Assembly (NCBI GenBank): GCA_013115125.1
Contig: JABANN010000135.1
Span: 1 to 63,658, forward strand
Length of the DNA stretch: 63,658 bases
From: Perkinsus olseni
Lineage: Eukaryota
Direction of reading: 5' to 3'
Below, in pieces: positions 1 through 63,658 of this stretch. Both the position numbers and the translations under genes were made by a program. The stretch's first letter is position 1. Each line of letters begins with the position of its first letter. The notes beneath the pieces were generated by a model. That model ran no database searches. It was not told the DNA's origin and worked only from the letters and a program-made list of their open reading frames with translations.

Positions 1-685
1 CTTTATTAAATTGCTCTGGGGATTTACTAATTTGGTCTAGGGTTTTACTAAGTAGGTCTGGAAATGGTGTAGAACGTAGGTCCTTATGCTTCACAGGACA
101 TAACCCTTCAATTTTCGAGGCCTAACTCTTCGTACTGCGTGTGAACTCGAGAAGCAGTAGGAAATTTCCTCCTCAAATTCTCAGCACACAAGGTTAAAAA
201 TCGCTCCTGAAAATACCAACTTTTACTGGGAAGGTACATGTAGGAATTCGCACCTAATCTATTGCGATACATCAATGGAACGGGGGGCTCTCAGAAAGCT
301 ATGCCCTCATGTATCAACCCCCTCCGAGGCGCAAGTCTGCTAGGGCGCCTTGAGCTCGGAGGAATCTCTGAATGACGGCTTTTACACCTTCGCTCAGCGC
401 GCTTCCGTGTTGATCAGCTGTGCTGGTCAGCTTTGACTGGATGCCTCCGAATACGGGCTGCCGTTGACGCTCAATAGTTATGCGCCTCCACAACCACATC
501 ATGAGGGGGCTACGCGAAGGTTCCTAGAGCAAACCAGAGAAGGTGCAGTACTGCAGAACTTGAACGCAACTTCCGATGTCTCATACCACAACATTGACAC
601 GAGACTCACCTCCCGCGTGCGACTAAAGCTTGCCTCCTCATATTCATATTAAATCAGGTTTTCGGTGCGCCCAGCTTGAATCTGG

Positions 686-1870
686 TTACCTTAGCGGTTG
701 CGAGGCCCCAGCGGTGTGCCCCGAGCTGCCTTCGTGTGGCCAAAAGTAAATTCTAGAGTTCTGCAGATCAAACTTCACATCATATGCCCGGAAGAGAGGA
801 CGCCCGGTCACAGCAGTTTTTTTCCTCTGACGGCGGAGGTCCATAACGCAAGTACCCGACCGACAGGAGTGGATATAGTGCTCGGGCTTTATTCGAATAT
901 CCACCATATGAGGGGCCTCCCCAATATCGAACGCTAGTGTGGGTAAGTAGGGTACCGCTTCCTTCTTCACCAGATTCACGGACCTTATGGGATCCTCTCG
1001 TATGGGTTCATCTGTCTTGATTCCACGTCTGTGCATTGAGGTCGTGGTTGATTTTACAATCATCTCGAACTCCATAGAAGATATACGAAGTGACCGGGTC
1101 CCAGAATCTAGGAGAGAGGGTACGGGAGCATGCCGCGGGATAGTGTCACCAGTGCTGGTGCGCAGTATCGACAGATTTCCAAGAAAGCCAAACAACCTGA
1201 GCGGCCATAGTGGGACAGCTATCGTCTCACCGAAGTACTCTGGGTGCCTGCTGAAGGATACGTATGGGGCTCTTCTCGGTCGTGAGTCGCCCAATGTCAG
1301 AGTTCCCGAGATGAAACGCCCACGGCCGTTCGTTCGAATAGAATATGAGAGTTCGGAGATGACACCCCTCTCCTTAAGCTGCTCCAAGAAGGTTTCAGGT
1401 AAACCTCTAAGACCGACGGAGAGTCCCAAGTTTCCAAATACCTTATCAGTTTTTCCGGAGGTATAATTGTATCCGATGACGAGACCAAATCCGAAATCTA
1501 GTGCAGTTTTGTTCTCCCCAAGACCGAGCGTTACTCTATGCCACACATATCTGAAGACCTCGCCACCGCTGAACAGCACTCTTCTTCTGCGCCTTGAGAA
1601 GATATCTTCGCACGGGTTATGTTCGGGACAGAAGTAGCATCCCGTGGTGAGGTTTCTGCAGCTTCCAAATCCGTACAATCGCTCGTACCACGGACCGTAA
1701 ATGGCCAAACTTGCAGTGCTGCCGGAGTCAACGATCAAGTTTACGGTCTGGTTATCAAGTTTCAAGGGGACGTATGATTTGGTGAGTGGAAGTGCAATCG
1801 GCTCCCCATGGACCGAGGCAGCGAGTAAAGCCACATGAGCTGCGGTAGAGAAGATGGATATTACCAACAT
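686..1870 (-). CDS. Secreted pepsin-like (A1) aspartic protease, intronless
   Basis: 394-aa ORF with a hydrophobic signal peptide, two catalytic motifs (LIVDSGS, LLDSGT), a GNLGLS motif and the pepsin-type C-terminal GRPLFRAYDVKFDLQNSRIYF. Confidence 0.92.
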   Translation of the reverse strand: MLVISIFSTAAHVALLAASVHGEPIALPLTKSYVPLKLDNQTVNLIVDSGSTASLAIYGPWYERLYGFGSCRNLTTGCYFCPEHNPCEDIFSRRRRRVLFSGGEVFRYVWHRVTLGLGENKTALDFGFGLVIGYNYTSGKTDKVFGNLGLSVGLRGLPETFLEQLKERGVISELSYSIRTNGRGRFISGTLTLGDSRPRRAPYVSFSRHPEYFGETIAVPLWPLRLFGFLGNLSILRTSTGDTIPRHAPVPSLLDSGTRSLRISSMEFEMIVKSTTTSMHRRGIKTDEPIREDPIRSVNLVKKEAVPYLPTLAFDIGEAPHMVDIRIKPEHYIHSCRSGTCVMDLRRQRKKTAVTGRPLFRAYDVKFDLQNSRIYFWPHEGSSGHTAGASQPLR

Positions 1871-2353
1871 TCACTGTGCAAAACGAACACCTGCGGATGA
1901 GTGTACCGGAGCTCATATTAACCTCACGAAGTAACCTCACAACTCTAAAAACCTCGGTGGTTATCGCGTAAATCTCATCTAATATTTCAATCAAAACCTC
2001 TCAGATGGATCTCCGCGAGGGTAGCTGAGTCCTCCGAGCCATTTGAGGTTGGAGTTCCGACAAATGTACGGCAATGGAACACCGCTCGAGCGTGTGGCCG
2101 TGTCTCGTCGAGACTGCGCGCGCCCTTGCAGGATCATGGTTCTATATACCGATCGGAAGCTGCACTAGCTGGCGGTTCATCAACCCAGGCTCGCCTTGAA
2201 CCCTCCAACCAGTCTCTCACATTTGACCTCATAGGACGAAGCATTCATGAATACAGCATTGAAAAATTCGGGTATTCGATCGTGATTTGATTGCCTTTAA
2301 GATGGTGTATGGATGATGGTCGTACCACTCCGGAAGTCCACTCACGGGAAATT

Positions 2354-2362
2354 ACAACAACA

Positions 2363-2418
<56 letters not shown>

Positions 2419-2420
2419 AA
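2354..2420. repeat. (ACT)n/(ACA)n trinucleotide microsatellite
   Basis: About 20 tandem ACT/ACA units are visible; they explain the spurious poly-T and poly-V ORFs. Confidence 0.95.
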
Positions 2421-2767
2421 CGTGGCGTAAGTTTGGCAGCCTCCTCCTACGCATGCCTGTAGTAGGGGCCAAGATAGTGCTAGTACGACTACGGAGGGGG
2501 CGTTCGTCGTGATCGATTCTTCGTGATCAACACTGAAGAACACAAGGCGCCCGAATGATGAGTTCTGGTACGACGACACGAAAGCCTGGACGTCCGGCGT
2601 GGAAGTCAGCCCTGATAATAGTCAAATAGAAGAGGTGTCACGAAAGAGGCGTCGAGTTGCAAGGGTGCAGTGGCACACAGCAACTTATAGATCCCCTCGG
2701 TAACTCCATCGGGTATGCAGAAACCTTCACCAATCGTAGAACGATGCTGAGAGGGGTATAATCCGTA

Positions 2768-3933
2768 TCACTCGCCATCGTCACAGGGGCCGGTCGCGGA
2801 AGGGGATGGATTGCTTACCGTTCCGTTGAGACTTCGTCCTTCCCTATCGACGAGATCATTGCTCTCCAACCAGCGGACACTCCTCTCACTGTGAATACCA
2901 AATATTAAGCAGTGATTCCACATTCCGCCGCCCGAGTCCATCCTCTCGACCGAAGGAAGATTTGTGCGGAAATGATTTACTTGCAGTTTCCTGACGTACA
3001 AACCGCATACGTACTACGGTCCTGTGCGGTCAATACGCCAGCGCCTAAACGCCTCGCCTCACCTCCCGTCGGCGTCCACCAGATCACCGTTGATCATAGC
3101 CTGCACTGCTTCAGTGGTGAGATATCTGACCCGATAATGCGCAAGAGTTTTAATACCGAGCCAATAACACTCACGGCCAGTTCTCCCAGCTCCCTACGAT
3201 TGGCGCCGAAACGTCTCCTACTGAGACCACGAGCGATACTGGCGAGTCACCGACGTCTGAAGGTAGGCGAAGTCTTCGGGCAGCATCCTCGAGAGATTGT
3301 TTGGTGACCACGGCATCTTCGGGAGAACCTGGGGAGCATCCACTTGGCTGGCATCAAGAGTCGCGCTTATAGCACCCGCAGGATAGGTATCCCCAGAGTC
3401 ACCCAGCCGCGTCACCGACGGTCTCACTAAGACTGCCGTCTCGAGAGTTCCGTGGGGCAAACAGTCGAAAACCTGAACTCATGACAGATTCTAGCTCGTC
3501 TGGAATTGCCGTAAGCCTCACTCCAATTTTGCGTGGCCTCCCTGCGACTCCACGGATGAAGGGCTCGAAGGGCGTCCCAGAGAGGCAATGCGCCACGGTT
3601 TCGACATGGGGGAAGCCGTTACAATGGATGCTGCAGCTGAGACGCACCTGCAAACCAGTCGGGTGCGGTGAGTACAGATGACATCCTCACCCCAGAGCAT
3701 CCAGTCAAGCGCCTGCCGCTAGCCTCCCCGGTCGTTGATATTCGGTATTCCTCGACCACGGCTGCATGTGGTGATCCGAATGTTTGAAGCTGCTCGCCGG
3801 CAGCCGTGACGTTACAACCGTCTGGGGGCACTAGGGCTGTGATGAAGCCCATAGAGTTGATAAATCCAAGTGAAGTCGCGGGATTGACTTTCCAGCACTC
3901 GAGAAGGGGCTCGGTGGGGGAACTCGCTATCAC
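2768..3933 (-). pseudogene. Stop-interrupted, intron-free coding relic of unknown family (possibly TE-derived)
   Basis: ORFs 3218..3460 and 2768..3001 are in the same frame, separated by a few stops. Protein-like ORFs in shifted frames lie upstream (3399..3653, 3619..3933). No diagnostic motif recognised. Confidence 0.3.
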
Positions 3934-4558
3934 TGCCTGTTACAGAGAAGCTTAGCTCGCTGTCTGATAGGCATTCCAACTCGTCAGGGTGTTCCAGCTC
4001 AACTCAACACGACGACAATGATGATCATTCGAGGGTGTATAATAAAAAACAAGAACGCTTAAAAAGTGCTGTAACAGCAGCTACCAATAAATGGAATCTA
4101 TGAACTTTTCTTCTTGTCTTGTGCTGCCTCTGTCGACTTGCCGAAATCTTCTGCCTTCTTGATCTCGTCTCCCAACTCAAGTAAGCCGTCGCTTGGAGAC
4201 TCAGCGATAGCATCGGCAATGGTATCTTAGAAGCAACAATAGACAACATCACCACACACTGATCACCGCGTACCCGTCAGATCCGCTTTGGGTGCAGCTA
4301 TCTCGCGGTTTCCGGTGAGTTGCCCCAGCGTTTGTCTGAGATTGCCTGCGAACCCAGCCTTGGAGAGCTCGGCGAAGTCACGCTGCTTAAATTGGTCGAA
4401 TGTGAGGCTGTCCATATGAAAGAAAATAATCTGCCGAAAATCGTATTACCGGAGGCTTCACACGGACCTTCAACACAACAAGGGCTAAGTGGCACCGCGG
4501 GCTAAAATCTCTCATAAAGTTGTAAAACATGCAACATGGAATTGGAGGTTGAGTTGAA

Positions 4559-5452
4559 TCAGCGAGGGTTAGTCGATCTGTTGAATGGGTTATTACGGAA
4601 GAAGGTTACGTACCTGCACACCGACTCAACCAGCGACTGGAGAAGATGTACCCTCCCCTTACTCGTCGACATACTCCGTCACATCACACGTATTCTTGCT
4701 ATATCGCCATCTTGACGGATTCAATGTCGCCATATGACCAACACTGAAATAGAATGATAGCAACGACTCCCACAACCAAAGCTACACATTCTTACGTGCT
4801 CTCGGGCAAATCCTCGGCTGCCTTAGCCGTGGGAATGAGAACGCTTCCCTGCGTAGAGCAGTCCGTCTTCTTACAGTCTGCAGCTTGGAGGCACCCACTA
4901 CGTTTGAGCTGAAGTGATCTGAGTAGTCCAGGTCACAGCACCAACATGTCGGGGCCAGGCGTTGATACCTCACACCCAGCAGCCAGCCTATCTCCTGCTG
5001 GCTCGTCTCAGGGGCCGCCAGTCGTTCAGCAGGCACCTTGGCTCTGTGCCTCATAACTTGAATTTCATAGGAACTGTCATCTACCTTAGTCGCTCGTAAC
5101 TGAGCGGGATGCGATCTCGGCTTCGACGTTGAGGGCGAACTCTGACTCGTTGGTCCGGTGACTGGACTTGGACCTTATCGGTAACTGTGGTGACTGTCGG
5201 CGGTAATGGTCGAGTGTGATTCATCTGGAAGTGGAGGTACGGCCGACTGCACCTACGGGGAGTCGAAACATTCTGCACAACCCCCCGATGGTTGACTAGC
5301 TTGACCGACGACGACGACGACGACGACGAGAGGATGTATCTTTGTGTCGCCTCGGACCTGATCTCTTTTTCGATCATCTCAGTCCATATCCGTTCTTGTC
5401 GCACTCGAGCTTTCTGGTTATAGAAGGATTCGGCCTCACTCCTTCCAGACAT
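4559..5452 (-). CDS. FAM183/CFAP144-like small axonemal protein (multi-exon)
   Basis: Spliced reading MSGRSEAESF...IWTEMIEKEIRSE...KVPAERLAAPETSQQEIGW...RWRYSKNTCDVTEYVDE|YVTFFRNNPFNRSTNPR*. PxTxxQEIGW is typical of the family. Confidence 0.65.
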
Positions 5453-5979
5453 CTCTGTGACCGGGAAGAGAACGGAACTTGTTGCGCAAGTCAGCGGAGC
5501 ATCGATCCGAGAAGCGTCACTGCGCCACGAAATTATTGACTTTCCGAAAAGTGCGCAGCTCCGTTGGTGGGAGTTCCATCGTCCAATCATGGGTTTATTT
5601 TCAGTTTTACAAAGCGTCTTATCACATGCCTGTGTATATAGTCATACCACTCCATCCGTAACATGTGTTTCACTTCTGAGCAGTGGTATCTTGGGATAAC
5701 TTTTGACGATATCTTCAACAAATTTAAACGCAAGTAATGCCGGGTTCCGTGAAGGTTCTGTTCTGGGCAACTTCGGACCGATGGTCGCATGTCTGAGAAC
5801 CCATCTTGAGTGAGGGTGGAGGCTGTGCGAAGATGCACAACAACGTCGGAAAGCTACAATTTTTGTCCCTTTACGGTCTGCGGGTCTGTAGGATCGATTC
5901 GCCCGGCTTGTAGTGTTAGTATTTGTACTTGTAGTAGTGGTAGTAGTAGGATTGAGGAATGCGGCTATCGGGTAGACTA

Positions 5980-7400
5980 TGGACATTATGAATGGCAGCC
6001 TCTTTACTATGTAGTCCACATCCTCGCACCGATCGTCACGACAAGGAAGCTAAGAGAGGCTCCAGCAGTGGCAAAGGTAGTACGTCGGGTGGCGAGAGTG
6101 TAGCTTACTGCTCGCTCAGTATCCTTGAGTGTGACTGAGGGATGAACATTATGGTGGGGCTAGTTTCGCGCCAGAAACGGCTCACTGAAACCGATCTGGT
6201 GGGTCGAGGCTACGCTTACTAGCTCGATTAGTGCCTTCAGGTCCAACACTGTTGGGAAGGCTGCTCTGTTGTGGCGGGGCTGCAAAAGAGGAGGAAGAGG
6301 AGGACAGGATAGACTACAACGATAGCTGTAGTAGCTGGGCAAGTACCTCGGTGTCAAGCCGTTATGGTGGTTGGGTAGGTGCCGGTGCGGACGAGCGAAG
6401 CGACACGTCGACTGCGACCAGAAGGTCCGGATATTCGAGGTAGTGCGGGACGCCATTAGATGCGTCGTATCTGGCTAACTAATTCAGCAGACACTCGCAA
6501 GATGGTCGGCCGGCTGTTGGTGACGAAGGAGTCAGACGCCGGGCTATCACAGAGAGTAATACAGAGCCGACTGGGAGAGGGATTATTGGAGGCTTGTCAG
6601 GTCCATCATCAGCCCGAGGCATGAGAGATGTTAACATTGAAAGGGAGCGCTCGCCTTACCCTCATTACCATGGCCCGGCCGCCACCAGGCCCGATTCTCC
6701 GTTGCAGCGGAGGGGTTACCCAGGCCGCGCGACCAGCACCGATGTGTTGTCGGGCCTCTCGGAAGAGTCGTCAGCGTCGGGCTCATCTTCAGAGACTCTA
6801 GCAGCGAAGACTATTGGTAGACGGATGCTGTACGGACGTGATAGGTGGCGCCATGATCTACCCCCATGGTTCTATTCTGATATTGAGAAGCAGCAGGCTA
6901 GGTCTAGTGCTACGCCCTCATCATCGCGATTGCATCATCACGATGGTCAGCCTTCCCTGCGTGGTCGTGGTGACACCGCAGATTTGCGGACATACTCGAG
7001 GATCTATGACGATCCCTCATTCTACAGAAACCACGGCCACGGTAGCCGCCGAGCCGATTCGACCATTGGTCAGCAGCCTGACTTGCGACCGTACAGGAGT
7101 AGCATGTTCTACGACGAGGCCGCGGCCCCAGAGGTTGCTGCTACCACACCTCGGGTAGATTTAAGGCGCTACAGTAGTGCTCGCAGCCCGAGTGCTTCCG
7201 GACTAGACCTGTCTACGACACCCAAGGACGAGGGATTGGTCGGAGAGACCGGCACTCTAAAGTCATCTCAGGTAAGTTACCTCAACATCGTTCAGCGTGA
7301 CAACACCGGCGCGTTCCTTTCAGTCTTATCGACAACAGCAGCAGCAGCAGTAGAGTGGTTCGCTAGTCTAAGTTCTTTGGCATATCATCGGCGGACCCGG
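5980..7400 (+). CDS. Hypothetical low-complexity Ser/Arg-rich protein (multi-exon, limits approximate)
   Basis: Long open frame 6594-7270 with repeated DLRxYS-like motifs and GT-AG flanks. No family recognised. Confidence 0.4.
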
Positions 7401-7589
7401 TCCACTAGACCTCGTGTCGACCCTCGCCATCGCCGGATATCAATTTCATTAACATCATCTTTAAATCTTGGTCACTCGTATGAGTTGCAAGTTTCATCGA
7501 TGAGCGTTGGTATTGTGTTTGCAGTAGAAGCCCGAAGGACTGTCCGTTCTCTTCTTGAATGCCGGTTTCCGTCTAGTTGGCAAAATAAA

Positions 7590-9400
7590 ATGGGTATATG
7601 CTTCAGTAGTGAGCCAGCATCACCCCCGAAACCACCGGAGCCCCCCGAGAAGCATCATCACCATCACCATAAACATCACACCCCCACGGATGCACAGGGC
7701 AAAGCAACGGCGAAGCAGCAACAGCAGCAGCAGGCGGGGTAGCAGGGCCTGGCGGAATGTAGGGTACCGTATCATCTATTCAGGGCTGCAACCAAGGCTG
7801 CAAAACCAGTGGCTGCGGCCGAGAGTCATCCCGCCGACCATGCAGCGGGTGGCGGCGGTGTTGCTGATCAGAAGCAGTCGTCAATGGCCGCGGTCGCCGC
7901 TACACGGGTATCACCATCGCCATCCGATAAGGGACAGCACTCAGGGAGGGTGTCTTTGACCGCTAAAGACTCGTTGGCGCTCAGCGCAGACGACGATGAT
8001 GATAACGAGCGTGTGCCTGTGCCGGCTAAGCCGCGGGGTACATCAATTAGTTAATACGGGCCTGGCGGACTGAGCTCGATCAGATTCCTTCACCAGTGAT
8101 TCTGAAGCTGAGTCCAAAGCTTGGGCGGAGCATGAGGCCCGCCGAGAGAGGCTGGAGCAGCGACGAAGGGATAGAGAAGCGAGGGAAGAACAGCGAAGGA
8201 AAAATATAGAAGGTAGCCCTTGCCTTCGACGACGGCTGTGTAGGGTACGCTCGTGCTTCTTCAGCGCTGAACGCTGCTTCCAACTACACCGCCATGGACG
8301 GCGCAACGCAGAGGTGAAACTGCTATACGGTCATCCTCCGGTCTGATATGCTTGCGTGTCCAGGCACGCTCCACCTCTACCCGGTGGCGATTTTACTCCC
8401 CGCGCAGGAAGTGGACTCAATCGCCAGTCGAGTGCTCTGTCGCTGTATGCGGATCGGCTCACTTCGTCACGCCGATATCAAGCCAGTCCTCGAGCGTCAC
8501 TCTACGCCTATCAGCTGAGCCCTAGGGCGGCGGCTGGTGGCCTGTCCCCTGCCCCCAATACCGGTCGTGTCGGACGGTACGCGCCCATCTACCAGCCAGT
8601 CCTACGGTCCACTCAATCTGCGTACACTACCACCCCTCGGGGGGCAGCTGGTGGTATCTCGGCAGCCGCCGTACCGCTTAGTCGTGAACGCAGCGCGTAC
8701 AATACGCCTTTGTCGGCACGGACCACCGTAGCTGCGACACCAGAACTTGGAGGGTAAGCTCATACACGCTGCCACAAGGGGGCTCATCGTCGTCTGCCAG
8801 ATCGGTCCTCGGCCCTTCGTCGAGCCGAGAGGTTACTCCCCGCAGAGGTGGTCCTGAGGATCCTCTCGCCGCCCCCATAGCTCCACTCACTCGACAAACA
8901 AGCGTGGAGGTTCCTACCACTACCAGCGACCTGACTGCACAGCGAGCTGCACCTTCTTTACCACTAGAAGGTCTATCACGCCAGACAAGTGCCCAAGTCC
9001 CTAGGAATCTAACGGCAACGGACCCAGCCGTGGGTGATGACGAGGAGAGAGCGAGCATCAGCAGGTGAGGGTGACGTCATTGACCTCGGAGAGGCCCATC
9101 ACTCCTCTCAGTGGGGACACCAGCCTCTCCTCGAGTTTTATCGGTCTTGATAGTGTCACCAAGACCCCGGTTGCTGAGCGTTCACCTCTCGGCCATGGTC
9201 CAGCCTCTCCGAAGAGGTAGGTTCTGGCGTAACTGGTGGGGCTGTTGCCACCCTCGCAGTGTTGCTGCTACTGGTTTGTGTTTTTCCATTGTGTACAGCA
9301 TCAGTGAGTTTCTACAACTATTCGAAATAGCTCGCGTTGTGCCACAGTTCTATCGGGTTTGATGACGTAGACTATACTGGAGGGCTCCAGCTGTCCAGGC
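7590..9400 (+). CDS. Disordered protein with N-terminal myristoylation/palmitoylation signal (multi-exon, 3' limit approximate)
   Basis: Starts MGICFSS (MGxCxS dual-acylation consensus), followed by Pro/His/Gln-rich and TPR/SPR-rich exons separated by short introns. Confidence 0.55.
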
Positions 9401-10664
9401 TGGGGGTTGTAGTCCCGTGACTTGCTTTCAGTCCCAGGCGAGAGCTGCCGCCTCTGTCGCCATCGACTCAAGGCTTTCGATCGGATACTCATCGATCCTT
9501 CACTCCCCGCGCAGCCATCACTCCTCGTGCGGAACTAGGCGGTGGCCTGGCAGCAGCCGTTAATAAGGTGCGCCTTGCGTCACTCTCACTTACGCGAAGA
9601 CGAGTCGCCTCCCCACTTTCAGAAAGATTGGAGTGGCATTGATAACCTTTTCAATCAACGCAGTTGATCGGCTCCTCTGGAGAGTTGACATCGTCGCCTC
9701 TCATCATCTCTTTTCGCGAGGGATATCACATTTTGTTCACGACGATAGGAAGTCGCTCATCGGCTACTTCTTGTTGACTTCGTGTGGACCATTTGTTTCT
9801 GACTGCCTTATTTTGAGGTGCTACTGTCCTCCTGTTCTCCCCATCTCGATGACGGTTTGACTTGAGTAAGCAACGCTTGTACAGGATATAAGCGGAAGCC
9901 CGTGTAAGCATGTGCGCTGCAACCTCGGAGGGTGACCATGGTGATGAGGGATGGGCTAGTTCCCAGTCGACAATGCATGAGTCCTGTCGATGGATCAACT
10001 TCATCCTACGCAGTTTTTTCATGTCAACTATTCATCACGCGGCATTCACGTTACACTGGCCATTGACTACCACGAGCTCATTTAAGCGTACCTATAACCT
10101 GAACCCCAATGAAAATGTAGAGGGTCTGATCACGTGGCCGAAGAGAGTTGCCACCATCACTGAGTGGACCCATGCCAGACAACTTGTGCAACACAAAATC
10201 ACGTGAAAGTTTGTGACCTTCAATAAGGGCAATGTTGCCAATAACTTATATCGGTCAAACCGATTGTGCCCTCATCTTGTTGCTGAGAAAATGGGATGCT
10301 CGAGATACCGCATATCTTTCGGATGTACGGAAAGGGCACGCTAGGAAAGCGTAGTGTTGAAAAATTATACTTCATCGTCGTTGTTAGGCCTTCTGAACTA
10401 CAGACTGGCAGTGGGGGATCGGGAGATAATCCCTTCCAACCAGCAATTCCATTAATAACGATGCATCAGGAAAGTTACGGGATGACACCGGCCCTCGTAT
10501 CAGAAATGGCAGGTAAACCGCATGCGACCGATGCGTCTAAGAGATGAGAAGCGACGAGAATAGTGTGGTCATGAATGAAAAAAGCCGCTGTTTACCCGGT
10601 CACGCAAGAAAAGAGCCGACAACAGCAGCACTGACCAAACCCTCAACGATACTGCGCATGGGCA

Positions 10665-11909
10665 TCATATCACAGGCTCCCGATGATCATACCAAAACTG
10701 CATAGGAGTATAGTTTCGTGACACCATGTGAGCCACACGAGGTCCACCAAGCTCAAGGTGGACGGAGTTCTGAGTACTCTCCTCAAAGATCACTTGCCCG
10801 AGATCGGTTGCCTGCACATTCATGTCGGGGCACACTTGCCTAACCTGGTCGAGAAAGTGATCCACGGTGGCGCGGCCGGACCACTCGAGGGTATAGTAAA
10901 CGTACGGATTACCGTATCTCCGAAGCAAGAAGATCTCGAAGGAGGTTCGACGCTCGTCACACCTAACCTGTAAGAATACAGGTCCATGATCGTGCACCTC
11001 GAAAGTGATATTAGTGGACGGAGGTCCAGGAACAATCGCTTCGAATACACCTGGGATGAGGTCGAACCCGGACGTGAACAACTCGTGCCAAACTCCTAAG
11101 AGCTTAACGAAGATAATATCGTTATTATCCTTGGTGTAGACTAGGTCCATGAGGTCACCTCTTTGAAACCGACCATCTGCCTCAGGCCAAATTCTGACGG
11201 TATTCTCATACCAATGCTTAACATCTCCGCCGGCAACGGCCTCGAAATCGATAGGGTAAACGTCATTAGCACAGTGCCTCAACTTGTAGGGTCCGTCAGT
11301 GAGGAGGGGCTGATTGATCACTCCGAAGCGGAAAGTCACAGAATATCCGTCGGACTCATCGTAGGACACATCGAAGTGCATGACCATATTTTGCGGGGAA
11401 GGAAGGGCGTACTTTCCGGCAACCAGGGACGAAATCCCAGGATCCCTCTTGGGCACATCCGAATCGGGCTTGGAGTCGTTTCTATACATCTCGTACAGCT
11501 CCCCTGCGATGTTCATGTATATCTCGTCGAGAGAACTGTCGTAACCTATATTGGTCATTTCACCTTCTTGAATAAAGCCCTCAGCCTCCGGGAAAAATCT
11601 GATTACGTTCTCATACCAAACACTCACATTACCCCCGCCGGCCTCGAAGTCGATGGTGTAATTGTGAGCATTGCGTCTCAACCGGTAGGGCCCATCAGTG
11701 AAGATCGGCTGGTTAGCCTTTCCGAAACCAAAGTTCATAAGATACCCCTCGCACACATCGTAGACCACATCCACGTATAGAATGAGAATTCCCGAGCGGG
11801 GGGCGACGTATCTAGCATCTATAGGTGAAGGTAGGCTGTCGCTCTGCGGCTGAGAGATCACACAGGTCAGAGCCTGAGCGGCTATCAACCAGATTCGGGT
11901 GAGATTCAT
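10665..11909 (-). CDS. Secreted protein with internally duplicated domain, intronless, lineage-specific family
   Basis: 414-aa ORF with signal peptide and two copies of FG..NQP..TDGPY.LR...Y.IDFEA..G.V..WYEN..R..PEA.G..Q.G. Confidence 0.85.
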   Translation of the reverse strand: MNLTRIWLIAAQALTCVISQPQSDSLPSPIDARYVAPRSGILILYVDVVYDVCEGYLMNFGFGKANQPIFTDGPYRLRRNAHNYTIDFEAGGGNVSVWYENVIRFFPEAEGFIQEGEMTNIGYDSSLDEIYMNIAGELYEMYRNDSKPDSDVPKRDPGISSLVAGKYALPSPQNMVMHFDVSYDESDGYSVTFRFGVINQPLLTDGPYKLRHCANDVYPIDFEAVAGGDVKHWYENTVRIWPEADGRFQRGDLMDLVYTKDNNDIIFVKLLGVWHELFTSGFDLIPGVFEAIVPGPPSTNITFEVHDHGPVFLQVRCDERRTSFEIFLLRRYGNPYVYYTLEWSGRATVDHFLDQVRQVCPDMNVQATDLGQVIFEESTQNSVHLELGGPRVAHMVSRNYTPMQFWYDHREPVI

Positions 11910-12459
11910 CTTCGAGTGGGGCTGTCAAACAAAAGCGAAGAACTCTGGAGTTGGATAGGGTCCGTGTGACGCTAGATGCCGATGCAAGCCGCAAGAAGGA
12001 ACCATCTCCCCGACATGGCCTACTTCCTACTATGAAACAATCGATCACGCTATGCCGTACAGGTCAGCTCGCACGCATGGACGTAGCGCCACTCCTTACC
12101 AATGACACCCGAGGTGGTTGACACAGGTGAGGGAGTGGTATACAAAAAACAAAGATAATACCACCTCGAACGCAACACTCACAGTCAGTGCCGTGTTACA
12201 CTGTAACAGTTACAGTGAGATACTTACTATATTGACACGAGAGAGAGGGCATCCATCGAGAGCAACGGGAGACAGCAATAGAGACAACTCACGTATCGTA
12301 CCAAAAAACGGTCAGTTCAGTAGACTCTGCAGGAATCGCTCCAATCATGCATCCGATTCTGATTCTAGGATGCAGAGAGTCTTCCCGCTATCGACTTTCA
12401 GACTGAGAACTGCACTCGGAAATACTTCGGAACACAATCCAGACTCTGGATGCCAGAGT

Positions 12460-15400
12460 TGATTCCGAAAGGCATTCATTACAACCGCCTACAGCGTAGA
12501 TTTCACGTATGTTCGCCTGCTCTTTGTCTACCGAGGAGGTAAGTTCACTATGCCAAACATTTTATTCCGGGAGCATTCCGAAGCCTTTCCAACGTCCATC
12601 TCTTTCAGAGTCAACTACTGCTGAAGGTGCCGTTCAGAGTCCCCCTCGGAACCCTTCCGATTCATCTTCTAATCGCTTTCCCAACGCGATTTCGAGTTCC
12701 CAGTTCTGAAAAGAATTTCATCTTCTTCCGCCTGACTCACATATCCGCTTTCTGAGGTTGGGAGGTATCGCGAGTTGGTCAAGCAGCGTGCACCCCTGAC
12801 TGCCACATCACTGAGGGGATTGGGTGTCGCTGATATGTATCAAGTCAGAGCAGTCGTCGTTTCGCCTGCTAGCTGGATAGATGTCAGAGAGGTCACCAAC
12901 ATCCTCATAGACGTACATGAGAACTCAAATCCAAAGATAGGGAGAAGGGAAGTAACTAACTACCCAAAAACTAACTATCTGTCTCGCTGACCATCAACGA
13001 AGGACAGCTGTTTCACACAATCACAATACAGCGAATATTCAACATCACTGAACAGACGTGCTATTCAACACTGTTGACTCTGGTTCTCAATTGTCGTTGA
13101 TCATTGCGCCAACCCGGCTGAAACTAGCACTTGTCTGCTCTGCAGCGCCCCCGCCTTACCGTATCCTGGACCTATCCTGTTCGTAGTCGACACCTTTCAG
13201 CTGATGCTGAGCATTTTCGGCTGATCTCAATATTACGGATCGTAATTCGCGATGATTCAGAAGGTCTCCCATAATCTCATCCATAAGAGTTATACATCGT
13301 TAATGACGAGAACCCAATAAGATGAGCAGCGGGTGCGAATCGTTACTCGAGAATGCGCCAGACTCTCACTTCCACATTCAACCTGGAAGGCCCGAGCAGT
13401 TCCCTCTAGAGGCTCTCTAACGGAGAGTCGCCCAGAATCCGTCATTCAATCTGTAAAGGAGTGGGATATCTACGTACGACCATTCGGCGACGTTTATTAT
13501 ACATGTGACACAGCAGTGGTACACCCGAACTGCGGCCGCTGCTGCTGGAAACACGAAGGGCAGCGCTAACAGGTTGTCTACGAGCCTTGTCTACTGATAG
13601 AGTGCCGAGGCATGTTGCTGGTATCCATCGGGACTGAGGGATGAATATTCAGCTCATGTGGGAAAGTATTGACGTGCAGGATTAAACGTAACCTTGCTTT
13701 TACATCAGGAGACCAACTAACCATCATCAGAACAGAAAATCTCGAGAGCTTGTAAGGCACGACGAAACTCGGTGAGCTCCTTCTCGTGTCCCTTCTTTCG
13801 ACTTTCCTTGTATTCTCCGATCGTATCAAACCTGGGACAAATCCCACGAGTTGCAGTACGGTTCAATCGTACCATGTAGAGCACGACGTTTAAGGAAAGT
13901 TTCAATCGCAGTGAGACTGGAACTGAAGTCATCCCCGTTACTTTTCGTTCGTGAGCGGCTCCCTGTACTTCCAGCGCCTCGATACCGCGGGATCCGTCGG
14001 AAGATTGGCTGGTGAGGGAAACGCTGCAGAGATATCTGCCCCGTTGTGAAAGGACAGCTCCTCAATAACTCGTCCATCCGCTTTGGCCGCGCTGAAAGCA
14101 GTCATATGTTGATCGCTTCACAGGTGGCAAACGGTCACTAACCTGCTGGTCCAGCGAATGGAGGGTTGCGTCTCTCTAGCCTTCTTCCTTGCCTTAACGA
14201 CGGAGCTCTGATGGTGCCCTACTTGCTCCAGTTCCTTCTCGTAAGCGATGTAGTTGGTGAGTTGACTGGTGTTCCATATCTCAACACGTAGCGCCTCTTG
14301 CATGAGTTCATCCTGAGTGATGGTAGTACTAACAATGATGAGATGTGAGCTCAAGACGACGTGAGAAGATCCAGTATTGAGTACGATTGAGTATACCAGG
14401 ATAACGACTCACCGCTTGTGGTGCGGACAATCCGTGGCGACGAAGTAAGGAGACATGTGACATACCCTATGGATGCCTCAGCCTCTTCCCATATACAGCC
14501 TGCGAGCATCTAACTGCTGCATCGGTCTTACATAGCTCGGCCACTTGGCCTTCACCCTCTTCGTCTGTTTACTCCTTCTTTCCTCTTGACTATGCTTACG
14601 GTCCGCCTCTCTAACGCTGGAGTCGACTGTTTGGGCCTGGGTCGTATCTCGAGTAGTGACACCACCTCTGGTGGTGGCTGGTGATGGCCTGAGCGACACT
14701 GGACGATGCACGGCTTGATCACTAGTTCGACTCAGTTCGGACGGAATGGTACGGTGGAAGTGACGGCATAATTTTCCGTACTTATCCCTCTACAACAAGG
14801 AGCCTCCTTGAAGGGGGCGAGGCCTGTTGTCCCTCGTACACTCCATCAGAGATGTCCTCCCGAGACAGTGTAGCTGTCTCGCTCGTCTCGCTTTTCCTCT
14901 TCTTCACTCGTTGTGTGGATCGCCTTACCTTCTTCCGTCTAGGCTGTAGTTCAGGGTCGACATATCTGAGGATGATGAAGAGACATCATCGTACCCTCAT
15001 CCCCCACCCGCGCAAATCTATTCACCGCATCCACGCCGACTAAGAAGGAGGAGGCGAGGTCGCTCTTTTCAATACACATACTACGCGCCCCGAATTCCTC
15101 GATGGAGCGGGGCCAAGTGATCGCATGCAACTCCGTAGGAAACTCCCGATGAGTCCCTGTCAGGTCTTGCCTGGCGCCATTGGTCTCGACTCAAGCCGCC
15201 CCTCGACCATTCCACCGAGCTGCGAACGAGCTATGCCTGTATTCCCAAGACTGATTTGCCTACTTCAAGGCACCATTAGAGCGATGCTTTTCATCGATCA
15301 TTTCCATTGGAAAATTGACGAACCCAGCACTGCCCAGCCAGCCTTTGGCTACCTACTTGTTAGGTTTCCGCCTCCGCTTCAAGCTCTCATCACTTTCCTC

Positions 15401-15900
15401 GGCATCACTCTCATCACCCTCGTCCTCATCGGATGCAGAGTCCGACATACTGGACTCGCCAACGTCCTGCCAACCGAGGGCGGTGCGTGGAGGTAATCAC
15501 AGCGAGCATCGTCGAGCAGGCCACTACTTGCCACTGTGCATCCTCCTCATCTTCCGAGTCGAAAGATATGCTGCTGTCATCGGGATCCTCCTCCCAGGTA
15601 TCATGCAAGTTGGAACCCCAAAATTCATCATCTTCACGAGCAGTCGCTGTAGAGACAAAGGGACAAGGTTCGTTCCCGGCACTACTCATTTTTTCCTACC
15701 GGGTTTCTGTATGATTCTCTTCTCTCTCTCATTGACATTCCAAGTCACCCCCTCATCTGAGGATGACGTCTCCTCCCCGCTAGAAGAATCACCACCCTCC
15801 GAGTCTGGCCGCCGGCCTTCCATCGGGGGCATCCAATCTTCCAACACGCTCTTGCAAGTGACTTACGTATACTGTGTAACCCAAAACCGCCCTCGGGTCG
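12460..15900 (-). CDS. One or more hypothetical multi-exon genes (acidic/low-complexity); structure not resolved
   Basis: Protein-like minus-strand exon fragments (DELMQEALRVEIWNTSQLTNYIAYEKELEQ; EDDEFWGSNLHDTWEEDPDD) separated by short intron-like stretches. Confidence 0.35.
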
Positions 15901-15956
15901 ATCGGGTGAAATGGTTAGGATCAACTTAGTAATACAAAATACTCTCGCCATCATCA

Positions 15957-17154
15957 TCATTGCTGGATATCAGAATTGCCGGCTACATCTACAAAGCCGT
16001 CGTCCCTTCCTTCGAAGAAGTGCCAGCCTTGACCTTGGAGAGGTAGGAGGACGGCGGAGACGGCGAGGCATCCTGCCTTCCTTCGTCTAGTATATACCGA
16101 GGTACGACCTGCGATATGAGATATCACTCCGCCATACGGGATCAGGGGTACGCAATGTCTGCTGCAAACTCTAATGGACGGATCTGCAGTCCATTCTACC
16201 TGCCAATCATCCTTCCCTACGAGAAGTGGGAATTCATTCTCATCGTCCATTTTGGGCGCAGGCTTGCTCACCCGTGCATCCAAGCCATCGCTCTCTCCGC
16301 TAAGCTTCTGAAATAGACTTCATATGCTTTCCTCAGCGATATCACCCGGCGAGGAGAACAGAGCCTTCCTCCCCATGAAGCGCTATGAACAACAAAAATA
16401 CCTACTGCCTCCTACCAAGAGAGTGTCCACCGTGTTATCCCAATCTCGATCGCTACAGAGGTAGATGTCTTGAATGAGAGCTGAGTCCAATAAGGGGAAC
16501 ATCTCGAAGAGATCAGTGATTTCGTCCTCCAAACTAAAGAGACGGTATTGATAGCACTACCCCTCCTCGCCGACCCTCTCCTACCACTCAGCCTCCTCCC
16601 GCTCCAGCTCACGGGAGCGCTCCTGTTCATGAACTGCACTTTCTTTCGCCGTCTCCTTCCACACCTTCAGACAGCGCGATTCGAAATACCTAACCCAACG
16701 GGGGAAGATAGGCCGAGGCCGGCGTTAAACGGTAATGTGGAGATGTGGTACTCTCGCTGAACCGGGGTAGCATTTGGCTTTGCTCCCGGCATGTTTTCGC
16801 AGTCATCCCATAGATTTAGTCGAGGCTTGCGGTTGCTGGACGATTTCTTCTTCGGTCGACCCGCAGCTGAGATACAAGACAGCTGCCGTGTTTACGTCCG
16901 TGCAGAGCCCTCTGCACACGTACGACCATTTCACGGACAGAAATGTCGACAGACCTTGGGAATGTGATCGTGTCTTTTCAGAGCTGTGCATGATATACTA
17001 CAGGAGAGTGGTGTACCCTAGTACCTTTCCTAGACTCTTCTTCTTGTCTCTCGATTTCCTCCCACTCTTCGCCGTAGTCGACCTGTGGCGACGTGTCTTC
17101 TTCCTCTTCGTCCGCGTCGGTGGACTTTGCCGGATTCTTCCGCGGAGAGGGCAT
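15957..17154 (-). CDS. CUE (ubiquitin-binding) domain protein (multi-exon, 3' limit approximate)
   Basis: An exon near 16415-16535 reads EDEITDLFEMFPLLDSALIQDIYLCSDRDWDNTVDTLL, with the MFP and terminal LL CUE signature. Start MPSPRKNPAK at 17154. Confidence 0.7.
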
Positions 17155-18049
17155 AATGGTTAGTTTGAAGAAGAGTCCTGCAGGGGAGAGATGCAACATA
17201 ATCCCAATGAATAATGGGAGAGGCACTATTGCACGGCGTGTGATGATGCGATACCTTATTCACGCGATACCGTCGAGTTTTGGTAACCAGACCACGATCG
17301 CTCAGGCACAGTTCCAACTGCTGCAGCCTACCGCTGAGTGGCTGCTCTGGATAATGCTGATACAAAAACGAATAATAATTATTCAACACAGTGTGGATGT
17401 AAACGGTCGTGCACCCGCAAACTATATAGACGTATCAACTCTCCCCTACATAATAATTTGATACTAAGCCCTCTTCATCGCCCCAACAGGGATGTTCCCT
17501 GATAGGCTCATCATCGAAGCCTAGCTCCCCATGCTACAATTTGCATAAGCAAGCTGAGCTACACAACTAACGAACGACACCTTGTGCAACGCAAAGGCAT
17601 GTACGACAACGGAGTACCGTGTTGAACACTACTCGGTCAAACCGAGTGAGCCACAGCCTGATTGACAAAAGACTGGGCGATCGTTTTTCGACAAACAACA
17701 GGGTACGCTGAAGAAAGGGGACACTGGCGAAGGATCATCGACATCATGAGTGGGCCTTCTACTTTCACTACAGCCTGACGACGGGTGATTGTATATGGGA
17801 TGATCAACCATACGACAACACTTATATCAATGCATTGCGATGGTTCAATGAAGACACCTGAACTCATTACAGAACTGCCAGGTGGATCGCATGCGAAAAA
17901 TGCTCTTGAAAAATACGGAGGAGAAATGATAGAAGCGGGTACGAAAGCGTATGCTTCAGATTCGCTGAAAACAACACAACAGAGAATCGAGGTTGGCTAT
18001 ATCAGTGCCGACCAGTGTTTGGCAGGCCTCGAGCATTCAGTGAGGGTGA

Positions 18050-18767
18050 TCACACCGCAGGCTCTCGGTAGTCATACCACAATGGGATGAGGGGAGTGTA
18101 TTCACGCGATACCCTTTCGAGAAGAAGTCTCTCGCCACCAAACGGCACGTAGATCTCGTCCTGCGTATCACCGTTGATGAAGAGCGCTTGAGACAAGTCA
18201 CGTGCCTCCACATCCCTACTGGGACACACCTGCCTGACCTGGTCGAGGAATTGCTCTACGGTAGCCCGACCAGTCCACTGAAGAGTATAGTGCACGTACT
18301 GCTCATCAAGATTATAGATCTCGAGAGAAGTTCGACGGTCGTCACACCTGATCTGCAGAAACGCGCGTCCATTGTCGAAGACCTCAAGAGTAACATTGTA
18401 AGTTGGACTGTCTAAGTCGACAGCCTCGAACACACCCGGGTAGCGATCGAAGCCGATCCTGTTTAACTCGAGCACTTCAGATTGGAATTTGACAGAAAGG
18501 GCGTCCCCGTTAATATCCACAGCTAGCTCCCGTTGGCTGACTCGAAGTCAATGATAAAACTACTATCCGCGGCTCTCAACTTGTACGGTCCATCAGTGAA
18601 GGGTGGCTGACCGGGCACTTCGAAGGTGAAGATCACAGAATACCCCGTGAACACATCCAAGTACATCTGGTAGGCTTCTGAAGAGTAGACAAACCTGCCG
18701 GCAAACTGCAAGCTCACTAAGGTCAGTCCTGAGCGAGTATCAACAACACTGGCATGAGATCCATCAT
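18050..18767 (-). pseudogene. Frameshifted, internally deleted paralogue of the 10665..11909 secreted protein
   Basis: Shares TDGPYKLR, IDFE, PGVFEA, CDDRRTS, GRATVEQFLDQVRQVCP and WYDYREP. The signal peptide MMDLMPVLLILAQ falls out of frame near 18728, and a second stop/frame break at ~18522 coincides with loss of the WYEN segment. Confidence 0.8.
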
Positions 18768-20079
18768 TGGGAAAGATAAGAGGATGTTGATGCGACACTT
18801 CAAAAACGACTTCAAGCAAATGCCTATTGAAACGTCGCCGGTGACGTGATCACAGTGGATACTGCTGTTGGCAACGTACCACAACCGTCAACAATCAGTT
18901 GATGATGCGCTGCATCAGACGCTCTAGAGAAACTCAGGAGAACCCCTAGCGCGATCTTTAGCGTTTACAGATGCACGCGAGTACAAGCACGCGCATGCAG
19001 TCGCAGTGATGTTGTCACTCGGCCAGCCAAATGATTGATATGACACCCTGATCACCAAGATCGGATACCGTTCTCTTTCATAGCATGCAACTTCATCATA
19101 TCATTATCACATACCTTATCTCAGGCAGATTACCTCCCGAACTTGGAATCAACTTGAAATCGATAGTTGTACGTGTACTACGCAAAGTATTGCTTACGTT
19201 CTAATTTGCCATCTCGAATCGCGTGCTCCGCAAGCATGCGGCAATACCCTGGCGGCGCCAGGCTGGTGCGAATGTGAATCCTGGTGATACGCGAGAATCC
19301 GTCAGACGTTACTTGTGGGTGTCTCGGATAGTGCCACTTCAGAATGTTCAAGTGCAGGATTGTACAGCCGAGCGGTAAGTCGTTGCTGGAAAGATACACT
19401 ACGAGGCAACGCCCAGCACCACTACAGGCCTGAAACGTTTATTTCACTGATGAAAATTAGAAGACAGCATCGTCGATATCTTCGAACTATAGATTCCACA
19501 TCATAGTGGAACTCGACATCGCAGTCGACCAGCTGGGCCAATCGCCGAGAGTGGTACTATGGGTTACCTTCTGCCCGGTCACCAGTTGGAGAGCGCTTCA
19601 CATACGCGTGTACGAGTTTGGTTGATTGAAATGGTCCTTTATATATCCAGCAGCACATGGCACGATCAGCCACGACTCTCTGCTCACAGATAACCGTCTT
19701 GCTAACCAATTAACGATGGCATCTTCAACCCGGGCGAGTTTGGTCAGCGTGAATTCTCGCTCGTCCAGCTGAAACGATTTGCTAGCCGCCACGTTCGCCA
19801 CGGGTGGATTCACGTCTTCAGGCGATTTGGGGGAGCTAGCAGGAGTTCAGTTAACAGGACCCTCTATTGACAGTCGCTGTTGACCGTTCGATGCACCTTT
19901 CGCTGGCTGTCCGATCCTTCCCTTTGAACGCTTGTGCAGTATTAGTGTGGTGACACTATTTCTTTCACCAAGACTACTGCAACTCACAACGCAGAGTAGC
20001 ATGAGTGTTACGAGTACGCGGACACACTAGTGAGTGGCAATTGGAGTTCTGGACAGAAATCCGCGTTAAGTCTTCATGT

Positions 20080-21530
20080 CGCATGAATAAGGTTGCTCTC
20101 GAGAAAATATTGAGCCTTCGGATTTCCGAGAGCGGGCAGGGTCAACGAGCGACTTGCCCCCTTTTCGATCCCTGAATTCCAGTACAACTTAGCCTAGGAG
20201 TCACCGGCTGGAGCTGCTCGATACCTCCGAAGGTACCATGATATGGTAGTATTGCACTCCCAGGACGTACCAAAACGGGAGCTGACGACTCCACAATGGC
20301 TGTGAAGCTAGGCAGGCATAATCACAGTTGACTCTTCATCCAATGGATCATAACAACTCTATCGCACCTGATGATCATGGACAGCCCTGGCAGTCGATAT
20401 CAGTTCTAATTAGTAATCTGATGAGCTTCGGAGTTGGTAGGCATCCGCAGAGTGAGACTCTTATGATACGACCTGTCTGCTTCTCAGGGGCCTTCATGTG
20501 GTGGACTAGCCTGAGGAAGCTCATCCCCTTTCACCCACTCTATCGCCCAATGGTCACCGCCTTCGCATGGGTCGCAGACGTCTGGAGACTCCCTGGCTGT
20601 GCTGATAAACTACGCCTCAGCGTTGGTGAGCTATGCGTCCCCGTTGAACACTAGCTCTACGCCCCTTCATCCCAGGTACAACCGAGTTCGTTGCAGGGGC
20701 CCTTTGTGCCGTATGCTGCTGGATTGGGGAGAGCATGTCTGAGGCCTTGGTAGTAGTTGTAGTAGTAGTATTGGCAAGATGTTGTTCATCACTCCTCGTT
20801 CATGCGTGCACGGCTATTACTCTTTGATAGTACGCAGTAAGAGATAATCTGCCCACTGATTGAGATCAAGCGTTGACTACGGTTGACTACGGATGAAAGG
20901 CTACAGTTTGTCGATCAGGACGGGGTGATGCGCATATTCAGGTACTAACCGGCCTCGTCGCGACAATGTCTGTCTTGTCGGCCGCTAGCTTCACTCAGAA
21001 AGGAAGAGGGATACAGGATATTCTCCCTAGCTTGGTAGAGTATCCCTTCTCGTGTGCATTACACAAGTGTGGTCTCTAGGCGTTCAACGCCATAGCCCTG
21101 GTAGCCATCATGTTGCGACTCGTCGCCCAATGGAGATCCTATCCGTGGTGGGTGTATGCTATCACCATCATCGACCTTGCTATCGGCATCCTAGTCCTCG
21201 GTTGGTTCGTGTAATACATTTGGCAGGGAGTCTGCCGGCCGTTAGTTGGGTATTCGCTGTTTACATTTGAGGTAGACTTTGGAATCTTCGTAGATATCAC
21301 AGGTGGTCACACGACAATGTGGCTGCATGGTCTCCTTTGCTCGGCCCAGAGGAAGAAGGCAGAGCTGAGCTTCATGGCACCTTGGGACAATCCACGCTCG
21401 GGAGAGAACGGTAGTGACCTAGGTTCTCCGTTAGGCTGGATGCAACACACAGCGAACGTTAGACCGTTTCAGTCAGCACTTTACTCCGGTTATTACTCCA
21501 AGCTCCTTCGATGGCTCAGACCTTGGTAAG
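20080..21530 (+). mobile_element. Highly decayed Ty3/Gypsy-like LTR-retrotransposon pol relic (RT end - RNase H - integrase)
   Basis: Eroded motifs in Gypsy order across broken frames: PFSIPEF (cf. RxFIPxF), FIPGTTEFVAGAL (cf. YIPGxxNxVADAL), EYPFSCALH (cf. YVxSCxxC), RRPMEILSV (cf. PxExxSxD), APWDNPRSG (cf. PYHPQSNG). No intact ORF or LTR seen. Confidence 0.5.
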
Positions 21531-22342
21531 GCAGAGGATACAGGTAGCTCTGTGAAACTTCCGCAGTACTTCCATATCGCTACTCGGCCTCTCTGATGAT
21601 GACGCTGCTGCTACCGCTCCTGCGGTGAATTACATGTGTTTTTCGCTACTGAAGTTTCATGTTACCTCCCTCCTTGCTCTGGGTTCATTCAATCATGAGC
21701 TCTTACCTCCGCCTAGTAGACGTTGTGCAGCGATGAACCCATCGGGAGCGTCATTGAGCAAAATGCAGGAGGCGGTGCTTCGGAACGATGGAGAGGGAGC
21801 TGCTGCAAAGCCACCTACGAACATAGGTAGGTCGATATGGGAAGCAGGCATGCCTTTGGCTGGGGCGTTGGTTGAGATCTCGCCGCGGTCGTGGAAACGA
21901 TGAGGTTTCCTGCGCAACAGTGTTTGCCCGTCGACCGCAACCGCATAGTCATTGTGGCAGAGGAAACTCCTCGTGAACGGCCCGGGTGACTTAGGATGGC
22001 GGGGTTGAAGAGATAGGGGGCCCGAGGGTTGTGTAGCGAAAGCGGTAGTTGAGGAGTAGTTTCGAACCTTCCGCTACTCGGTATCATACCACTCGTCTTC
22101 GGCAAACAAATTAGATGAACTCAACAGAGTAGTTCTAGAAGTAGTAGTACTTGGCTGAACCAAAGGAGCTACGCTCCTCAGTGGAATCGAGGAATATTTA
22201 CAGAAACTGAAAACCGGTAGTCATGCCGTCATTGGCTTGGCAAAAGAGGGAAGCGAAATGCCGCTGGAACTCTCCAAGAGCGAACGAACCACCGGAGTCC
22301 ACAAAACTCATCACCATTGCGTATACAAGGACAAACCGTCAA

Positions 22343-22942
22343 TCACTCGGCTGCATGGTCTCGTGCTAGACGGGCACGCATGCTTTCAACAACGTGGAGG
22401 TGACGTCGATAGGAGTCATCAGCAGTGGATACGGGTTTGGGCACTTTGTCATGGGATGGCCATACAACATCCTCTCCATCACCAGCCACCGCCGATATCA
22501 TAGTCAACCTCCTCCTAGTCGCAGAGCTGGACGGAGTGGAGGCATCAATCTCGTCTGTACTTGTCGCCACGGGATACTTTCTTTTTGGAGATGTCCTCGG
22601 CTCGACCTCATCCTTGATGGGGGCTGTGGAGGGCTTCTCGGTCACAGTAGACTCTACTGATCTCCACACCACTTCGTCCAATCCATAGTCGTCGTACTTG
22701 CACTCCACGGGCTTACCAAAGCAGCTCTCGTCCGAGTTGTCATCATAGCAAACCGAACCATCAGACTTCGTGAGAATGCCCTGGCAGATGGTCTTACCCT
22801 GCGTCCATCCCTTACAGTAGGAGCCGTACTGGGAAGCGTCACAGCTCTCGATGGTAGAACAGAGTTGTGAGCAGCTCTCAGCTTGAACGCTCACGAAGTG
22901 AGAGAAAATAATTGCAATAGTATATATAGTAGTAAACAGCAT
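22343..22942 (-). CDS. Secreted Cys-rich protein with Ser/Thr-rich tail, intronless
   Basis: Signal peptide followed by an 8-Cys module (CSQLCSTIESCDASQYGSYCK...CQG...CY...C...PVEC). Confidence 0.8.
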   Translation of the reverse strand: MLFTTIYTIAIIFSHFVSVQAESCSQLCSTIESCDASQYGSYCKGWTQGKTICQGILTKSDGSVCYDDNSDESCFGKPVECKYDDYGLDEVVWRSVESTVTEKPSTAPIKDEVEPRTSPKRKYPVATSTDEIDASTPSSSATRRRLTMISAVAGDGEDVVWPSHDKVPKPVSTADDSYRRHLHVVESMRARLARDHAAE

Positions 22943-23899
22943 TGATGTAATTAAACACGACCTATGTTGTTAACGAATAGTCAGCGAGACTAGATATGCG
23001 CGTTATAGCCCTGCCGCGTATCCTGCTCATATTGTGTTTTGGCGCACGCTAGAGTACCAGCCGTTGGCCGTTTACTCCACGATATGGTCTGTGTACCGAG
23101 AGCGCCTAGCCTGTGTGGCGTTGGTTCCGATGAGATTTCGTTACTGAGTCTGTGCGTGAACGTGCCTGGCTACACAGTCTGGAGCCGCTTATAGAGGTCT
23201 GTTGATCACCGCTTGTAATCGTCGTTCCGCCCCTAGCGAGTGCTCCACATCACAGTGAATATCCTCGTAGTTGCACATTAGTAGACATGTGGAGTCCAGG
23301 CTTGGTAGTGGTAATGAGCGCTCGGTCTAGGTTTGTTGTCAGGCAATGAAAAGGATGCTGTTATATTCGAATTGCAGCGACAACTAGGAGAGGAAAAAGA
23401 GAAGTGCCGCCAACTTGAAGAGCAATTTCGGTGAGGCATCGCCACGTTCGGGAATGTATGGTGGTGATAGGCTAGAGCGTGAGCTAAGTGGGAGCTCGGA
23501 CCATCTCCCTCTGTGGAGGAGGAGCAGGCGGACATTGCTAAGTCAAGCTCGGTTCCGTGGTTCTGCTCTGTTGATGTGCTAGTTGACAGATAGCAGTCGT
23601 CGGCAGTAGGTATAGACTTGGAGCATTCGTCCAGCGAGAGAGCACCAGTAAGAAGACGATCGAGACCTTAGAGGATCAGGTTGGTGGCAGCCGTATCGCC
23701 AGGAGTTGTAACGGTCCTTTGCCAGCTCAATGGCTTGGACCCGGACGGCACAGCTGAGGACGAATACCGAGGCCGCATGGCTGTGCTCAGGCAAATTGTG
23801 ATTGGTGTGGTAGCGCTCGATTGTGGCTGTGATTCAGAAGTATGCATGACTCATTGGTGGCGGGGATTGAGTGTATACAGAGTAATACAGCCAAGGTCT

Positions 23900-26860
23900 T
23901 GCAGGACCAGGTAATAATCGCTAGGGGTCTACCCTAGATAGGGGTCGGAATGCTCAATTGGGTGCTTTCAGGAGAAGGATCTCATGCGGGCCTTCCGAGC
24001 ACGAATGCGAGATGTCTCCAAGGAGCTCGAGGATCAGAAGGAGAAAAAGGGCAACTTCTCGTCGGAGCTGCAAGCTCGGTAGGGACTGTTCCCTCAGCGG
24101 CGCTGCACATCTCCTTTCATCAGACATCGGGAGCTGCTGGCGGAGCTGCGTACTAGTCGGGAACTGGCGCAGGTGGGCGCGTGTATGGTAGAGGAGTGTC
24201 CAGTTATGGCATATCGGCAGTCGTTCGATCGGAAGAACCAACAGTTGGAAGCCGAGAATAAGAGGTTGACGGAGGCACTCGAGACGCGGGAGGATGACCG
24301 GCTGAGTCTCCTGAAGGAGCTGGTGACAAACTCAATCGAGGTGATGACGCTCGTCAAGAGTGATGTCACCAGGTTGCGACCCGACGAGAGGCTGGACGGC
24401 TCAGAGAGATCTTGAAGCAGCGCGAGGAATCCCCCGGAGCATCGCGGAAACAAGGTAACGCTGGTGAGCTCGAGAGGCCGAACTATACTCTATACGAACT
24501 GAGCTCTGTAGCGCACGGGATGCCTGGCGGTGGCCGTAGCTCCTCTTCGAGTTATGGTAGAATGACCACGTACGAAGGCTGAGACCTGCGCCTTTCCTTC
24601 GGGTTTACGAAAGTTCAGCAGGTGGCGACGGGTCTTCATCGATGTTTCCGAGCTCCGACCCCAGTGGTGGCAGTAACGCTGCATTCTTCGAAGGCGGGCC
24701 AGGATCGGAGGGTACAACTTCCTCTCATAACAGGAGTTGGGCAGCAACTTTAGTCAGGCCGGCCGTCAGCGAACAGAGGAGGCTTCAGTGCACGGTCGGA
24801 GATGACCAATAGGGCATACGAGAGGGAACTGAGATACCGCCGAACCATCGAGGAGCTGAGAGATCAAGTCAGCAGTGACAAGTAGCTGCTCTCTACTCCT
24901 GCTGTATGGGCGCGGACTCGCCTCTGGGGGTTAGGTTGGCGTTGAGGTCCCTGCAGGATGCCCAGGAGCGTCTACTGCAACAGCGCTCAGAGATCGAGGT
25001 AAGGGAATCGGAGTAGTGATAGTAGTTGGTTAGTGTTATCATCATCAGGTGTTCCTCCAGCAGTGCATTGATGATGTTAAAAACGAGATAGCTCACCATC
25101 GGAAACAGCAGCAGAAGCTGAATAGCGGTCAGTAGCTCTCCCCAGAGTACCCGCGAGGGAGCTAGTTACTCGGTCAATGGTAGGCCCAGCTCCACTGGTA
25201 CACGGTGAGGAGGCGGGGACAATGGCAGACCGGATTGATACCGTTCATGACCTATCGGCTGGTAGAATAGCGTTTGAAGTCATTGCTTCGCACTGTTCCG
25301 CCCTGCAGTGGACAGGGAGCGCGCGCTGGAACTCTTGTTGAGCCAAGAGAGGGTGGTGAAAATATTGCATCAGAAAGTAAGCGGAGCGGAGCGGTCACCG
25401 GCGTTTACCTTTCGCAGGTCATGGAGAGCCGAGAGCGCGATCATGATCGCTGTGATGACGACCGGCAATCTTCGAGCTTGGTCTCTCATCCGGCCAGCGG
25501 CAGTTTCCCTTCTCAACTTCGTCTCACGGATCCAGACCCTCCCCCAACCTGGTGGAATGATGAGCCTGATGACTCCCCTCAGGGTATTAGAGAGTCCCCA
25601 TTCTGAACCATCGACTCATGTTGGCGTTCTGTAATGGTGTCCACTTCGTTAACTTGCGTTACTCCGCACCCCTCCTGGGCATGTGACTATTCCCTTACCT
25701 TGTTATTGTAGCACCTCACCTTGTTCCACAATGCGGCAGCTCAAATTGGTTGGAAGGTTCTTGCTGTGGGCGGCGACGTCAGCTCGATCTGACAACTCAG
25801 ACGAGGCGCTCAGCGAAGCCCCGGAGTACGGTACTTCTGAGATCATCTACGGCGACTACCAGATCACTGATCGAGCCAGCGGGCAGAAGAGAACTGCTGA
25901 AGTTTTCGGAGGTGCAACCGAAGATTTGGAAGAAATGCGGTATCAAAGTGGGCGCATGTCCAGGGCGAGGAGCTGGCATGGTACCGGGCGGAGCTTGAGC
26001 GTGCCGAGAAGCTCTACAGAACCGCTGGTGACCTTGTGGAGTCGGTCCAAGAGCTATTACAACTCATCGACGAGAATGCGACCGCAGAAGAAAACCATTC
26101 ACCATCAGAGCCCCGGACTTCGCCCAGTAGCTCACGCTCGGACGTCGTGGCAGGCCGAAAATGTTCCAGCCCTGAGGATCGGCTCGTGGCTGCTCTACCC
26201 AGGGCAGTCGAGGAATGTGAGGTCCTTCTGTTGTCCTAATCCCTACAAGTCCGTTGCCTCTGGTGGTAGTACGACTTGGTCATATTGCTCAGGTGAACGT
26301 TTTTTCCGTGAGGACCCGGCCTTCGTTCCAGGGAAGACTCTATTCATCCATCATGATGCAATCGAGACGAAAAGAGAGAAGGCCATTAGACTATGCCAAG
26401 CCGGCCTCCGTGGCATGGCTATCGACGGTGATTACAGAGTGTAAGCCGCGCGGCCCTTCATCATTATCGAAACCTCAATCCGATTCTGCCATAACTTGCC
26501 TGCTGTGATACGACCTCCCTCACTGTTGTACACTCTACGCTCGACTCGATCTTCGTGCTCCATTGAGGATAATACTCGTGGTCGGTCCGAGACAGCATGG
26601 TCCAGGTATATGAACTATCATATTAACCGAGGCATTGCCGTAGCATCGGCAGCTAGTATGGGCGAGGACACGGCCGAGTCGAAGGTGAGTCCACTTCGTT
26701 GGCACCCTCCAACCTATGATTGTTGATCGAGGATCATACGGTTGTTTGGACATTCGACATGCCCGAAGCCCCTCTGGATGAGGACGGCCAAGCAGTACTG
26801 GTTATCGAGCTCAAACTTTTGAGAGTGAGTAGCCGCGACGCCAAGCTGCGCCATTGGACT
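23900..26860 (+). CDS. Large coiled-coil protein (multi-exon, limits approximate; may be more than one gene)
   Basis: Heptad-rich exons (QQLEAENKRLTEALE, ERALELLLSQERVVKILHQK, ESVQELLQLIDEN) with short GT-AG introns. Confidence 0.55.
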
Positions 26861-27139
26861 CTAGCGTGAACCCTGGTCATTCTCGGGCCCTGCACACTTG
26901 CAAGCCTTGTACGTGAAATGGTGTAGAACTTCTACAGTAGAAGCCGGTCAAGTCGGTCTTCTCGTTGATCCGCTCAGAATCTCCGCGAAATTGGTTCCAG
27001 TATGGAGGTCAACGTGGACTCCGAAGGAATGCTCTTTCTGTCTCAGTCTGACAGACCCTCTGCTGACCACTTCCCTACGATCATTTCCATTGCCGAAACA
27101 TTCGGTCAAATTGCGCGGGACCCGACCTCACGCCGGAGG

Positions 27140-28358
27140 TAGGTCTCTCTTGTATATCTTCTCATGATCGCTCAGATCCTGCTCGCTCGCCTGATGAGCT
27201 TCCCTTTAGTCCCAACTGGAGCCCCCAGCCCCTTCTAGACTGCTTCGATCCGCACCTAGACGTCCTTCGGCTGGCCTTCTCCGACAAGCACGGCCAGAAC
27301 GTCGGCGTCGCTAACTCCTTGCCTGAAATGCCCTCTGTCGTCCGTCGCGCTGTAAGCATCGTCGTGGCGAATGCAGTCCAATCTTATTCCCTGCTTGTCG
27401 GCTTGCCACATGCTGTCCTCACAAGAGCATTCCCTCTTCGGAGTCGCCACCATCTCAATGCACCGCTGGACAACCTCCGGGCAGTTTCCGATCCCTCGTT
27501 GACCTCATTTCCGCTGTCGACTATGATGTGTAGCTGATAGCTATCGTTTTGAATAGGAATAAGCTGCCGTGGCAGACGGCTTCGCCGCCACGTCTTCAGA
27601 TCGATCGACTGCTCGGCTCGCAGTATCCAGTAGTGTTGCGTCCCGCCGGCCGGCCTGCGTGTTTGATTGGCGGGGAGTTCTTCTTCGGTGTGCTGGAGAT
27701 GGATGCTTACGAAGTAGATGATTCCGATGGAAATTCCGTCAAAATGGTAACCTCTGCGTGTTCTCGTCCTTTCGTGTTGATCTCGATCATCAGGCATTGC
27801 TGGTGTACGGACGTGAAAGCCACGTCGTAGAGATGAACTTCTTCCAGCAACAAGATGCTTGCAGTGCGCAGAAGTGAGATTCGAGAAGGGAACGTCGAAA
27901 AGGCTTACGCTCAGTGTTCACTTCGACTCTCAACCCGATTCTAAAACGACGGCAGAATCATTGGCTTCGCTTGTTAGAGGAAGATACGTTACAACGGAGA
28001 GTGCCGCTGAAGCATCTTACACAGGGTGGGGCTGATCCATACATCGGCACGAGTATCAGTTGCCGATGAACGTCGTCCTGCAGGTCTAGCGGTGCATCAC
28101 ACCAATCCATCCTTGTGATTACTCTGGTCATCTTCTCGATCATTACCGCGCTCACCATGGCCTACTGTCGTACAAGAAAACGTGCAGTCAACAAGGCAAG
28201 ATCGCTCAGTTGGCCGTTAATATTGCGGAACTTTCTGCCCACTAAGTTTCGTGTCCTTCCTTCAGACGCCACAGGCCTTCATCGAGACCGTGGTGGAGCC
28301 TCTAGTGCTTGCTCATGTAGCCCAGCTCATCACCGAAGTCGAGGAACCAGCTCGATAA
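27140..28358 (+). CDS. Hypothetical single-pass membrane protein (multi-exon, 5' limit approximate)
   Basis: Late exon with a TM helix LVITLVIFSIITALTMAYC plus basic RTRKR, spliced to TPQAFIETVVEPLVLAHVAQLITEVEEPAR*. Confidence 0.45.
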
Positions 28359-28673
28359 GGTTTGGCTTCGCCCGACATTTCAGCATTCATCCGTGCCGTT
28401 TGCCTTTGGCCGCATTGGGATGCCTTACATTCACGAACCTTGCTTATCTGGTGTTGCAGGCCATGCGAAAGAATTATGATGTTGTTGTGTTATGAGTTCA
28501 CCGAACATAGGTTGGAAAAAACCTTCTGATCGGGCCAGCTGGATCCCCTAGGGGTTGCGATGGTGGCCCCTGCGGGCAGCGAATACTGGGACGTATTGGC
28601 CCTTCGACAAGAGTATTTCACCGAGCCCTGAGCGGTGACGTTTCATCTCAGCTCACGCAGTAGATGTGAAGAC

Positions 28674-31609
28674 ATGACTCTATCATGCCATCCTCAAAAC
28701 CAAGCCTTCATGGTACGCTTCCAGGACATGCGAGACACTGCAAGGAGTAGAGGGCAAACGAATCTTGTTCGATCTTATGGGAGGATAATCAGAGCCTTAA
28801 CGAAGTAGGCCGATAGCGTCGCCGAGCCCTCCTCGGTCAGTACGCAACAAACCCTGGGGAACCCCTTTTGTAGATGAGTTGGAAACTCCACTCTCGGAAT
28901 ATATCTTCGACGTGGATTGTCGCTCCTGGGCCGTTGATGCGGACCTCGAAGTTCGCCTCCTGTCGGCCGTGCTCGGCTGACGAGGTGATACATCAGATAC
29001 CCGATGCCCATCACCAGCGGGTGGCAGGCTGAGCAGCTCGACGGTGTCGGCAGTACCTTCGCGCAGGTCGAACCTGTCCGTCCTTAACCGACGTCTAGTG
29101 TAGCTGTTGCAGGTGTTCGTACAACTGCTGAACGAGAAAGAAGCGACCGACTCTCCGAGAAGGTCCTCTCTAACGTGGCGGGATACGTTAAAGTGAGTTA
29201 CGATTTGTGAGTAGCTGATGCAAAGCTCGCCGTCAGCGTTGCGCACGTATTGGTCACGATTCGCCCTCTCAGGAACCGCGCGGAGAAGTTTCAGCGCAGC
29301 GCACCAACTGCTGCATTTGCAGTTCCTGAAGACGGTGAAGCGGCAACAACAGCGCCGAAACAGCGCCAGAGGGAGTATCGTCCTGCGACTGGTGAGCGGG
29401 ATGGCATGGAATCTATGGCTCTTCAAGATAGCGCTACCAATGTTTGTTTCCGTGATGAGGCTATTGGTCGTTGCTTGTGGCATCAGAACTGTGGTGTATC
29501 GATTGACACTGTGAGGTAGGAGGCAAGGTTTCAACAAATATGGGTAGATGAACAGGGCTGAGCCGGGAATCGAACCCGGGACCTCGCGCACCCGAAGCGC
29601 GAATCATACCACTAGACCACACAGCCGCTCGGTTTGAGTATTGTCGGCATTGCTTCACAGGGAGTATTCAGTGGTGCATTCTACTCTCCCTGCAGCTGAG
29701 TCAAAATGGCCTCACCGCAGAGTCACTGCGAAGCCTCAATCGGAAGCAGCTGAGTGTAAGTTCGGTGTTATGATGAAGAAACGCGCCTCTCAGTGAAGCA
29801 CTCTCCTCCATTGATGCTTGCCGTCTGCCCTGGGAGAAGCTCTCGATGGCCATTCGCTCACTCGGTGCTCCCTGCCATCAGACCTGTTGTTCGTCGATTC
29901 AAGACGTTGTCCGTTCCTTCTCATCGGTGGACCGAGAAGTGAGCGCCTCTCCAGCGTCACTGACGGTCAGCACCGCCTCATTGAGATCTCTAGAGAAGCG
30001 GGGCTTACTCTCCGTTGTGGTAATCTTTCAGTGCTTGGCGACCTGGACCGAATTTTTCTTGTCAGGAGGCTCCTAAGGAGAAGGAGTATTGCTTGACACA
30101 GGCTGGAGAGGTCCTCGGCCAACGCATATTGGCCTCTGTCGAGTTCCCGTTAGCGGCCCTGAGCTCCATTAAGTGCAGCACAACGGGGAGTGAATCCACT
30201 CAGACCAGAAAACGTCGAAGGCTTTCATATACGGGAGCTCCCGTGCCGGAGAACGAGCTCGCCCAGTATCGGTATGCTGGGAGCCAGCCCCTTGCTATCC
30301 TGGTGGAGCCTCAGCCCAGCCCAGCCATCCCAGGGCCTTGGGAGGCGGTATTGCTCGTTGACGTCCGTGAGAGTGCCTTGATGAAGGAGCTTTCTGCGCT
30401 CGGAATCCGCGCTGAGGCCCGGAGCCTCCCCATCACTGACTTCCTGTGGGTGAGGAGTGCTCGGACTTAACTGAATTCGCATCGTCACCGAGAGCCCCTT
30501 CAGCTTATGCGGCGATCCATTGACGGCAAGGAGCTCGTTCTCGGCGTAGGAGGTGAACGCAAAACGTGGCAAGATCTGAGTGCTTCGATAATTGATGGCC
30601 GATATGATGAACAGAAATACCGTTTGGCATCCAAGTAGCAATTTCACTGCCGAGTCGGTCCTTCACCAGATTTACCCGTTAGTAACGGGCCGTTACAACC
30701 GACCCGGCTACCGAGCTGGGCCTCCTCTATGCGATGAGACTCTGTCATTTCATGGTTCAGCATCCCTTGCTATGCGTACCTCCTCCCTTTATCTACTCCA
30801 CACTTCAGAGCCATCGCCTTACGGCGCATTTTCTACCTCCTCGAAGGAGACGTCGAGCGAAGCCATGGCCACGCAAGGACCCTCCCGAGTGCGACACTCC
30901 GCACCGCTCTCTGCCACACTCGAATCATTGGAGGCTTTGGCGTAAGGAATCCCCGAGTCCTGGGCAGTGGCGCGGCGAGCAGTTGGTGACAGGTTGTCAA
31001 CACTCCTTCAGTCCGGCACTCAGCAAAACTACTGGCTGCAATGCACAATGTCATTGCCAGACAGAAGCCGGTGGATGAGGGTAGGACAGTGTCACGAACG
31101 CTCCTTATAAACTTCTGGGACAGTCTTGATAGTCATCGCTCAGATAAGTCTACCACTTACGATGCGTTTGCATCATCATGCGCGAAGACCGTCGGCGCCA
31201 CAGTTCGAGATCTAACAGGGGCCATGTTGAGACAAGTAAGTCCATGCGTATAACGCATACCACAACTTCTCGTCTTCCTAAGATATTCGTGATGATATTT
31301 GAACATCATCGGGTCGCCTGATTCAGGTGCCTGGTTGCGGTGCCGAGGCCACCAAAGCGCTGCTTGAAATCACAGAGAAGCGCATGGGTAATGTACCCGC
31401 TCGCGTTGAACAATATTGCTTCGACCCTCTACATTGATGGAGAGCATGCCTTTCCAGATAACGTCACCATGAAGAGCATCAGCAGCCTTCTCCAGAGCAT
31501 GGACGATGTTTCTTTGATGCAGACGGCGAAGGCAGCAAGTAGCAGCAATCGTTCACCCATCACCCAGAAGCTGTTAGACCGACTGCGAGCGGTCTTCATC
31601 AGCGCCTGA
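28674..31609 (+). CDS. MUS81: Crossover junction endonuclease MUS81 (multi-exon)
   Basis: N-terminal HhH (PQNQAF...IRALTK|YPMPITSGWQAEQLDGVG), ERCC4 domain (LLVDVRE, LPITDFLWV, ERKTWQDLSASIIDGRYDEQKYRL), C-terminal TVRDLTGAMLRQ|VPGCG HhH. Confidence 0.93.
29555..29626 (-). tRNA. tRNA-Pro(CGG), inside a MUS81 intron, antisense
   Basis: GGCTGTG TGGTCTAGTGGTATGATT CGCGC-TTCGGGT-GCGCG AGGTC CCGGG-TTCGATT-CCCGG CTCAGCCC; complete cloverleaf. Confidence 0.96.
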
Positions 31610-32263
31610 TACTCGGGTCTCGAATTCGTCCCTTTCGACGCATCACCATATTCATGCAGCGTTTCACCATGATCGCAGTGTTCATGTTCAGAGTATGGCG
31701 CCGCTGCCCCGAGAGGTCGCGCGGATCATGTTTCATTATACCCACCTTTGTAGAACTCATCGGGTCAGTTCGTTACAAAGTGCAACCCAGTGCATTTTCG
31801 GACAATCGGGCTCAACAATGCCACATCCAAGGTAACCGAGCCTTGCTGGATGCTCCGTACCCACACTCCAACTGCCACGAGCCTGAAAGGAATCGGTTGA
31901 AAGCTTTCAACCTGAGCTAGTGGCGCCAACCTCGGCTCATGCTATTGCCCTTTGAGAGATGCATCTCTTCACGCCCTACACGTACGTTGGCCCGACATCT
32001 TTGCCGGAAGTGAAGTGGAGAAAAACGAAAACTTGGGAAGAGTGCATGCTGAAGCAGCAAGAATAGATTTAGATGTTTTGCGGTCATTGAATCCCGGATG
32101 GCCGACAAGTCTCGTGGACAAGCCTATCGTTCCTGGCCTAGGCGGATACCTTCCAGTCTAGAGATTTTGGTTCGGTCGGCCCTCGTCGGGCGCACTGCGC
32201 AGATGGTCTGAGAATTATTCTCGCCTTGGTTGAACCTCTGCAGTGATCTGTTGAATCTATCCG

Positions 32264-34442
32264 ATGGCCTCTCATCACCTCCTTCACAGACGTTTCAACA
32301 TAGCAGGGCCACTACTTCGCAGACAGCCAATCCTCCCAATGGTCCGCCTTTGTAAGCAGTGGCTTATCGTAACAGATGTGCTAGGTACGGTGTTGGTCTC
32401 GAGAGGCTGCGTTACGGGAACTTCTGCCACAGGAGCACCTCAGCCATCTACTCCTCTGCAGTGGGCCCGACTTCGCAGTAACCTCTCATGCTTTCCGCTG
32501 CCGATCGGACAGTCAGCCGATCCGCACTATGTAGATGTCATCGAGCTTAGGTCCGTGACGTCGTCCAGGGCCGACCAGTGAAGCTTCGCAACTCGTTGTC
32601 TCATCCTGATGCGGTAGACCCTCGACAGCTCTTCCCTCGGCAGGTACGGACGATCAGTCGACTCCGCCAGTAGCTTTACCCTCGTTTAAGCTTTTCCCCT
32701 CAGCCTTCCCTCTCCTTCTTATGTTTTCAGTTCGCTTCCTCTGAGGAGCAGCGATACGTTCATTTCACAGTGTCGCGAGCCGGTATGGACCTCGAGGGAC
32801 TCTTCGCCGTGCTCGCCGGACACTCGTGAGCCACCGGCTCCCACCTCGGCTTTCCGGCTTTCCTACCTGAGGTTGTTCTCATCGTCTTCAACTCTTCAGA
32901 TCGGATTCACTTCGCTGGGGCAGTATCCGCAATTCTCACCGCTCGTCCCTATGTACCCAAGTCGTGTCCCTACCGCTAAAAGAATGGGTTTACCATGTTC
33001 TTCCACGGTGGAGCTCCACCAGGGCCGCCATAATCAGTACCGTGAAGCATCTTCCGAGTATGTGTTGTGCCCCCCACTCCGAGTTTCTCAGAGTCTTCCA
33101 CTGCTCGAGGAGGCACATTCGACATCGGACACGTGTCAGTTCAAGGATACCCAATCGATGCTTCTCTCTCTAGCGGCTTCCGCTATGAGCTCACTCTGCG
33201 GCCTGCGATATTGAACGATCCGCAGCCTCCCGAAAACCACCCGCAGGGGCCCACGCCGCTCGACCTAGACGGTATAAGCAAAGCCGTCGAAAATGTGAGT
33301 CAGGCAGGCAGCGTAGAGGCTCGGACGCCGCACTGGGAATCTAGAAAAAAAACGTCATCTGCTTTGCTTATCAGGGGGTTTTTGTACCGCCGCCGGAACC
33401 CGAGAGGCCTCCCATACGAGGATACGAGGGAGTCAAACAGGCTAGCTACCAACAGTTTCCGTTTATTGTAGGCGCGTCCGAGTGACCCCACGTCCGTCCT
33501 TTCTTGTCTCAGAACTACTTTGACCTGCATGCCCTCGACTATCCCCGTTGTCGTGACCATCTCATCGGTTTGGCGGCTCTCTCCGGCAACTTCCGTCAAG
33601 CAGTCGGCTTTCTCTTTGCTCGGGGTTATAACAACGCTGGTGACGCCGCGAGAGCCTTTGATGCGTACGGGGGATGGAGCGCCTCTGGCGGGATGCGCAT
33701 CTTCGGCGCCCTCTCTTGTCATTACCACTGCATAATAGGTTCTCCAGGGGTGATTTCATCGTTTGTGCGGCCTTATTGCCAGAAAGGTTTCACACGGCGA
33801 CTGAAATTCTCCAGAGCCTCTCCGCAGGGATGACGTGGAAGGAGGCGTTCCTCTCATGCGGAGCTTCCCGGTAGGGTTCTCGCTCGGGAACTTACCCCTT
33901 CCCTCGTGGTATGGCAGTTTCATCATCCTCTCTTTTTTAGTCGCTACATCTGTTCGGGCCTCTCATGGATCTGGAATGGCCTTGCTTCTCGCCGTATCAG
34001 TCTCTCCCGTCATGTTCTCCCGGGTGACCTCGTCGTGGCCCCTGGCTCGGACACGCCCATCATGGTCAAGGACGCTGAGGACGCTCGAAGTTTTACCTTG
34101 TCGGATGTCGTCCTTCCTCTAAATCTCATCCATGAGCCCACCTTACCGACGAGTGTCGTGGATGCTCACTCAACAATAATACCGATGCTCCGCGAAGTTA
34201 GAGACCTGGCGAAAGTCCCCATAGAGAAGTTCAGGCCCTTGGTCTCCCTCGCCCGTAGTGTGTACATCGACCCTATCGACGGTGGTGCCCTTCGTGTCTC
34301 CTTCACACTCGATCGAGGCAGCTACCCTGATGTCGCCATGCGGGAGGTTTGCGGTAACCAGATTTTACGCAAATCGGACGAGGAGCCCAAGGAGGTTGAG
34401 CTCAGTCTAGCACGCATGTTTCCGGATATCTGTTTCTTATGA
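32264..34442 (+). CDS. TruD/PUS7-family pseudouridine-synthase-like protein, catalytic motif degenerate (multi-exon)
   Basis: YVHFTV, TQVVSL, FRYELTLR, WNGLASRR, LPGDLV, DVVLPL and VSFTLDRGSYPDVAMRE occur in TruD order. The canonical GTKD is not found. Confidence 0.8.
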
Positions 34443-34941
34443 ACTAGTTTTCTGTAGCGTGGGTCACGATTGAGTGTTCCTGTTCGAAACCGCGATTGAC
34501 GCGCTGGCTTCACCGACACGTGTGTCATTCATTCTAATGCTCTATCTCGCGGTTTCACAGGCAACTTCGACAGCAAGCCGAGTAACCTGTCCACTCCCGC
34601 AAACTCACAAACTCAAGCCTGGTGAATTACGTCGATCATCGAAGAAACTTCGAGTCAATAGCAAACGTTACTCGCCTTCCAACTCACCAACTACCAATAT
34701 TGGTAAATCTATGTAACAATTACGTCAACTTCAGTGGAGGAGAGAAATCTGCTACTGAAACGGTTACTCCTAATGATGATGACAATCCTGCTGTGTTAGT
34801 AGCAAATGTTGTAGTGTCCGAAGAGAGGCTAGACTGCTGATTACGTGAAAGGAAAGCTGTGATCTCATAGTCAACGGATGTGATGATGAAGTTTACGTTG
34901 CGGCATGTGAGCCGCGATGGGAAAGCAGCAAAGAAGAAGGC

Positions 34942-37143
34942 TTAGGCCTCATCCTCGTCGTGATGATGATGCTTCGACTTCTTCTTTTTCTTCTTCTTTT
35001 CGACGGCCTAGCAATAGACAGCATAATCCTCTACCGAAGCAAAGACAATCGTGATTACTTCTTCATCGGCCTCCTCGGCTTCCTCGACTTCCTCTACGGC
35101 ACGCTTCTTGTGGTGCTTCTTCTTCTCTGAATCGAACACCGGTTTTGGTAGCAGCTCACTTGGTGAATAATTTCATCTCACCCTTCTTCACAGGCTCTTG
35201 CTCCTCCTCAGTGGACTCCTCCTTGGGGGACTCCTTCTTCTCAGCAGGGGAACCAGTAAGCTTGGGGATCATACCCTCGTGCTTGAGCCAGGACTCAGGA
35301 GTGTTCTCGTTGGGCCTGAGCGAGGTAAATCCATGAGCTTCATCACCGAGTCCCCACACGAACCTACCTTCCCTTCTCATCCAACTTGCCGTTAAGGATG
35401 AGCTTCTTCTTCTCAGAGGCCCTCGGGCCGTAACCCCAGCGAGAATCATAAGTGTCACGCTCCATGATGACACGCTTGATGGTAGCCACGCAACCTGAAA
35501 CCACGGAATCACCAAGAGGATGGTCCAAGGGTTTATGCTCACCATGATCAACACTGGCAATGACAGCGGTGGTCATCTGAGCGATTCCGAGGGCGACGGC
35601 CTCTCCCTTGGTGGTCATCAAGACAACGTCCTTACCAACCTCGATACCGTTCTCGAATCGAAGAACCTGAGAGACGACACATCGAGAAGACCGCCTCGAT
35701 GGATGAGGGCGCTTACACCAACAACCATCAACTTAGCACCGTAGCAGACGGCGTTGACTGCAGAGTCCTTGAGAACAATACGAGGGTAGGCGACAAGAAT
35801 GCGCTCTGAAGGGAATGGGATACAGTACTGAGACTCGCAAAGAAATGACTTACCAAGAGGCATGATGGCGCGCCTGAGGTACTCCTCAGATCGGGAGCTC
35901 TCGTAGACATACCTGGCCAAAGCGACATAGTGAAGGAGATGTCGACGGGAGGGTGGGTGGCTACTGAGCATCGAGCAAATCATGCATGGTGATGAGCTGA
36001 TCTTGTTCTCCGAGGTTTCCAGACCTCACACGTCTGAGCTCCTGCATGTGAGCGCCCACGCCAAGTAGGAGACCCATATGGACACAGAGGGTACGGATAT
36101 AAGTACCTGGCGAGAAGAGTCGTGTAAGCTAACAGCGGAAGGGACAAAAGACTTACCAGCCTCACAGGAGACGTGGAAGACAGCCATATGCTTCTCCTCG
36201 TCATAGTCAAGGAGCTTAGACCAGTAGATGGTACGGATACGGAGCTGACGCTTTACGGCTGAGGGAAGAGGCATAACGACCTCTATGAGTTGCCCGAACA
36301 TCCTACCCGCGATGACTGGAGGCCTCTGGAAGAGAGCACCAGTAAGTTGATCCAAAGCACGGACGATGGCGGCCTCTCCACCGGGGTCGGCATGGAAGCG
36401 CACAACGCAGACGTACCTGGGGAATACCACCCAATGAACCCCGTGAAGAAACGATGGTCCCTCTGTATTACTCCTTTCCGGCTCCCTGCTGCGCCTTGAC
36501 GAGACGAGTAGCACGATTGAGGCAGACGAGGAGGCAGCCAGAGACCTAAAATGGAGGAGACCCTATGGCGAACAGGGCCAGAGACGGGAATCGACATTAC
36601 CTTGGGATCGAGAGTACCAGAGTGACCAGTCTTCTCGCACTTGAGGATGCGCTTTATCCAGGCAACAACCTCATGGGAGGAGGGATTAACCGGCTTATCG
36701 AGATTGCAGACACCGTAGAGCAAGTGCTGGTCGAGAGGGCTGCAACAAGAATAAATAGCTATGGACACCACCACGGCAGCCACAACGCTTATGGAAGCGT
36801 TACAAGGTGTGCGGGACACACCAAAGGCCTATTCCTCACTATAAACGCTGATAGAGAGGTCCACAGCAGACTGGCTGTGTCCATTCATTGAGGCCCCATC
36901 ACGTCACCAACGGCTATTATCCCTTTCCCCCCGTTGCCATTACCGGTTGAGCGGGGAGCAGCCGAAGGGCAGAGGAGTGTAGTGTCCGGTACGCACGTTT
37001 AGCCTGTCGTAGTTCTTCAGCAGGAGGGGCCACTTCGAAGTGTCAATCGGAGGGCTGACGCTGGAAGGCTTTATCACGCAATCCGTGGATTTCTGGGCAT
37101 CCGCAGTAGTAGCGGGGGCAGCTTCCTTCTTAGTCTTAGCCAT
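34942..37143 (-). CDS. CBF5: H/ACA RNP pseudouridine synthase CBF5/dyskerin (multi-exon)
   Basis: [66 protein letters not shown] domain [29 protein letters not shown], Lys/Glu-rich tail. Confidence 0.98.
36740..36943 (-). ncRNA. Candidate structured RNA element in CBF5 intron 1
   Basis: 204-nt intron containing five perfect 6-8 bp inverted repeats. No clear H/ACA or C/D boxes identified. Confidence 0.4.
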
Positions 37144-37350
37144 ACTACAGCACCAATAGCAGCAGCAGATACACTAAGACGACAGAGAGGAAAGAAAGGC
37201 AGATAAGCGGGCTCAGAGAATCCGATAATATAGCAACTCACACACGCTGGCTCGTTGCTCTTACTAGAGGAGAGAAGGGGGAACGCAGGCAAAATTTTGG
37301 CGGAGCGAAGCGAGTTTTGTTCTGCAATTTTAACCCTTCCGCTATCAGCA

Positions 37351-37398
37351 CTTGCGCTGCCATGCGAAAGGCCCCCGGTTCGATCCCGGCACGCGCCA
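37351..37398 (+). pseudogene. 3'-half remnant of tRNA-Gly(GCC)
   Basis: CTGCCAT anticodon loop, AGGC variable loop, GGTTCGATCCCGG T-arm and CACGCGC acceptor strand. The 5' acceptor strand and D-arm are absent, and the anticodon stem is mispaired. Confidence 0.6.
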
Positions 37399-37447
37399 AC
37401 TGGAGAACACGATACCACAATTGTGAATAGCAGTTGTTGATAAATTG

Positions 37448-40400
37448 TTAGACATGTGAACTTAGTAACTTCTTACGTAGGTCCTTGAAAGGGCCCAGTG
37501 CTTGCGGGTCCAACTGACACACAAGTGTGCAGTTGGTGCCCCTGGACAGCCTCGTTACCTCAACGATACTCAGGCTTCCCGTGTCCCCGATACACAGCTC
37601 GTGAAGCAGCATTTGGGCATCGGCCTTCGTGAAGCCGTCGAGCAGTTCCCTTCGTTCGCATTGAGAAATGAAGACGTCAGGATCCACACGGCCATGCGCA
37701 TCGGAATGAAGGGAGGTGATCCACTGAGGAGGGGTTCAGTTGGAGGATGCTGCTCCCGGAAAAGGATGCCTACAGCCTCGGCCAAGCTCCTATGCTTGGC
37801 TTGTACGCCTTGCCGGAACCGCATGATCAAATCGTAGGCCTGAGATTCACAATCGTGACTCCACCGTGGATGCTGAGCGAGGGACCTGCGGGTCAACAGA
37901 CTGGAGGGTAATGCCACCTTCAGGAAGCTCTCCAAGGTGCAGCCAGAGCTGCTTCAGTCTCCCTGAGGAACCTGGCCTGCACGACGATGCGACAGTGGCG
38001 TCTCACCTGGGAAGCCAAACGCTGTCGCCACGCCGCAAAATGAGGGGAAGCTGATCCTGGTCGTGCCGTGTTCATCGAAGCACCGTATCCACGCCTAGCA
38101 ATCCCGGTAACGCAGAGAGCCGTCCTCTTGGGCTCACTCTGAGAACACTGCCGAAGCTCCTCTCCAACGCCTGTTTGAATTGCTCCACTGGGTACAGTTC
38201 CAGGTCGTCCCCGGTCCCCTGGGGGCTCGGCAGCGTTGACAGGATCTCAACTGTCTTGGCATAGGTCTCTATTGAGGGGGCACCTGCGAGAGGGCTACGC
38301 GGTAATGAGAGGCTGCCTAAAGGTGATCTTTCCCACTCGAGGAGGTGTAGGCCGACCGTATCGCTTCCTGGAACTCCCGCCGATCCACGTCCTCCAATGT
38401 GACAAAGCCGCAGCGGTCGGGGTCGAACAGTTCAAACAGTTCCCTAATCTGCTCAAGACCACGACGCATCAGCGCCGCTCACCGATCTGCTCGCTACCTC
38501 AACGTCATTGAAGCGTGCTGGGAGCTGGGAACTGCCTCGGGAATGGAGAGCTTCGCACCAACCGCGCCACGACACTCTGCCGCCACCCTTTGGGTCAATA
38601 CATTTCCGCCACTAACAATAAATGGATAGCAAATATCTCCCAGGGTTGAGGAAAAGCCCACGCCAGCGGCCAAAGATCCGGCTGTCCGCCGAAGTGCTCC
38701 CTTGAAGTCCGCAATGAGCACAGCGGCATCGGGGTCGATATGGTCAAGTAATAGCGGCCCCGTCCCGCCTGACGCATAAGGGCATTAACAATCAGCCATC
38801 CGACGAGACCCACCTTTGAGCCTCAACCAGAGACATTTCACACCGCCTTCATACCCCATGGCACGGAAAACTCTAGCGAACTCGAGGAAGGTGATCGAAC
38901 CCCTAGACGAGGAATCCATCACCAGCGACCATGCTCGCCCCAGCGTGCCTGACGGGGTGCGCTCTTCTCCGAGCAACAGCCGGGATTGCTGCTACCATAG
39001 TCGCGACGGAGCTGCGCCAGGAACTTGATCGATCCCCTGGAGGGGGAGAATGCCTCGGGTTCCAAGGTCTCGGAGTCAAGGCGATGATGCCGGGCTAGTC
39101 GTTGGAGTAGTTTGAAGGAAACACTTCCCTGGGGAAACGGAGCTGTCAGCAGGGGGAGTTGGCAAACCCAAGTAGCTCTCACCGAGGCCTCGCCAACAGC
39201 AGCACTGCGCACCCAGCGTTCAAAGACTGACCGGTCGATGTCCTCTAATGTGACTATACCACCCCGCTCGAGATCCAAAATTGTCGCTACTTCCCTGAAT
39301 TTATCAGAATCTCAGGGAACAGAGTACAGGTGTTACTCACTTCCCATTGCTCAATTCAAGCGTCTCACGGCACCGGCTGGCGAAGTCGGCTACCGCTATC
39401 AAGCCTGTCGCTGCAGGGTCCAAGGCATCCCAACCCTCAGATAATCCACCGTACCTGAGGGTCAATGCCCGATTCACCGCTACGTGAGTGTCCCGCACGC
39501 ACTTCTCAACGAGAGCCTCGCGGAATCTCTGCAGATGGTGGCCCGCCGCCTCATCAAGCGATGAGAGAGTGATGAACCCGGTTTGCCACACATCAAGCCG
39601 TCGCCACAGCTGTTTCACACTGCGCGCGAATCCGATCTGAGAGCATCGAAACAGACAGCAGGTGAAGCATGAGCTGACGAACGTGATACCATACAAGATA
39701 ATGCGACCCACACGTGGTCCTGCAGCTCAGTGGTTAGAGCGATGGTCTTATGAGCCATAGGTCGTGGGTTCGACCCCCGCTGGGACTATGTACGAGAAGC
39801 TATCCCTTTAAACCGTACCTCTCTTGCGGTCCGACAGAACGTCATGAAGGGTATTCGCCCCTCTCCCTCAACATCGAGACTTTGTCTCCAAGCATTGGTC
39901 AAACTGCCGTGCCTGAAACGATTTCACTCAGCACTGCAGCTACCCCACTCTGGTGCATAGTGCCGGGATGTAGATTCGTACTCAGCGCTCACCTCAACAC
40001 GAGCTGCTTCTTGAAATCTTCAAGCGTGCTCGAGCTCGCGTCCGTGCAAGGGAATCTCTGGCTCGACTTACCACCGAGCAGAAGCTTTCGTGACCTGGAG
40101 AGAGATCTAGCGCCGCTGACTCAAGTATGAATGGCCGGCAGTATGAGCTGGTGTGGCGCTAGCCTGACCTTTGCGATTCCTCCACGAACTGCTCGAGTTC
40201 GACGAAAGAACCCCCTCGAAAACCTCGCAGAGACTCGTCCCAGGTTGCCTTCAAACGGTCAACCTTGGCTTGCACCACTCCCAAAGATTGCTCGTAATTG
40301 TCACGATACCTGAGTAGCCTCTTAGCCTTCTGCCAAACTTCTCCGCCTCCAAATCGCCACAGAGGTCCAGAAGCAGGCTTACCATGCTTCCCACTGTTCA

Positions 40401-41221
40401 ACTCGGTGGGATAACGCCTCCGTCTCTTGCTTGGCGGCTTCCAGCTCAGCGGCTGTGCTCTGCGTTGCTGCGAGCCTCTCAAGCTGTCAAGAGTTACATC
40501 ACATCTGAGTTCCCCTAGTGAGCAGCTCACCTCCACTCGTGCCTTCCCTTCAGCTTCCCGCACCTGCTGCAGCTCCTCTGCATGAGCCCTCGTTTCATAC
40601 TCTCGTTCCGAGCGCTCCTAGGATTGGCCCGATGAGCATAGCAAAAAAATAAACTCATTGCCGAGCGTTCTTACCTTCTCTATTTCATTGTTTGCCCTAT
40701 CTAAGTCCGCTTCGGCAGCGTCGGCTCTCTCCTGCATCACCTTCAGCTTTTCCAAAGCGGCCCTTAATGCCTTCTCTGAACACGAGGAGACAGTAAAGCG
40801 GGGTCGCAAACCGTGACAATCGGGTTAGCTACCCACCAGCCTCTGCGATGGCCGTCTCGGCCAACTGTGCCCCAGCGATAGATGATGCCAGTTCGTCCTC
40901 GCCTGTCGAAGATCCCGACTCGGTACAGGACTCGCTGCTCCCAGAATCTTCATAGACACCTAACGGGAGAGAACGAGACAAGAAGGTCGTCGATATCAGA
41001 AAATATCATCCTTGCGATGGTTGAGCGAAACGAGACATACTCCTACAGCATAGCTCACCATCGCTATCACTGTCTCCCTCGCCTCCATCATCACGGGCGC
41101 TTCGATCTGTTTGAGAGGAGAGATTCTCATCCGAGGGCTCTGAGCTGTCATAAGATTCTCCTTCGCTCTGGTTGTGAGGCAGTTCTTCTTCAGGTTTTGA
41201 AAGATTTTCAGCACCAGGCAT
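37448..41221 (-). CDS. Coiled-coil plus multi-EF-hand-like protein (multi-exon)
   Basis: Repeated units AWRQSLDVEGEGRIPFMTFC, LWRRLDVWQTGFITLSSLD, GWDALDPAATGLIAVADF, AWSLVMDSSSRGSITFLEF, IGDTGSLSIVE. Confidence 0.8.
39716..39788 (+). tRNA. tRNA-Ile(TAT), intron-less variant copy, inside an intron of the EF-hand gene, antisense
   Basis: GGTCCTGCAGCTCAGTGGTTAGAGCG ATGGT-CTTATGA-GCCAT AGGTCGTGGGTTCGACCCCCGCTGGGACTA. Confidence 0.92.
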
Positions 41222-41510
41222 TCATTCGGAAAAGTAAACTGAAAGAATCGACCATCGCTGTGAAAGAACGGTTCATCATAATTCGTGACGCAGGCGACTC
41301 ACGTTTAGGGCTGGAATATTGACGAACGCGAGGTGATGCTGGAGAAATGGTACGCTTAGTAACGAAGCAACAGCAGATGTCGCAATAATGGTAGAAGCAT
41401 CGACGGGCTCGAACAGTTCGAACAGAAGCTCGAACAGTTCGGTCCAGCTTCGATACACCGAGGCCAATTCATCGATTAGGGTGGTAGGAAATGATAGTAA
41501 GAATCGACTG

Positions 41511-42978
41511 TCAAACAGTGACGAAAATCCTCTTGTTGAAGAGCTCTCTACAGACTGCCACCCACAGGCCCAACTGCAGGAGAGTGTAAGTTAGCATGAC
41601 TGAAGGTAGAGTGTATCCTCTACTCACCACATAGAGCACGTTACCAGTGATAGGGTCGGCCCAATAGACACTTCCTAGCAAGCATGAGAATAAGCCGCTA
41701 CAATCACTCAGGCAAAAAAATAGAATAGCATTCATTCCTAGCCATTTGAAGGGGACCGATACCAACTTTTCGGCAACTCCCCTCGAAAGGATACCTAGGG
41801 CAGAAACGCATACTCCGCCGGTGAGTATGCAGTATGACGGCGTCCACAGTGCCTTATTGATCGGTATAAAAGTGCCGAGACCTGCGCCGAGGATGGCAAG
41901 AAGGAGGCCACAGAAGACAAGCTGTGTGATCTCTCGAGGCGAGGGTTGAGCCTTGACCAGCTGACCGCAGGTGAGACCGAGCGACACGGTGGCTAGGGTA
42001 GGTAGTGTACTGAGGAGCCCCTCTGGGTCCCACATGGGATTGTACATATGATGGTCGCCGAAAACTAGCCTATCGATGTAGCCAGCAGTGTTGCACTCGG
42101 GAGTTAGCGAGCCCAGAGGACACCCTTCGGGTTGCGGTCCGAGGAGCATAATTGCCCAGTGCAAAACGATACAGCCGAGGCCGACGGCGAGTACTCGACT
42201 ATGGTTTTTGATAGCGCCTGTGAGGGTGGCGTTATCCCCAACATCGAGGACAAGCTTCCCGAGGAAGACACCAGCGGCGTAGCAGACGGCTATCCGTTGG
42301 AGGATGCCGGGAGCTCGGAAGGAGTAGAGATCCAGGCCAAAGCTGAGGCTGTCTATCTGAGATATGAACGTTTACAAAAGCGGATGATTGTTGATGGCGA
42401 CGAGAAGAATAAGAGCCCCACCTGCGGTATCCACCTCCCCTGTATGAGGATTCCGAAAAGGATTAGCTTCGTGCAACGACTGATGACACGGATGATGGAT
42501 GGAGGGGATGCCAAGCTGACGCTGGCGCCAACAACCTGGGGGAGTATGAGTCGGCTCCAATTGATTTTCTGAAGGCCTTTCGCTTTCGGGGGACGAATAG
42601 TCTATTCGGCTATTCGGGTATTTGGCTATTCGATATAGCCATTCCTAATAACGCTTCGGAGTGAGACATGCGACTGAGATGGTGAAGAGAGGGGGCTGCT
42701 TACGAAGATGAATCCAGGCATAACAATGTCAGCAAGATGGAAGCCATGCCATGGAGCATGACCGATGCTAGGCACAACCTTGCCGCACACGTCGACTATC
42801 TACGAAGAGGAGAACATCGAGGTCCTCATCCGTGCCTACTAGGCCTCACCAACATCAATGACATAACTATGCCTCTCATGACGTCCACGGCGACAACACG
42901 TGCCGGTGCAGGGGCTGCGGAAGCTTGCAGAAGCCTCATGGCATTCGAGGAGGACGAATGCGCCCGAGCTTGGGCCAT
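41511..42978 (-). CDS. Heparan-alpha-glucosaminide N-acetyltransferase (HGSNAT)-family membrane acyltransferase
   Basis: VDVMRG, HAPWHGFHLADIVMPGFIF|VVGAS, RAPGILQRIA, CNTAGYIDR, DPEGLLSTL, PINKALWTPSY, LGMNAI. Confidence 0.9.
42594..42647 (-). mobile_element. Possible hAT/MITE terminus remnant in an HGSNAT-like intron
   Basis: Minus strand reads TAGGAATGGC followed by four 8-bp CGAATAGC-like tandem units; this resembles a hAT TAGGGATG end with subterminal repeats. Only one end found. Confidence 0.4.
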
Positions 42979-43250
42979 CACATTGACTAAGTCCTGGGGA
43001 GCTGTATATCAAGTTGAGTCAAGTCGCACCTCAGCGACAATAACAGCTTTCATGCCAGATATTGGATTTCCAGCATGGAAGCTGTTAGAGATCCGATATT
43101 GCTGGAATCAGCTGCTGCAGGGGAGTTGTGATCAACTCAAGGTGCTATCTCTTCTAGATAAGGAGACGACGCATTGCCTGGTGATACATTTCATTCATGT
43201 AACGCCGCTTCTGATACTGATGGGCAGGTCGTCTATCAGCTCAGCGTCAC

Positions 43251-45975
43251 CTAGAAGCACCGGCGATCAGGAATGGCGGGCAAGAGATTTCTCACCGATA
43301 TCGATGGAGTCGCCGCTGGCAAGGGAATCGGGTAGCCTAGGCGATCTCGGCAGCTCATCAGCCGGGCTGTCGATGATGGAATCCTCAACCACATGGTTGA
43401 AGTCCCGTGCTTGGGCCTCACTAAGGAGGACTGGACCATCCACCGGGGAGGCTGCCGCGGCCGCTCTGAAGCCATGATTCTGAGGTGACTCAGCTACTGG
43501 TGTTACTGCCTCTCACTTAGACAGCCAGGGTCTTGAAGCCTTGTAGGAAGGAAATGTCTTGGGAGGAGTGAGGGAGTAGTCAGGCGGTGGCCTCCGCGAC
43601 TGTTTCAATCGATCCTGACGCGACACGATGGCGAGCGGCCTGGCAATAGAATCATCGTACTCGCTTCTCCACACTTCTAGCGGCGACCCTCGTCTCAGGC
43701 CGCTGGAGCTCCTCTCGCTGCCGCGCCAGATATCTGCTGATAACACCGTTGAGCATCCGGGCGGTATGATATGCCCTCCTCGAGGTACTTGCTGATTCTT
43801 TCGTCGCGTTTCCTGAATATCTCAGCCTGGGTCTTTCTCTTCTCCTCCTCTTCCCTCTGCCTCCGCTCAGCCTCCATCTTCAACGACTTCGCAAGACGCT
43901 TTTTTGCTCGTCGTACGGGTGAGGGTAACTGCCATCAGATCCAGCATTGCCCGACACCAGAGCCGCCCGACTTCTGAGTTTTCCTCGCTGTTCCTTCTAA
44001 TCACTTTCTTTCTGACAGTTTCCCTTTCCTCGTTCGCTGCTACTTGCATCATCGCACGCCTGATGACGGTCCTGCGTCGAAAAGACGCCACCTCAAAAAA
44101 GCCACCTGCCAAGTGCCAGCCGCCTAGCCTCTTCCTTTTTTCTCTTCTCCTCTTCTCGGTGAGCCTCGAGTGCCAACTTTCCCCGAAGATCTGCGAGTCT
44201 GTCGAGTTCCTCCGAGGCAGTTGTCTTCATGGTGAGGTTCATCGGCAATGTGCTTGGCGTTGAAGACACGTCCGTCAGTGGCGGGAGATAACTGATCGAG
44301 GCTCGGTAGCGCCACTACTCCTCCCGGGTGGCCGGTCCTACTCCACTAGATTCTCTGTCCTCATCATCTCCTTTCCAGCTGAGCTCCCTCCTTGCCACTC
44401 CCATTGGTCCATTCCCCACTCTGCCGCCTCCCCAGCCTCAGTTTCTGGCTGGCATTCCCGCAACGACTCTCTCCCATCGTTGTCGTGGTTTGCTTCGAAG
44501 CCTGGGGATGTTCTGCTTTCCCCATTTTCGATATTCCTATCAGTGCCGTAGCACGAGGCACGACCAACAGGAGTCGACTGTAGATATTCACTGAGCACAT
44601 TGTCATCTTCATCGTTCTTCTGCCCCGTCGCCTCCACCTTCGAGATCTTTTCAGCTATCCGTCTGACCATATCCTCTTTCACGCATTCAGCCCTGCTCTT
44701 CCTCACTACTGGCGATGCTACTATAACCTCAGCAGGTTCAATCCTCCTCGCCTCCTCATTACCCAGGGCGCAATCAGAGAGTTGCTCAGGGATACTCTCC
44801 TTTGGGGAGTGCTCGATTACTTCAGCATCGCTAGGCTCATCGGGGTGCTCGTCACCAGGTGCTTGTTGGAAGGCGAGCTCGGACCCTCTTACGAAGCCGT
44901 TGCCGTGCTGACCCATCAGATCGAGATCTCTCAAAGACCTGACGTCTTCTCTGAACTGCTCCAGTGGAGCGTCAGCTGGAGGCCCTACTGGCTGTCCAGG
45001 AATGTAGTGGCAATCCTCCAGTTCTACGCCCCGAGCTAACTTGGCCGCCCCTAACCTCTTCAGTGCAGCACTTAACTGCATGGCCCCGACAGTATCATTC
45101 TGCACAACGTCAGGGGCCCTCTGAGTGGCACGATGTCTTTCCACCGCTTGCCTTATGGATGAGAGGCATGCGATATCCTGAGCGAACGAGGAACCTCCCT
45201 TAGATGGAAACTCGCCCCACTCAAGCCTCGCAGCCTCGCCGCCGAGGCCACTAACGATCCTATCGCCCTCCTTGACAATCTCTGCACGTTTCCTCATGAG
45301 CCCGGTGAGGTCTAGCGAAGCAGCGGCTTCGATTTGAAAGTCCAATATTCGCTTCCGGAGCGCGTCGACTCTCTGCGTTAGATCCTCGTAACTAAGCTCT
45401 TCCTGCCTGAGAGCTCTGGCGATGACCTTCCTCCACAGTTGAAACGTCCAAAAGCAGCCACCTTCCTCACAAGGGAATGCAAGGCGCAAGTATCGGCAGT
45501 CGGGGGGCTGAACAGCGAAAAGCTCTCGAGCTAGAGGGAGGGCTAGTAGGATGAGTGAGACCGGTGTCCCGGTCCTGATTGGAGGGGTTGAAGGCGGCCC
45601 AAGGTTGGCTGCTGGGGCTAGGATGATATCACAATGCCTTTGGTCAGTGTAGTTGCCGAAATCAAGGATGCAGGCATGACAGGAAGGACAGTAGCGAGAC
45701 ATCAAGTCAGCATTAGAAGTGAGGTACGGGAGCTAGCAATGACTTCGCCCTGTACTCGAATAACGATGTCATCGATCAACGCCGCGATTAACAATGAGAT
45801 TAGAAACCTCACTCGAAGGAGGTTCTCGCGACTTTTTCTTTACTATTCACATCGATGAAAGGCACCGCCAAGAATATTTTCCGCTTCGGGTGTTGAAGAT
45901 GGGCCGAGGTCTCTTGCGCCACGAAATTGAGCGCTCGCCCCGCGCATTTCGCGATCGAGTCCTCGACTACCTACT
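43251..45975 (-). CDS. Hypothetical large protein with coiled-coil segments (multi-exon, limits approximate)
   Basis: 455-aa open frame 44338..45705 plus downstream charged exons (KMEAERRQREEEEKRK). Confidence 0.6.
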
Positions 45976-46040
45976 GAAGTCGAGTTGATCCAGCCTGTGA
46001 ATCCCAGAGTATCAGAATGGATACACCAGCAGCTGGGAGT

Positions 46041-49000
46041 ATGGACCACTCGGGCGATGGCAAGGTGCGGCAGCTGGGATCACCTCGGTCGAAAGGAGCC
46101 ACCTAATGATGTCGTTCATTCAGGATAGAGTTGAGGGCGCATCTAACCACGAAGAGCAGCCACACGCTGTTCGCGATGCATCTCCAAATGAATGGCTTGT
46201 TTGCACGGCAGCGTTTGCATTCGATTTGGAAGTCGGGCAGGCAGTGGAGTGCATGTAATACCCGGAGGGTTCCTATCCGGTTTGGCCTCCTGAGTCGACC
46301 TGTTGGTCCTTGGCACCATCACACAGCCACCTTGTTACGCATCCTAAGGATGTTACATTTTGCGATTAGACTCACCGAACGGCGGGTTCACCTGTATCAG
46401 GTATCCTGTCGGGGCGTTGTCGCCAAGGGACGCCAAGACATTGAGCTTTCTGGCCTTCCCGGACTCGAATTTAACGAGGGCCGACACTGAAGATATTTCA
46501 TGTAATGCGGCATACGAAATGGCCTTGCGAATGATAGCTTCGCAATAGTGAGTCACTATTAGTGACGCAGACTGGATGCCTGCGAGTGTTGTGCTCGCCA
46601 GACTCGAAGCGCGCATCAAGTTGGGCAGTCTTCTTCTTTAACTCTGAGCCGGCGTGAATCATAACAAACTGAAATCCTTGGGGACCTCATACGACCGATT
46701 CTGTGCCCTGTTCAGTCATCTTGAGGTATCGTCGTTGCTGTAGTCTGCACGGCCATAATCGACCGCCGGAACCAGTGGGATTGAGGCACATCGTATCCTG
46801 TTCAGGTCTCTATAGTTTCCGTTTCCGCTGTCAAGACCCAGTGATGTCTGATGACTTTTTCGAAGCTGGTTCCACCTCGGACAAATCCAGGTCTGTTTCT
46901 GAGTGCACACTACCGTACCCTATCGGAAGATTTAGGTATCTTTTTGCGACGTGCCTCTTCCGACAGCATCGAGATGAGGACAACCCCAGAGGCTTCTATC
47001 AGAAGACTATTGCTGTGATATCGAGGCATCCGTAGTACTGGGGGATGTGAGACCCGCTTTTGCCGGGCTATCATATATTCGGAGGGGGCTTACTGGGGTA
47101 GTATGATCTTGTCTCCGCTCAAGACTTAGTATCTCTCGGTGGCGGCTCCGATTCTGGCTCGTCATAAATCGGAGTACTGGGCGAGTGCTCATTGACGATG
47201 CTGTAGTGGGAACTCTCCTACACGATCGCCCGCGCGACCAGCCAGCGAGCCGTTGGGTCTCTCCGCGACTTCGTCGCTTTGTGCTCGAGAACGGACAGGA
47301 GCCTCCCTGCTAGTATCCGTCTCACTAGAGGAATGAGCCCGCGACTCGGAGCATCATTCTAGTCTTTCTATCCTGAATAATGTATGGCTGTTATCGGACA
47401 GGTTCACTGACCTGTGGTCCAGAGTTGTATCGGGCCCGATGATTGAGGCCTATGCAGCAGTGGAACAGTATGGTAGATGCTCACAGGTCTTGCAGCAGGT
47501 ATGGATGGATACCTGCAAATGGCCAAAACCTAAGCCGGCTAAGGTGAGTTCGACGTTGAAATATCAATTGGAGACGCGGTAGCAGTAGCGCACTGAGTGG
47601 GCCATCATGGAGGTCTTGCGAGGGCCGCCGCTCTCGACGGCTTACTCTTCTCAGAGGGTCAACCTGTCAATCTTGTCGACGCGAATATCCTATCTCGTCC
47701 CTATTGGGGGGTCGGTGACGAAGCCTTACAGGAAGGTCGTCGGTTCGAACCCCAACAGCTCCCCATTGGGGCCCTCCGCGATCTTGACCTCTCCTCGAAC
47801 ACCCGTGAGTGGAAGTAGAGAGCGTCCTAAGGAGAGAGTATGCGGAGTCGGGGACGTGAGCTTAGAGAAAACACTGACGTAATTAGATAGTATCTGAGCC
47901 ACGCTCGATCATTGAAATCCAAGGGTTTCGATTACGAATGTGCAGGTACTTGTACACCGATTCTGGGCAAATTGAAGGACCAGCGAGGAAACATGGCACC
48001 CTACGGGGACTCCTCTCGGCGACGAAACGGCCTCCTGGTAGTATTGGTGGGCGCGGTGTTTCGGCTCACACGAGTGGCTGTAGGTGAGAAATCGGCCGAT
48101 CCTCGAGCGTTGTCATTAACTTCAACCCTGCAAGGGCATCAAGTACCGTGGTTCTTGTATTCCGAGGTGCGTTATGCTATGTACCCGGAAATGCTGGAAT
48201 GCTGGGCTTGTTAGGTCTCCGTATCCAGGAACCTGTGGCCGCTCATGGGCTCGCTGTGGCATTTGTGGGAGATGGCAATAACGGGAGTAGGGCCCCGGTT
48301 CAATCCCTGCGCACGGCACTTTTATTGTCAGGTTCCTATGTTAGTGTACACGCCCAGGCGACTTCCCTCAGCCGCCAGCAATGCTGTCCTCGCAATTTTG
48401 TCATTAATTCAACCAGTCCAATATAAGGGTGACTACAGACCTTACTTTACCATTTATGATCCAGATTATGAGTGAGTCGGTTGCCGTCCCGATATACTTT
48501 AACGAGAAATATTTTTATCAATACCCGGTTGGGGACAGACGTTTTAGAGAGTAAATGACGTCCAAGTTGCAAGCCTAGGTGTCCCCACGCTGAGGTCTAC
48601 AGTGGGCGTAAGAGTCTTAGCCCACCGGGCTAACTACCGGAAATGCTTTTCGGGATCAGTAACTGAAGAAAGTCGTGAGAAACGCGGTCGTCTGTGAGGG
48701 AGGTCATGAACGATCATTCGAACGAAATGCTGCGGCCCATGCACAGATTCAAATATCAAACAGTATAGATTGGACAGTTGGAATGTCACATTTCCGAGGG
48801 CGGCGTTAGCGAAGAACACTCAGTCGAGTAACGTCGTTGTAGATACTACAAGACCGCCCCAGCCGGAGCACTACGGCCCTGCATACTCGGCATCACTTCT
48901 CCGATGGCATTCGCCCAGCTCTCGCAAAATTTCCCAGTGAGTTTCCTTTAACCATATTTTCACGTACGTATATTTTTCATCTGTACGTCAGGTAGTCGTA

Positions 49001-50350
49001 GTACTGGACAGCGCTGATGGTGATGAGAGTGATCAAAAGGGGGAAGCTCCGCCATTAGCAGATAAAGTCATCATACAGCAACAAGGCTGCTCTTATGTGA
49101 GTCGTCTTATAATGGATAGTAGGGGGAGCGTGGTGATGTCATGTTCGATAGGTTGCTATATCCCCCATACTATGTAGCTCGAGTAGTAACACTCGTACAT
49201 TAACAAGCAAGTTCATGGAGGTCACGGGAGCGGCAAGCGTGATGGCGGCGATGGATGGTACGGGCGGTAGCGGAGGAGGTCAGGGAGAGGACTATCGGAA
49301 AGACGTCGGGAGATGGAAACTTGTGAGTCACCCAGTCATATGGTCCTTCGAGAGCCTGGTTTCGAGGGGCTGGACGAAATCGTACTGCGCTGATATTCAC
49401 GGTGGATGTTGTTAGGACCTCCCGCCCAACGCATCGGTGTTGAAGCAGCTGCAGATTGTGAGCCCGAAGGACGGAGAAGAGCGCCGAGCTGCGGTCTTCG
49501 CGATCGATGATGCCATCCTCAACCAGCATTTCCAGACCCTTACTTGCTGCTTTCTAGCACCTTTTATTGATCCGTGAGTCCTTGCCTGCATCGCTCCGCC
49601 CATTTAGTCATCGAGACCCGCTGACAGGTACTTATCAGTCGAGAAGGCGAAGCGAAGCATCAAATCATCTCCCCTCTCGCCCACGCCATTACTGCCCCCT
49701 TTCGTAAGACATTACTTCTGAGTATTCGCTCCACCCACTATATGCTAGTCAACTGCAAGCATTTTGTAATTTTTCATCGGAGCTTGACGTTAAAACGTTC
49801 GAGGAAAATGGACCATCAAACGTCGAATGCACCTCCGGTGGTACCTCGGACTGTCTTGAGATCGAGGGAACCAAGCTTTAAACCTTTGCTCAGCAGTCTA
49901 CGAAGTCTAGTTGTGTACCTCTTCAGGACCTTCCAACACTCCTAGCGACTCTGAGTCTACCACCGGATTGCCCTGAGCCCCTCAACGGCCTCCGGCCGAT
50001 CAAACTAGAGGAACTCTACCGGAAGTTCGTAGTCGAGTCGCCAAACTTCGGTCCGTGGATCAGGAGTCAGCGGGAGAAAGCCTTCGAGAGAATTGTACGA
50101 TATCATGCAAAGGTGAGTGGATGAGCGAACATGGGTCTTGGAGGAGTGTCGGCTCAGAAAGCTCGATTTCCTGTTCGTATATCGCGGGTATCTCTGTTCG
50201 TATGGCTGTGCGTGACTGCAGCCCCGTCCACGAACAACCTACACGGATGAGGGCCCGACCGGGCACGCGAAGTGCCATAGGATGGCCTTCCCGAGGCACT
50301 TGTTACTGGTCTCGTTTTGATGTTGCGCCAAGGATACCACGATTGTTCTG
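46041..50350 (+). CDS. DENND6: DENND6/FAM116-family Rab GEF (multi-exon, 3' limit approximate)
   Basis: WLVCTAAFAFDLEVGQAVE, LSFLAFPDSN, LFRQHRDEDNPRGFYQKTIAVISRHP, LWHLWEMAITG, YKGDYRPYFTIYDPD, LYRKFVVESPNFGPW. Confidence 0.9.
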
Positions 50351-50933
50351 ATAGGTTCTCTGCGATGGAAAGGGGATGACTCAGTGCCTCGCCGCGAGCC
50401 TCCGTAATATAGCGGACTTTGACTCCGCCATAACGGTGGTTCGGCAAGTGCGGGACGACCCGTCAGTTCGACGGCTGAGTCGGCTCAGCAAGGCATCCTC
50501 AAGCGCAGTACAGACGCCTGTAGGAAGCAGCGGATCGTCGGACGAAACCCGCGAGGGGAAGTCGCCGCGGCAACAGAGCCTGCTGCAAGTACACGGGAGG
50601 GGGGCTTGGCGTGCAGAATTGATCATCTTCGAGGCGACTAGAGTTAACTGCAGGCCCGACTCGAGTTGTTCTGCTTCCCTGTTCATAGGTACGCCTGTCC
50701 GACACGATTCGGTTACTGAGTGCTTTGCGGAAGGATTTCATACAGTCTCATGTGCAAGTATTCTGATAACCACAGTTGAACCGTTACCTATACTACTTAC
50801 CCGTTAAGTTGATTGAGAAATCTATTTTTGTATGCAATCTTAAGCCTGCTATGTGTGTTTACAGCTACTGTGCAGTGTTGTTGGACCACCTCTTTCCGGG
50901 CGCAGCAGTCCATACCCCTCATTCCCTTATAGT

Positions 50934-51540
50934 ATGTCGAAAGAGATATGGCTTCCCAAGGCCGAGCTGGAGAAGAATCCTGAGTACATCGAGTGTCGTG
51001 AGTACGTCCATCAAGCTCTTCCATTGCCCTTCACTTTCTTCGTCGCTACAGGTATATGGCTAAGCATCGTATCCCTGAGGTCCTCAACGATCTCCTGGCC
51101 TCAGTAGCTTTCCGCAAGCCTGAGGGAGGCAGGGAAGGCGTGATGTCCTTCATGGCACAACAGCTCGACCGTCGAAGCAAAGAGGGTGCTGAAGCTGGTG
51201 GCCTGTTTGACATGAAGGAGATCGAGTCGGTCTTCCACATGGCTGATTTACTCAAGCAGGGCACCATCACTCGGGAACAGGTGCTCGATATTCGTATCTC
51301 GCCACTAGCGATGACGAACACGAGTCGCATTCAAGGGTCGCTCTTCGGACTGCACCCGCTCCCTCTCAGTGTCGGTCTGCGTTGAAGGCTCTCGCCTGCT
51401 CGGCCCGGCAAGAGGAGCTCATTGATGGTACGCTCACACCAGGGGATGAGTCAGAGGGACTGGAGATACCACTGAAGGTTGATTTACCCACATTTCTAGA
51501 TTTGGCAAGGAATGCCCTCAGTCTACGGGTAAGACAATAA
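50934..51540 (+). CDS. EFCAB10-like protein (RIIa/Dpy-30-like helix plus EF-hand)
   Basis: YMAKHRIPEVLNDLLASVAFRKPE...LFDMKEIESVFHMADLLKQGTITREQ. Confidence 0.75.
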
Positions 51541-51749
51541 CCTTTTTCTTGTGGCTGCGGTTCAGGGCTCGTACGGCCCGTGCTGAGCTCAGGCAGAAGA
51601 GATCGCTGTGTCCGGTTAAGTGCTACTGTAATATGGTGCTGCCTGCCGATCTCACATGATAGTGGTGATGATGTCGTGCCGTGATCCTGTGATCCCTAGG
51701 GAGATTGATCTGTGTTACATGAGGACCACTGGTCCCTTCTCCGCCATGG

Positions 51750-53450
51750 CACCGATGCAATGGCGAGCAGATCGCTCTGAAATTGTGAATGGCATTATCC
51801 GTGCAGACGGGTATGCAACTGCAATGGCGTCAACTTCTGTGTCCTTGACAGTTTGACTGAAGCAATGGACTCCCCCTCGCAGCCCCCCGAATCACCCCAG
51901 TTCGTCCAGACATTGGACCCAGCCGCAGGGAGGTAGCGTCCGATTCTGTCCTTCTAGGATCAATAGCAAAGCTGCTGTTTAGGTCCCCGGGCCATCGCTC
52001 GCTGAACTCTTCAGTAAAAAGGCACAGTGCCGAAGCAACAGACGATGAATCGAAGACACACGAGGTGAGCAACTGACAGTTTGGGGTGGCATGGGAGCTC
52101 GAGACCTGTACAGGGTGTATGCTCGGAGCTTCCTCCTGACGATAGACTTTTGTGCCATCGTGGCCATGGCTGAAATAGTTGTCATAAAGTTGATTGTTAG
52201 GAACTTGAGCGCGGCTCGAAGTATGTTAGGGTGGAGGAAGCTATGGCGTCGCTCAGTACACTGACGAGGAGTAAACAATTTTACGGGAGAGGAGCGGAGC
52301 GGAGTGGCCCATCTTTCAGGAGATTTCATCGAGTTACGCAACCTTCCCTCACCACCAGAGGGTGTATTGTCAGTGGCTCGTGGCCTTTGCCTGGCACTCG
52401 GAGTGAAGCCGAAAAGGAGAAGCACCACGGATGGCATCGTAGGGAGCTCTGAAGGTGCGTCTAGCGTCCCCGTACCTTCCATATTCTGGTGAATATGTTC
52501 GGTGGCACCCACAGCTGCTCTACGATCAAAGTCATTGCTCGCTCCTTCGTACTCGTGATGCCTGCCTCGTCATGGCCGCGCCTCAGCACCCCAAGACTAC
52601 TGGAAGGCGGCACGGGAGCACATATTCCCTTCGAGCAGTGCCATAAGCCTTCTCCAGAGATTGGTATTCTTCGATAAGGATAGAGTGCCAGAGAGAACTA
52701 TACGTTCCTTGGCAGCATTGGTGGATACGAAAGGTTTCCGGACCGAGGTCAGTAGCCCCTCGTTCGTAAGGCAGTACACTGATCTATCTGATTCGTTCGC
52801 AGATGATGTCCAGCGGTTTTGTCGCGAGTAAGGCCCTGGCTCGCTGGCTCAGCCACTTAGTCGGTTATCGCCTCTCTAAGGAGGGTCAGCAGTCGCAGGA
52901 GAACAAGGTGAGAGGCGTGGAGGGAGAGGCTCCGATCATCGGAGTCGGATCTGCTGATGGTCAATGACGACGTCCCTTAGGTGCCATCGAGCCCTTCGGC
53001 GTCATCACGTGGACGGAGGAAGAGCAAACCCGGCACCGAGAAGCTTCAGCGTGAGAATGGAAGCACGGTGGAAGGGATCAAGGCCGCGCTACTAACTTCT
53101 CTTTCAGCCCCTTCTGTCCGGATAACTAGTACAGTGCTGGGGCCAGCAGGGGAACGGAGAACCCCTTCACGTGGTAGCAGCCTTGGTGGCGCTCCTGGGT
53201 CGACTTCGAAGGCATCCAACAATACTCCTAACAGTGAGTCGCGTTTCCATCTCTATGGCATTCACACCCACTGAATTGTCTATCCGGCAGCTCTTCCTTT
53301 TTCCAGAACCCACATCGCGCTCGAGGCAGCCGTCTCCACCGACCAGTAGCCGCAGGCCCGTGGCATCTAGTAGAGCAAGCGATAAGAAGGAGCAAACATA
53401 TGAGAGGACGCCAGGGTGGGGCTGAACGCGAGGAGATATCACATGGTCAT
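51750..53450 (+). CDS. Small protein containing a dynein stalk/microtubule-binding-domain-like module (limits approximate)
   Basis: EEAMASLSTLTR|DFIELRNLPSPPEGVLSVARGLCLALGVKPK...DYWKAARE...VPERTIRSL follows the dynein MTBD pattern. No AAA modules nearby. Confidence 0.6.
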
Positions 53451-53639
53451 ATGGTGCTTCAGATCATTCCTTCTCACGGGGGTGATGCCATTCTCTGCCC
53501 GTATGCAAAAACAATTGAGGGCTTCATCGAACCCAGCTACCATAACTAAACCCGGTACTACTATCAATCTATTTCCCATGGTTTCCCCTATCCTCTCATA
53601 CTCTCGCCGCATTGCGAACCTTGCCAGATTCGACAGGAG

Positions 53640-55100
53640 CTTCAGTCGCTGGCCAGGAAGTGGACAGAGTCGCCGAGAAGAGTGAGTTGGTATCGCTTTG
53701 GGCCAGCTTGGTTTGGTGGCTTCTCGATCGATCTGGCGTTGGGCTGTGTATCAGTAGTTGCCCTGTGCTATAACTAATCACTCTTAGGCACCGGCTCAAG
53801 AGCCTCGAACACGCGCTCTATTCCTTCTTTGAGGAGTACCGAGACTGCATCGAGAAAAGAGACTCCGGGTAGGTCCGTAGAGAGTGAGACCGGAGCGTTG
53901 TAACGGTGCGCTCGGGCTAACCTAGCGAAATCTGCGCCCGGGGCTGCCATGTCCATCTGGGCCATTTCGCGCTCGTCGAATGAGAGTGGTAGGTCAGCTC
54001 ATAGCGGACGCATTGAAGCCGTGGCCTCCTCATAGGTGATGAGGTCATCAACTGCGTGTCTTAGGGTCTTCCGTGGAGCTGTCGGCCAGGGGCCAGGCTC
54101 GTGATAAAGAGGAGGATAGCTGGCGGAAGACTTTGGACGAAGCCAGTAAGCTTCATACTGCCTGAACGATTTCACTACTCCATAGTGCTGATATCGCCTA
54201 TGTGTAACGCCGAAGGAGCACGCTATGTATTTCGGACCTGTGGATCGGGCATCGGCGTGAATGAGTAGTTCGCCAATGGGTTTTTGCAGGGCGGGAGATT
54301 CGAGAGTTGAAGGCACTAGAGAGCCGCATATTGTGGAACATGCGGAGAGAGGAGAGGGTGAGGATTTTATCGTTCTGTTGCCTTTCTTATGGCCGCTCCT
54401 GTTGTTGGTACCCTCATGATCATCCTCAGCTGACCAAAAAGAAGATTGAAAGTGAAGCCCAGAAGGACATCACCGAGTGGAGGCGAAAACATGAGGCGAG
54501 TCTGCGTGAGGGCATCGAAGAATACAGGAAGTCAGTTCAACAGCGTGAGCTAAAAGTAGACGGCGGCGCGTTGGAGAAGCTGCGAAGCGACAGCTCTCAG
54601 GAAAACCTCGAGTCTGTCCAGTTCAAGCGAGAAAGGAAGCTTCGGGCCAAGCAGGCAGAGTTGCAGCAGGTAGCCGAGAATTATGATGCTCAACGCGAGA
54701 AGTCTATCCAGTGGGAAAGCCTCGAGAAGGAGCGCGTACTGGGTGCCCGCTCATCTGTAGCTCCCTCACTGACATCAATTTAGCTAATGGCTGAGGTAGC
54801 CTTCAAGACTGACCAGCGACAAGATCGCGCGGAGACTCGGCAGCTCGAGAAAGTGAAAAAGATGGAGGCAGCCATGGAAGAGCGGAGCGAAAGGTGATCA
54901 GTGAGACCCTAGCTAACTGAGAATATGGACCGCGGAATGCATCGTGGAATATATGCAGTATTCCTGTTACTGGTCTTGCAAGACTTATTGGATAGTCATG
55001 TGATTCAGGTCGTGGGACAGAGCGACAGCGATGGAGTTTGAGAAGAGACAGCTACTAGCGGAGAAGAATCGTCGTTTGAAGGTCTTGCTGGGGTTGGGGT
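53640..55100 (+). CDS. Hypothetical charged coiled-coil protein (multi-exon, limits approximate)
   Basis: REIRELKALESRILWNMRREER, KKKIESEAQKDITEWRRK, RKLRAKQAELQQVAE, with short introns. Confidence 0.6.
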
Positions 55101-55720
55101 TGTAGTGCATTCAAGTCGCGGCGGCCTGCTGGATCTCTTCCTGCGAGAGTAGTGCGTTCATGGCATCATAGCGAAGTTCCAGCATGGAACATGTGTATAA
55201 AGGTGTTTTCCGATGCCGGGACTCGAGCCCGGGTCGTCTGGGTGAAAGCCAGATATCCTAACCAGCTAGACTACATCGGAGTTGTTAGGAGTATAGAGGC
55301 CGTACTCGGCCTGCTTGTTCAGGAGCTCCAACTGACGGCGTCTCTGTGTGGAACAGTAACTAGCTGAACCATCGTGGGAAGCAGGGAATCGAGACTCTAC
55401 CATAATTCCCGAAGGGAATCATGTGATTCTATTACCATTACCGTCCACTGCCGCATGGCTCGTGTTGAGGACTTCAGTGATCACAGAAGCAGCTGACATT
55501 GTTGCGTTATGACTGAGTCTTTGCGAGTACTCGGACTCTGGAGATACAGTTCCTCGCGACGTGGCCGACGTCACGTAGAGCTTAATATTTGCTCGTTGTA
55601 CGACCTTAACCGGGGGGGGGGTCGGCATTGTCGATGATTGTGGTGCATGACGCCGTCTTGAGGATCCTTCGCTTTCCGGCAGACTTCCGAGCCTCCGATA
55701 GTCCACCCCCCTACCTTGCT

Positions 55721-57778
55721 ATGTCGTCACCGAGCTCACCCGCTGGCGGCAGCCCCGTGAAGCAGCGGAGGAGGTTGCGAAAGTTTGGGGAGTCGGGCGA
55801 TTCCCCTGCCGCTAGCGTAGAGGTGTCCGTGAAGAAAGAGCGTCCAGGTGAAGACCAGAGATCCCGACATCGACCAGTGAGGCCTACTCTATGCCATGGA
55901 ACTTTCGAAGCAAAGCTTTGATTGTTCAGGTTAAGGTGCGACCAATACTTCCTGTGGAGAGACTGGCCTCTTTCAAAAAAGAAGCCGCGCGTTCTGTATT
56001 TGGTGCAAATGAGTAATCAGTTCGTTGAGCTGCGGAATCGCCTTCGCGGCAGTTTACGTAGCCTACGTTAATCTCGTCATGGGTTGTTAGTCATTGGGAA
56101 CGGCAGCTCGGCTGCGTTCTTGGCTAGAACGACATGCCTTACGGGCTCATTATTGACAGGTCGCCATTTCGCCCTAAGTCCTCGTCATTATCTGCAGCCA
56201 AGTTCGTACCAAAGAGGCCTGATGCGCGAACGGTCGGTAGCGGGGAACCCACCTTGGCGAAGGCTATAGGGAAGATAGCCCGAGAGATGAATGCCTCGAG
56301 TGAGGAGGAGCCGATGCCGAGCAGCGTCAAAGTGATACTAATGAACGCGATGAAGGAGTCGGCAAGCAAGAAGAGAAGAGAGAAGATGAAGGGGAGTTCA
56401 CGTGAGAAGCATGGTTCTTCAAATCCGGAATTCTCAGTTCCGGAATTGAAACGAGAACTCTTCCATTCTATGCCTGGTATCTCAGGGGCTGCTGTAATAT
56501 CAACCGCAGCTCATTCTGGGTCCAGCTCGCGTCCGATCCATCAGCTCCTTGGTGGAGGGTTGAAAGCAGCAGATGAGATCGTAAGTTGCAGGATAGTCTT
56601 GAGTAGTCAAGATCCCTATTGCTCAGTCCAAAACAGAGCATCGCAAGGAAGGCCAACCTCTCACAGAAAGACCGCTCGATGACGTTGCTTTCGGCGCTAT
56701 CGAGGACGGCATACAGGAGTGGGTTCTCAGCTGCCGATTCTTGTGCTTGAGGGCGGGAGCAACGCTGTGCCCCATCATCGCTACGGATAAGCGATACCAT
56801 TGTTTCTTAGGTACCCTCCTCTGTCGGTACCCTACTATTCGACTCGACGTATCCATCACGATATCTTGCGAGCCACTGGTTACACAGAAACTTCACTCCT
56901 CGATACTCTCAAGATGGAAGGGAAGAGGCCCGTGCTAGTGGAAATGGCCGGGGCTACTGTTGAACAAGAGTAAAAATGCTCTTAGTGACGTCAAGCATTG
57001 CAAGCGCTGTTGCTGCTGGATTCAGGTCCAGCGGAGTTTCTCAGCTCTTCGTAGAGGACAACGCAGCCGACAGTGAGAAAGAGAGCTCTCTGAGACAAGA
57101 TCAGTTCTTCCTGGTGAGAACGTCCCTTGTTTAGCCTTGTCGGGAACCCCATAGTTAGGTGCAACTGCCAAACACATTCCCTCGAGTCTTAGCAGACAAA
57201 GAGGACGACGAGGGCAAACAGACTGCAAAAGGTATGTTCCTCAAGCGAAGTATCTCAACCTTGAGTATACGTAAAATTACTGGAACCGAGAATCGAACTC
57301 GGGACCTACTGCGTGTTAGGCAGTCGTCATAACCAACTAGACCATTCCAGCTGTGTTAGCAGCTCTTATGAGAGCGAGTAGTGAATCCTTTGCGTGGATT
57401 ACATTGTTATCGGCATTCGTACGAGTGGTTTCTCAGCTACGCAACCACTAGCACCAGAGCAGGATGTAGCAAGCTTTTACGACGTACCCGACGGGAAGCT
57501 CGGGACTCTGCGCGTCCACAAGAGCGGGCGGGTCACCCTCGTTATCGGGGATATTGAGTAAGCGCGAAACTTACTACTCTGAGCAACGGAATGGAGGGTA
57601 GATACTCATGCGCGTTGGGGCAGAAGCCGAAATTTGCACAGGAAGTTGCGTGCGTATTGCCCACACAAGGCGAAGTTGTGTTCCTGGGAGAGATAGAGAA
57701 CAAATTGGTGAGTGGATGAAGCCTGGCGTGGCGGCTCGTGAAAGCTTCTTCTCCCAGATCGTGTCGCCCAAGATCTGA
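55721..57778 (+). CDS. RPC4: RNA polymerase III subunit RPC4 (C53/POLR3D) (multi-exon)
   Basis: Disordered N-terminus with KFVPK, then VQLPNTFP...DVPDGKLGTLRVHKSGRVTLVIGDI...GQKPKFAQEVACV...VFLGEIENKL|IVSPKI*, the Rpc4 C-terminal domain pattern. Confidence 0.9.
57278..57351 (-). tRNA. tRNA-Val(AAC), inside an RPC4 intron, antisense
   Basis: GCTGGAA TGGTCTAGTTGGTTATGACG ACTGC-CTAACAC-GCAGT AGGTC CCGAG-TTCGATT-CTCGG TTCCAGTA, followed by ATTTT. Confidence 0.96.
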
Positions 57779-57921
57779 GCCTGCCGCTGAGGGCAGCAGT
57801 ACATTATAGAATCGTACAGTATCAGCACGGGGCGGTTTTACGCTCATGTAGAGTAAGTCAACCCCCAGCTGGCAGCCATGAACATGTCCTGTTTATTTTC
57901 AGGTAGTGCATAGGCGGCGTT

Positions 57922-60900
57922 ATGTTATCCATCTTCCTGATGGCCCATCCCATCGTCAAACCCGTGCACTCCGAACCACACTTAGTTGAAGGACTATCTA
58001 TTTAACGCAATTTGATCGATGATGATGCTATTGAGTTAGAAGTCATCCCATTAGCGTTGGTTCTAGGACCCCCTCGCCATGCCCTTCTAAGAGTGGCATT
58101 GGAGCTGTTAGGTGTACTCGGCGCTGTTGCAAGCATCTTCAAGTTCTCTGTAGGTTTTTTGATGAGGTCATTCTTGTAGAATTCTATGCCTCAACCTCTC
58201 CACTACGTTTGTCGAGCTGCCATCGTCCAATACATCCTCGCTGATGGCTGGGTGCTTCCTGACGTGCTGGATTGTTCTAACATCGCGTTTCCGGGCTCTG
58301 CAGGCCGGATGATGTGGGCCGAGTGGGTTGCGGGGCTCTACCGGTCGGACTGGTCGGGTTCACTGAAGGCGCTTCACAGTTACCTGCAAAGAGTGAAGCA
58401 TGTTGATGAGCATCCCGAAGACTTGGCAGCGTTGGACGAAGCACGGCTACTCAGCCTTGCTGCAATAAATGAAGTTCTTGGTGGGCTCGGACGTCGTAGT
58501 CATGAGTTGTAGTCTCAGAATGGGCTCAGAAAACCCTGAGTTCCGTGAGGATGGTCCCTTATACCACAAGTCTCGCATTCTCAAGTTCCCTGGTACTGGT
58601 AAGGGGACGTGGCATCAGAATTCATCAGGCAGTTGTACATCGGGCTTGTTGTATGCTACCTACAACGCCATTAGATGGGTAAGTACCGTGCCAGAGATGC
58701 TGAAGAGGGATGTAGAGAGTGCGGCGAACCGAATATTAATTCGCCTTAGCCGAACGTTGCGGTTAGACTTCAAGCGGGTGAAAACGATCTCGATTCATTC
58801 GATAGGCTATGATCCTCTTCCCAGTGCTCCGCGATAAGGCAATAAGGAGGGTCTGATGCTGCGAAATCTACCCGTATTTGTAACCTGCGTTTTGCCCAGA
58901 GTCTGTCGGACCCTAACGGAGACCCAGATGCCTTGGCAGATCTACAGAGCTTAGGGCGCAATGTAGGTCGAAGTGTTCTCAGCCGCAGCTCCGCCGTACC
59001 AGGATTCAGATACTCATGCATTACACACAGTTCCCTGGGAATGATGCAGACACCACAGAGTCCTCCATGTTCCCTTTCACTTCTGCAGATCTGGAGGTTA
59101 TACGTTCTTTGGGGTGTAGCTTCAGCGCGTGGCAGGTTGTGCTCGATCACAAACCGGGGAGAACCTATTCTGAGGGATTCGACTCTTGGAAGGCGGACTA
59201 CTCGGAACAGCGTGGGGTTGACAAACCTCTCACCGACTTCCAAAATGTAGCCCGATGAATTCAGGAAATCGCTCACACGGCTTCATCACCATTTCAGCCC
59301 GCCTTGGATATACCAGCGGGGAGTAGTGGGAGCTCGCGGAGTGCACTGCGCATCGCCGCTATTAGCGAGCATATGCAGTTTGTCTTTGAGGCAGCGACTA
59401 TGGCTGCTGAGGCCTTTCCTCATCAAGGTGCAATCCTTGATGACTGGTAGCTGCTCTGTAGTCGGTTATTGGTCTAGGTTCTGTCACAGTTGGGACGTAT
59501 TTTGCAAAGTTCCGTCATGTCGCGTCTGAAGGAGAGCTTGGACCCATGCGAGTCGAAGTGAGACGTAGGTGAGGACTGGCCATTCATGGGCGTCCCTTGT
59601 AGGGCTTCATGAATCTCAGTTATGAGGCGCTATGGGATGGGTTACAGGATGCCGGGCCGGAGGATATTGATAGGGTCATGGCAGACGCTTGGACGGATGA
59701 CTTCTGGCGGAAAGGTTGGTCTTGGAGGTTGGCTAGTGACTCCCTGTCTCGAGGGATATCGAGGCACCGCTATCAATAACCTCCCTGCTCAACTACGTCG
59801 GCCGGTGAGGCCCGCCATCGGCGTCCTGTTCTCGGAGGGGTAATTCTGGGTGGAAGAGTCATTTTCGTCTTGGTCAGCGGATGCTATCCTTTGTGTGGAT
59901 GTTGCCCTGTGGATCTGCGGTCTAATGCATCGCAACCGACCGCCTTCATTCCAAGACCGTGGCATGATCGTGTAAGCCTCCTCACTCTCGATGAGAATCG
60001 AATTAATTCCCTGTCGAGGAGGATGCGGCCCGGTCGTTCTGTGTCCCCAACCAGCGCTCCCGTCATCCAGTCAGGTACAGTAACACGGCGCTCCTGTGCC
60101 AGTTGCCACCAGCTGTCCCACTGGAGGTTGTCTGGAAAGCCCTGCATGATCTGATCAATCACCCCAGGACGTCGATAGCATCAGCAAATAAGATAACCGC
60201 AGGGCAAATCAAATATCAGTTGGGTAAACCGTGAACAATCCAGTGGAGTTGGAAAGGGCTCCTATGCTAGGTCTATCCGTCCCTGTTGTGTCGGCTACCG
60301 GGCTGTACGTCCAGGAGTCCTGGAGCCCCCGCGTGACCTGGGTATCAGCCGAGCTCCCCCGGGTCTTAGTCTGGCGGTGCCCGTTGCAGCGCTGTATTGT
60401 AAGAGCGAGCTCATGCACTTACGTGGGAGTGCCTGTGAAGCTGGTCGTCGCAGGTGTACCGGCATATGATACTGCGCTACCTCGAAGCCAACCTCGAACA
60501 GCCGGAAGAGAGTCGTGAGCCTTTCGCGATTCGGATAGATTTCTTGTGAGTGGCACTTCTGTGTCATCCCGGCTTGATCACTTTCAACCTTCATAGTGGG
60601 TGATTAGTGTACTATCGACCCAATTTCCAGAAAGTGAGGACTATCTGAACGTGGATTAGCCGATATTCTGCTACCACATCTGGTTGATAACTCATCCTTG
60701 CCAGGCTTCACGATGAAAGTCATTTGGGTGGAGAGAGTACTGAGAGGCAGATCTTCAGATCTTCGGCGAATCGAATGCAAAATATTGTTACGTTAGTAGG
60801 TGATTTTCATCGTCACAGAGCCCATGACATATGGCAGGTCGAGAGGCCTCTCTCCCTCGGCGAGATCGCGGCTAATTATCAAGCTGTAGTTCTATTCCCG

Positions 60901-61570
60901 TGGGAACCCTTCATGCTCACCGTCACTGACTTGATGGGCCTGGGCATCCCGATCTTCATCCCTGACGAGCCTCTGCTCCACCGCTTCGTGCTAGCCGGTA
61001 GGGTCTGACCTCACAAGCAGCGTTTCATGCACAGCCCTTTCAGGGTCATTTCCCTATGGTGGTGTCATGCAGGACCCGGCCCAAGCTCGTGCAAGATCGC
61101 CGAATGCCACAGGATATGATGAGCGCGATCCCTTCCAGTGAGGTTGCTGTCGATCAACTGGGATGAAATTGCAGTCTCGAGGTTCATGCATGATGAACCA
61201 GGAGTTAAGCTCGAGGATCGGCAGTACTGGCTGGCACAGACAGACTTCGTCGGCAGTGACTGGATGCTACGTTTCAAGAGTGAGACCTTCGCTCAGCCTA
61301 AGCGTCCCATGACATAACATCGAAGCCTCCCTGCACAAGTGCAGTATTTGATGAAGTGTTCATGCCTGTCCTTTTCCCGGGCATTCCAGAATGTTGGTCC
61401 CTTAGATGCAGTTCAGCGTGTCGCGTGTGTTCAGATGTGCCCGACCTTCTCACCAAACTGCAGAACTTCATCTACAAGAATGATACGCTCCGGGTTGCAT
61501 TGGTGGGGCGTATCCACCGTGAACAGCACCGCCGCCTCCTACAGAGCATCCACTGGTGGAAGGCTTCCAT
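57922..61570 (+). CDS. Large hypothetical protein, glycosyltransferase-like C-terminus (multi-exon, limits approximate)
   Basis: LGEIAANYQAVVLFPWEPFMLTVTDLMGLGIPIFIP and YWLAQTDF resemble GT-B donor-binding segments. Confidence 0.5.
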
Positions 61571-61756
61571 GCATGGGCACGTAGCCTCTATTCTGGTTGA
61601 TTCCCTCTGCATTCCAACTGTTTAGTTTGATTATTGAATATCCCATCAGTTTAGCCAGAAGCTTAGGAAGCCGAGTCCACTTGGCTAATCTACCCGTCAT
61701 TCGTTGTGTATCTCTCCGCCTGTGGGTGGTGCGTCTCAGCGTCTCTCGTCGTGTTG

Positions 61757-63196
61757 ATGTCTTCCTCGAGCTCTTCTTCATCTGCTATTGGGACGGGGTC
61801 TCGGCGAAGATCGGCGTCGATCGGTAGTACGCATCAAGCCGAGAGCTTGCCGGACTTCCTATCGCGGTCGTGGCATCGGAGCTTCAATGATGTTCCGATT
61901 GAAGATAAGATACGTACTGCAGACAGGTATGTACTTGGCCCCAATTTCCCTCACGCTCACGATGCTTTCATTTTTTAGGATGATACAGAGACTGATGGGT
62001 TGGGACACTTCGGAGAATCCACTTATTGAGTTCCTCTATGACCCTAAGACAGGCAACACCACCAAAGCAGTCGTAGACGTAGAGGCCCTTCACCGGCGAC
62101 AGGCTGCTGCGGTAGGCGCGAATGAATCATGATCGACTTGCACGGCTCTGCGAAGTTCAGTTTCAAGGGATACTAGCGGTTTTGGGGGAAGTGGCCGATC
62201 CGCAGGAAGTGGAAAGACTTCTCAGGATGGACCATAGCGCGGAGCCTGTGAGGCCTCGGGATCTCCGAGAAAAACCAGAGGTGGGGAAGTCCTTATCAAC
62301 CTTTTGCTCCTGATTGCTCTCTCCTCCCAGGACTTGGTTTCCAACGGTGTACAGCCGCAAGAAGAGCACTCGGTGGCCAAGCTAGCTATCGAGGGAGCCC
62401 GACTCTCCGTCCCGTCCTCCAAAGTAAGGAAAGGGCCGTCTTGCGGATGGGATACTCCTACTGTGAATCTCGTTGCGAACCTATGCTACAGGAATCTGCA
62501 ATCTCTACTGTAGTTGCTGCTCGGAACCCAAGATCCCTCTTAATGTATCGGTTCACTCTTTGCTTGAATGCATAAGGAGGTTCAAACGACCCAGTGGCCT
62601 TTGGAATTGACATAGATCGATAGTGGACCGAATGCTAGGCTAAACACGCGAGTACACCCAACTTTCAATGTCGCCATGCTGGATAATTGAAGTACCCCGG
62701 TGGCAGCGGTCCTAGATAGGCTAGTGCGGGAAGTATTGCAGAGAGTTCTCTCCGTGAGAGGGGTAGTCAACCCCGCTCAGTAAGCGATGTGAAGTTTTCA
62801 GTATTGTATTAGGTACCTTTTCTCATTGGGTCGGACAGCGAAGAATGCCACTTCGATATTTCATCACTGATTGACTTTAGCGACCATCTAGCTCCTGCAG
62901 GAGACCCTATCGTTCATGCAGTACGCTCTAAGCGGTTTACCAGGACCCTGCCGTGTCTTGAATCACGTCATTAGGTTCACTGTGGTATCGACCGGAATTC
63001 CGAGGCTGGATGGATGTTGAGAAACTATGGTGGAGGTCATTACTCCAATTAGTCCACAGCCGTACATAAGCTACCACTATCAGGTACATTCGTGGACGGC
63101 ACGCCGGTCCCGGCGGATTCTACTGTGCCACTCCATCCAGGAAGCCAGATTCAGATCCATCACCTGACGTTTATCTTCTTTCCAATCGATGACTGA
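61757..63196 (+). CDS. FHA-domain protein (multi-exon)
   Basis: PFLIGSDSEECHFDI...SLHCGI...WMLRNYG...GTFVDGTPV...LHPGSQIQIHHLTFIF. Confidence 0.75.
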
Positions 63197-63415
63197 CCTG
63201 CAGTCACCGCGACTGACTGTATATTTTTTCGAAAGATCTGCCTTTTGTTCCAAGTGCTTGAGTGTCATATCTCTCTACCCATCGAGCTACAGGATCATCG
63301 AGGAACGTAGCCCACGAGACTATTGCTGATAGGCGCCCTGAACCTTCGGAATCACGAACCTGAAGCTGCTCCGCGAAACCGAAGTCTAGTACTAGCAAGC
63401 AACACATCATCTACG

Positions 63416-63488
63416 TAGTCCCGGCGGGGGTCGAACCCACGACCTATGGCTCATAAGACCATCGCTCTAACCACTGAGCTACAGGACC
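63416..63488 (-). tRNA. tRNA-Ile(TAT), tandem copy 1
   Basis: GGTCCTGTAGCTCAGTGGTTAGAGCGATGGTCTTATGAGCCATAGGTCGTGGGTTCGACCCCCGCCGGGACTA. Confidence 0.97.
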
Positions 63489-63581
63489 GTTGAGCTACGC
63501 CGTCCGCGAGATTTTTGCCGATATATGCCCTCAACGTTCGAATTTCCCAACCTACAACTAGCAAGCAACACATCATATACG

Positions 63582-63654
63582 TAGTCCCGGCGGGGGTCGA
63601 ACCCACGACCTATGGCTCATAAGACCATCGCTCTAACCACTGAGCTACAGGACC
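63582..63654 (-). tRNA. tRNA-Ile(TAT), tandem copy 2
   Basis: Identical to the copy at 63416..63488. Confidence 0.97.
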
Positions 63655-63658
63655 GTTG

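What the first reader, a model, noticed from the sequence alone, without database searches (positions are those of the whole stretch)
29555..63654. All tRNA loci are antisense to the surrounding protein genes, and three are nested in introns
Seen: tRNA-Pro(-) in a MUS81(+) intron; tRNA-Ile(+) in intron 39637..39818 of the EF-hand gene(-); tRNA-Val(-) in an RPC4(+) intron; tRNA-Gly remnant(+) between two minus-strand genes; two tRNA-Ile(-) behind the FHA gene(+). That is 6 of 6 copies (5 independent loci) opposite the local Pol II direction. Inference: sense copies may be purged because RNase P/Z would cut the pre-mRNA, especially if transcription reads through gene blocks. Antisense tDNAs could also act as pause or boundary elements. 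This looks like a genome-organisation rule.
Basis: partly seen in the sequence, partly recalled or inferred. Interest (0 to 1): 0.7.

Follow-up and report, generated by a model that had tools for sequence, protein, structure and literature searches.

The report
Antisense tRNA genes in Perkinsus olseni
Every tRNA gene in this stretch of the clam parasite Perkinsus olseni points against its neighbouring protein genes and three sit inside introns, but five places are too few to show a genome-wide rule.

Summary
ARAGORN and Rfam find six intact tRNA genes: Pro, Ile, Glu, Val and two more Ile. All six lie opposite the local protein-gene strand, and no sense-oriented tRNA exists anywhere in the 63.6 kb. 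The 'tRNA-Gly remnant' is only a tRNA-like 3' fragment that neither program calls.

All three nesting claims stand:
- tRNA-Val lies in a 205-nt GT..AG intron of RPC4, with the splice joint seen in 4 of 4 runs laid.
- tRNA-Pro lies in a 269-nt MUS81 intron, shown by the window's own gene model and the P. marinus orthologue.
- tRNA-Ile lies in exactly the intron 39637..39818 of an EF-hand gene, shown by GT..AG ends, frame continuity and an allelic protein model.

The organism is Perkinsus olseni.

Five loci all antisense gives p = 0.03 one-sided, or 0.125 if neighbouring tRNAs count as three clusters. Nesting is not enriched: in the one stretch I could measure, introns are about 79% of non-exonic DNA, against 3 of 5 loci nested. 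In C. elegans 56% of intronic tRNA genes are in the sense orientation, so no general purge of sense copies exists. No whole genome was available, so the decisive test was not run.

The parts
28674..31594 (+). MUS81 crossover-junction endonuclease gene, host of tRNA-Pro
   Evidence: P. marinus MUS81 (P0006) and the window's own model P0002 map here on the + strand. Pfam HHH_8 hits 28989-29084 (E=0.0049) and ERCC4 hits 30471-30635 (E=2.4e-6).
29392..29660 (+). 269-nt GT..AG intron of MUS81 that holds tRNA-Pro
   Evidence: Exact mapping of P0002 leaves a 269-nt gap between ..EYRPATG and SIQWCILL... P0006 joins the same residues. GTGAGC..CACAG read. No RNA was laid on this region.
29555..29626 (-). 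tRNA-Pro(CGG), antisense to MUS81
   Evidence: ARAGORN; Rfam RF00005 at 54.3 bits.
37353..37398 (+). tRNA-Gly(GCC)-like 3' fragment with encoded CCA, between dyskerin(-) and the EF-hand gene(-)
   Evidence: B-box-like match at 37377-37387; sequence; alignment to two tRNA-Gly(GCC) genes. Not called by ARAGORN or Rfam.
37451..40764 (-). EF-hand repeat protein gene, host of tRNA-Ile
   Evidence: The P. olseni allelic model P0008 (727 aa; precomputed Pfams PF13405, PF13499, PF00036) maps to the minus strand across this span.
39637..39818 (-). 182-nt GT..AG intron of the EF-hand gene that holds tRNA-Ile
   Evidence: GTACGG at 39818 and CTCAG ending at 39637 on the minus strand, phase-0 continuity. 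P0008 reads ..FCRTARE|IGFARSVKQLW.. across it. No joint for it is among the 15 shown of 66.
39716..39788 (+). tRNA-Ile(UAU), antisense to the EF-hand gene
   Evidence: 58.3 bits. It has C where the two other Ile copies have T at position 8, plus one acceptor-stem change.
51865..55105 (+). Protein gene of unknown function (the window's own model P0010), upstream neighbour of tRNA-Glu
   Evidence: Exact mapping of P0010 in 18 blocks; last coding base 55102.
   Evidence: 63.7 bits. It lies 102 nt after the P0010 stop and about 440 nt before the RPC4 start.
55721..57778 (+). RPC4 (RNA polymerase III subunit) gene, host of tRNA-Val
   Evidence: Eleven GT..AG joints in 4 of 4 runs. Spliced ORF of 448 codons, 411 from the second Met. 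PF05132 E=6.9e-8 at 57385-57558.
57232..57436 (+). 205-nt GT..AG intron of RPC4 that holds tRNA-Val
   Evidence: Joint 57229>57435 (cut +2) in X1, X22, X10 and X2. GTATGT..CTCAG.
57278..57351 (-). tRNA-Val(AAC), antisense to RPC4
   Evidence: 64.5 bits. It is the only one of the six with a T4 run just downstream.
62813..63196 (+). Last exons of an FHA-domain gene
   Evidence: PF00498 E=0.0016 (19.3 bits, below the 20.7 cut-off) at 63053-63193. FHA-like sequence and stop codon read.
63416..63654 (-). Two tRNA-Ile(UAU) genes in a 166-nt tandem unit, convergent with the FHA gene, at the very end of the window
   Evidence: 67.9 bits each; direct repeat D2; sequence.

Best explanation
These are ordinary, probably functional, Pol III-transcribed tRNA genes scattered through a very gene-dense, intron-rich genome (Perkinsus olseni). 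Roughly half of a gene's span there is exon and about 40-45% is short intron. Intergenic spacers are only a few hundred bases. The only places that tolerate a tRNA gene are therefore introns and short spacers, which is why three of five loci are nested. The host introns are simply enlarged: 182, 205 and 269 nt against a median of 56 nt for the 15 RNA-shown joints. The unanimous antisense orientation is a real local fact. With five loci, or three clusters, it cannot be told apart from chance plus local co-orientation of neighbouring tRNA genes. What is shown: the tRNA genes, their strands, the host genes and the three introns. What is inferred: that they are Pol III units, and that the orientation pattern here carries no rule.
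For: - All six tRNAs and their strands.
- No further tRNA-like match on either strand at E<=5.
- Hosts and introns.
- Introns are 40% of the RPC4 span (822 of 2058 nt) and 45% of the P0010 span (1471 of 3241 nt). The spacer between the two genes is 615 nt. Introns are thus about 79% of non-exonic DNA in 51865-57778, against 3 of 5 loci nested.
- Glu, Val and the Ile pair lie within 8.5 kb on one strand, inside one (+) gene block, so they may not be independent.
- In C. elegans 44% of 609 tRNA genes are intronic, as expected from the intron share, and 56% of those are in the host's orientation (PMC4999229, passages).
- P. marinus carries more than 500 copies of just five tRNA types (PMC3706591, sections 10 and 13). 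tRNA genes are therefore common enough in this genus to land in many genes.
Against: - Five of five loci, six of six with the fragment, are antisense and none is sense anywhere in 63.6 kb. Under a coin flip this is 0.031, or 0.016 with the fragment.
- The pattern switches sign with the gene blocks: (-) tRNA in the first (+) block, (+) in the (-) block, (-) again in the second (+) block. Simple regional co-orientation of tRNA genes does not predict that.
- All three intergenic elements lie 50-220 nt downstream of a convergent gene's stop codon, which looks less random than a scatter.
Confidence: 0.55

Rival explanations
1. Genome-wide antisense bias kept by selection. A tRNA in the sense strand of a Pol II transcript folds and is cut by RNase P and RNase Z. 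The cut severs the pre-mRNA inside a short intron before it is spliced, so sense insertions are lost and antisense ones persist.
For: - All three nested tRNAs are antisense.
- No strand complementary to a tRNA scores as tRNA-like at E<=5, so the host pre-mRNAs carry no recognisable tRNA.
- Recalled, not from a call: tRNA sequences embedded in Pol II transcripts are cut out efficiently in engineered tRNA-guide RNA arrays.
Against: - Three nested cases give only p = 0.125.
- In C. elegans 56% of intronic tRNA genes are sense (PMC4999229).
- Human intronic tRNA look-alikes are reported as not processed as tRNAs (PMC7722341).
- The idea does not explain antisense orientation of the intergenic Glu, the Ile pair and the Gly-like fragment. 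A cut between genes would be harmless there, especially in a lineage with spliced-leader trans-splicing (PMC9399869, passages).
Confidence: 0.25
2. The tRNA genes act as head-on roadblocks or terminators for Pol II. Intergenic copies placed just after a convergent gene's stop would end its transcription and shield the next gene. The copy inside RPC4, a Pol III subunit gene, would couple RPC4 output to Pol III occupancy, as the antisense MIR does in mammalian Polr3e.
For: - tRNA-Glu lies 102 nt after the P0010 stop and ahead of RPC4.
- The Ile pair lies 219 nt after the FHA stop.
- The Gly-like fragment lies about 55-100 nt after the EF-hand gene stop.
- RPC4 hosts an antisense tRNA and has a second tRNA upstream of its start. 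Mammalian Polr3e has an antisense Pol III unit in intron 1 and a tRNA-Leu gene upstream, and only the antisense orientation lowered reporter expression (PMC5358760, passages).
- Trypanosomatid tRNA genes mark Pol II termination sites (PMC2695483, passages).
Against: - No occupancy or elongation data exist here.
- The two strand-switch regions of this window, near 34.5-35.1 kb and 45.9 kb, carry no tRNA, unlike the trypanosomatid pattern.
- Three of roughly a dozen genes in this region host a tRNA, so RPC4 being one of them is not surprising.
- The Gly-like fragment cannot be a working Pol III unit.
Confidence: 0.12
3. The bias comes from how copies arise. tRNA copies would spread by reverse transcription or with tRNA-targeting mobile elements, and integrate preferentially in one orientation relative to transcription.
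For: - The Gly-like fragment is a 5'-truncated 3' part with an encoded CCA, as expected of a copy made from a mature tRNA.
- P. marinus has Dada DNA transposons that insert into tRNA-Ile, Leu, Gly and Tyr genes (PMC3706591).
Against: - None of the six intact genes has an encoded CCA.
- The three Ile copies share only 77 nt, the tRNA plus 3-4 bases, so no common flank marks a mobile unit.
- Dada elements insert into tRNA genes; they do not carry them.
Confidence: 0.08

Closest known systems
Intronic (nested) tRNA genes of Caenorhabditis elegans
   Same: Intact tRNA genes sit inside spliceosomal introns of protein genes, at a share close to the intron share of the genome (PMC4999229).
   Different: In C. 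elegans 56% are in the host's orientation. Here 3 of 3 nested copies are antisense, and the host introns are very short (182-269 nt).
Antisense Pol III-transcribed MIR in intron 1 of mammalian Polr3e (transcriptional interference)
   Same: An antisense Pol III-type unit lies inside an intron of a Pol III subunit gene, with another tRNA gene upstream of that gene's start (PMC5358760).
   Different: Here the unit is a true tRNA-Val gene in the eighth RNA-shown intron of RPC4, not a SINE in intron 1 of RPC5. No interference has been measured, and conservation in other Perkinsus species could not be checked.
tRNA genes as Pol II termination sites at gene-cluster boundaries in trypanosomatids
   Same: tRNA genes lie just downstream of convergently transcribed protein genes in a lineage that uses spliced-leader trans-splicing (PMC2695483; PMC9399869).
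   Different: Here the tRNAs lie inside same-strand gene blocks and in introns, not at the two strand-switch regions of the window. All 269 trypanosomatid tRNA genes have a T run downstream; only 1 of 6 here has a T4 run.
Antisense excess of nested genes and transposable elements in introns (recalled, not from a call)
   Same: Elements inside introns tend to survive better on the strand opposite the host.
   Different: The usual reasons, polyadenylation and splice signals on the sense strand, do not obviously apply to a 73-nt tRNA gene.

Membership tests
tRNA (Rfam RF00005) | Cloverleaf sequence and structure scoring above the family's gathering score | tested here: met
   6 of 6 score 54.3-67.9 bits against a cut-off of 29, and ARAGORN agrees. 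The Gly-like fragment fails even at E<=5.
Independent Pol III type-2 transcription unit | Internal B box close to GGTTCGANTCC (consensus recalled) | tested here: met
   5 of 6 match with at most 1 mismatch. tRNA-Val does not match within 1 mismatch.
Independent Pol III type-2 transcription unit | Run of four or more T shortly downstream as terminator | tested here: not met
   Only tRNA-Val has a T4 run, at +2. The other five have at most T3 within 80 nt downstream. Whether T3 is enough in Perkinsus is unknown.
Gene nested in a spliceosomal intron | GT..AG interval removed from the host mRNA | tested here: met
   Val: joint seen in 4 of 4 runs. Pro and Ile: GT..AG ends plus protein models that join the flanking exons.
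Polr3e-type transcriptional interference | Pol II accumulates at the nested Pol III unit, and host expression rises when the unit is removed | not testable with these tools
   Only the arrangement is seen.
Trypanosomatid-type tRNA terminator at strand-switch regions | tRNA gene located at a convergent strand-switch region | tested here: not met
   The convergent switch between the TruD-like gene(+), ending at 34439, and dyskerin(-), from about 35159, holds no tRNA.
Genome-wide antisense rule for tRNA genes | Significant excess of antisense copies over all tRNA loci of the genome | not testable with these tools
   No genome is held. Scans for two of the tRNA cores found 2 unrelated tRNA-array contigs in metagenomes and nothing in prokaryote genomes.

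The most novel reading that the evidence does not exclude
Perkinsus keeps its many hundreds of tRNA genes almost always head-on to Pol II transcription, in introns and just behind stop codons. Sense copies are lost because they get cut out of pre-mRNAs. The surviving antisense copies double as Pol II roadblocks, one of which, inside RPC4, feeds Pol III activity back onto a Pol III subunit gene.
Probability: 0.3. Interest if true: 0.65.

Novelty: new member of a known kind. Interest (0 to 1): 0.4.

Why it matters
If the orientation bias held genome-wide, Perkinsus would be a clear case where tRNA gene placement is shaped by conflict with Pol II transcripts. It would be a eukaryote with very short introns, trans-splicing and unusually many tRNA genes. 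It would also offer a natural system for studying Pol III/Pol II interference, including a possible feedback on RPC4. As the evidence stands, this is a well-documented local arrangement of a known kind: nested and convergent tRNA genes. The test that would decide is easy to run on public data.

Tried and rejected
- Whole-genome test: no genome is held for this window.
- Pfam on 123 long stop-to-stop ORFs identified only dyskerin, because exons are short.
- A codon-usage score trained on long ORFs did not separate the strands well and was dropped.
- RNA could be laid on only 20 kb (39000-58999). MUS81/tRNA-Pro and the FHA/tRNA-Ile end therefore have no RNA evidence. Only 15 of 66 joints were shown, so the missing joint for 39637..39818 says nothing.
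- A metagenome scan for the tRNA-Val core gave two short contigs that are dense tRNA arrays without protein genes, useless for the orientation test.
- A scan of prokaryote genome contigs for the tRNA-Ile core gave 0 matches.
- Literature: searches found no paper on the orientation or intron nesting of nuclear tRNA genes in Perkinsus. Supplements were not seen. S3 Fig of PMC4999229 holds the C. elegans orientation counts, which I cite from the text only.
- A weak snoU61 match at 57037-57117(-), E=0.16 and 25.5 bits against a cut-off of 55, was rejected as chance.
Full report
**What is in the sequence**

ARAGORN and Rfam at gathering threshold agree on six tRNA genes in the window:
- Pro(CGG) 29555-29626(-)
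- Ile(UAU) 39716-39788(+)
- Glu(UUC) 55208-55280(-)
- Val(AAC) 57278-57351(-)
- Ile(UAU) 63416-63488(-)
- Ile(UAU) 63582-63654(-)

Scores run from 54.3 to 67.9 bits against a cut-off of 29. Permissive Rfam scans at E<=5 of 27000-63658 and 1-27100 add no tRNA-like match on either strand. The list is therefore complete, and no sense-oriented copy was overlooked.

Its 'tRNA-Gly remnant(+)' is a fragment at about 37353-37398. It has a B-box-like 11-mer, a CTGCCAT loop, an intact T arm and an encoded CCA, but no D arm. No program calls it.

**Organism**

A search with a MUS81 exon returned proteins that NCBI names as Perkinsus olseni. One of them (P0002) lies on a contig of exactly 63658 bases, the length of the window.

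**Hosts and neighbours**

1. tRNA-Pro and MUS81.
- MUS81 is on the + strand: ERCC4 at 30471-30635 (E=2.4e-6) and HHH_8 at 28989-29084 (E=0.0049).
- The window's own model P0002 maps exactly, with a 269-nt gap between ..EYRPATG and SIQWCILL...
- The P. marinus orthologue P0006 joins the same residues.
- The interval 29392-29660 starts GTGAGC and ends CACAG, and tRNA-Pro(-) lies inside it.
- No RNA was laid on this region.

2. tRNA-Ile and the EF-hand gene.
- On the minus strand, GTACGG starts at 39818 and CTCAG ends at 39637. The frame runs on in phase 0.
- The allelic P. olseni model P0008 (727 aa, EF-hand Pfams) reads ..FCRTARE|IGFARSVKQLW.. across it.

3. tRNA-Val and RPC4.
- Contigs of four runs, one of them on record as RNA, show eleven GT..AG joints on the + strand between 55876 and 57903.
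- One joint, 57229>57435 (intron 57232-57436, 205 nt), holds tRNA-Val(-).
- The spliced frame is open for 448 codons.
- The exon just after that intron matches RNA_pol_Rpc4 (PF05132, E=6.9e-8, 33.3 bits against a cut-off of 26.5).

4. tRNA-Glu.
- The window's own model P0010 maps exactly to the + strand, 51865-55102.
- tRNA-Glu(-) begins 102 nt after its stop codon and about 440 nt before the RPC4 start.
- It is therefore antisense to both neighbours.

5. The tRNA-Ile pair.
- An FHA-like domain (PF00498, E=0.0016, just below Pfam's cut-off) ends with a stop codon at 63194-63196 on the + strand.
- The first tRNA-Ile(-) follows 219 nt later.
- What lies beyond the pair is unknown, because the window ends 4 bases after the second copy.

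6. The Gly-like fragment(+). It lies between dyskerin(-) and the stop of the EF-hand gene(-) at about 37451.

**Is it more than chance?**

- Five loci all antisense gives 0.5^5 = 0.031 one-sided, 0.06 two-sided. With the fragment it is 0.016.
- Glu, Val and the Ile pair sit within 8.5 kb on one strand, inside one (+) block, and may not be independent.
- Counted as three clusters against three gene blocks, the figure is 0.125.
- The pattern was also picked out after the fact.
- In its favour, the tRNA strand flips each time the gene block flips.

**Nesting is not enriched**

- In RPC4, introns take 822 of 2058 nt. In P0010 they take 1471 of 3241 nt. The spacer between the two genes is 615 nt.
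- Introns are thus about 79% of the non-exonic DNA in that stretch.
- 3 of 5 tRNA loci are intronic.
- The host introns (182, 205, 269 nt) are among the longest. The 15 RNA-shown joints have a median of 56 nt. These introns look like ordinary short introns that contain a 73-nt gene with about 30-160 nt on either side.
- All 17 introns examined have GT..AG ends.

**Comparison with what is known**

- C. elegans: 44% of 609 tRNA genes are intronic, no more than the intron share predicts, and 56% of those share the host's orientation (PMC4999229, passages). No general purge of sense copies exists.
- Human introns: tRNA look-alikes of mitochondrial origin are reported as not processed like tRNAs, and they promote splicing in either orientation (PMC7722341, passages).
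- Mammalian Polr3e: the antisense Pol III unit in intron 1 lowers host expression by blocking Pol II, and a tRNA-Leu gene lies upstream (PMC5358760, passages). RPC4 here shows the same layout, which is a lead only.
- Trypanosomatids: tRNA genes sit at convergent strand switches and mark Pol II termination (PMC2695483, passages). Here the two strand switches hold no tRNA.
- P. marinus: more than 500 copies of five tRNA types, and transposons that insert into tRNA genes (PMC3706591, sections 10 and 13). tRNA genes are abundant in this genus.
- None of the seven literature searches turned up a paper on tRNA orientation in Perkinsus.

**Verdict**

The proposed rule is untested.

I rate an ordinary arrangement with a chance or locally correlated orientation pattern at 0.55. 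A real genome-wide bias from selection against sense copies gets 0.25. A roadblock or terminator role gets 0.12. An insertion bias gets 0.08.

The decisive test is a genome-wide tRNA scan against RNA-supported gene models. It could not be run here because no genome was held and collection scans gave nothing usable.

Noticed in passing
window 37353-37398 (+): The tRNA-Gly(GCC)-like fragment is 5'-truncated and ends in an encoded CCA, as a copy made from a mature tRNA would. None of the six intact genes has an encoded CCA.
   Followed up: partly
80 nt downstream of each of the six tRNA genes: Only tRNA-Val has a run of four T just downstream. The other five have at most three T within 80 nt. Pol III termination in Perkinsus may therefore not need the usual T4 run.
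   Followed up: no
window 39716-39788 (+): The intronic tRNA-Ile differs from the two terminal copies at two positions. It has C instead of T at position 8, and one acceptor-stem change that turns a G-C pair into G-U. It scores 58.3 against 67.9 bits, so it may be decaying.
   Followed up: no
window 63386-63658: The two tRNA-Ile genes form a 166-nt tandem unit, 97% alike over 107 nt. The window ends 4 bases past the second copy, so the array may be longer and may have broken the assembly.
   Followed up: no
window 31595-32553 and 55103-55756: Public gene models fuse neighbouring genes. P0002 joins MUS81 to a TruD-like pseudouridine synthase across a 959-nt 'intron', whereas P. marinus MUS81 ends near 31561. 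P0012, from another assembly, joins the P0010 gene to RPC4 across tRNA-Glu.
   Followed up: partly
window 57308-57353, loose ends: Contigs of three runs leave the window exactly at the borders of tRNA-Val and run into other sequence. Further copies of this tRNA therefore exist with different flanks.
   Followed up: no
L001 1-2505 and L002 1-1712: Two metagenome contigs share an identical 58-nt tRNA-Val core with the window. They are dense tRNA arrays: 17 tRNA genes in 2.5 kb and 10 in 1.7 kb. They hold no evident protein genes.
   Followed up: partly
window 55208-57436: The gene for the Pol III subunit RPC4 has one tRNA gene about 440 nt upstream of its start and another, antisense, in an intron. 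This resembles the layout of mammalian Polr3e.
   Followed up: partly

What the first reader, a model, noticed from the sequence alone, without database searches (positions are those of the whole stretch)
57232..57436. A Pol III-transcribed tRNA gene sits antisense inside an intron of the Pol III subunit gene RPC4: candidate autoregulatory loop
Seen: removing 57232..57436 (GT...AG, 205 nt, about four times the local intron size) joins ...GKQTAK|ATQPL...GKLGTLRVHKSG in frame. The intron holds an intact antisense tRNA-Val(AAC) with a T4 terminator. Known: RPC4 (C53) pairs with RPC5 (C37), and in mammals the RPC5 gene POLR3E carries an antisense Pol III-transcribed MIR in an intron that interferes with Pol II passage. 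Inference: Pol III occupancy here could throttle RPC4 mRNA output, a convergent feedback circuit built from a true tRNA gene. Other genes here also host tRNAs, so it may be incidental.
Basis: partly seen in the sequence, partly recalled or inferred. Interest (0 to 1): 0.78.

Follow-up and report, generated by a model that had tools for sequence, protein, structure and literature searches.

The report
tRNA gene nested in RPC4 intron
An intact valine tRNA gene does lie backwards inside a spliced intron of the gene for RNA polymerase III subunit RPC4 in this Perkinsus contig, but half of the tRNA genes nearby sit the same way in unrelated genes, so it is probably an ordinary nesting and not a dedicated feedback switch.

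Summary
tRNA-Val(AAC) lies at 57278..57351 on the minus strand (ARAGORN; Rfam 64.5 bits), with a T4 run one base past its 3' end. It sits inside a 205-nt GT..AG intron, 57232..57436. That intron is spliced out in contigs of 4 of 4 runs laid. The host is RPC4: the exon after the intron alone passes Pfam PF05132 (33.2 bits, cut-off 26.5). The gene has 11 exons (CDS 55721..57778), and this is intron 8 of 10, 3.9 times the median of 15 RNA-supported introns.

The proposed autoregulatory loop has no support beyond the layout. In the same window, 3 of 6 tRNA genes lie antisense in enlarged introns. tRNA-Pro is in a MUS81 intron of 269 nt and tRNA-Ile is in an EF-hand gene intron of 182 nt. Nesting is therefore routine here, as in C. 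elegans, where 264 of 608 tRNA genes are nested (PMC3342880).

I could not test conservation in P. marinus or P. chesapeaki, because no DNA from them was reachable. Verdict: a new member of a known kind. A feedback role remains possible but unshown, at about 10%.

The parts
55721..57778 (+). RPC4 (Pol III subunit C53/POLR3D-like) coding region, 11 exons, 411 aa. Introns: 55877-55929, 56013-56159, 56402-56485, 56581-56626, 56719-56810, 56970-57025, 57114-57158, 57232-57436, 57558-57601, 57708-57757.
   Evidence: Nine of the ten introns appear as GT..AG joints in contigs of 4 of 4 runs. The last intron is my own model; it fits the C-terminus IVSPKI of P0004 and P0005. Identity is 95% to three P. 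olseni proteins and 68-70% to the P. chesapeaki and P. marinus proteins. Pfam PF05132 hits exons 9 and 10.
57232..57436 (+). Intron 8 of RPC4, 205 nt, GTATGT...TCTCAG. It hosts the tRNA gene.
   Evidence: The joint that skips 205 nt is present in X6, X9, X7 and X19. The join is in frame.
57278..57351 (-). tRNA-Val(AAC) gene, 74 nt, antisense to RPC4. It lies 46 nt from the intron's 5' splice site and 85 nt from its 3' splice site.
   Evidence: ARAGORN. Rfam RF00005 at 64.5 bits, full-length, with one non-standard pair in the D stem. Distances.
57273..57276 (-). T4 run on the tRNA strand, one base after the tRNA's 3' end. It is a likely Pol III terminator.
   Evidence: Sequence read directly. 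That T-runs terminate Pol III is established knowledge, recalled and not tested here.
57437..57557 (+). Exon 9 of RPC4, the conserved ...DVPDGKLGTLRVHKSGRV... block.
   Evidence: Pfam PF05132 RNA_pol_Rpc4 at 33.2 bits (cut-off 26.5), profile positions 64-96 of 143.
57602..57707 (+). Exon 10 of RPC4.
   Evidence: Pfam PF05132 at 16.8 bits, profile positions 102-137 of 143, colinear with exon 9. It is near-identical in P0004 and P0005.
55208..55280 (-). tRNA-Glu(TTC) gene in the spacer upstream of RPC4. It lies 103 nt after the stop of the upstream coiled-coil gene and 441 nt before the RPC4 ATG, also on the opposite strand.
29392..29660 (+). Comparator: a 269-nt GT..AG intron of the MUS81 gene that holds tRNA-Pro(CGG), 29555..29626, on the minus strand.
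   Evidence: The joined translation is identical to the junction in P0007, a protein annotated on a contig of 63658 nt, the same length as the window. tRNA. No RNA was laid here.
39637..39818 (-). Comparator: a 182-nt GT..AG intron of an EF-hand protein gene (minus strand) that holds tRNA-Ile(TAT), 39715..39789, on the plus strand.
   Evidence: The junction ...CRTARE|IGFARSV... matches the P. olseni protein P0006. tRNA. No RNA was laid here.

Best explanation
This is an ordinary nested gene arrangement. An intact, multi-copy-family tRNA-Val(AAC) gene has come to lie, antisense, inside intron 8 of the RPC4 gene. The genome is compact and tRNA-rich, and introns are one of the few places where a tRNA gene can sit without harm. 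Shown here: the tRNA gene, its T4 run, the splicing of the 205-nt intron, the RPC4 identity of the host, and two other tRNA genes in the window nested in the same way in unrelated genes. Inferred: the tRNA is transcribed by Pol III from its internal A and B boxes; Pol II reads through it often enough to make normal, fully spliced RPC4 mRNA; and the choice of RPC4 as host is incidental and not selected. Any head-on interference between Pol III (with TFIIIB and TFIIIC) and Pol II would then be a general cost shared by all such host genes, not a device specific to RPC4.
For: Three of the 6 tRNA genes in the window (3 of 5 loci if the tandem Ile pair counts once) lie antisense inside enlarged introns. 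These are tRNA-Pro in a MUS81 intron of 269 nt, tRNA-Ile in an EF-hand gene intron of 182 nt, and tRNA-Val in the RPC4 intron of 205 nt. I delineated about 8-9 genes in two stretches of about 11 kb each. That suggests roughly 23 genes in the window, my extrapolation, so about 1 gene in 8 hosts a tRNA. In the RPC4 locus, intron DNA (822 nt) is about as plentiful as the upstream spacer (about 615 nt), so half of tRNAs in introns is near the neutral expectation. Loose ends exactly at 57278 and 57351 in all 4 runs show further tRNA-Val copies with unrelated flanks, so this copy is one of a family. Fully spliced RPC4 contigs occur in 4 of 4 runs. P. marinus is reported to hold more than 500 copies of just five tRNA types (PMC3706591, passage read). 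In C. elegans 264 of 608 tRNA genes are nested in introns, and only 52% of those arrangements are kept in C. briggsae (PMC3342880, passages read).
Against: RPC4 is flanked by two antisense tRNA genes: tRNA-Glu 441 nt upstream of the ATG and tRNA-Val in intron 8. This echoes mouse Polr3e, which has a tRNA-Leu gene upstream of its TSS plus the intronic antisense MIR (PMC5358760 section 5). By hand arithmetic, with 5 loci in 63.7 kb, a given 2.7-kb span holds two or more loci with probability about 0.02; this is post hoc and tRNA genes cluster. tRNA-Val is the only one of the 6 with a T4 run right behind it; the others show only T3 within 40 nt. That fits an actively terminated unit. Three other P. 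olseni gene models (P0001-P0003) all stop at the exon before this intron, on short contigs of 2.2-5.2 kb. I read this as assembly breaks at the repeated tRNA, so the arrangement is probably shared among P. olseni isolates. Yeast data show that tRNA genes and TFIIIB can block Pol II (PMC5052057, passages read), so some interference is plausible whatever the origin of the arrangement.
Confidence: 0.72

Rival explanations
1. Selected negative feedback. Pol III, TFIIIB and TFIIIC on the antisense tRNA-Val gene slow or stop Pol II in intron 8. High Pol III activity then lowers full-length RPC4 mRNA and so lowers Pol III assembly, as proposed for the MIR in mammalian Polr3e.
For: The layout needed for it is present and RNA-verified. 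The orientation is head-on. In the Polr3e reporter assay only the antisense orientation had an effect (PMC5358760 Discussion). RPC4 is the dimer partner of the subunit regulated in mammals. A second antisense tRNA gene lies upstream of the gene, as at mouse Polr3e. tRNA genes block Pol II in yeast (PMC5052057).
Against: Three of the 6 tRNA genes in the window are nested in the same way in unrelated genes, so there is no statistical sign of a special pairing. The tRNA sits in intron 8 of 10, near the 3' end, not in the first intron. Spliced full-length mRNA contigs are present in 4 of 4 runs. Even in mammals the protein effect was 1.5-fold and the feedback loop was only proposed. No conservation, occupancy or expression data could be obtained.
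Confidence: 0.1
2. Regulation in the other direction. Pol II transcription and the open chromatin of the RPC4 host gene tune the expression of the nested tRNA-Val copy, as shown for intronic tRNAs in C. elegans.
For: [quoted passage not shown] Here the whole Pol III unit, including about 85 nt upstream of the tRNA, lies within the transcribed host intron.
Against: There are no data from this organism. tRNA-Val(AAC) has other copies, so control of one copy may matter little. The contigs laid cannot show RNA levels.
Confidence: 0.08
3. The nested tRNA gene is a silent copy. It is not occupied by Pol III, for example because passing Pol II displaces TFIIIC and TFIIIB, and is simply carried along as intron filler.
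For: It belongs to a multi-copy family. tRNA families turn over quickly in nested positions in nematodes (PMC3342880).
Against: The gene is intact: full-length Rfam match at 64.5 bits, A-box-like and B-box-like blocks by eye against recalled consensus, and T4 directly downstream. There is no sign of decay.
Confidence: 0.08
4. Gene-model artefact. The two sides of the 'intron' belong to separate genes, and the tRNA is intergenic.
For: Three public P. olseni gene models end at this point (P0001-P0003).
Against: Single contigs in 4 of 4 runs join 57231 to 57437 and carry on through the downstream exons. The P. marinus and P. chesapeaki proteins run across the same junction. Pfam RPC4 positions on exons 9 and 10 are colinear.
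Confidence: 0.02

Closest known systems
Antisense MIR (a Pol III-transcribed SINE) in the first intron of mammalian Polr3e/POLR3E (Yeganeh et al. 2017, PMC5358760)
   Same: A unit with a type-2 (A and B box) Pol III promoter is nested antisense in an intron of a gene for a subunit of the Pol III TFIIF-like heterodimer. A tRNA gene also lies upstream of the host gene.
   Different: Here the guest is a true tRNA gene, not a SINE. The host is RPC4, not RPC5. The intron is the 8th of 10, not the first. Conservation, Pol III occupancy, Pol II pile-up and an effect on the host are shown in mammals and are untested here. Here the same nesting also occurs in unrelated neighbouring genes.
[quoted passage not shown]
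   Same: A complete tRNA gene lies inside a spliced intron of a Pol II gene. This is a frequent arrangement: 264 of 608 tRNA genes in C. elegans, and 3 of 6 in this window.
   Different: The lineage differs (a perkinsid alveolate). The typical introns here are very short, median 53 nt, so each nested tRNA makes its intron 3 to 5 times longer. All three nested cases here are antisense. I did not obtain orientation figures for C. elegans.
tRNA gene/TFIIIB roadblocks to Pol II in budding yeast (Roy et al. 2016, PMC5052057)
   Same: This work gives the physical basis for any interference: TFIIIB, and to a lesser degree TFIIIC, stops Pol II at tRNA genes.
   Different: In yeast the blocked transcripts are non-coding or read-through RNAs approaching intergenic tRNA genes, not mRNAs that must pass through a tRNA gene. 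According to that paper no yeast tRNA gene showed Pol II read-through. Here Pol II must read through to make RPC4 mRNA.

Membership tests
tRNA (Rfam RF00005), isotype Val, anticodon AAC | Cloverleaf sequence and structure match above the family threshold | tested here: met
   64.5 bits against a gathering score of 29, model positions 1-71 of 71, E 1e-11 for the whole window. ARAGORN calls Val(aac).
tRNA (Rfam RF00005), isotype Val, anticodon AAC | Features of an active Pol III unit: internal A and B boxes and a downstream T-run | tested here: inconclusive
   A T4 run starts 2 nt after the 3' end. A-box-like and B-box-like blocks were judged by eye against recalled consensus. Transcription itself was not tested.
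RNA polymerase III subunit RPC4/C53 (Pfam PF05132) | Match to the RNA_pol_Rpc4 domain above Pfam's gathering score | tested here: met
   Exon 9 alone scores 33.2 bits (cut-off 26.5), profile positions 64-96. Exon 10 scores 16.8 bits, positions 102-137, colinear. Orthologues P0004 and P0005 carry a precomputed PF05132 hit.
RNA polymerase III subunit RPC4/C53 (Pfam PF05132) | Physical membership of the Pol III complex, paired with RPC5/C37 | not testable with these tools
   Inferred from homology only.
Nested intronic tRNA gene (as catalogued in Caenorhabditis) | The tRNA gene lies wholly inside an intron that is really spliced | tested here: met
   The joint that skips 57232..57436 is present in 4 of 4 runs, and the tRNA at 57278..57351 lies inside it.
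Polr3e-MIR-type transcriptional interference loop | A Pol III unit antisense within an intron of a Pol III subunit gene | tested here: met
Polr3e-MIR-type transcriptional interference loop | The arrangement is conserved across related species | not testable with these tools
   No genome is held for this window. Two metagenome scans found no perkinsid RPC4 locus. Only the intron position is seen to be shared, from the P. marinus and P. chesapeaki proteins.
Polr3e-MIR-type transcriptional interference loop | High Pol III occupancy with Pol II pile-up in front of the unit | not testable with these tools
   This needs ChIP, NET-seq or PRO-seq. Contigs cannot show it.
Polr3e-MIR-type transcriptional interference loop | Removing the unit raises host expression | not testable with these tools
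   Requires an experiment.
Polr3e-MIR-type transcriptional interference loop | The pairing of guest and host is specific, beyond the background rate of nesting | tested here: not met
   Three of the 6 tRNA genes in the window are nested antisense in introns, two of them in genes unrelated to Pol III. The sample is small, a single window.

The most novel reading that the evidence does not exclude
In Perkinsus, head-on nesting of active tRNA genes in the introns of Pol II genes is a pervasive feature of the genome: in this window 3 of 6 tRNA genes are nested, and all 6 lie on the strand opposite the host or neighbouring gene. This makes Pol III activity a genome-wide brake on many mRNAs. RPC4 is bracketed by an upstream tRNA-Glu and the intronic tRNA-Val, and it is the point at which this brake feeds back on Pol III itself. 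That would be a convergent counterpart of the mammalian Polr3e-MIR circuit, built from true tRNA genes.
Probability: 0.1. Interest if true: 0.65.

Novelty: new member of a known kind. Interest (0 to 1): 0.3.

Why it matters
If the loop were real, it would be a second, independently evolved case of Pol III limiting its own TFIIF-like subunit pair through a nested antisense Pol III gene. It would lie in a lineage far from mammals, which would argue that such circuits are a general solution. As the evidence stands, the value is more modest. It gives an RNA-verified, corrected gene model for RPC4 in this contig; three public P. olseni models stop at this intron. It also shows that tRNA genes in this parasite often sit antisense in introns that they enlarge three- to five-fold. 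Gene predictors and assemblers appear to stumble on that arrangement.

Tried and rejected
1. My first gene model started at ATG 56134 and was wrong at its 5' end. The RNA contigs show three further upstream exons and an intron at 56402-56485. As a result the query contained intron sequence and understated identity (75-77% against 95%).

3. I tried to find orthologous loci from other perkinsids. Alignment A1, with partial rows, was unusable. With A2, 215 stretches of metagenome contigs matched a pattern but none was confirmed by tblastn; one of the two patterns the tool chose spans an exon junction. A degenerate DNA pattern for a peptide inside exon 10 found 0 stretches. Conservation of the tRNA across species is therefore left open.

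4. A Pfam scan of 132 stop-to-stop ORFs around tRNA-Pro and tRNA-Ile gave only an ERCC4 hit, weak EF-hand hits and one weak Atthog hit. The host genes were instead settled with public Perkinsus proteins and tblastn.

5. I asked whether other long introns hide an RNA gene. An Rfam scan at E<=1 over 55000-63658 found nothing inside the 147-nt or 389-nt introns. ARAGORN found no tRNA in the 389-nt intron, and blastn found no repeat of the 389-nt, 205-nt or 147-nt introns elsewhere in the window beyond short tRNA-like words.

6. I folded the intron as pre-mRNA. The energy was -56.4 kcal/mol, z -1.69, and 12 of 200 shuffles folded at least as well, so there is no notable structure.

7. Whether unspliced or truncated RPC4 transcripts exist could not be judged. 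The runs are contigs, whose depth and gaps carry no such information.

8. Literature searches for Perkinsus intronic tRNAs found 18 papers (12 listed) and 2 papers. None of the listed titles or abstract openings deals with it. Supplements were not opened.

Full report
WHAT IS THERE

ARAGORN finds six tRNA genes in the window. One of them is tRNA-Val(AAC) at 57278..57351 on the minus strand. Rfam's tRNA model matches it end to end at 64.5 bits against a gathering score of 29. The only irregularity is one non-standard pair in the D stem. On the tRNA strand the gene is followed by A and then TTTT, at 57276..57273.

THE HOST GENE

The translation of 57439..57555, the exon just downstream of the proposed intron, alone passes Pfam's threshold for RNA_pol_Rpc4. 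It scores 33.2 bits against a cut-off of 26.5 and covers profile positions 64-96 of 143. The next exon matches positions 102-137 at 16.8 bits.

My first gene model began at 56134 and was wrong at its 5' end. I laid contigs of four public runs from four studies on 54000..63658. One run is on record as RNA, two are guessed to be RNA and one is of unknown kind. In every run the contigs carry the same chain of GT..AG joints.

From these joints the coding region runs from ATG 55721 to the stop at 57778. It has 11 exons and introns of 53, 147, 84, 46, 92, 56, 45, 205, 44 and 50 nt. The last intron is my own model; the other nine are. The joint listed as '57229->57435, skips 205, GT..AG (cut +2)' is the intron 57232..57436, and it is present in 4 of 4 runs. 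This is intron 8 of 10. The median of the 15 RNA-supported introns listed is 53 nt, so 205 nt is 3.9 times the local norm. Long introns without a tRNA also exist, at 147 nt and 389 nt.

The 411-residue product is 95% identical to three Perkinsus olseni proteins. It is 68-70% identical to the P. chesapeaki and P. marinus proteins that carry PF05132. A P. olseni MUS81 protein found later sits on a contig of exactly 63,658 nt, the length of the window. The window is therefore a P. olseni contig.

IS THE PAIRING WITH A POL III SUBUNIT SPECIAL?

I worked out the setting of the other five tRNA genes.

- tRNA-Pro (29555..29626, minus strand) lies in a 269-nt GT..AG intron (29392..29660) of the plus-strand MUS81 gene. 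The joined translation is identical to the junction in the annotated protein P0007.
- tRNA-Ile (39715..39789, plus strand) lies in a 182-nt GT..AG intron (39818..39637) of a minus-strand EF-hand protein gene. The junction matches P. olseni protein P0006.
- tRNA-Glu (55208..55280, minus strand) lies in the spacer between genes. It is 103 nt after the stop of the upstream coiled-coil gene and 441 nt before the RPC4 ATG.
- The two tandem tRNA-Ile genes at the window's end lie after the stop codon of a plus-strand gene. That gene has a weak FHA match of 19.3 bits against a cut-off of 20.7.

So 3 of 6 tRNA genes are nested antisense in introns, each of which they enlarge three- to five-fold. All six tRNA genes are on the strand opposite their host or neighbouring gene. 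No RNA was laid on the MUS81 and EF-hand introns; they rest on public protein models plus GT..AG boundaries.

From the genes I delineated, about 8-9 in two stretches of about 11 kb each, I extrapolate some 23 genes in the window. On that estimate roughly one gene in eight hosts a tRNA. At such a rate, some gene of the Pol III machinery would be expected to host one by chance.

Several other observations point the same way. In the RPC4 locus the introns add up to 822 nt, against about 615 nt of upstream spacer, so introns are about half of the space available to a tRNA gene. Contigs whose match starts or stops exactly at 57278 or 57351 and continues into unrelated sequence occur in all four runs (table 7). 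This tRNA is therefore one member of a multi-copy family, and its flanks are not repeated.

WHAT THE LITERATURE SAYS

[quoted passage not shown] POLR3E forms the TFIIF-like dimer with POLR3D/RPC4. The negative feedback loop itself was only proposed. The mouse gene also has a tRNA-Leu gene upstream of its TSS (PMC5358760; abstract, section 5 and Discussion read).

In yeast, TFIIIB at tRNA genes blocks Pol II at 132 of 272 tRNA genes (PMC5052057, passages read).

Nested intronic tRNA genes are common in C. elegans, at 264 of 608, and 52% of those arrangements are kept in C. briggsae (PMC3342880, passages). There the host promoter influences the nested tRNA (PMC4999229, abstract and passages).

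P. marinus is reported to have more than 500 copies of five tRNA types (PMC3706591, passages).

I found no paper on intronic tRNA genes in Perkinsus in two searches: 18 papers of which 12 were listed, and 2 papers. I saw only titles and abstract openings. Supplements were closed and might hold tRNA tables.

HOW IT MOST LIKELY WORKS

Shown:
- The tRNA gene is intact.
- It lies head-on in a real intron, 46 nt from the 5' splice site and 85 nt from the 3' splice site.
- About 85 nt of its upstream DNA, which in yeast would hold the TFIIIB footprint, lies inside the intron.
- Complete, spliced RPC4 mRNA is made.

Inferred:
- Pol III transcribes the tRNA from its internal promoter.
- Pol II passes through it often enough to make the mRNA.
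- The arrangement arose and persists as neutral nesting in a compact, tRNA-rich genome.

Some head-on interference is physically plausible. If it occurs, it would apply equally to MUS81 and to the EF-hand gene. I put the incidental reading at about 0.72, a selected feedback loop at about 0.1, host-to-tRNA regulation at about 0.08, and a silent tRNA copy at about 0.08. A gene-model artefact is excluded.

POINTS IN FAVOUR OF THE BOLDER READING

RPC4 is bracketed by two antisense tRNA genes, which recalls the layout at mouse Polr3e. tRNA-Val is the only one of the six with a T4 run directly behind it; the others show only T3 within 40 nt.

The three other P. olseni gene models (P0001-P0003) all end at the exon before this intron. 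Two are marked partial, and all three are on contigs of 2.2-5.2 kb. Two of these contig lengths, 2,235 and 2,253 nt, are close to the 2,144 nt between the outer ends of tRNA-Glu and tRNA-Val. I read this as assemblies breaking at the repeated tRNA genes. If so, the arrangement is shared among P. olseni isolates. This is an inference, and conservation within one species says little about selection.

WHAT COULD NOT BE DONE

I could not reach DNA of P. marinus or P. chesapeaki. No genome is held for this window. Two metagenome scans found nothing. The key test, conservation of the tRNA in the orthologous intron, therefore stays open. Only the intron's position is seen to be shared, because both orthologous proteins run across the same junction. 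Pol III occupancy, Pol II pausing and any effect on RPC4 output need experiments.

VERDICT

The local base rate of identical nestings argues that it is incidental. I classify it as a new member of a known kind, with interest 0.3.

Noticed in passing
window 29392-29660, 39637-39818, 57232-57436, and all six tRNA genes: All six tRNA genes in the window are on the strand opposite their host or neighbouring protein-coding gene, and the three nested ones are all antisense. One possible reason, which is my inference, is selection against sense-strand tRNA structures that RNase P or RNase Z would cut out of the pre-mRNA. The sample is too small to be sure.
   Followed up: partly
window 55208-55280: tRNA-Glu(TTC) lies on the minus strand in the short spacer between the coiled-coil gene (stop at about 55103-55105) and RPC4 (ATG 55721). 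Public models of three Perkinsus species (P0003, P0004, P0005) fuse these two genes into one protein, which is probably an annotation error across this spacer.
   Followed up: partly
window 57232-57262; proteins P0001-P0003: Three public P. olseni RPC4 models stop at, or read into, the tRNA-bearing intron and so lack the conserved RPC4 domain. The long intron or the repeated tRNA seems to defeat prediction or assembly.
   Followed up: partly
window 62424-62812: A 389-nt GT..AG intron is spliced in 4 of 4 runs, in a plus-strand gene with a weak FHA match. It is about 7 times the usual intron size. It has no tRNA, no Rfam match at E<=1 and no repeat elsewhere in the window. Low-depth contigs of X6 and X9 cover it unspliced.
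   Followed up: partly
window 63415-63488 and 63581-63654: Two identical tRNA-Ile(TAT) genes lie 166 nt apart (start to start) at the very end of the contig. tRNA-Ile is one of the targets of Dada transposons reported in P. marinus (PMC3706591). The contig may end here because of this repeat.
   Followed up: no
window 28874-34439: The protein annotated on this contig, P0007 (930 aa), carries both ERCC4/MUS81 and TruD Pfam domains. The P. marinus MUS81 (524 aa) covers only 28674-31561. The P. olseni model probably fuses two neighbouring genes.
   Followed up: no
window 56367 (run X19): One contig of run X19 carries a 3-nt insertion (AAG) and several substitutions in RPC4 exon 3. These match the extra lysine in P0002, so a second P. 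olseni strain or haplotype is present in that run.
   Followed up: no
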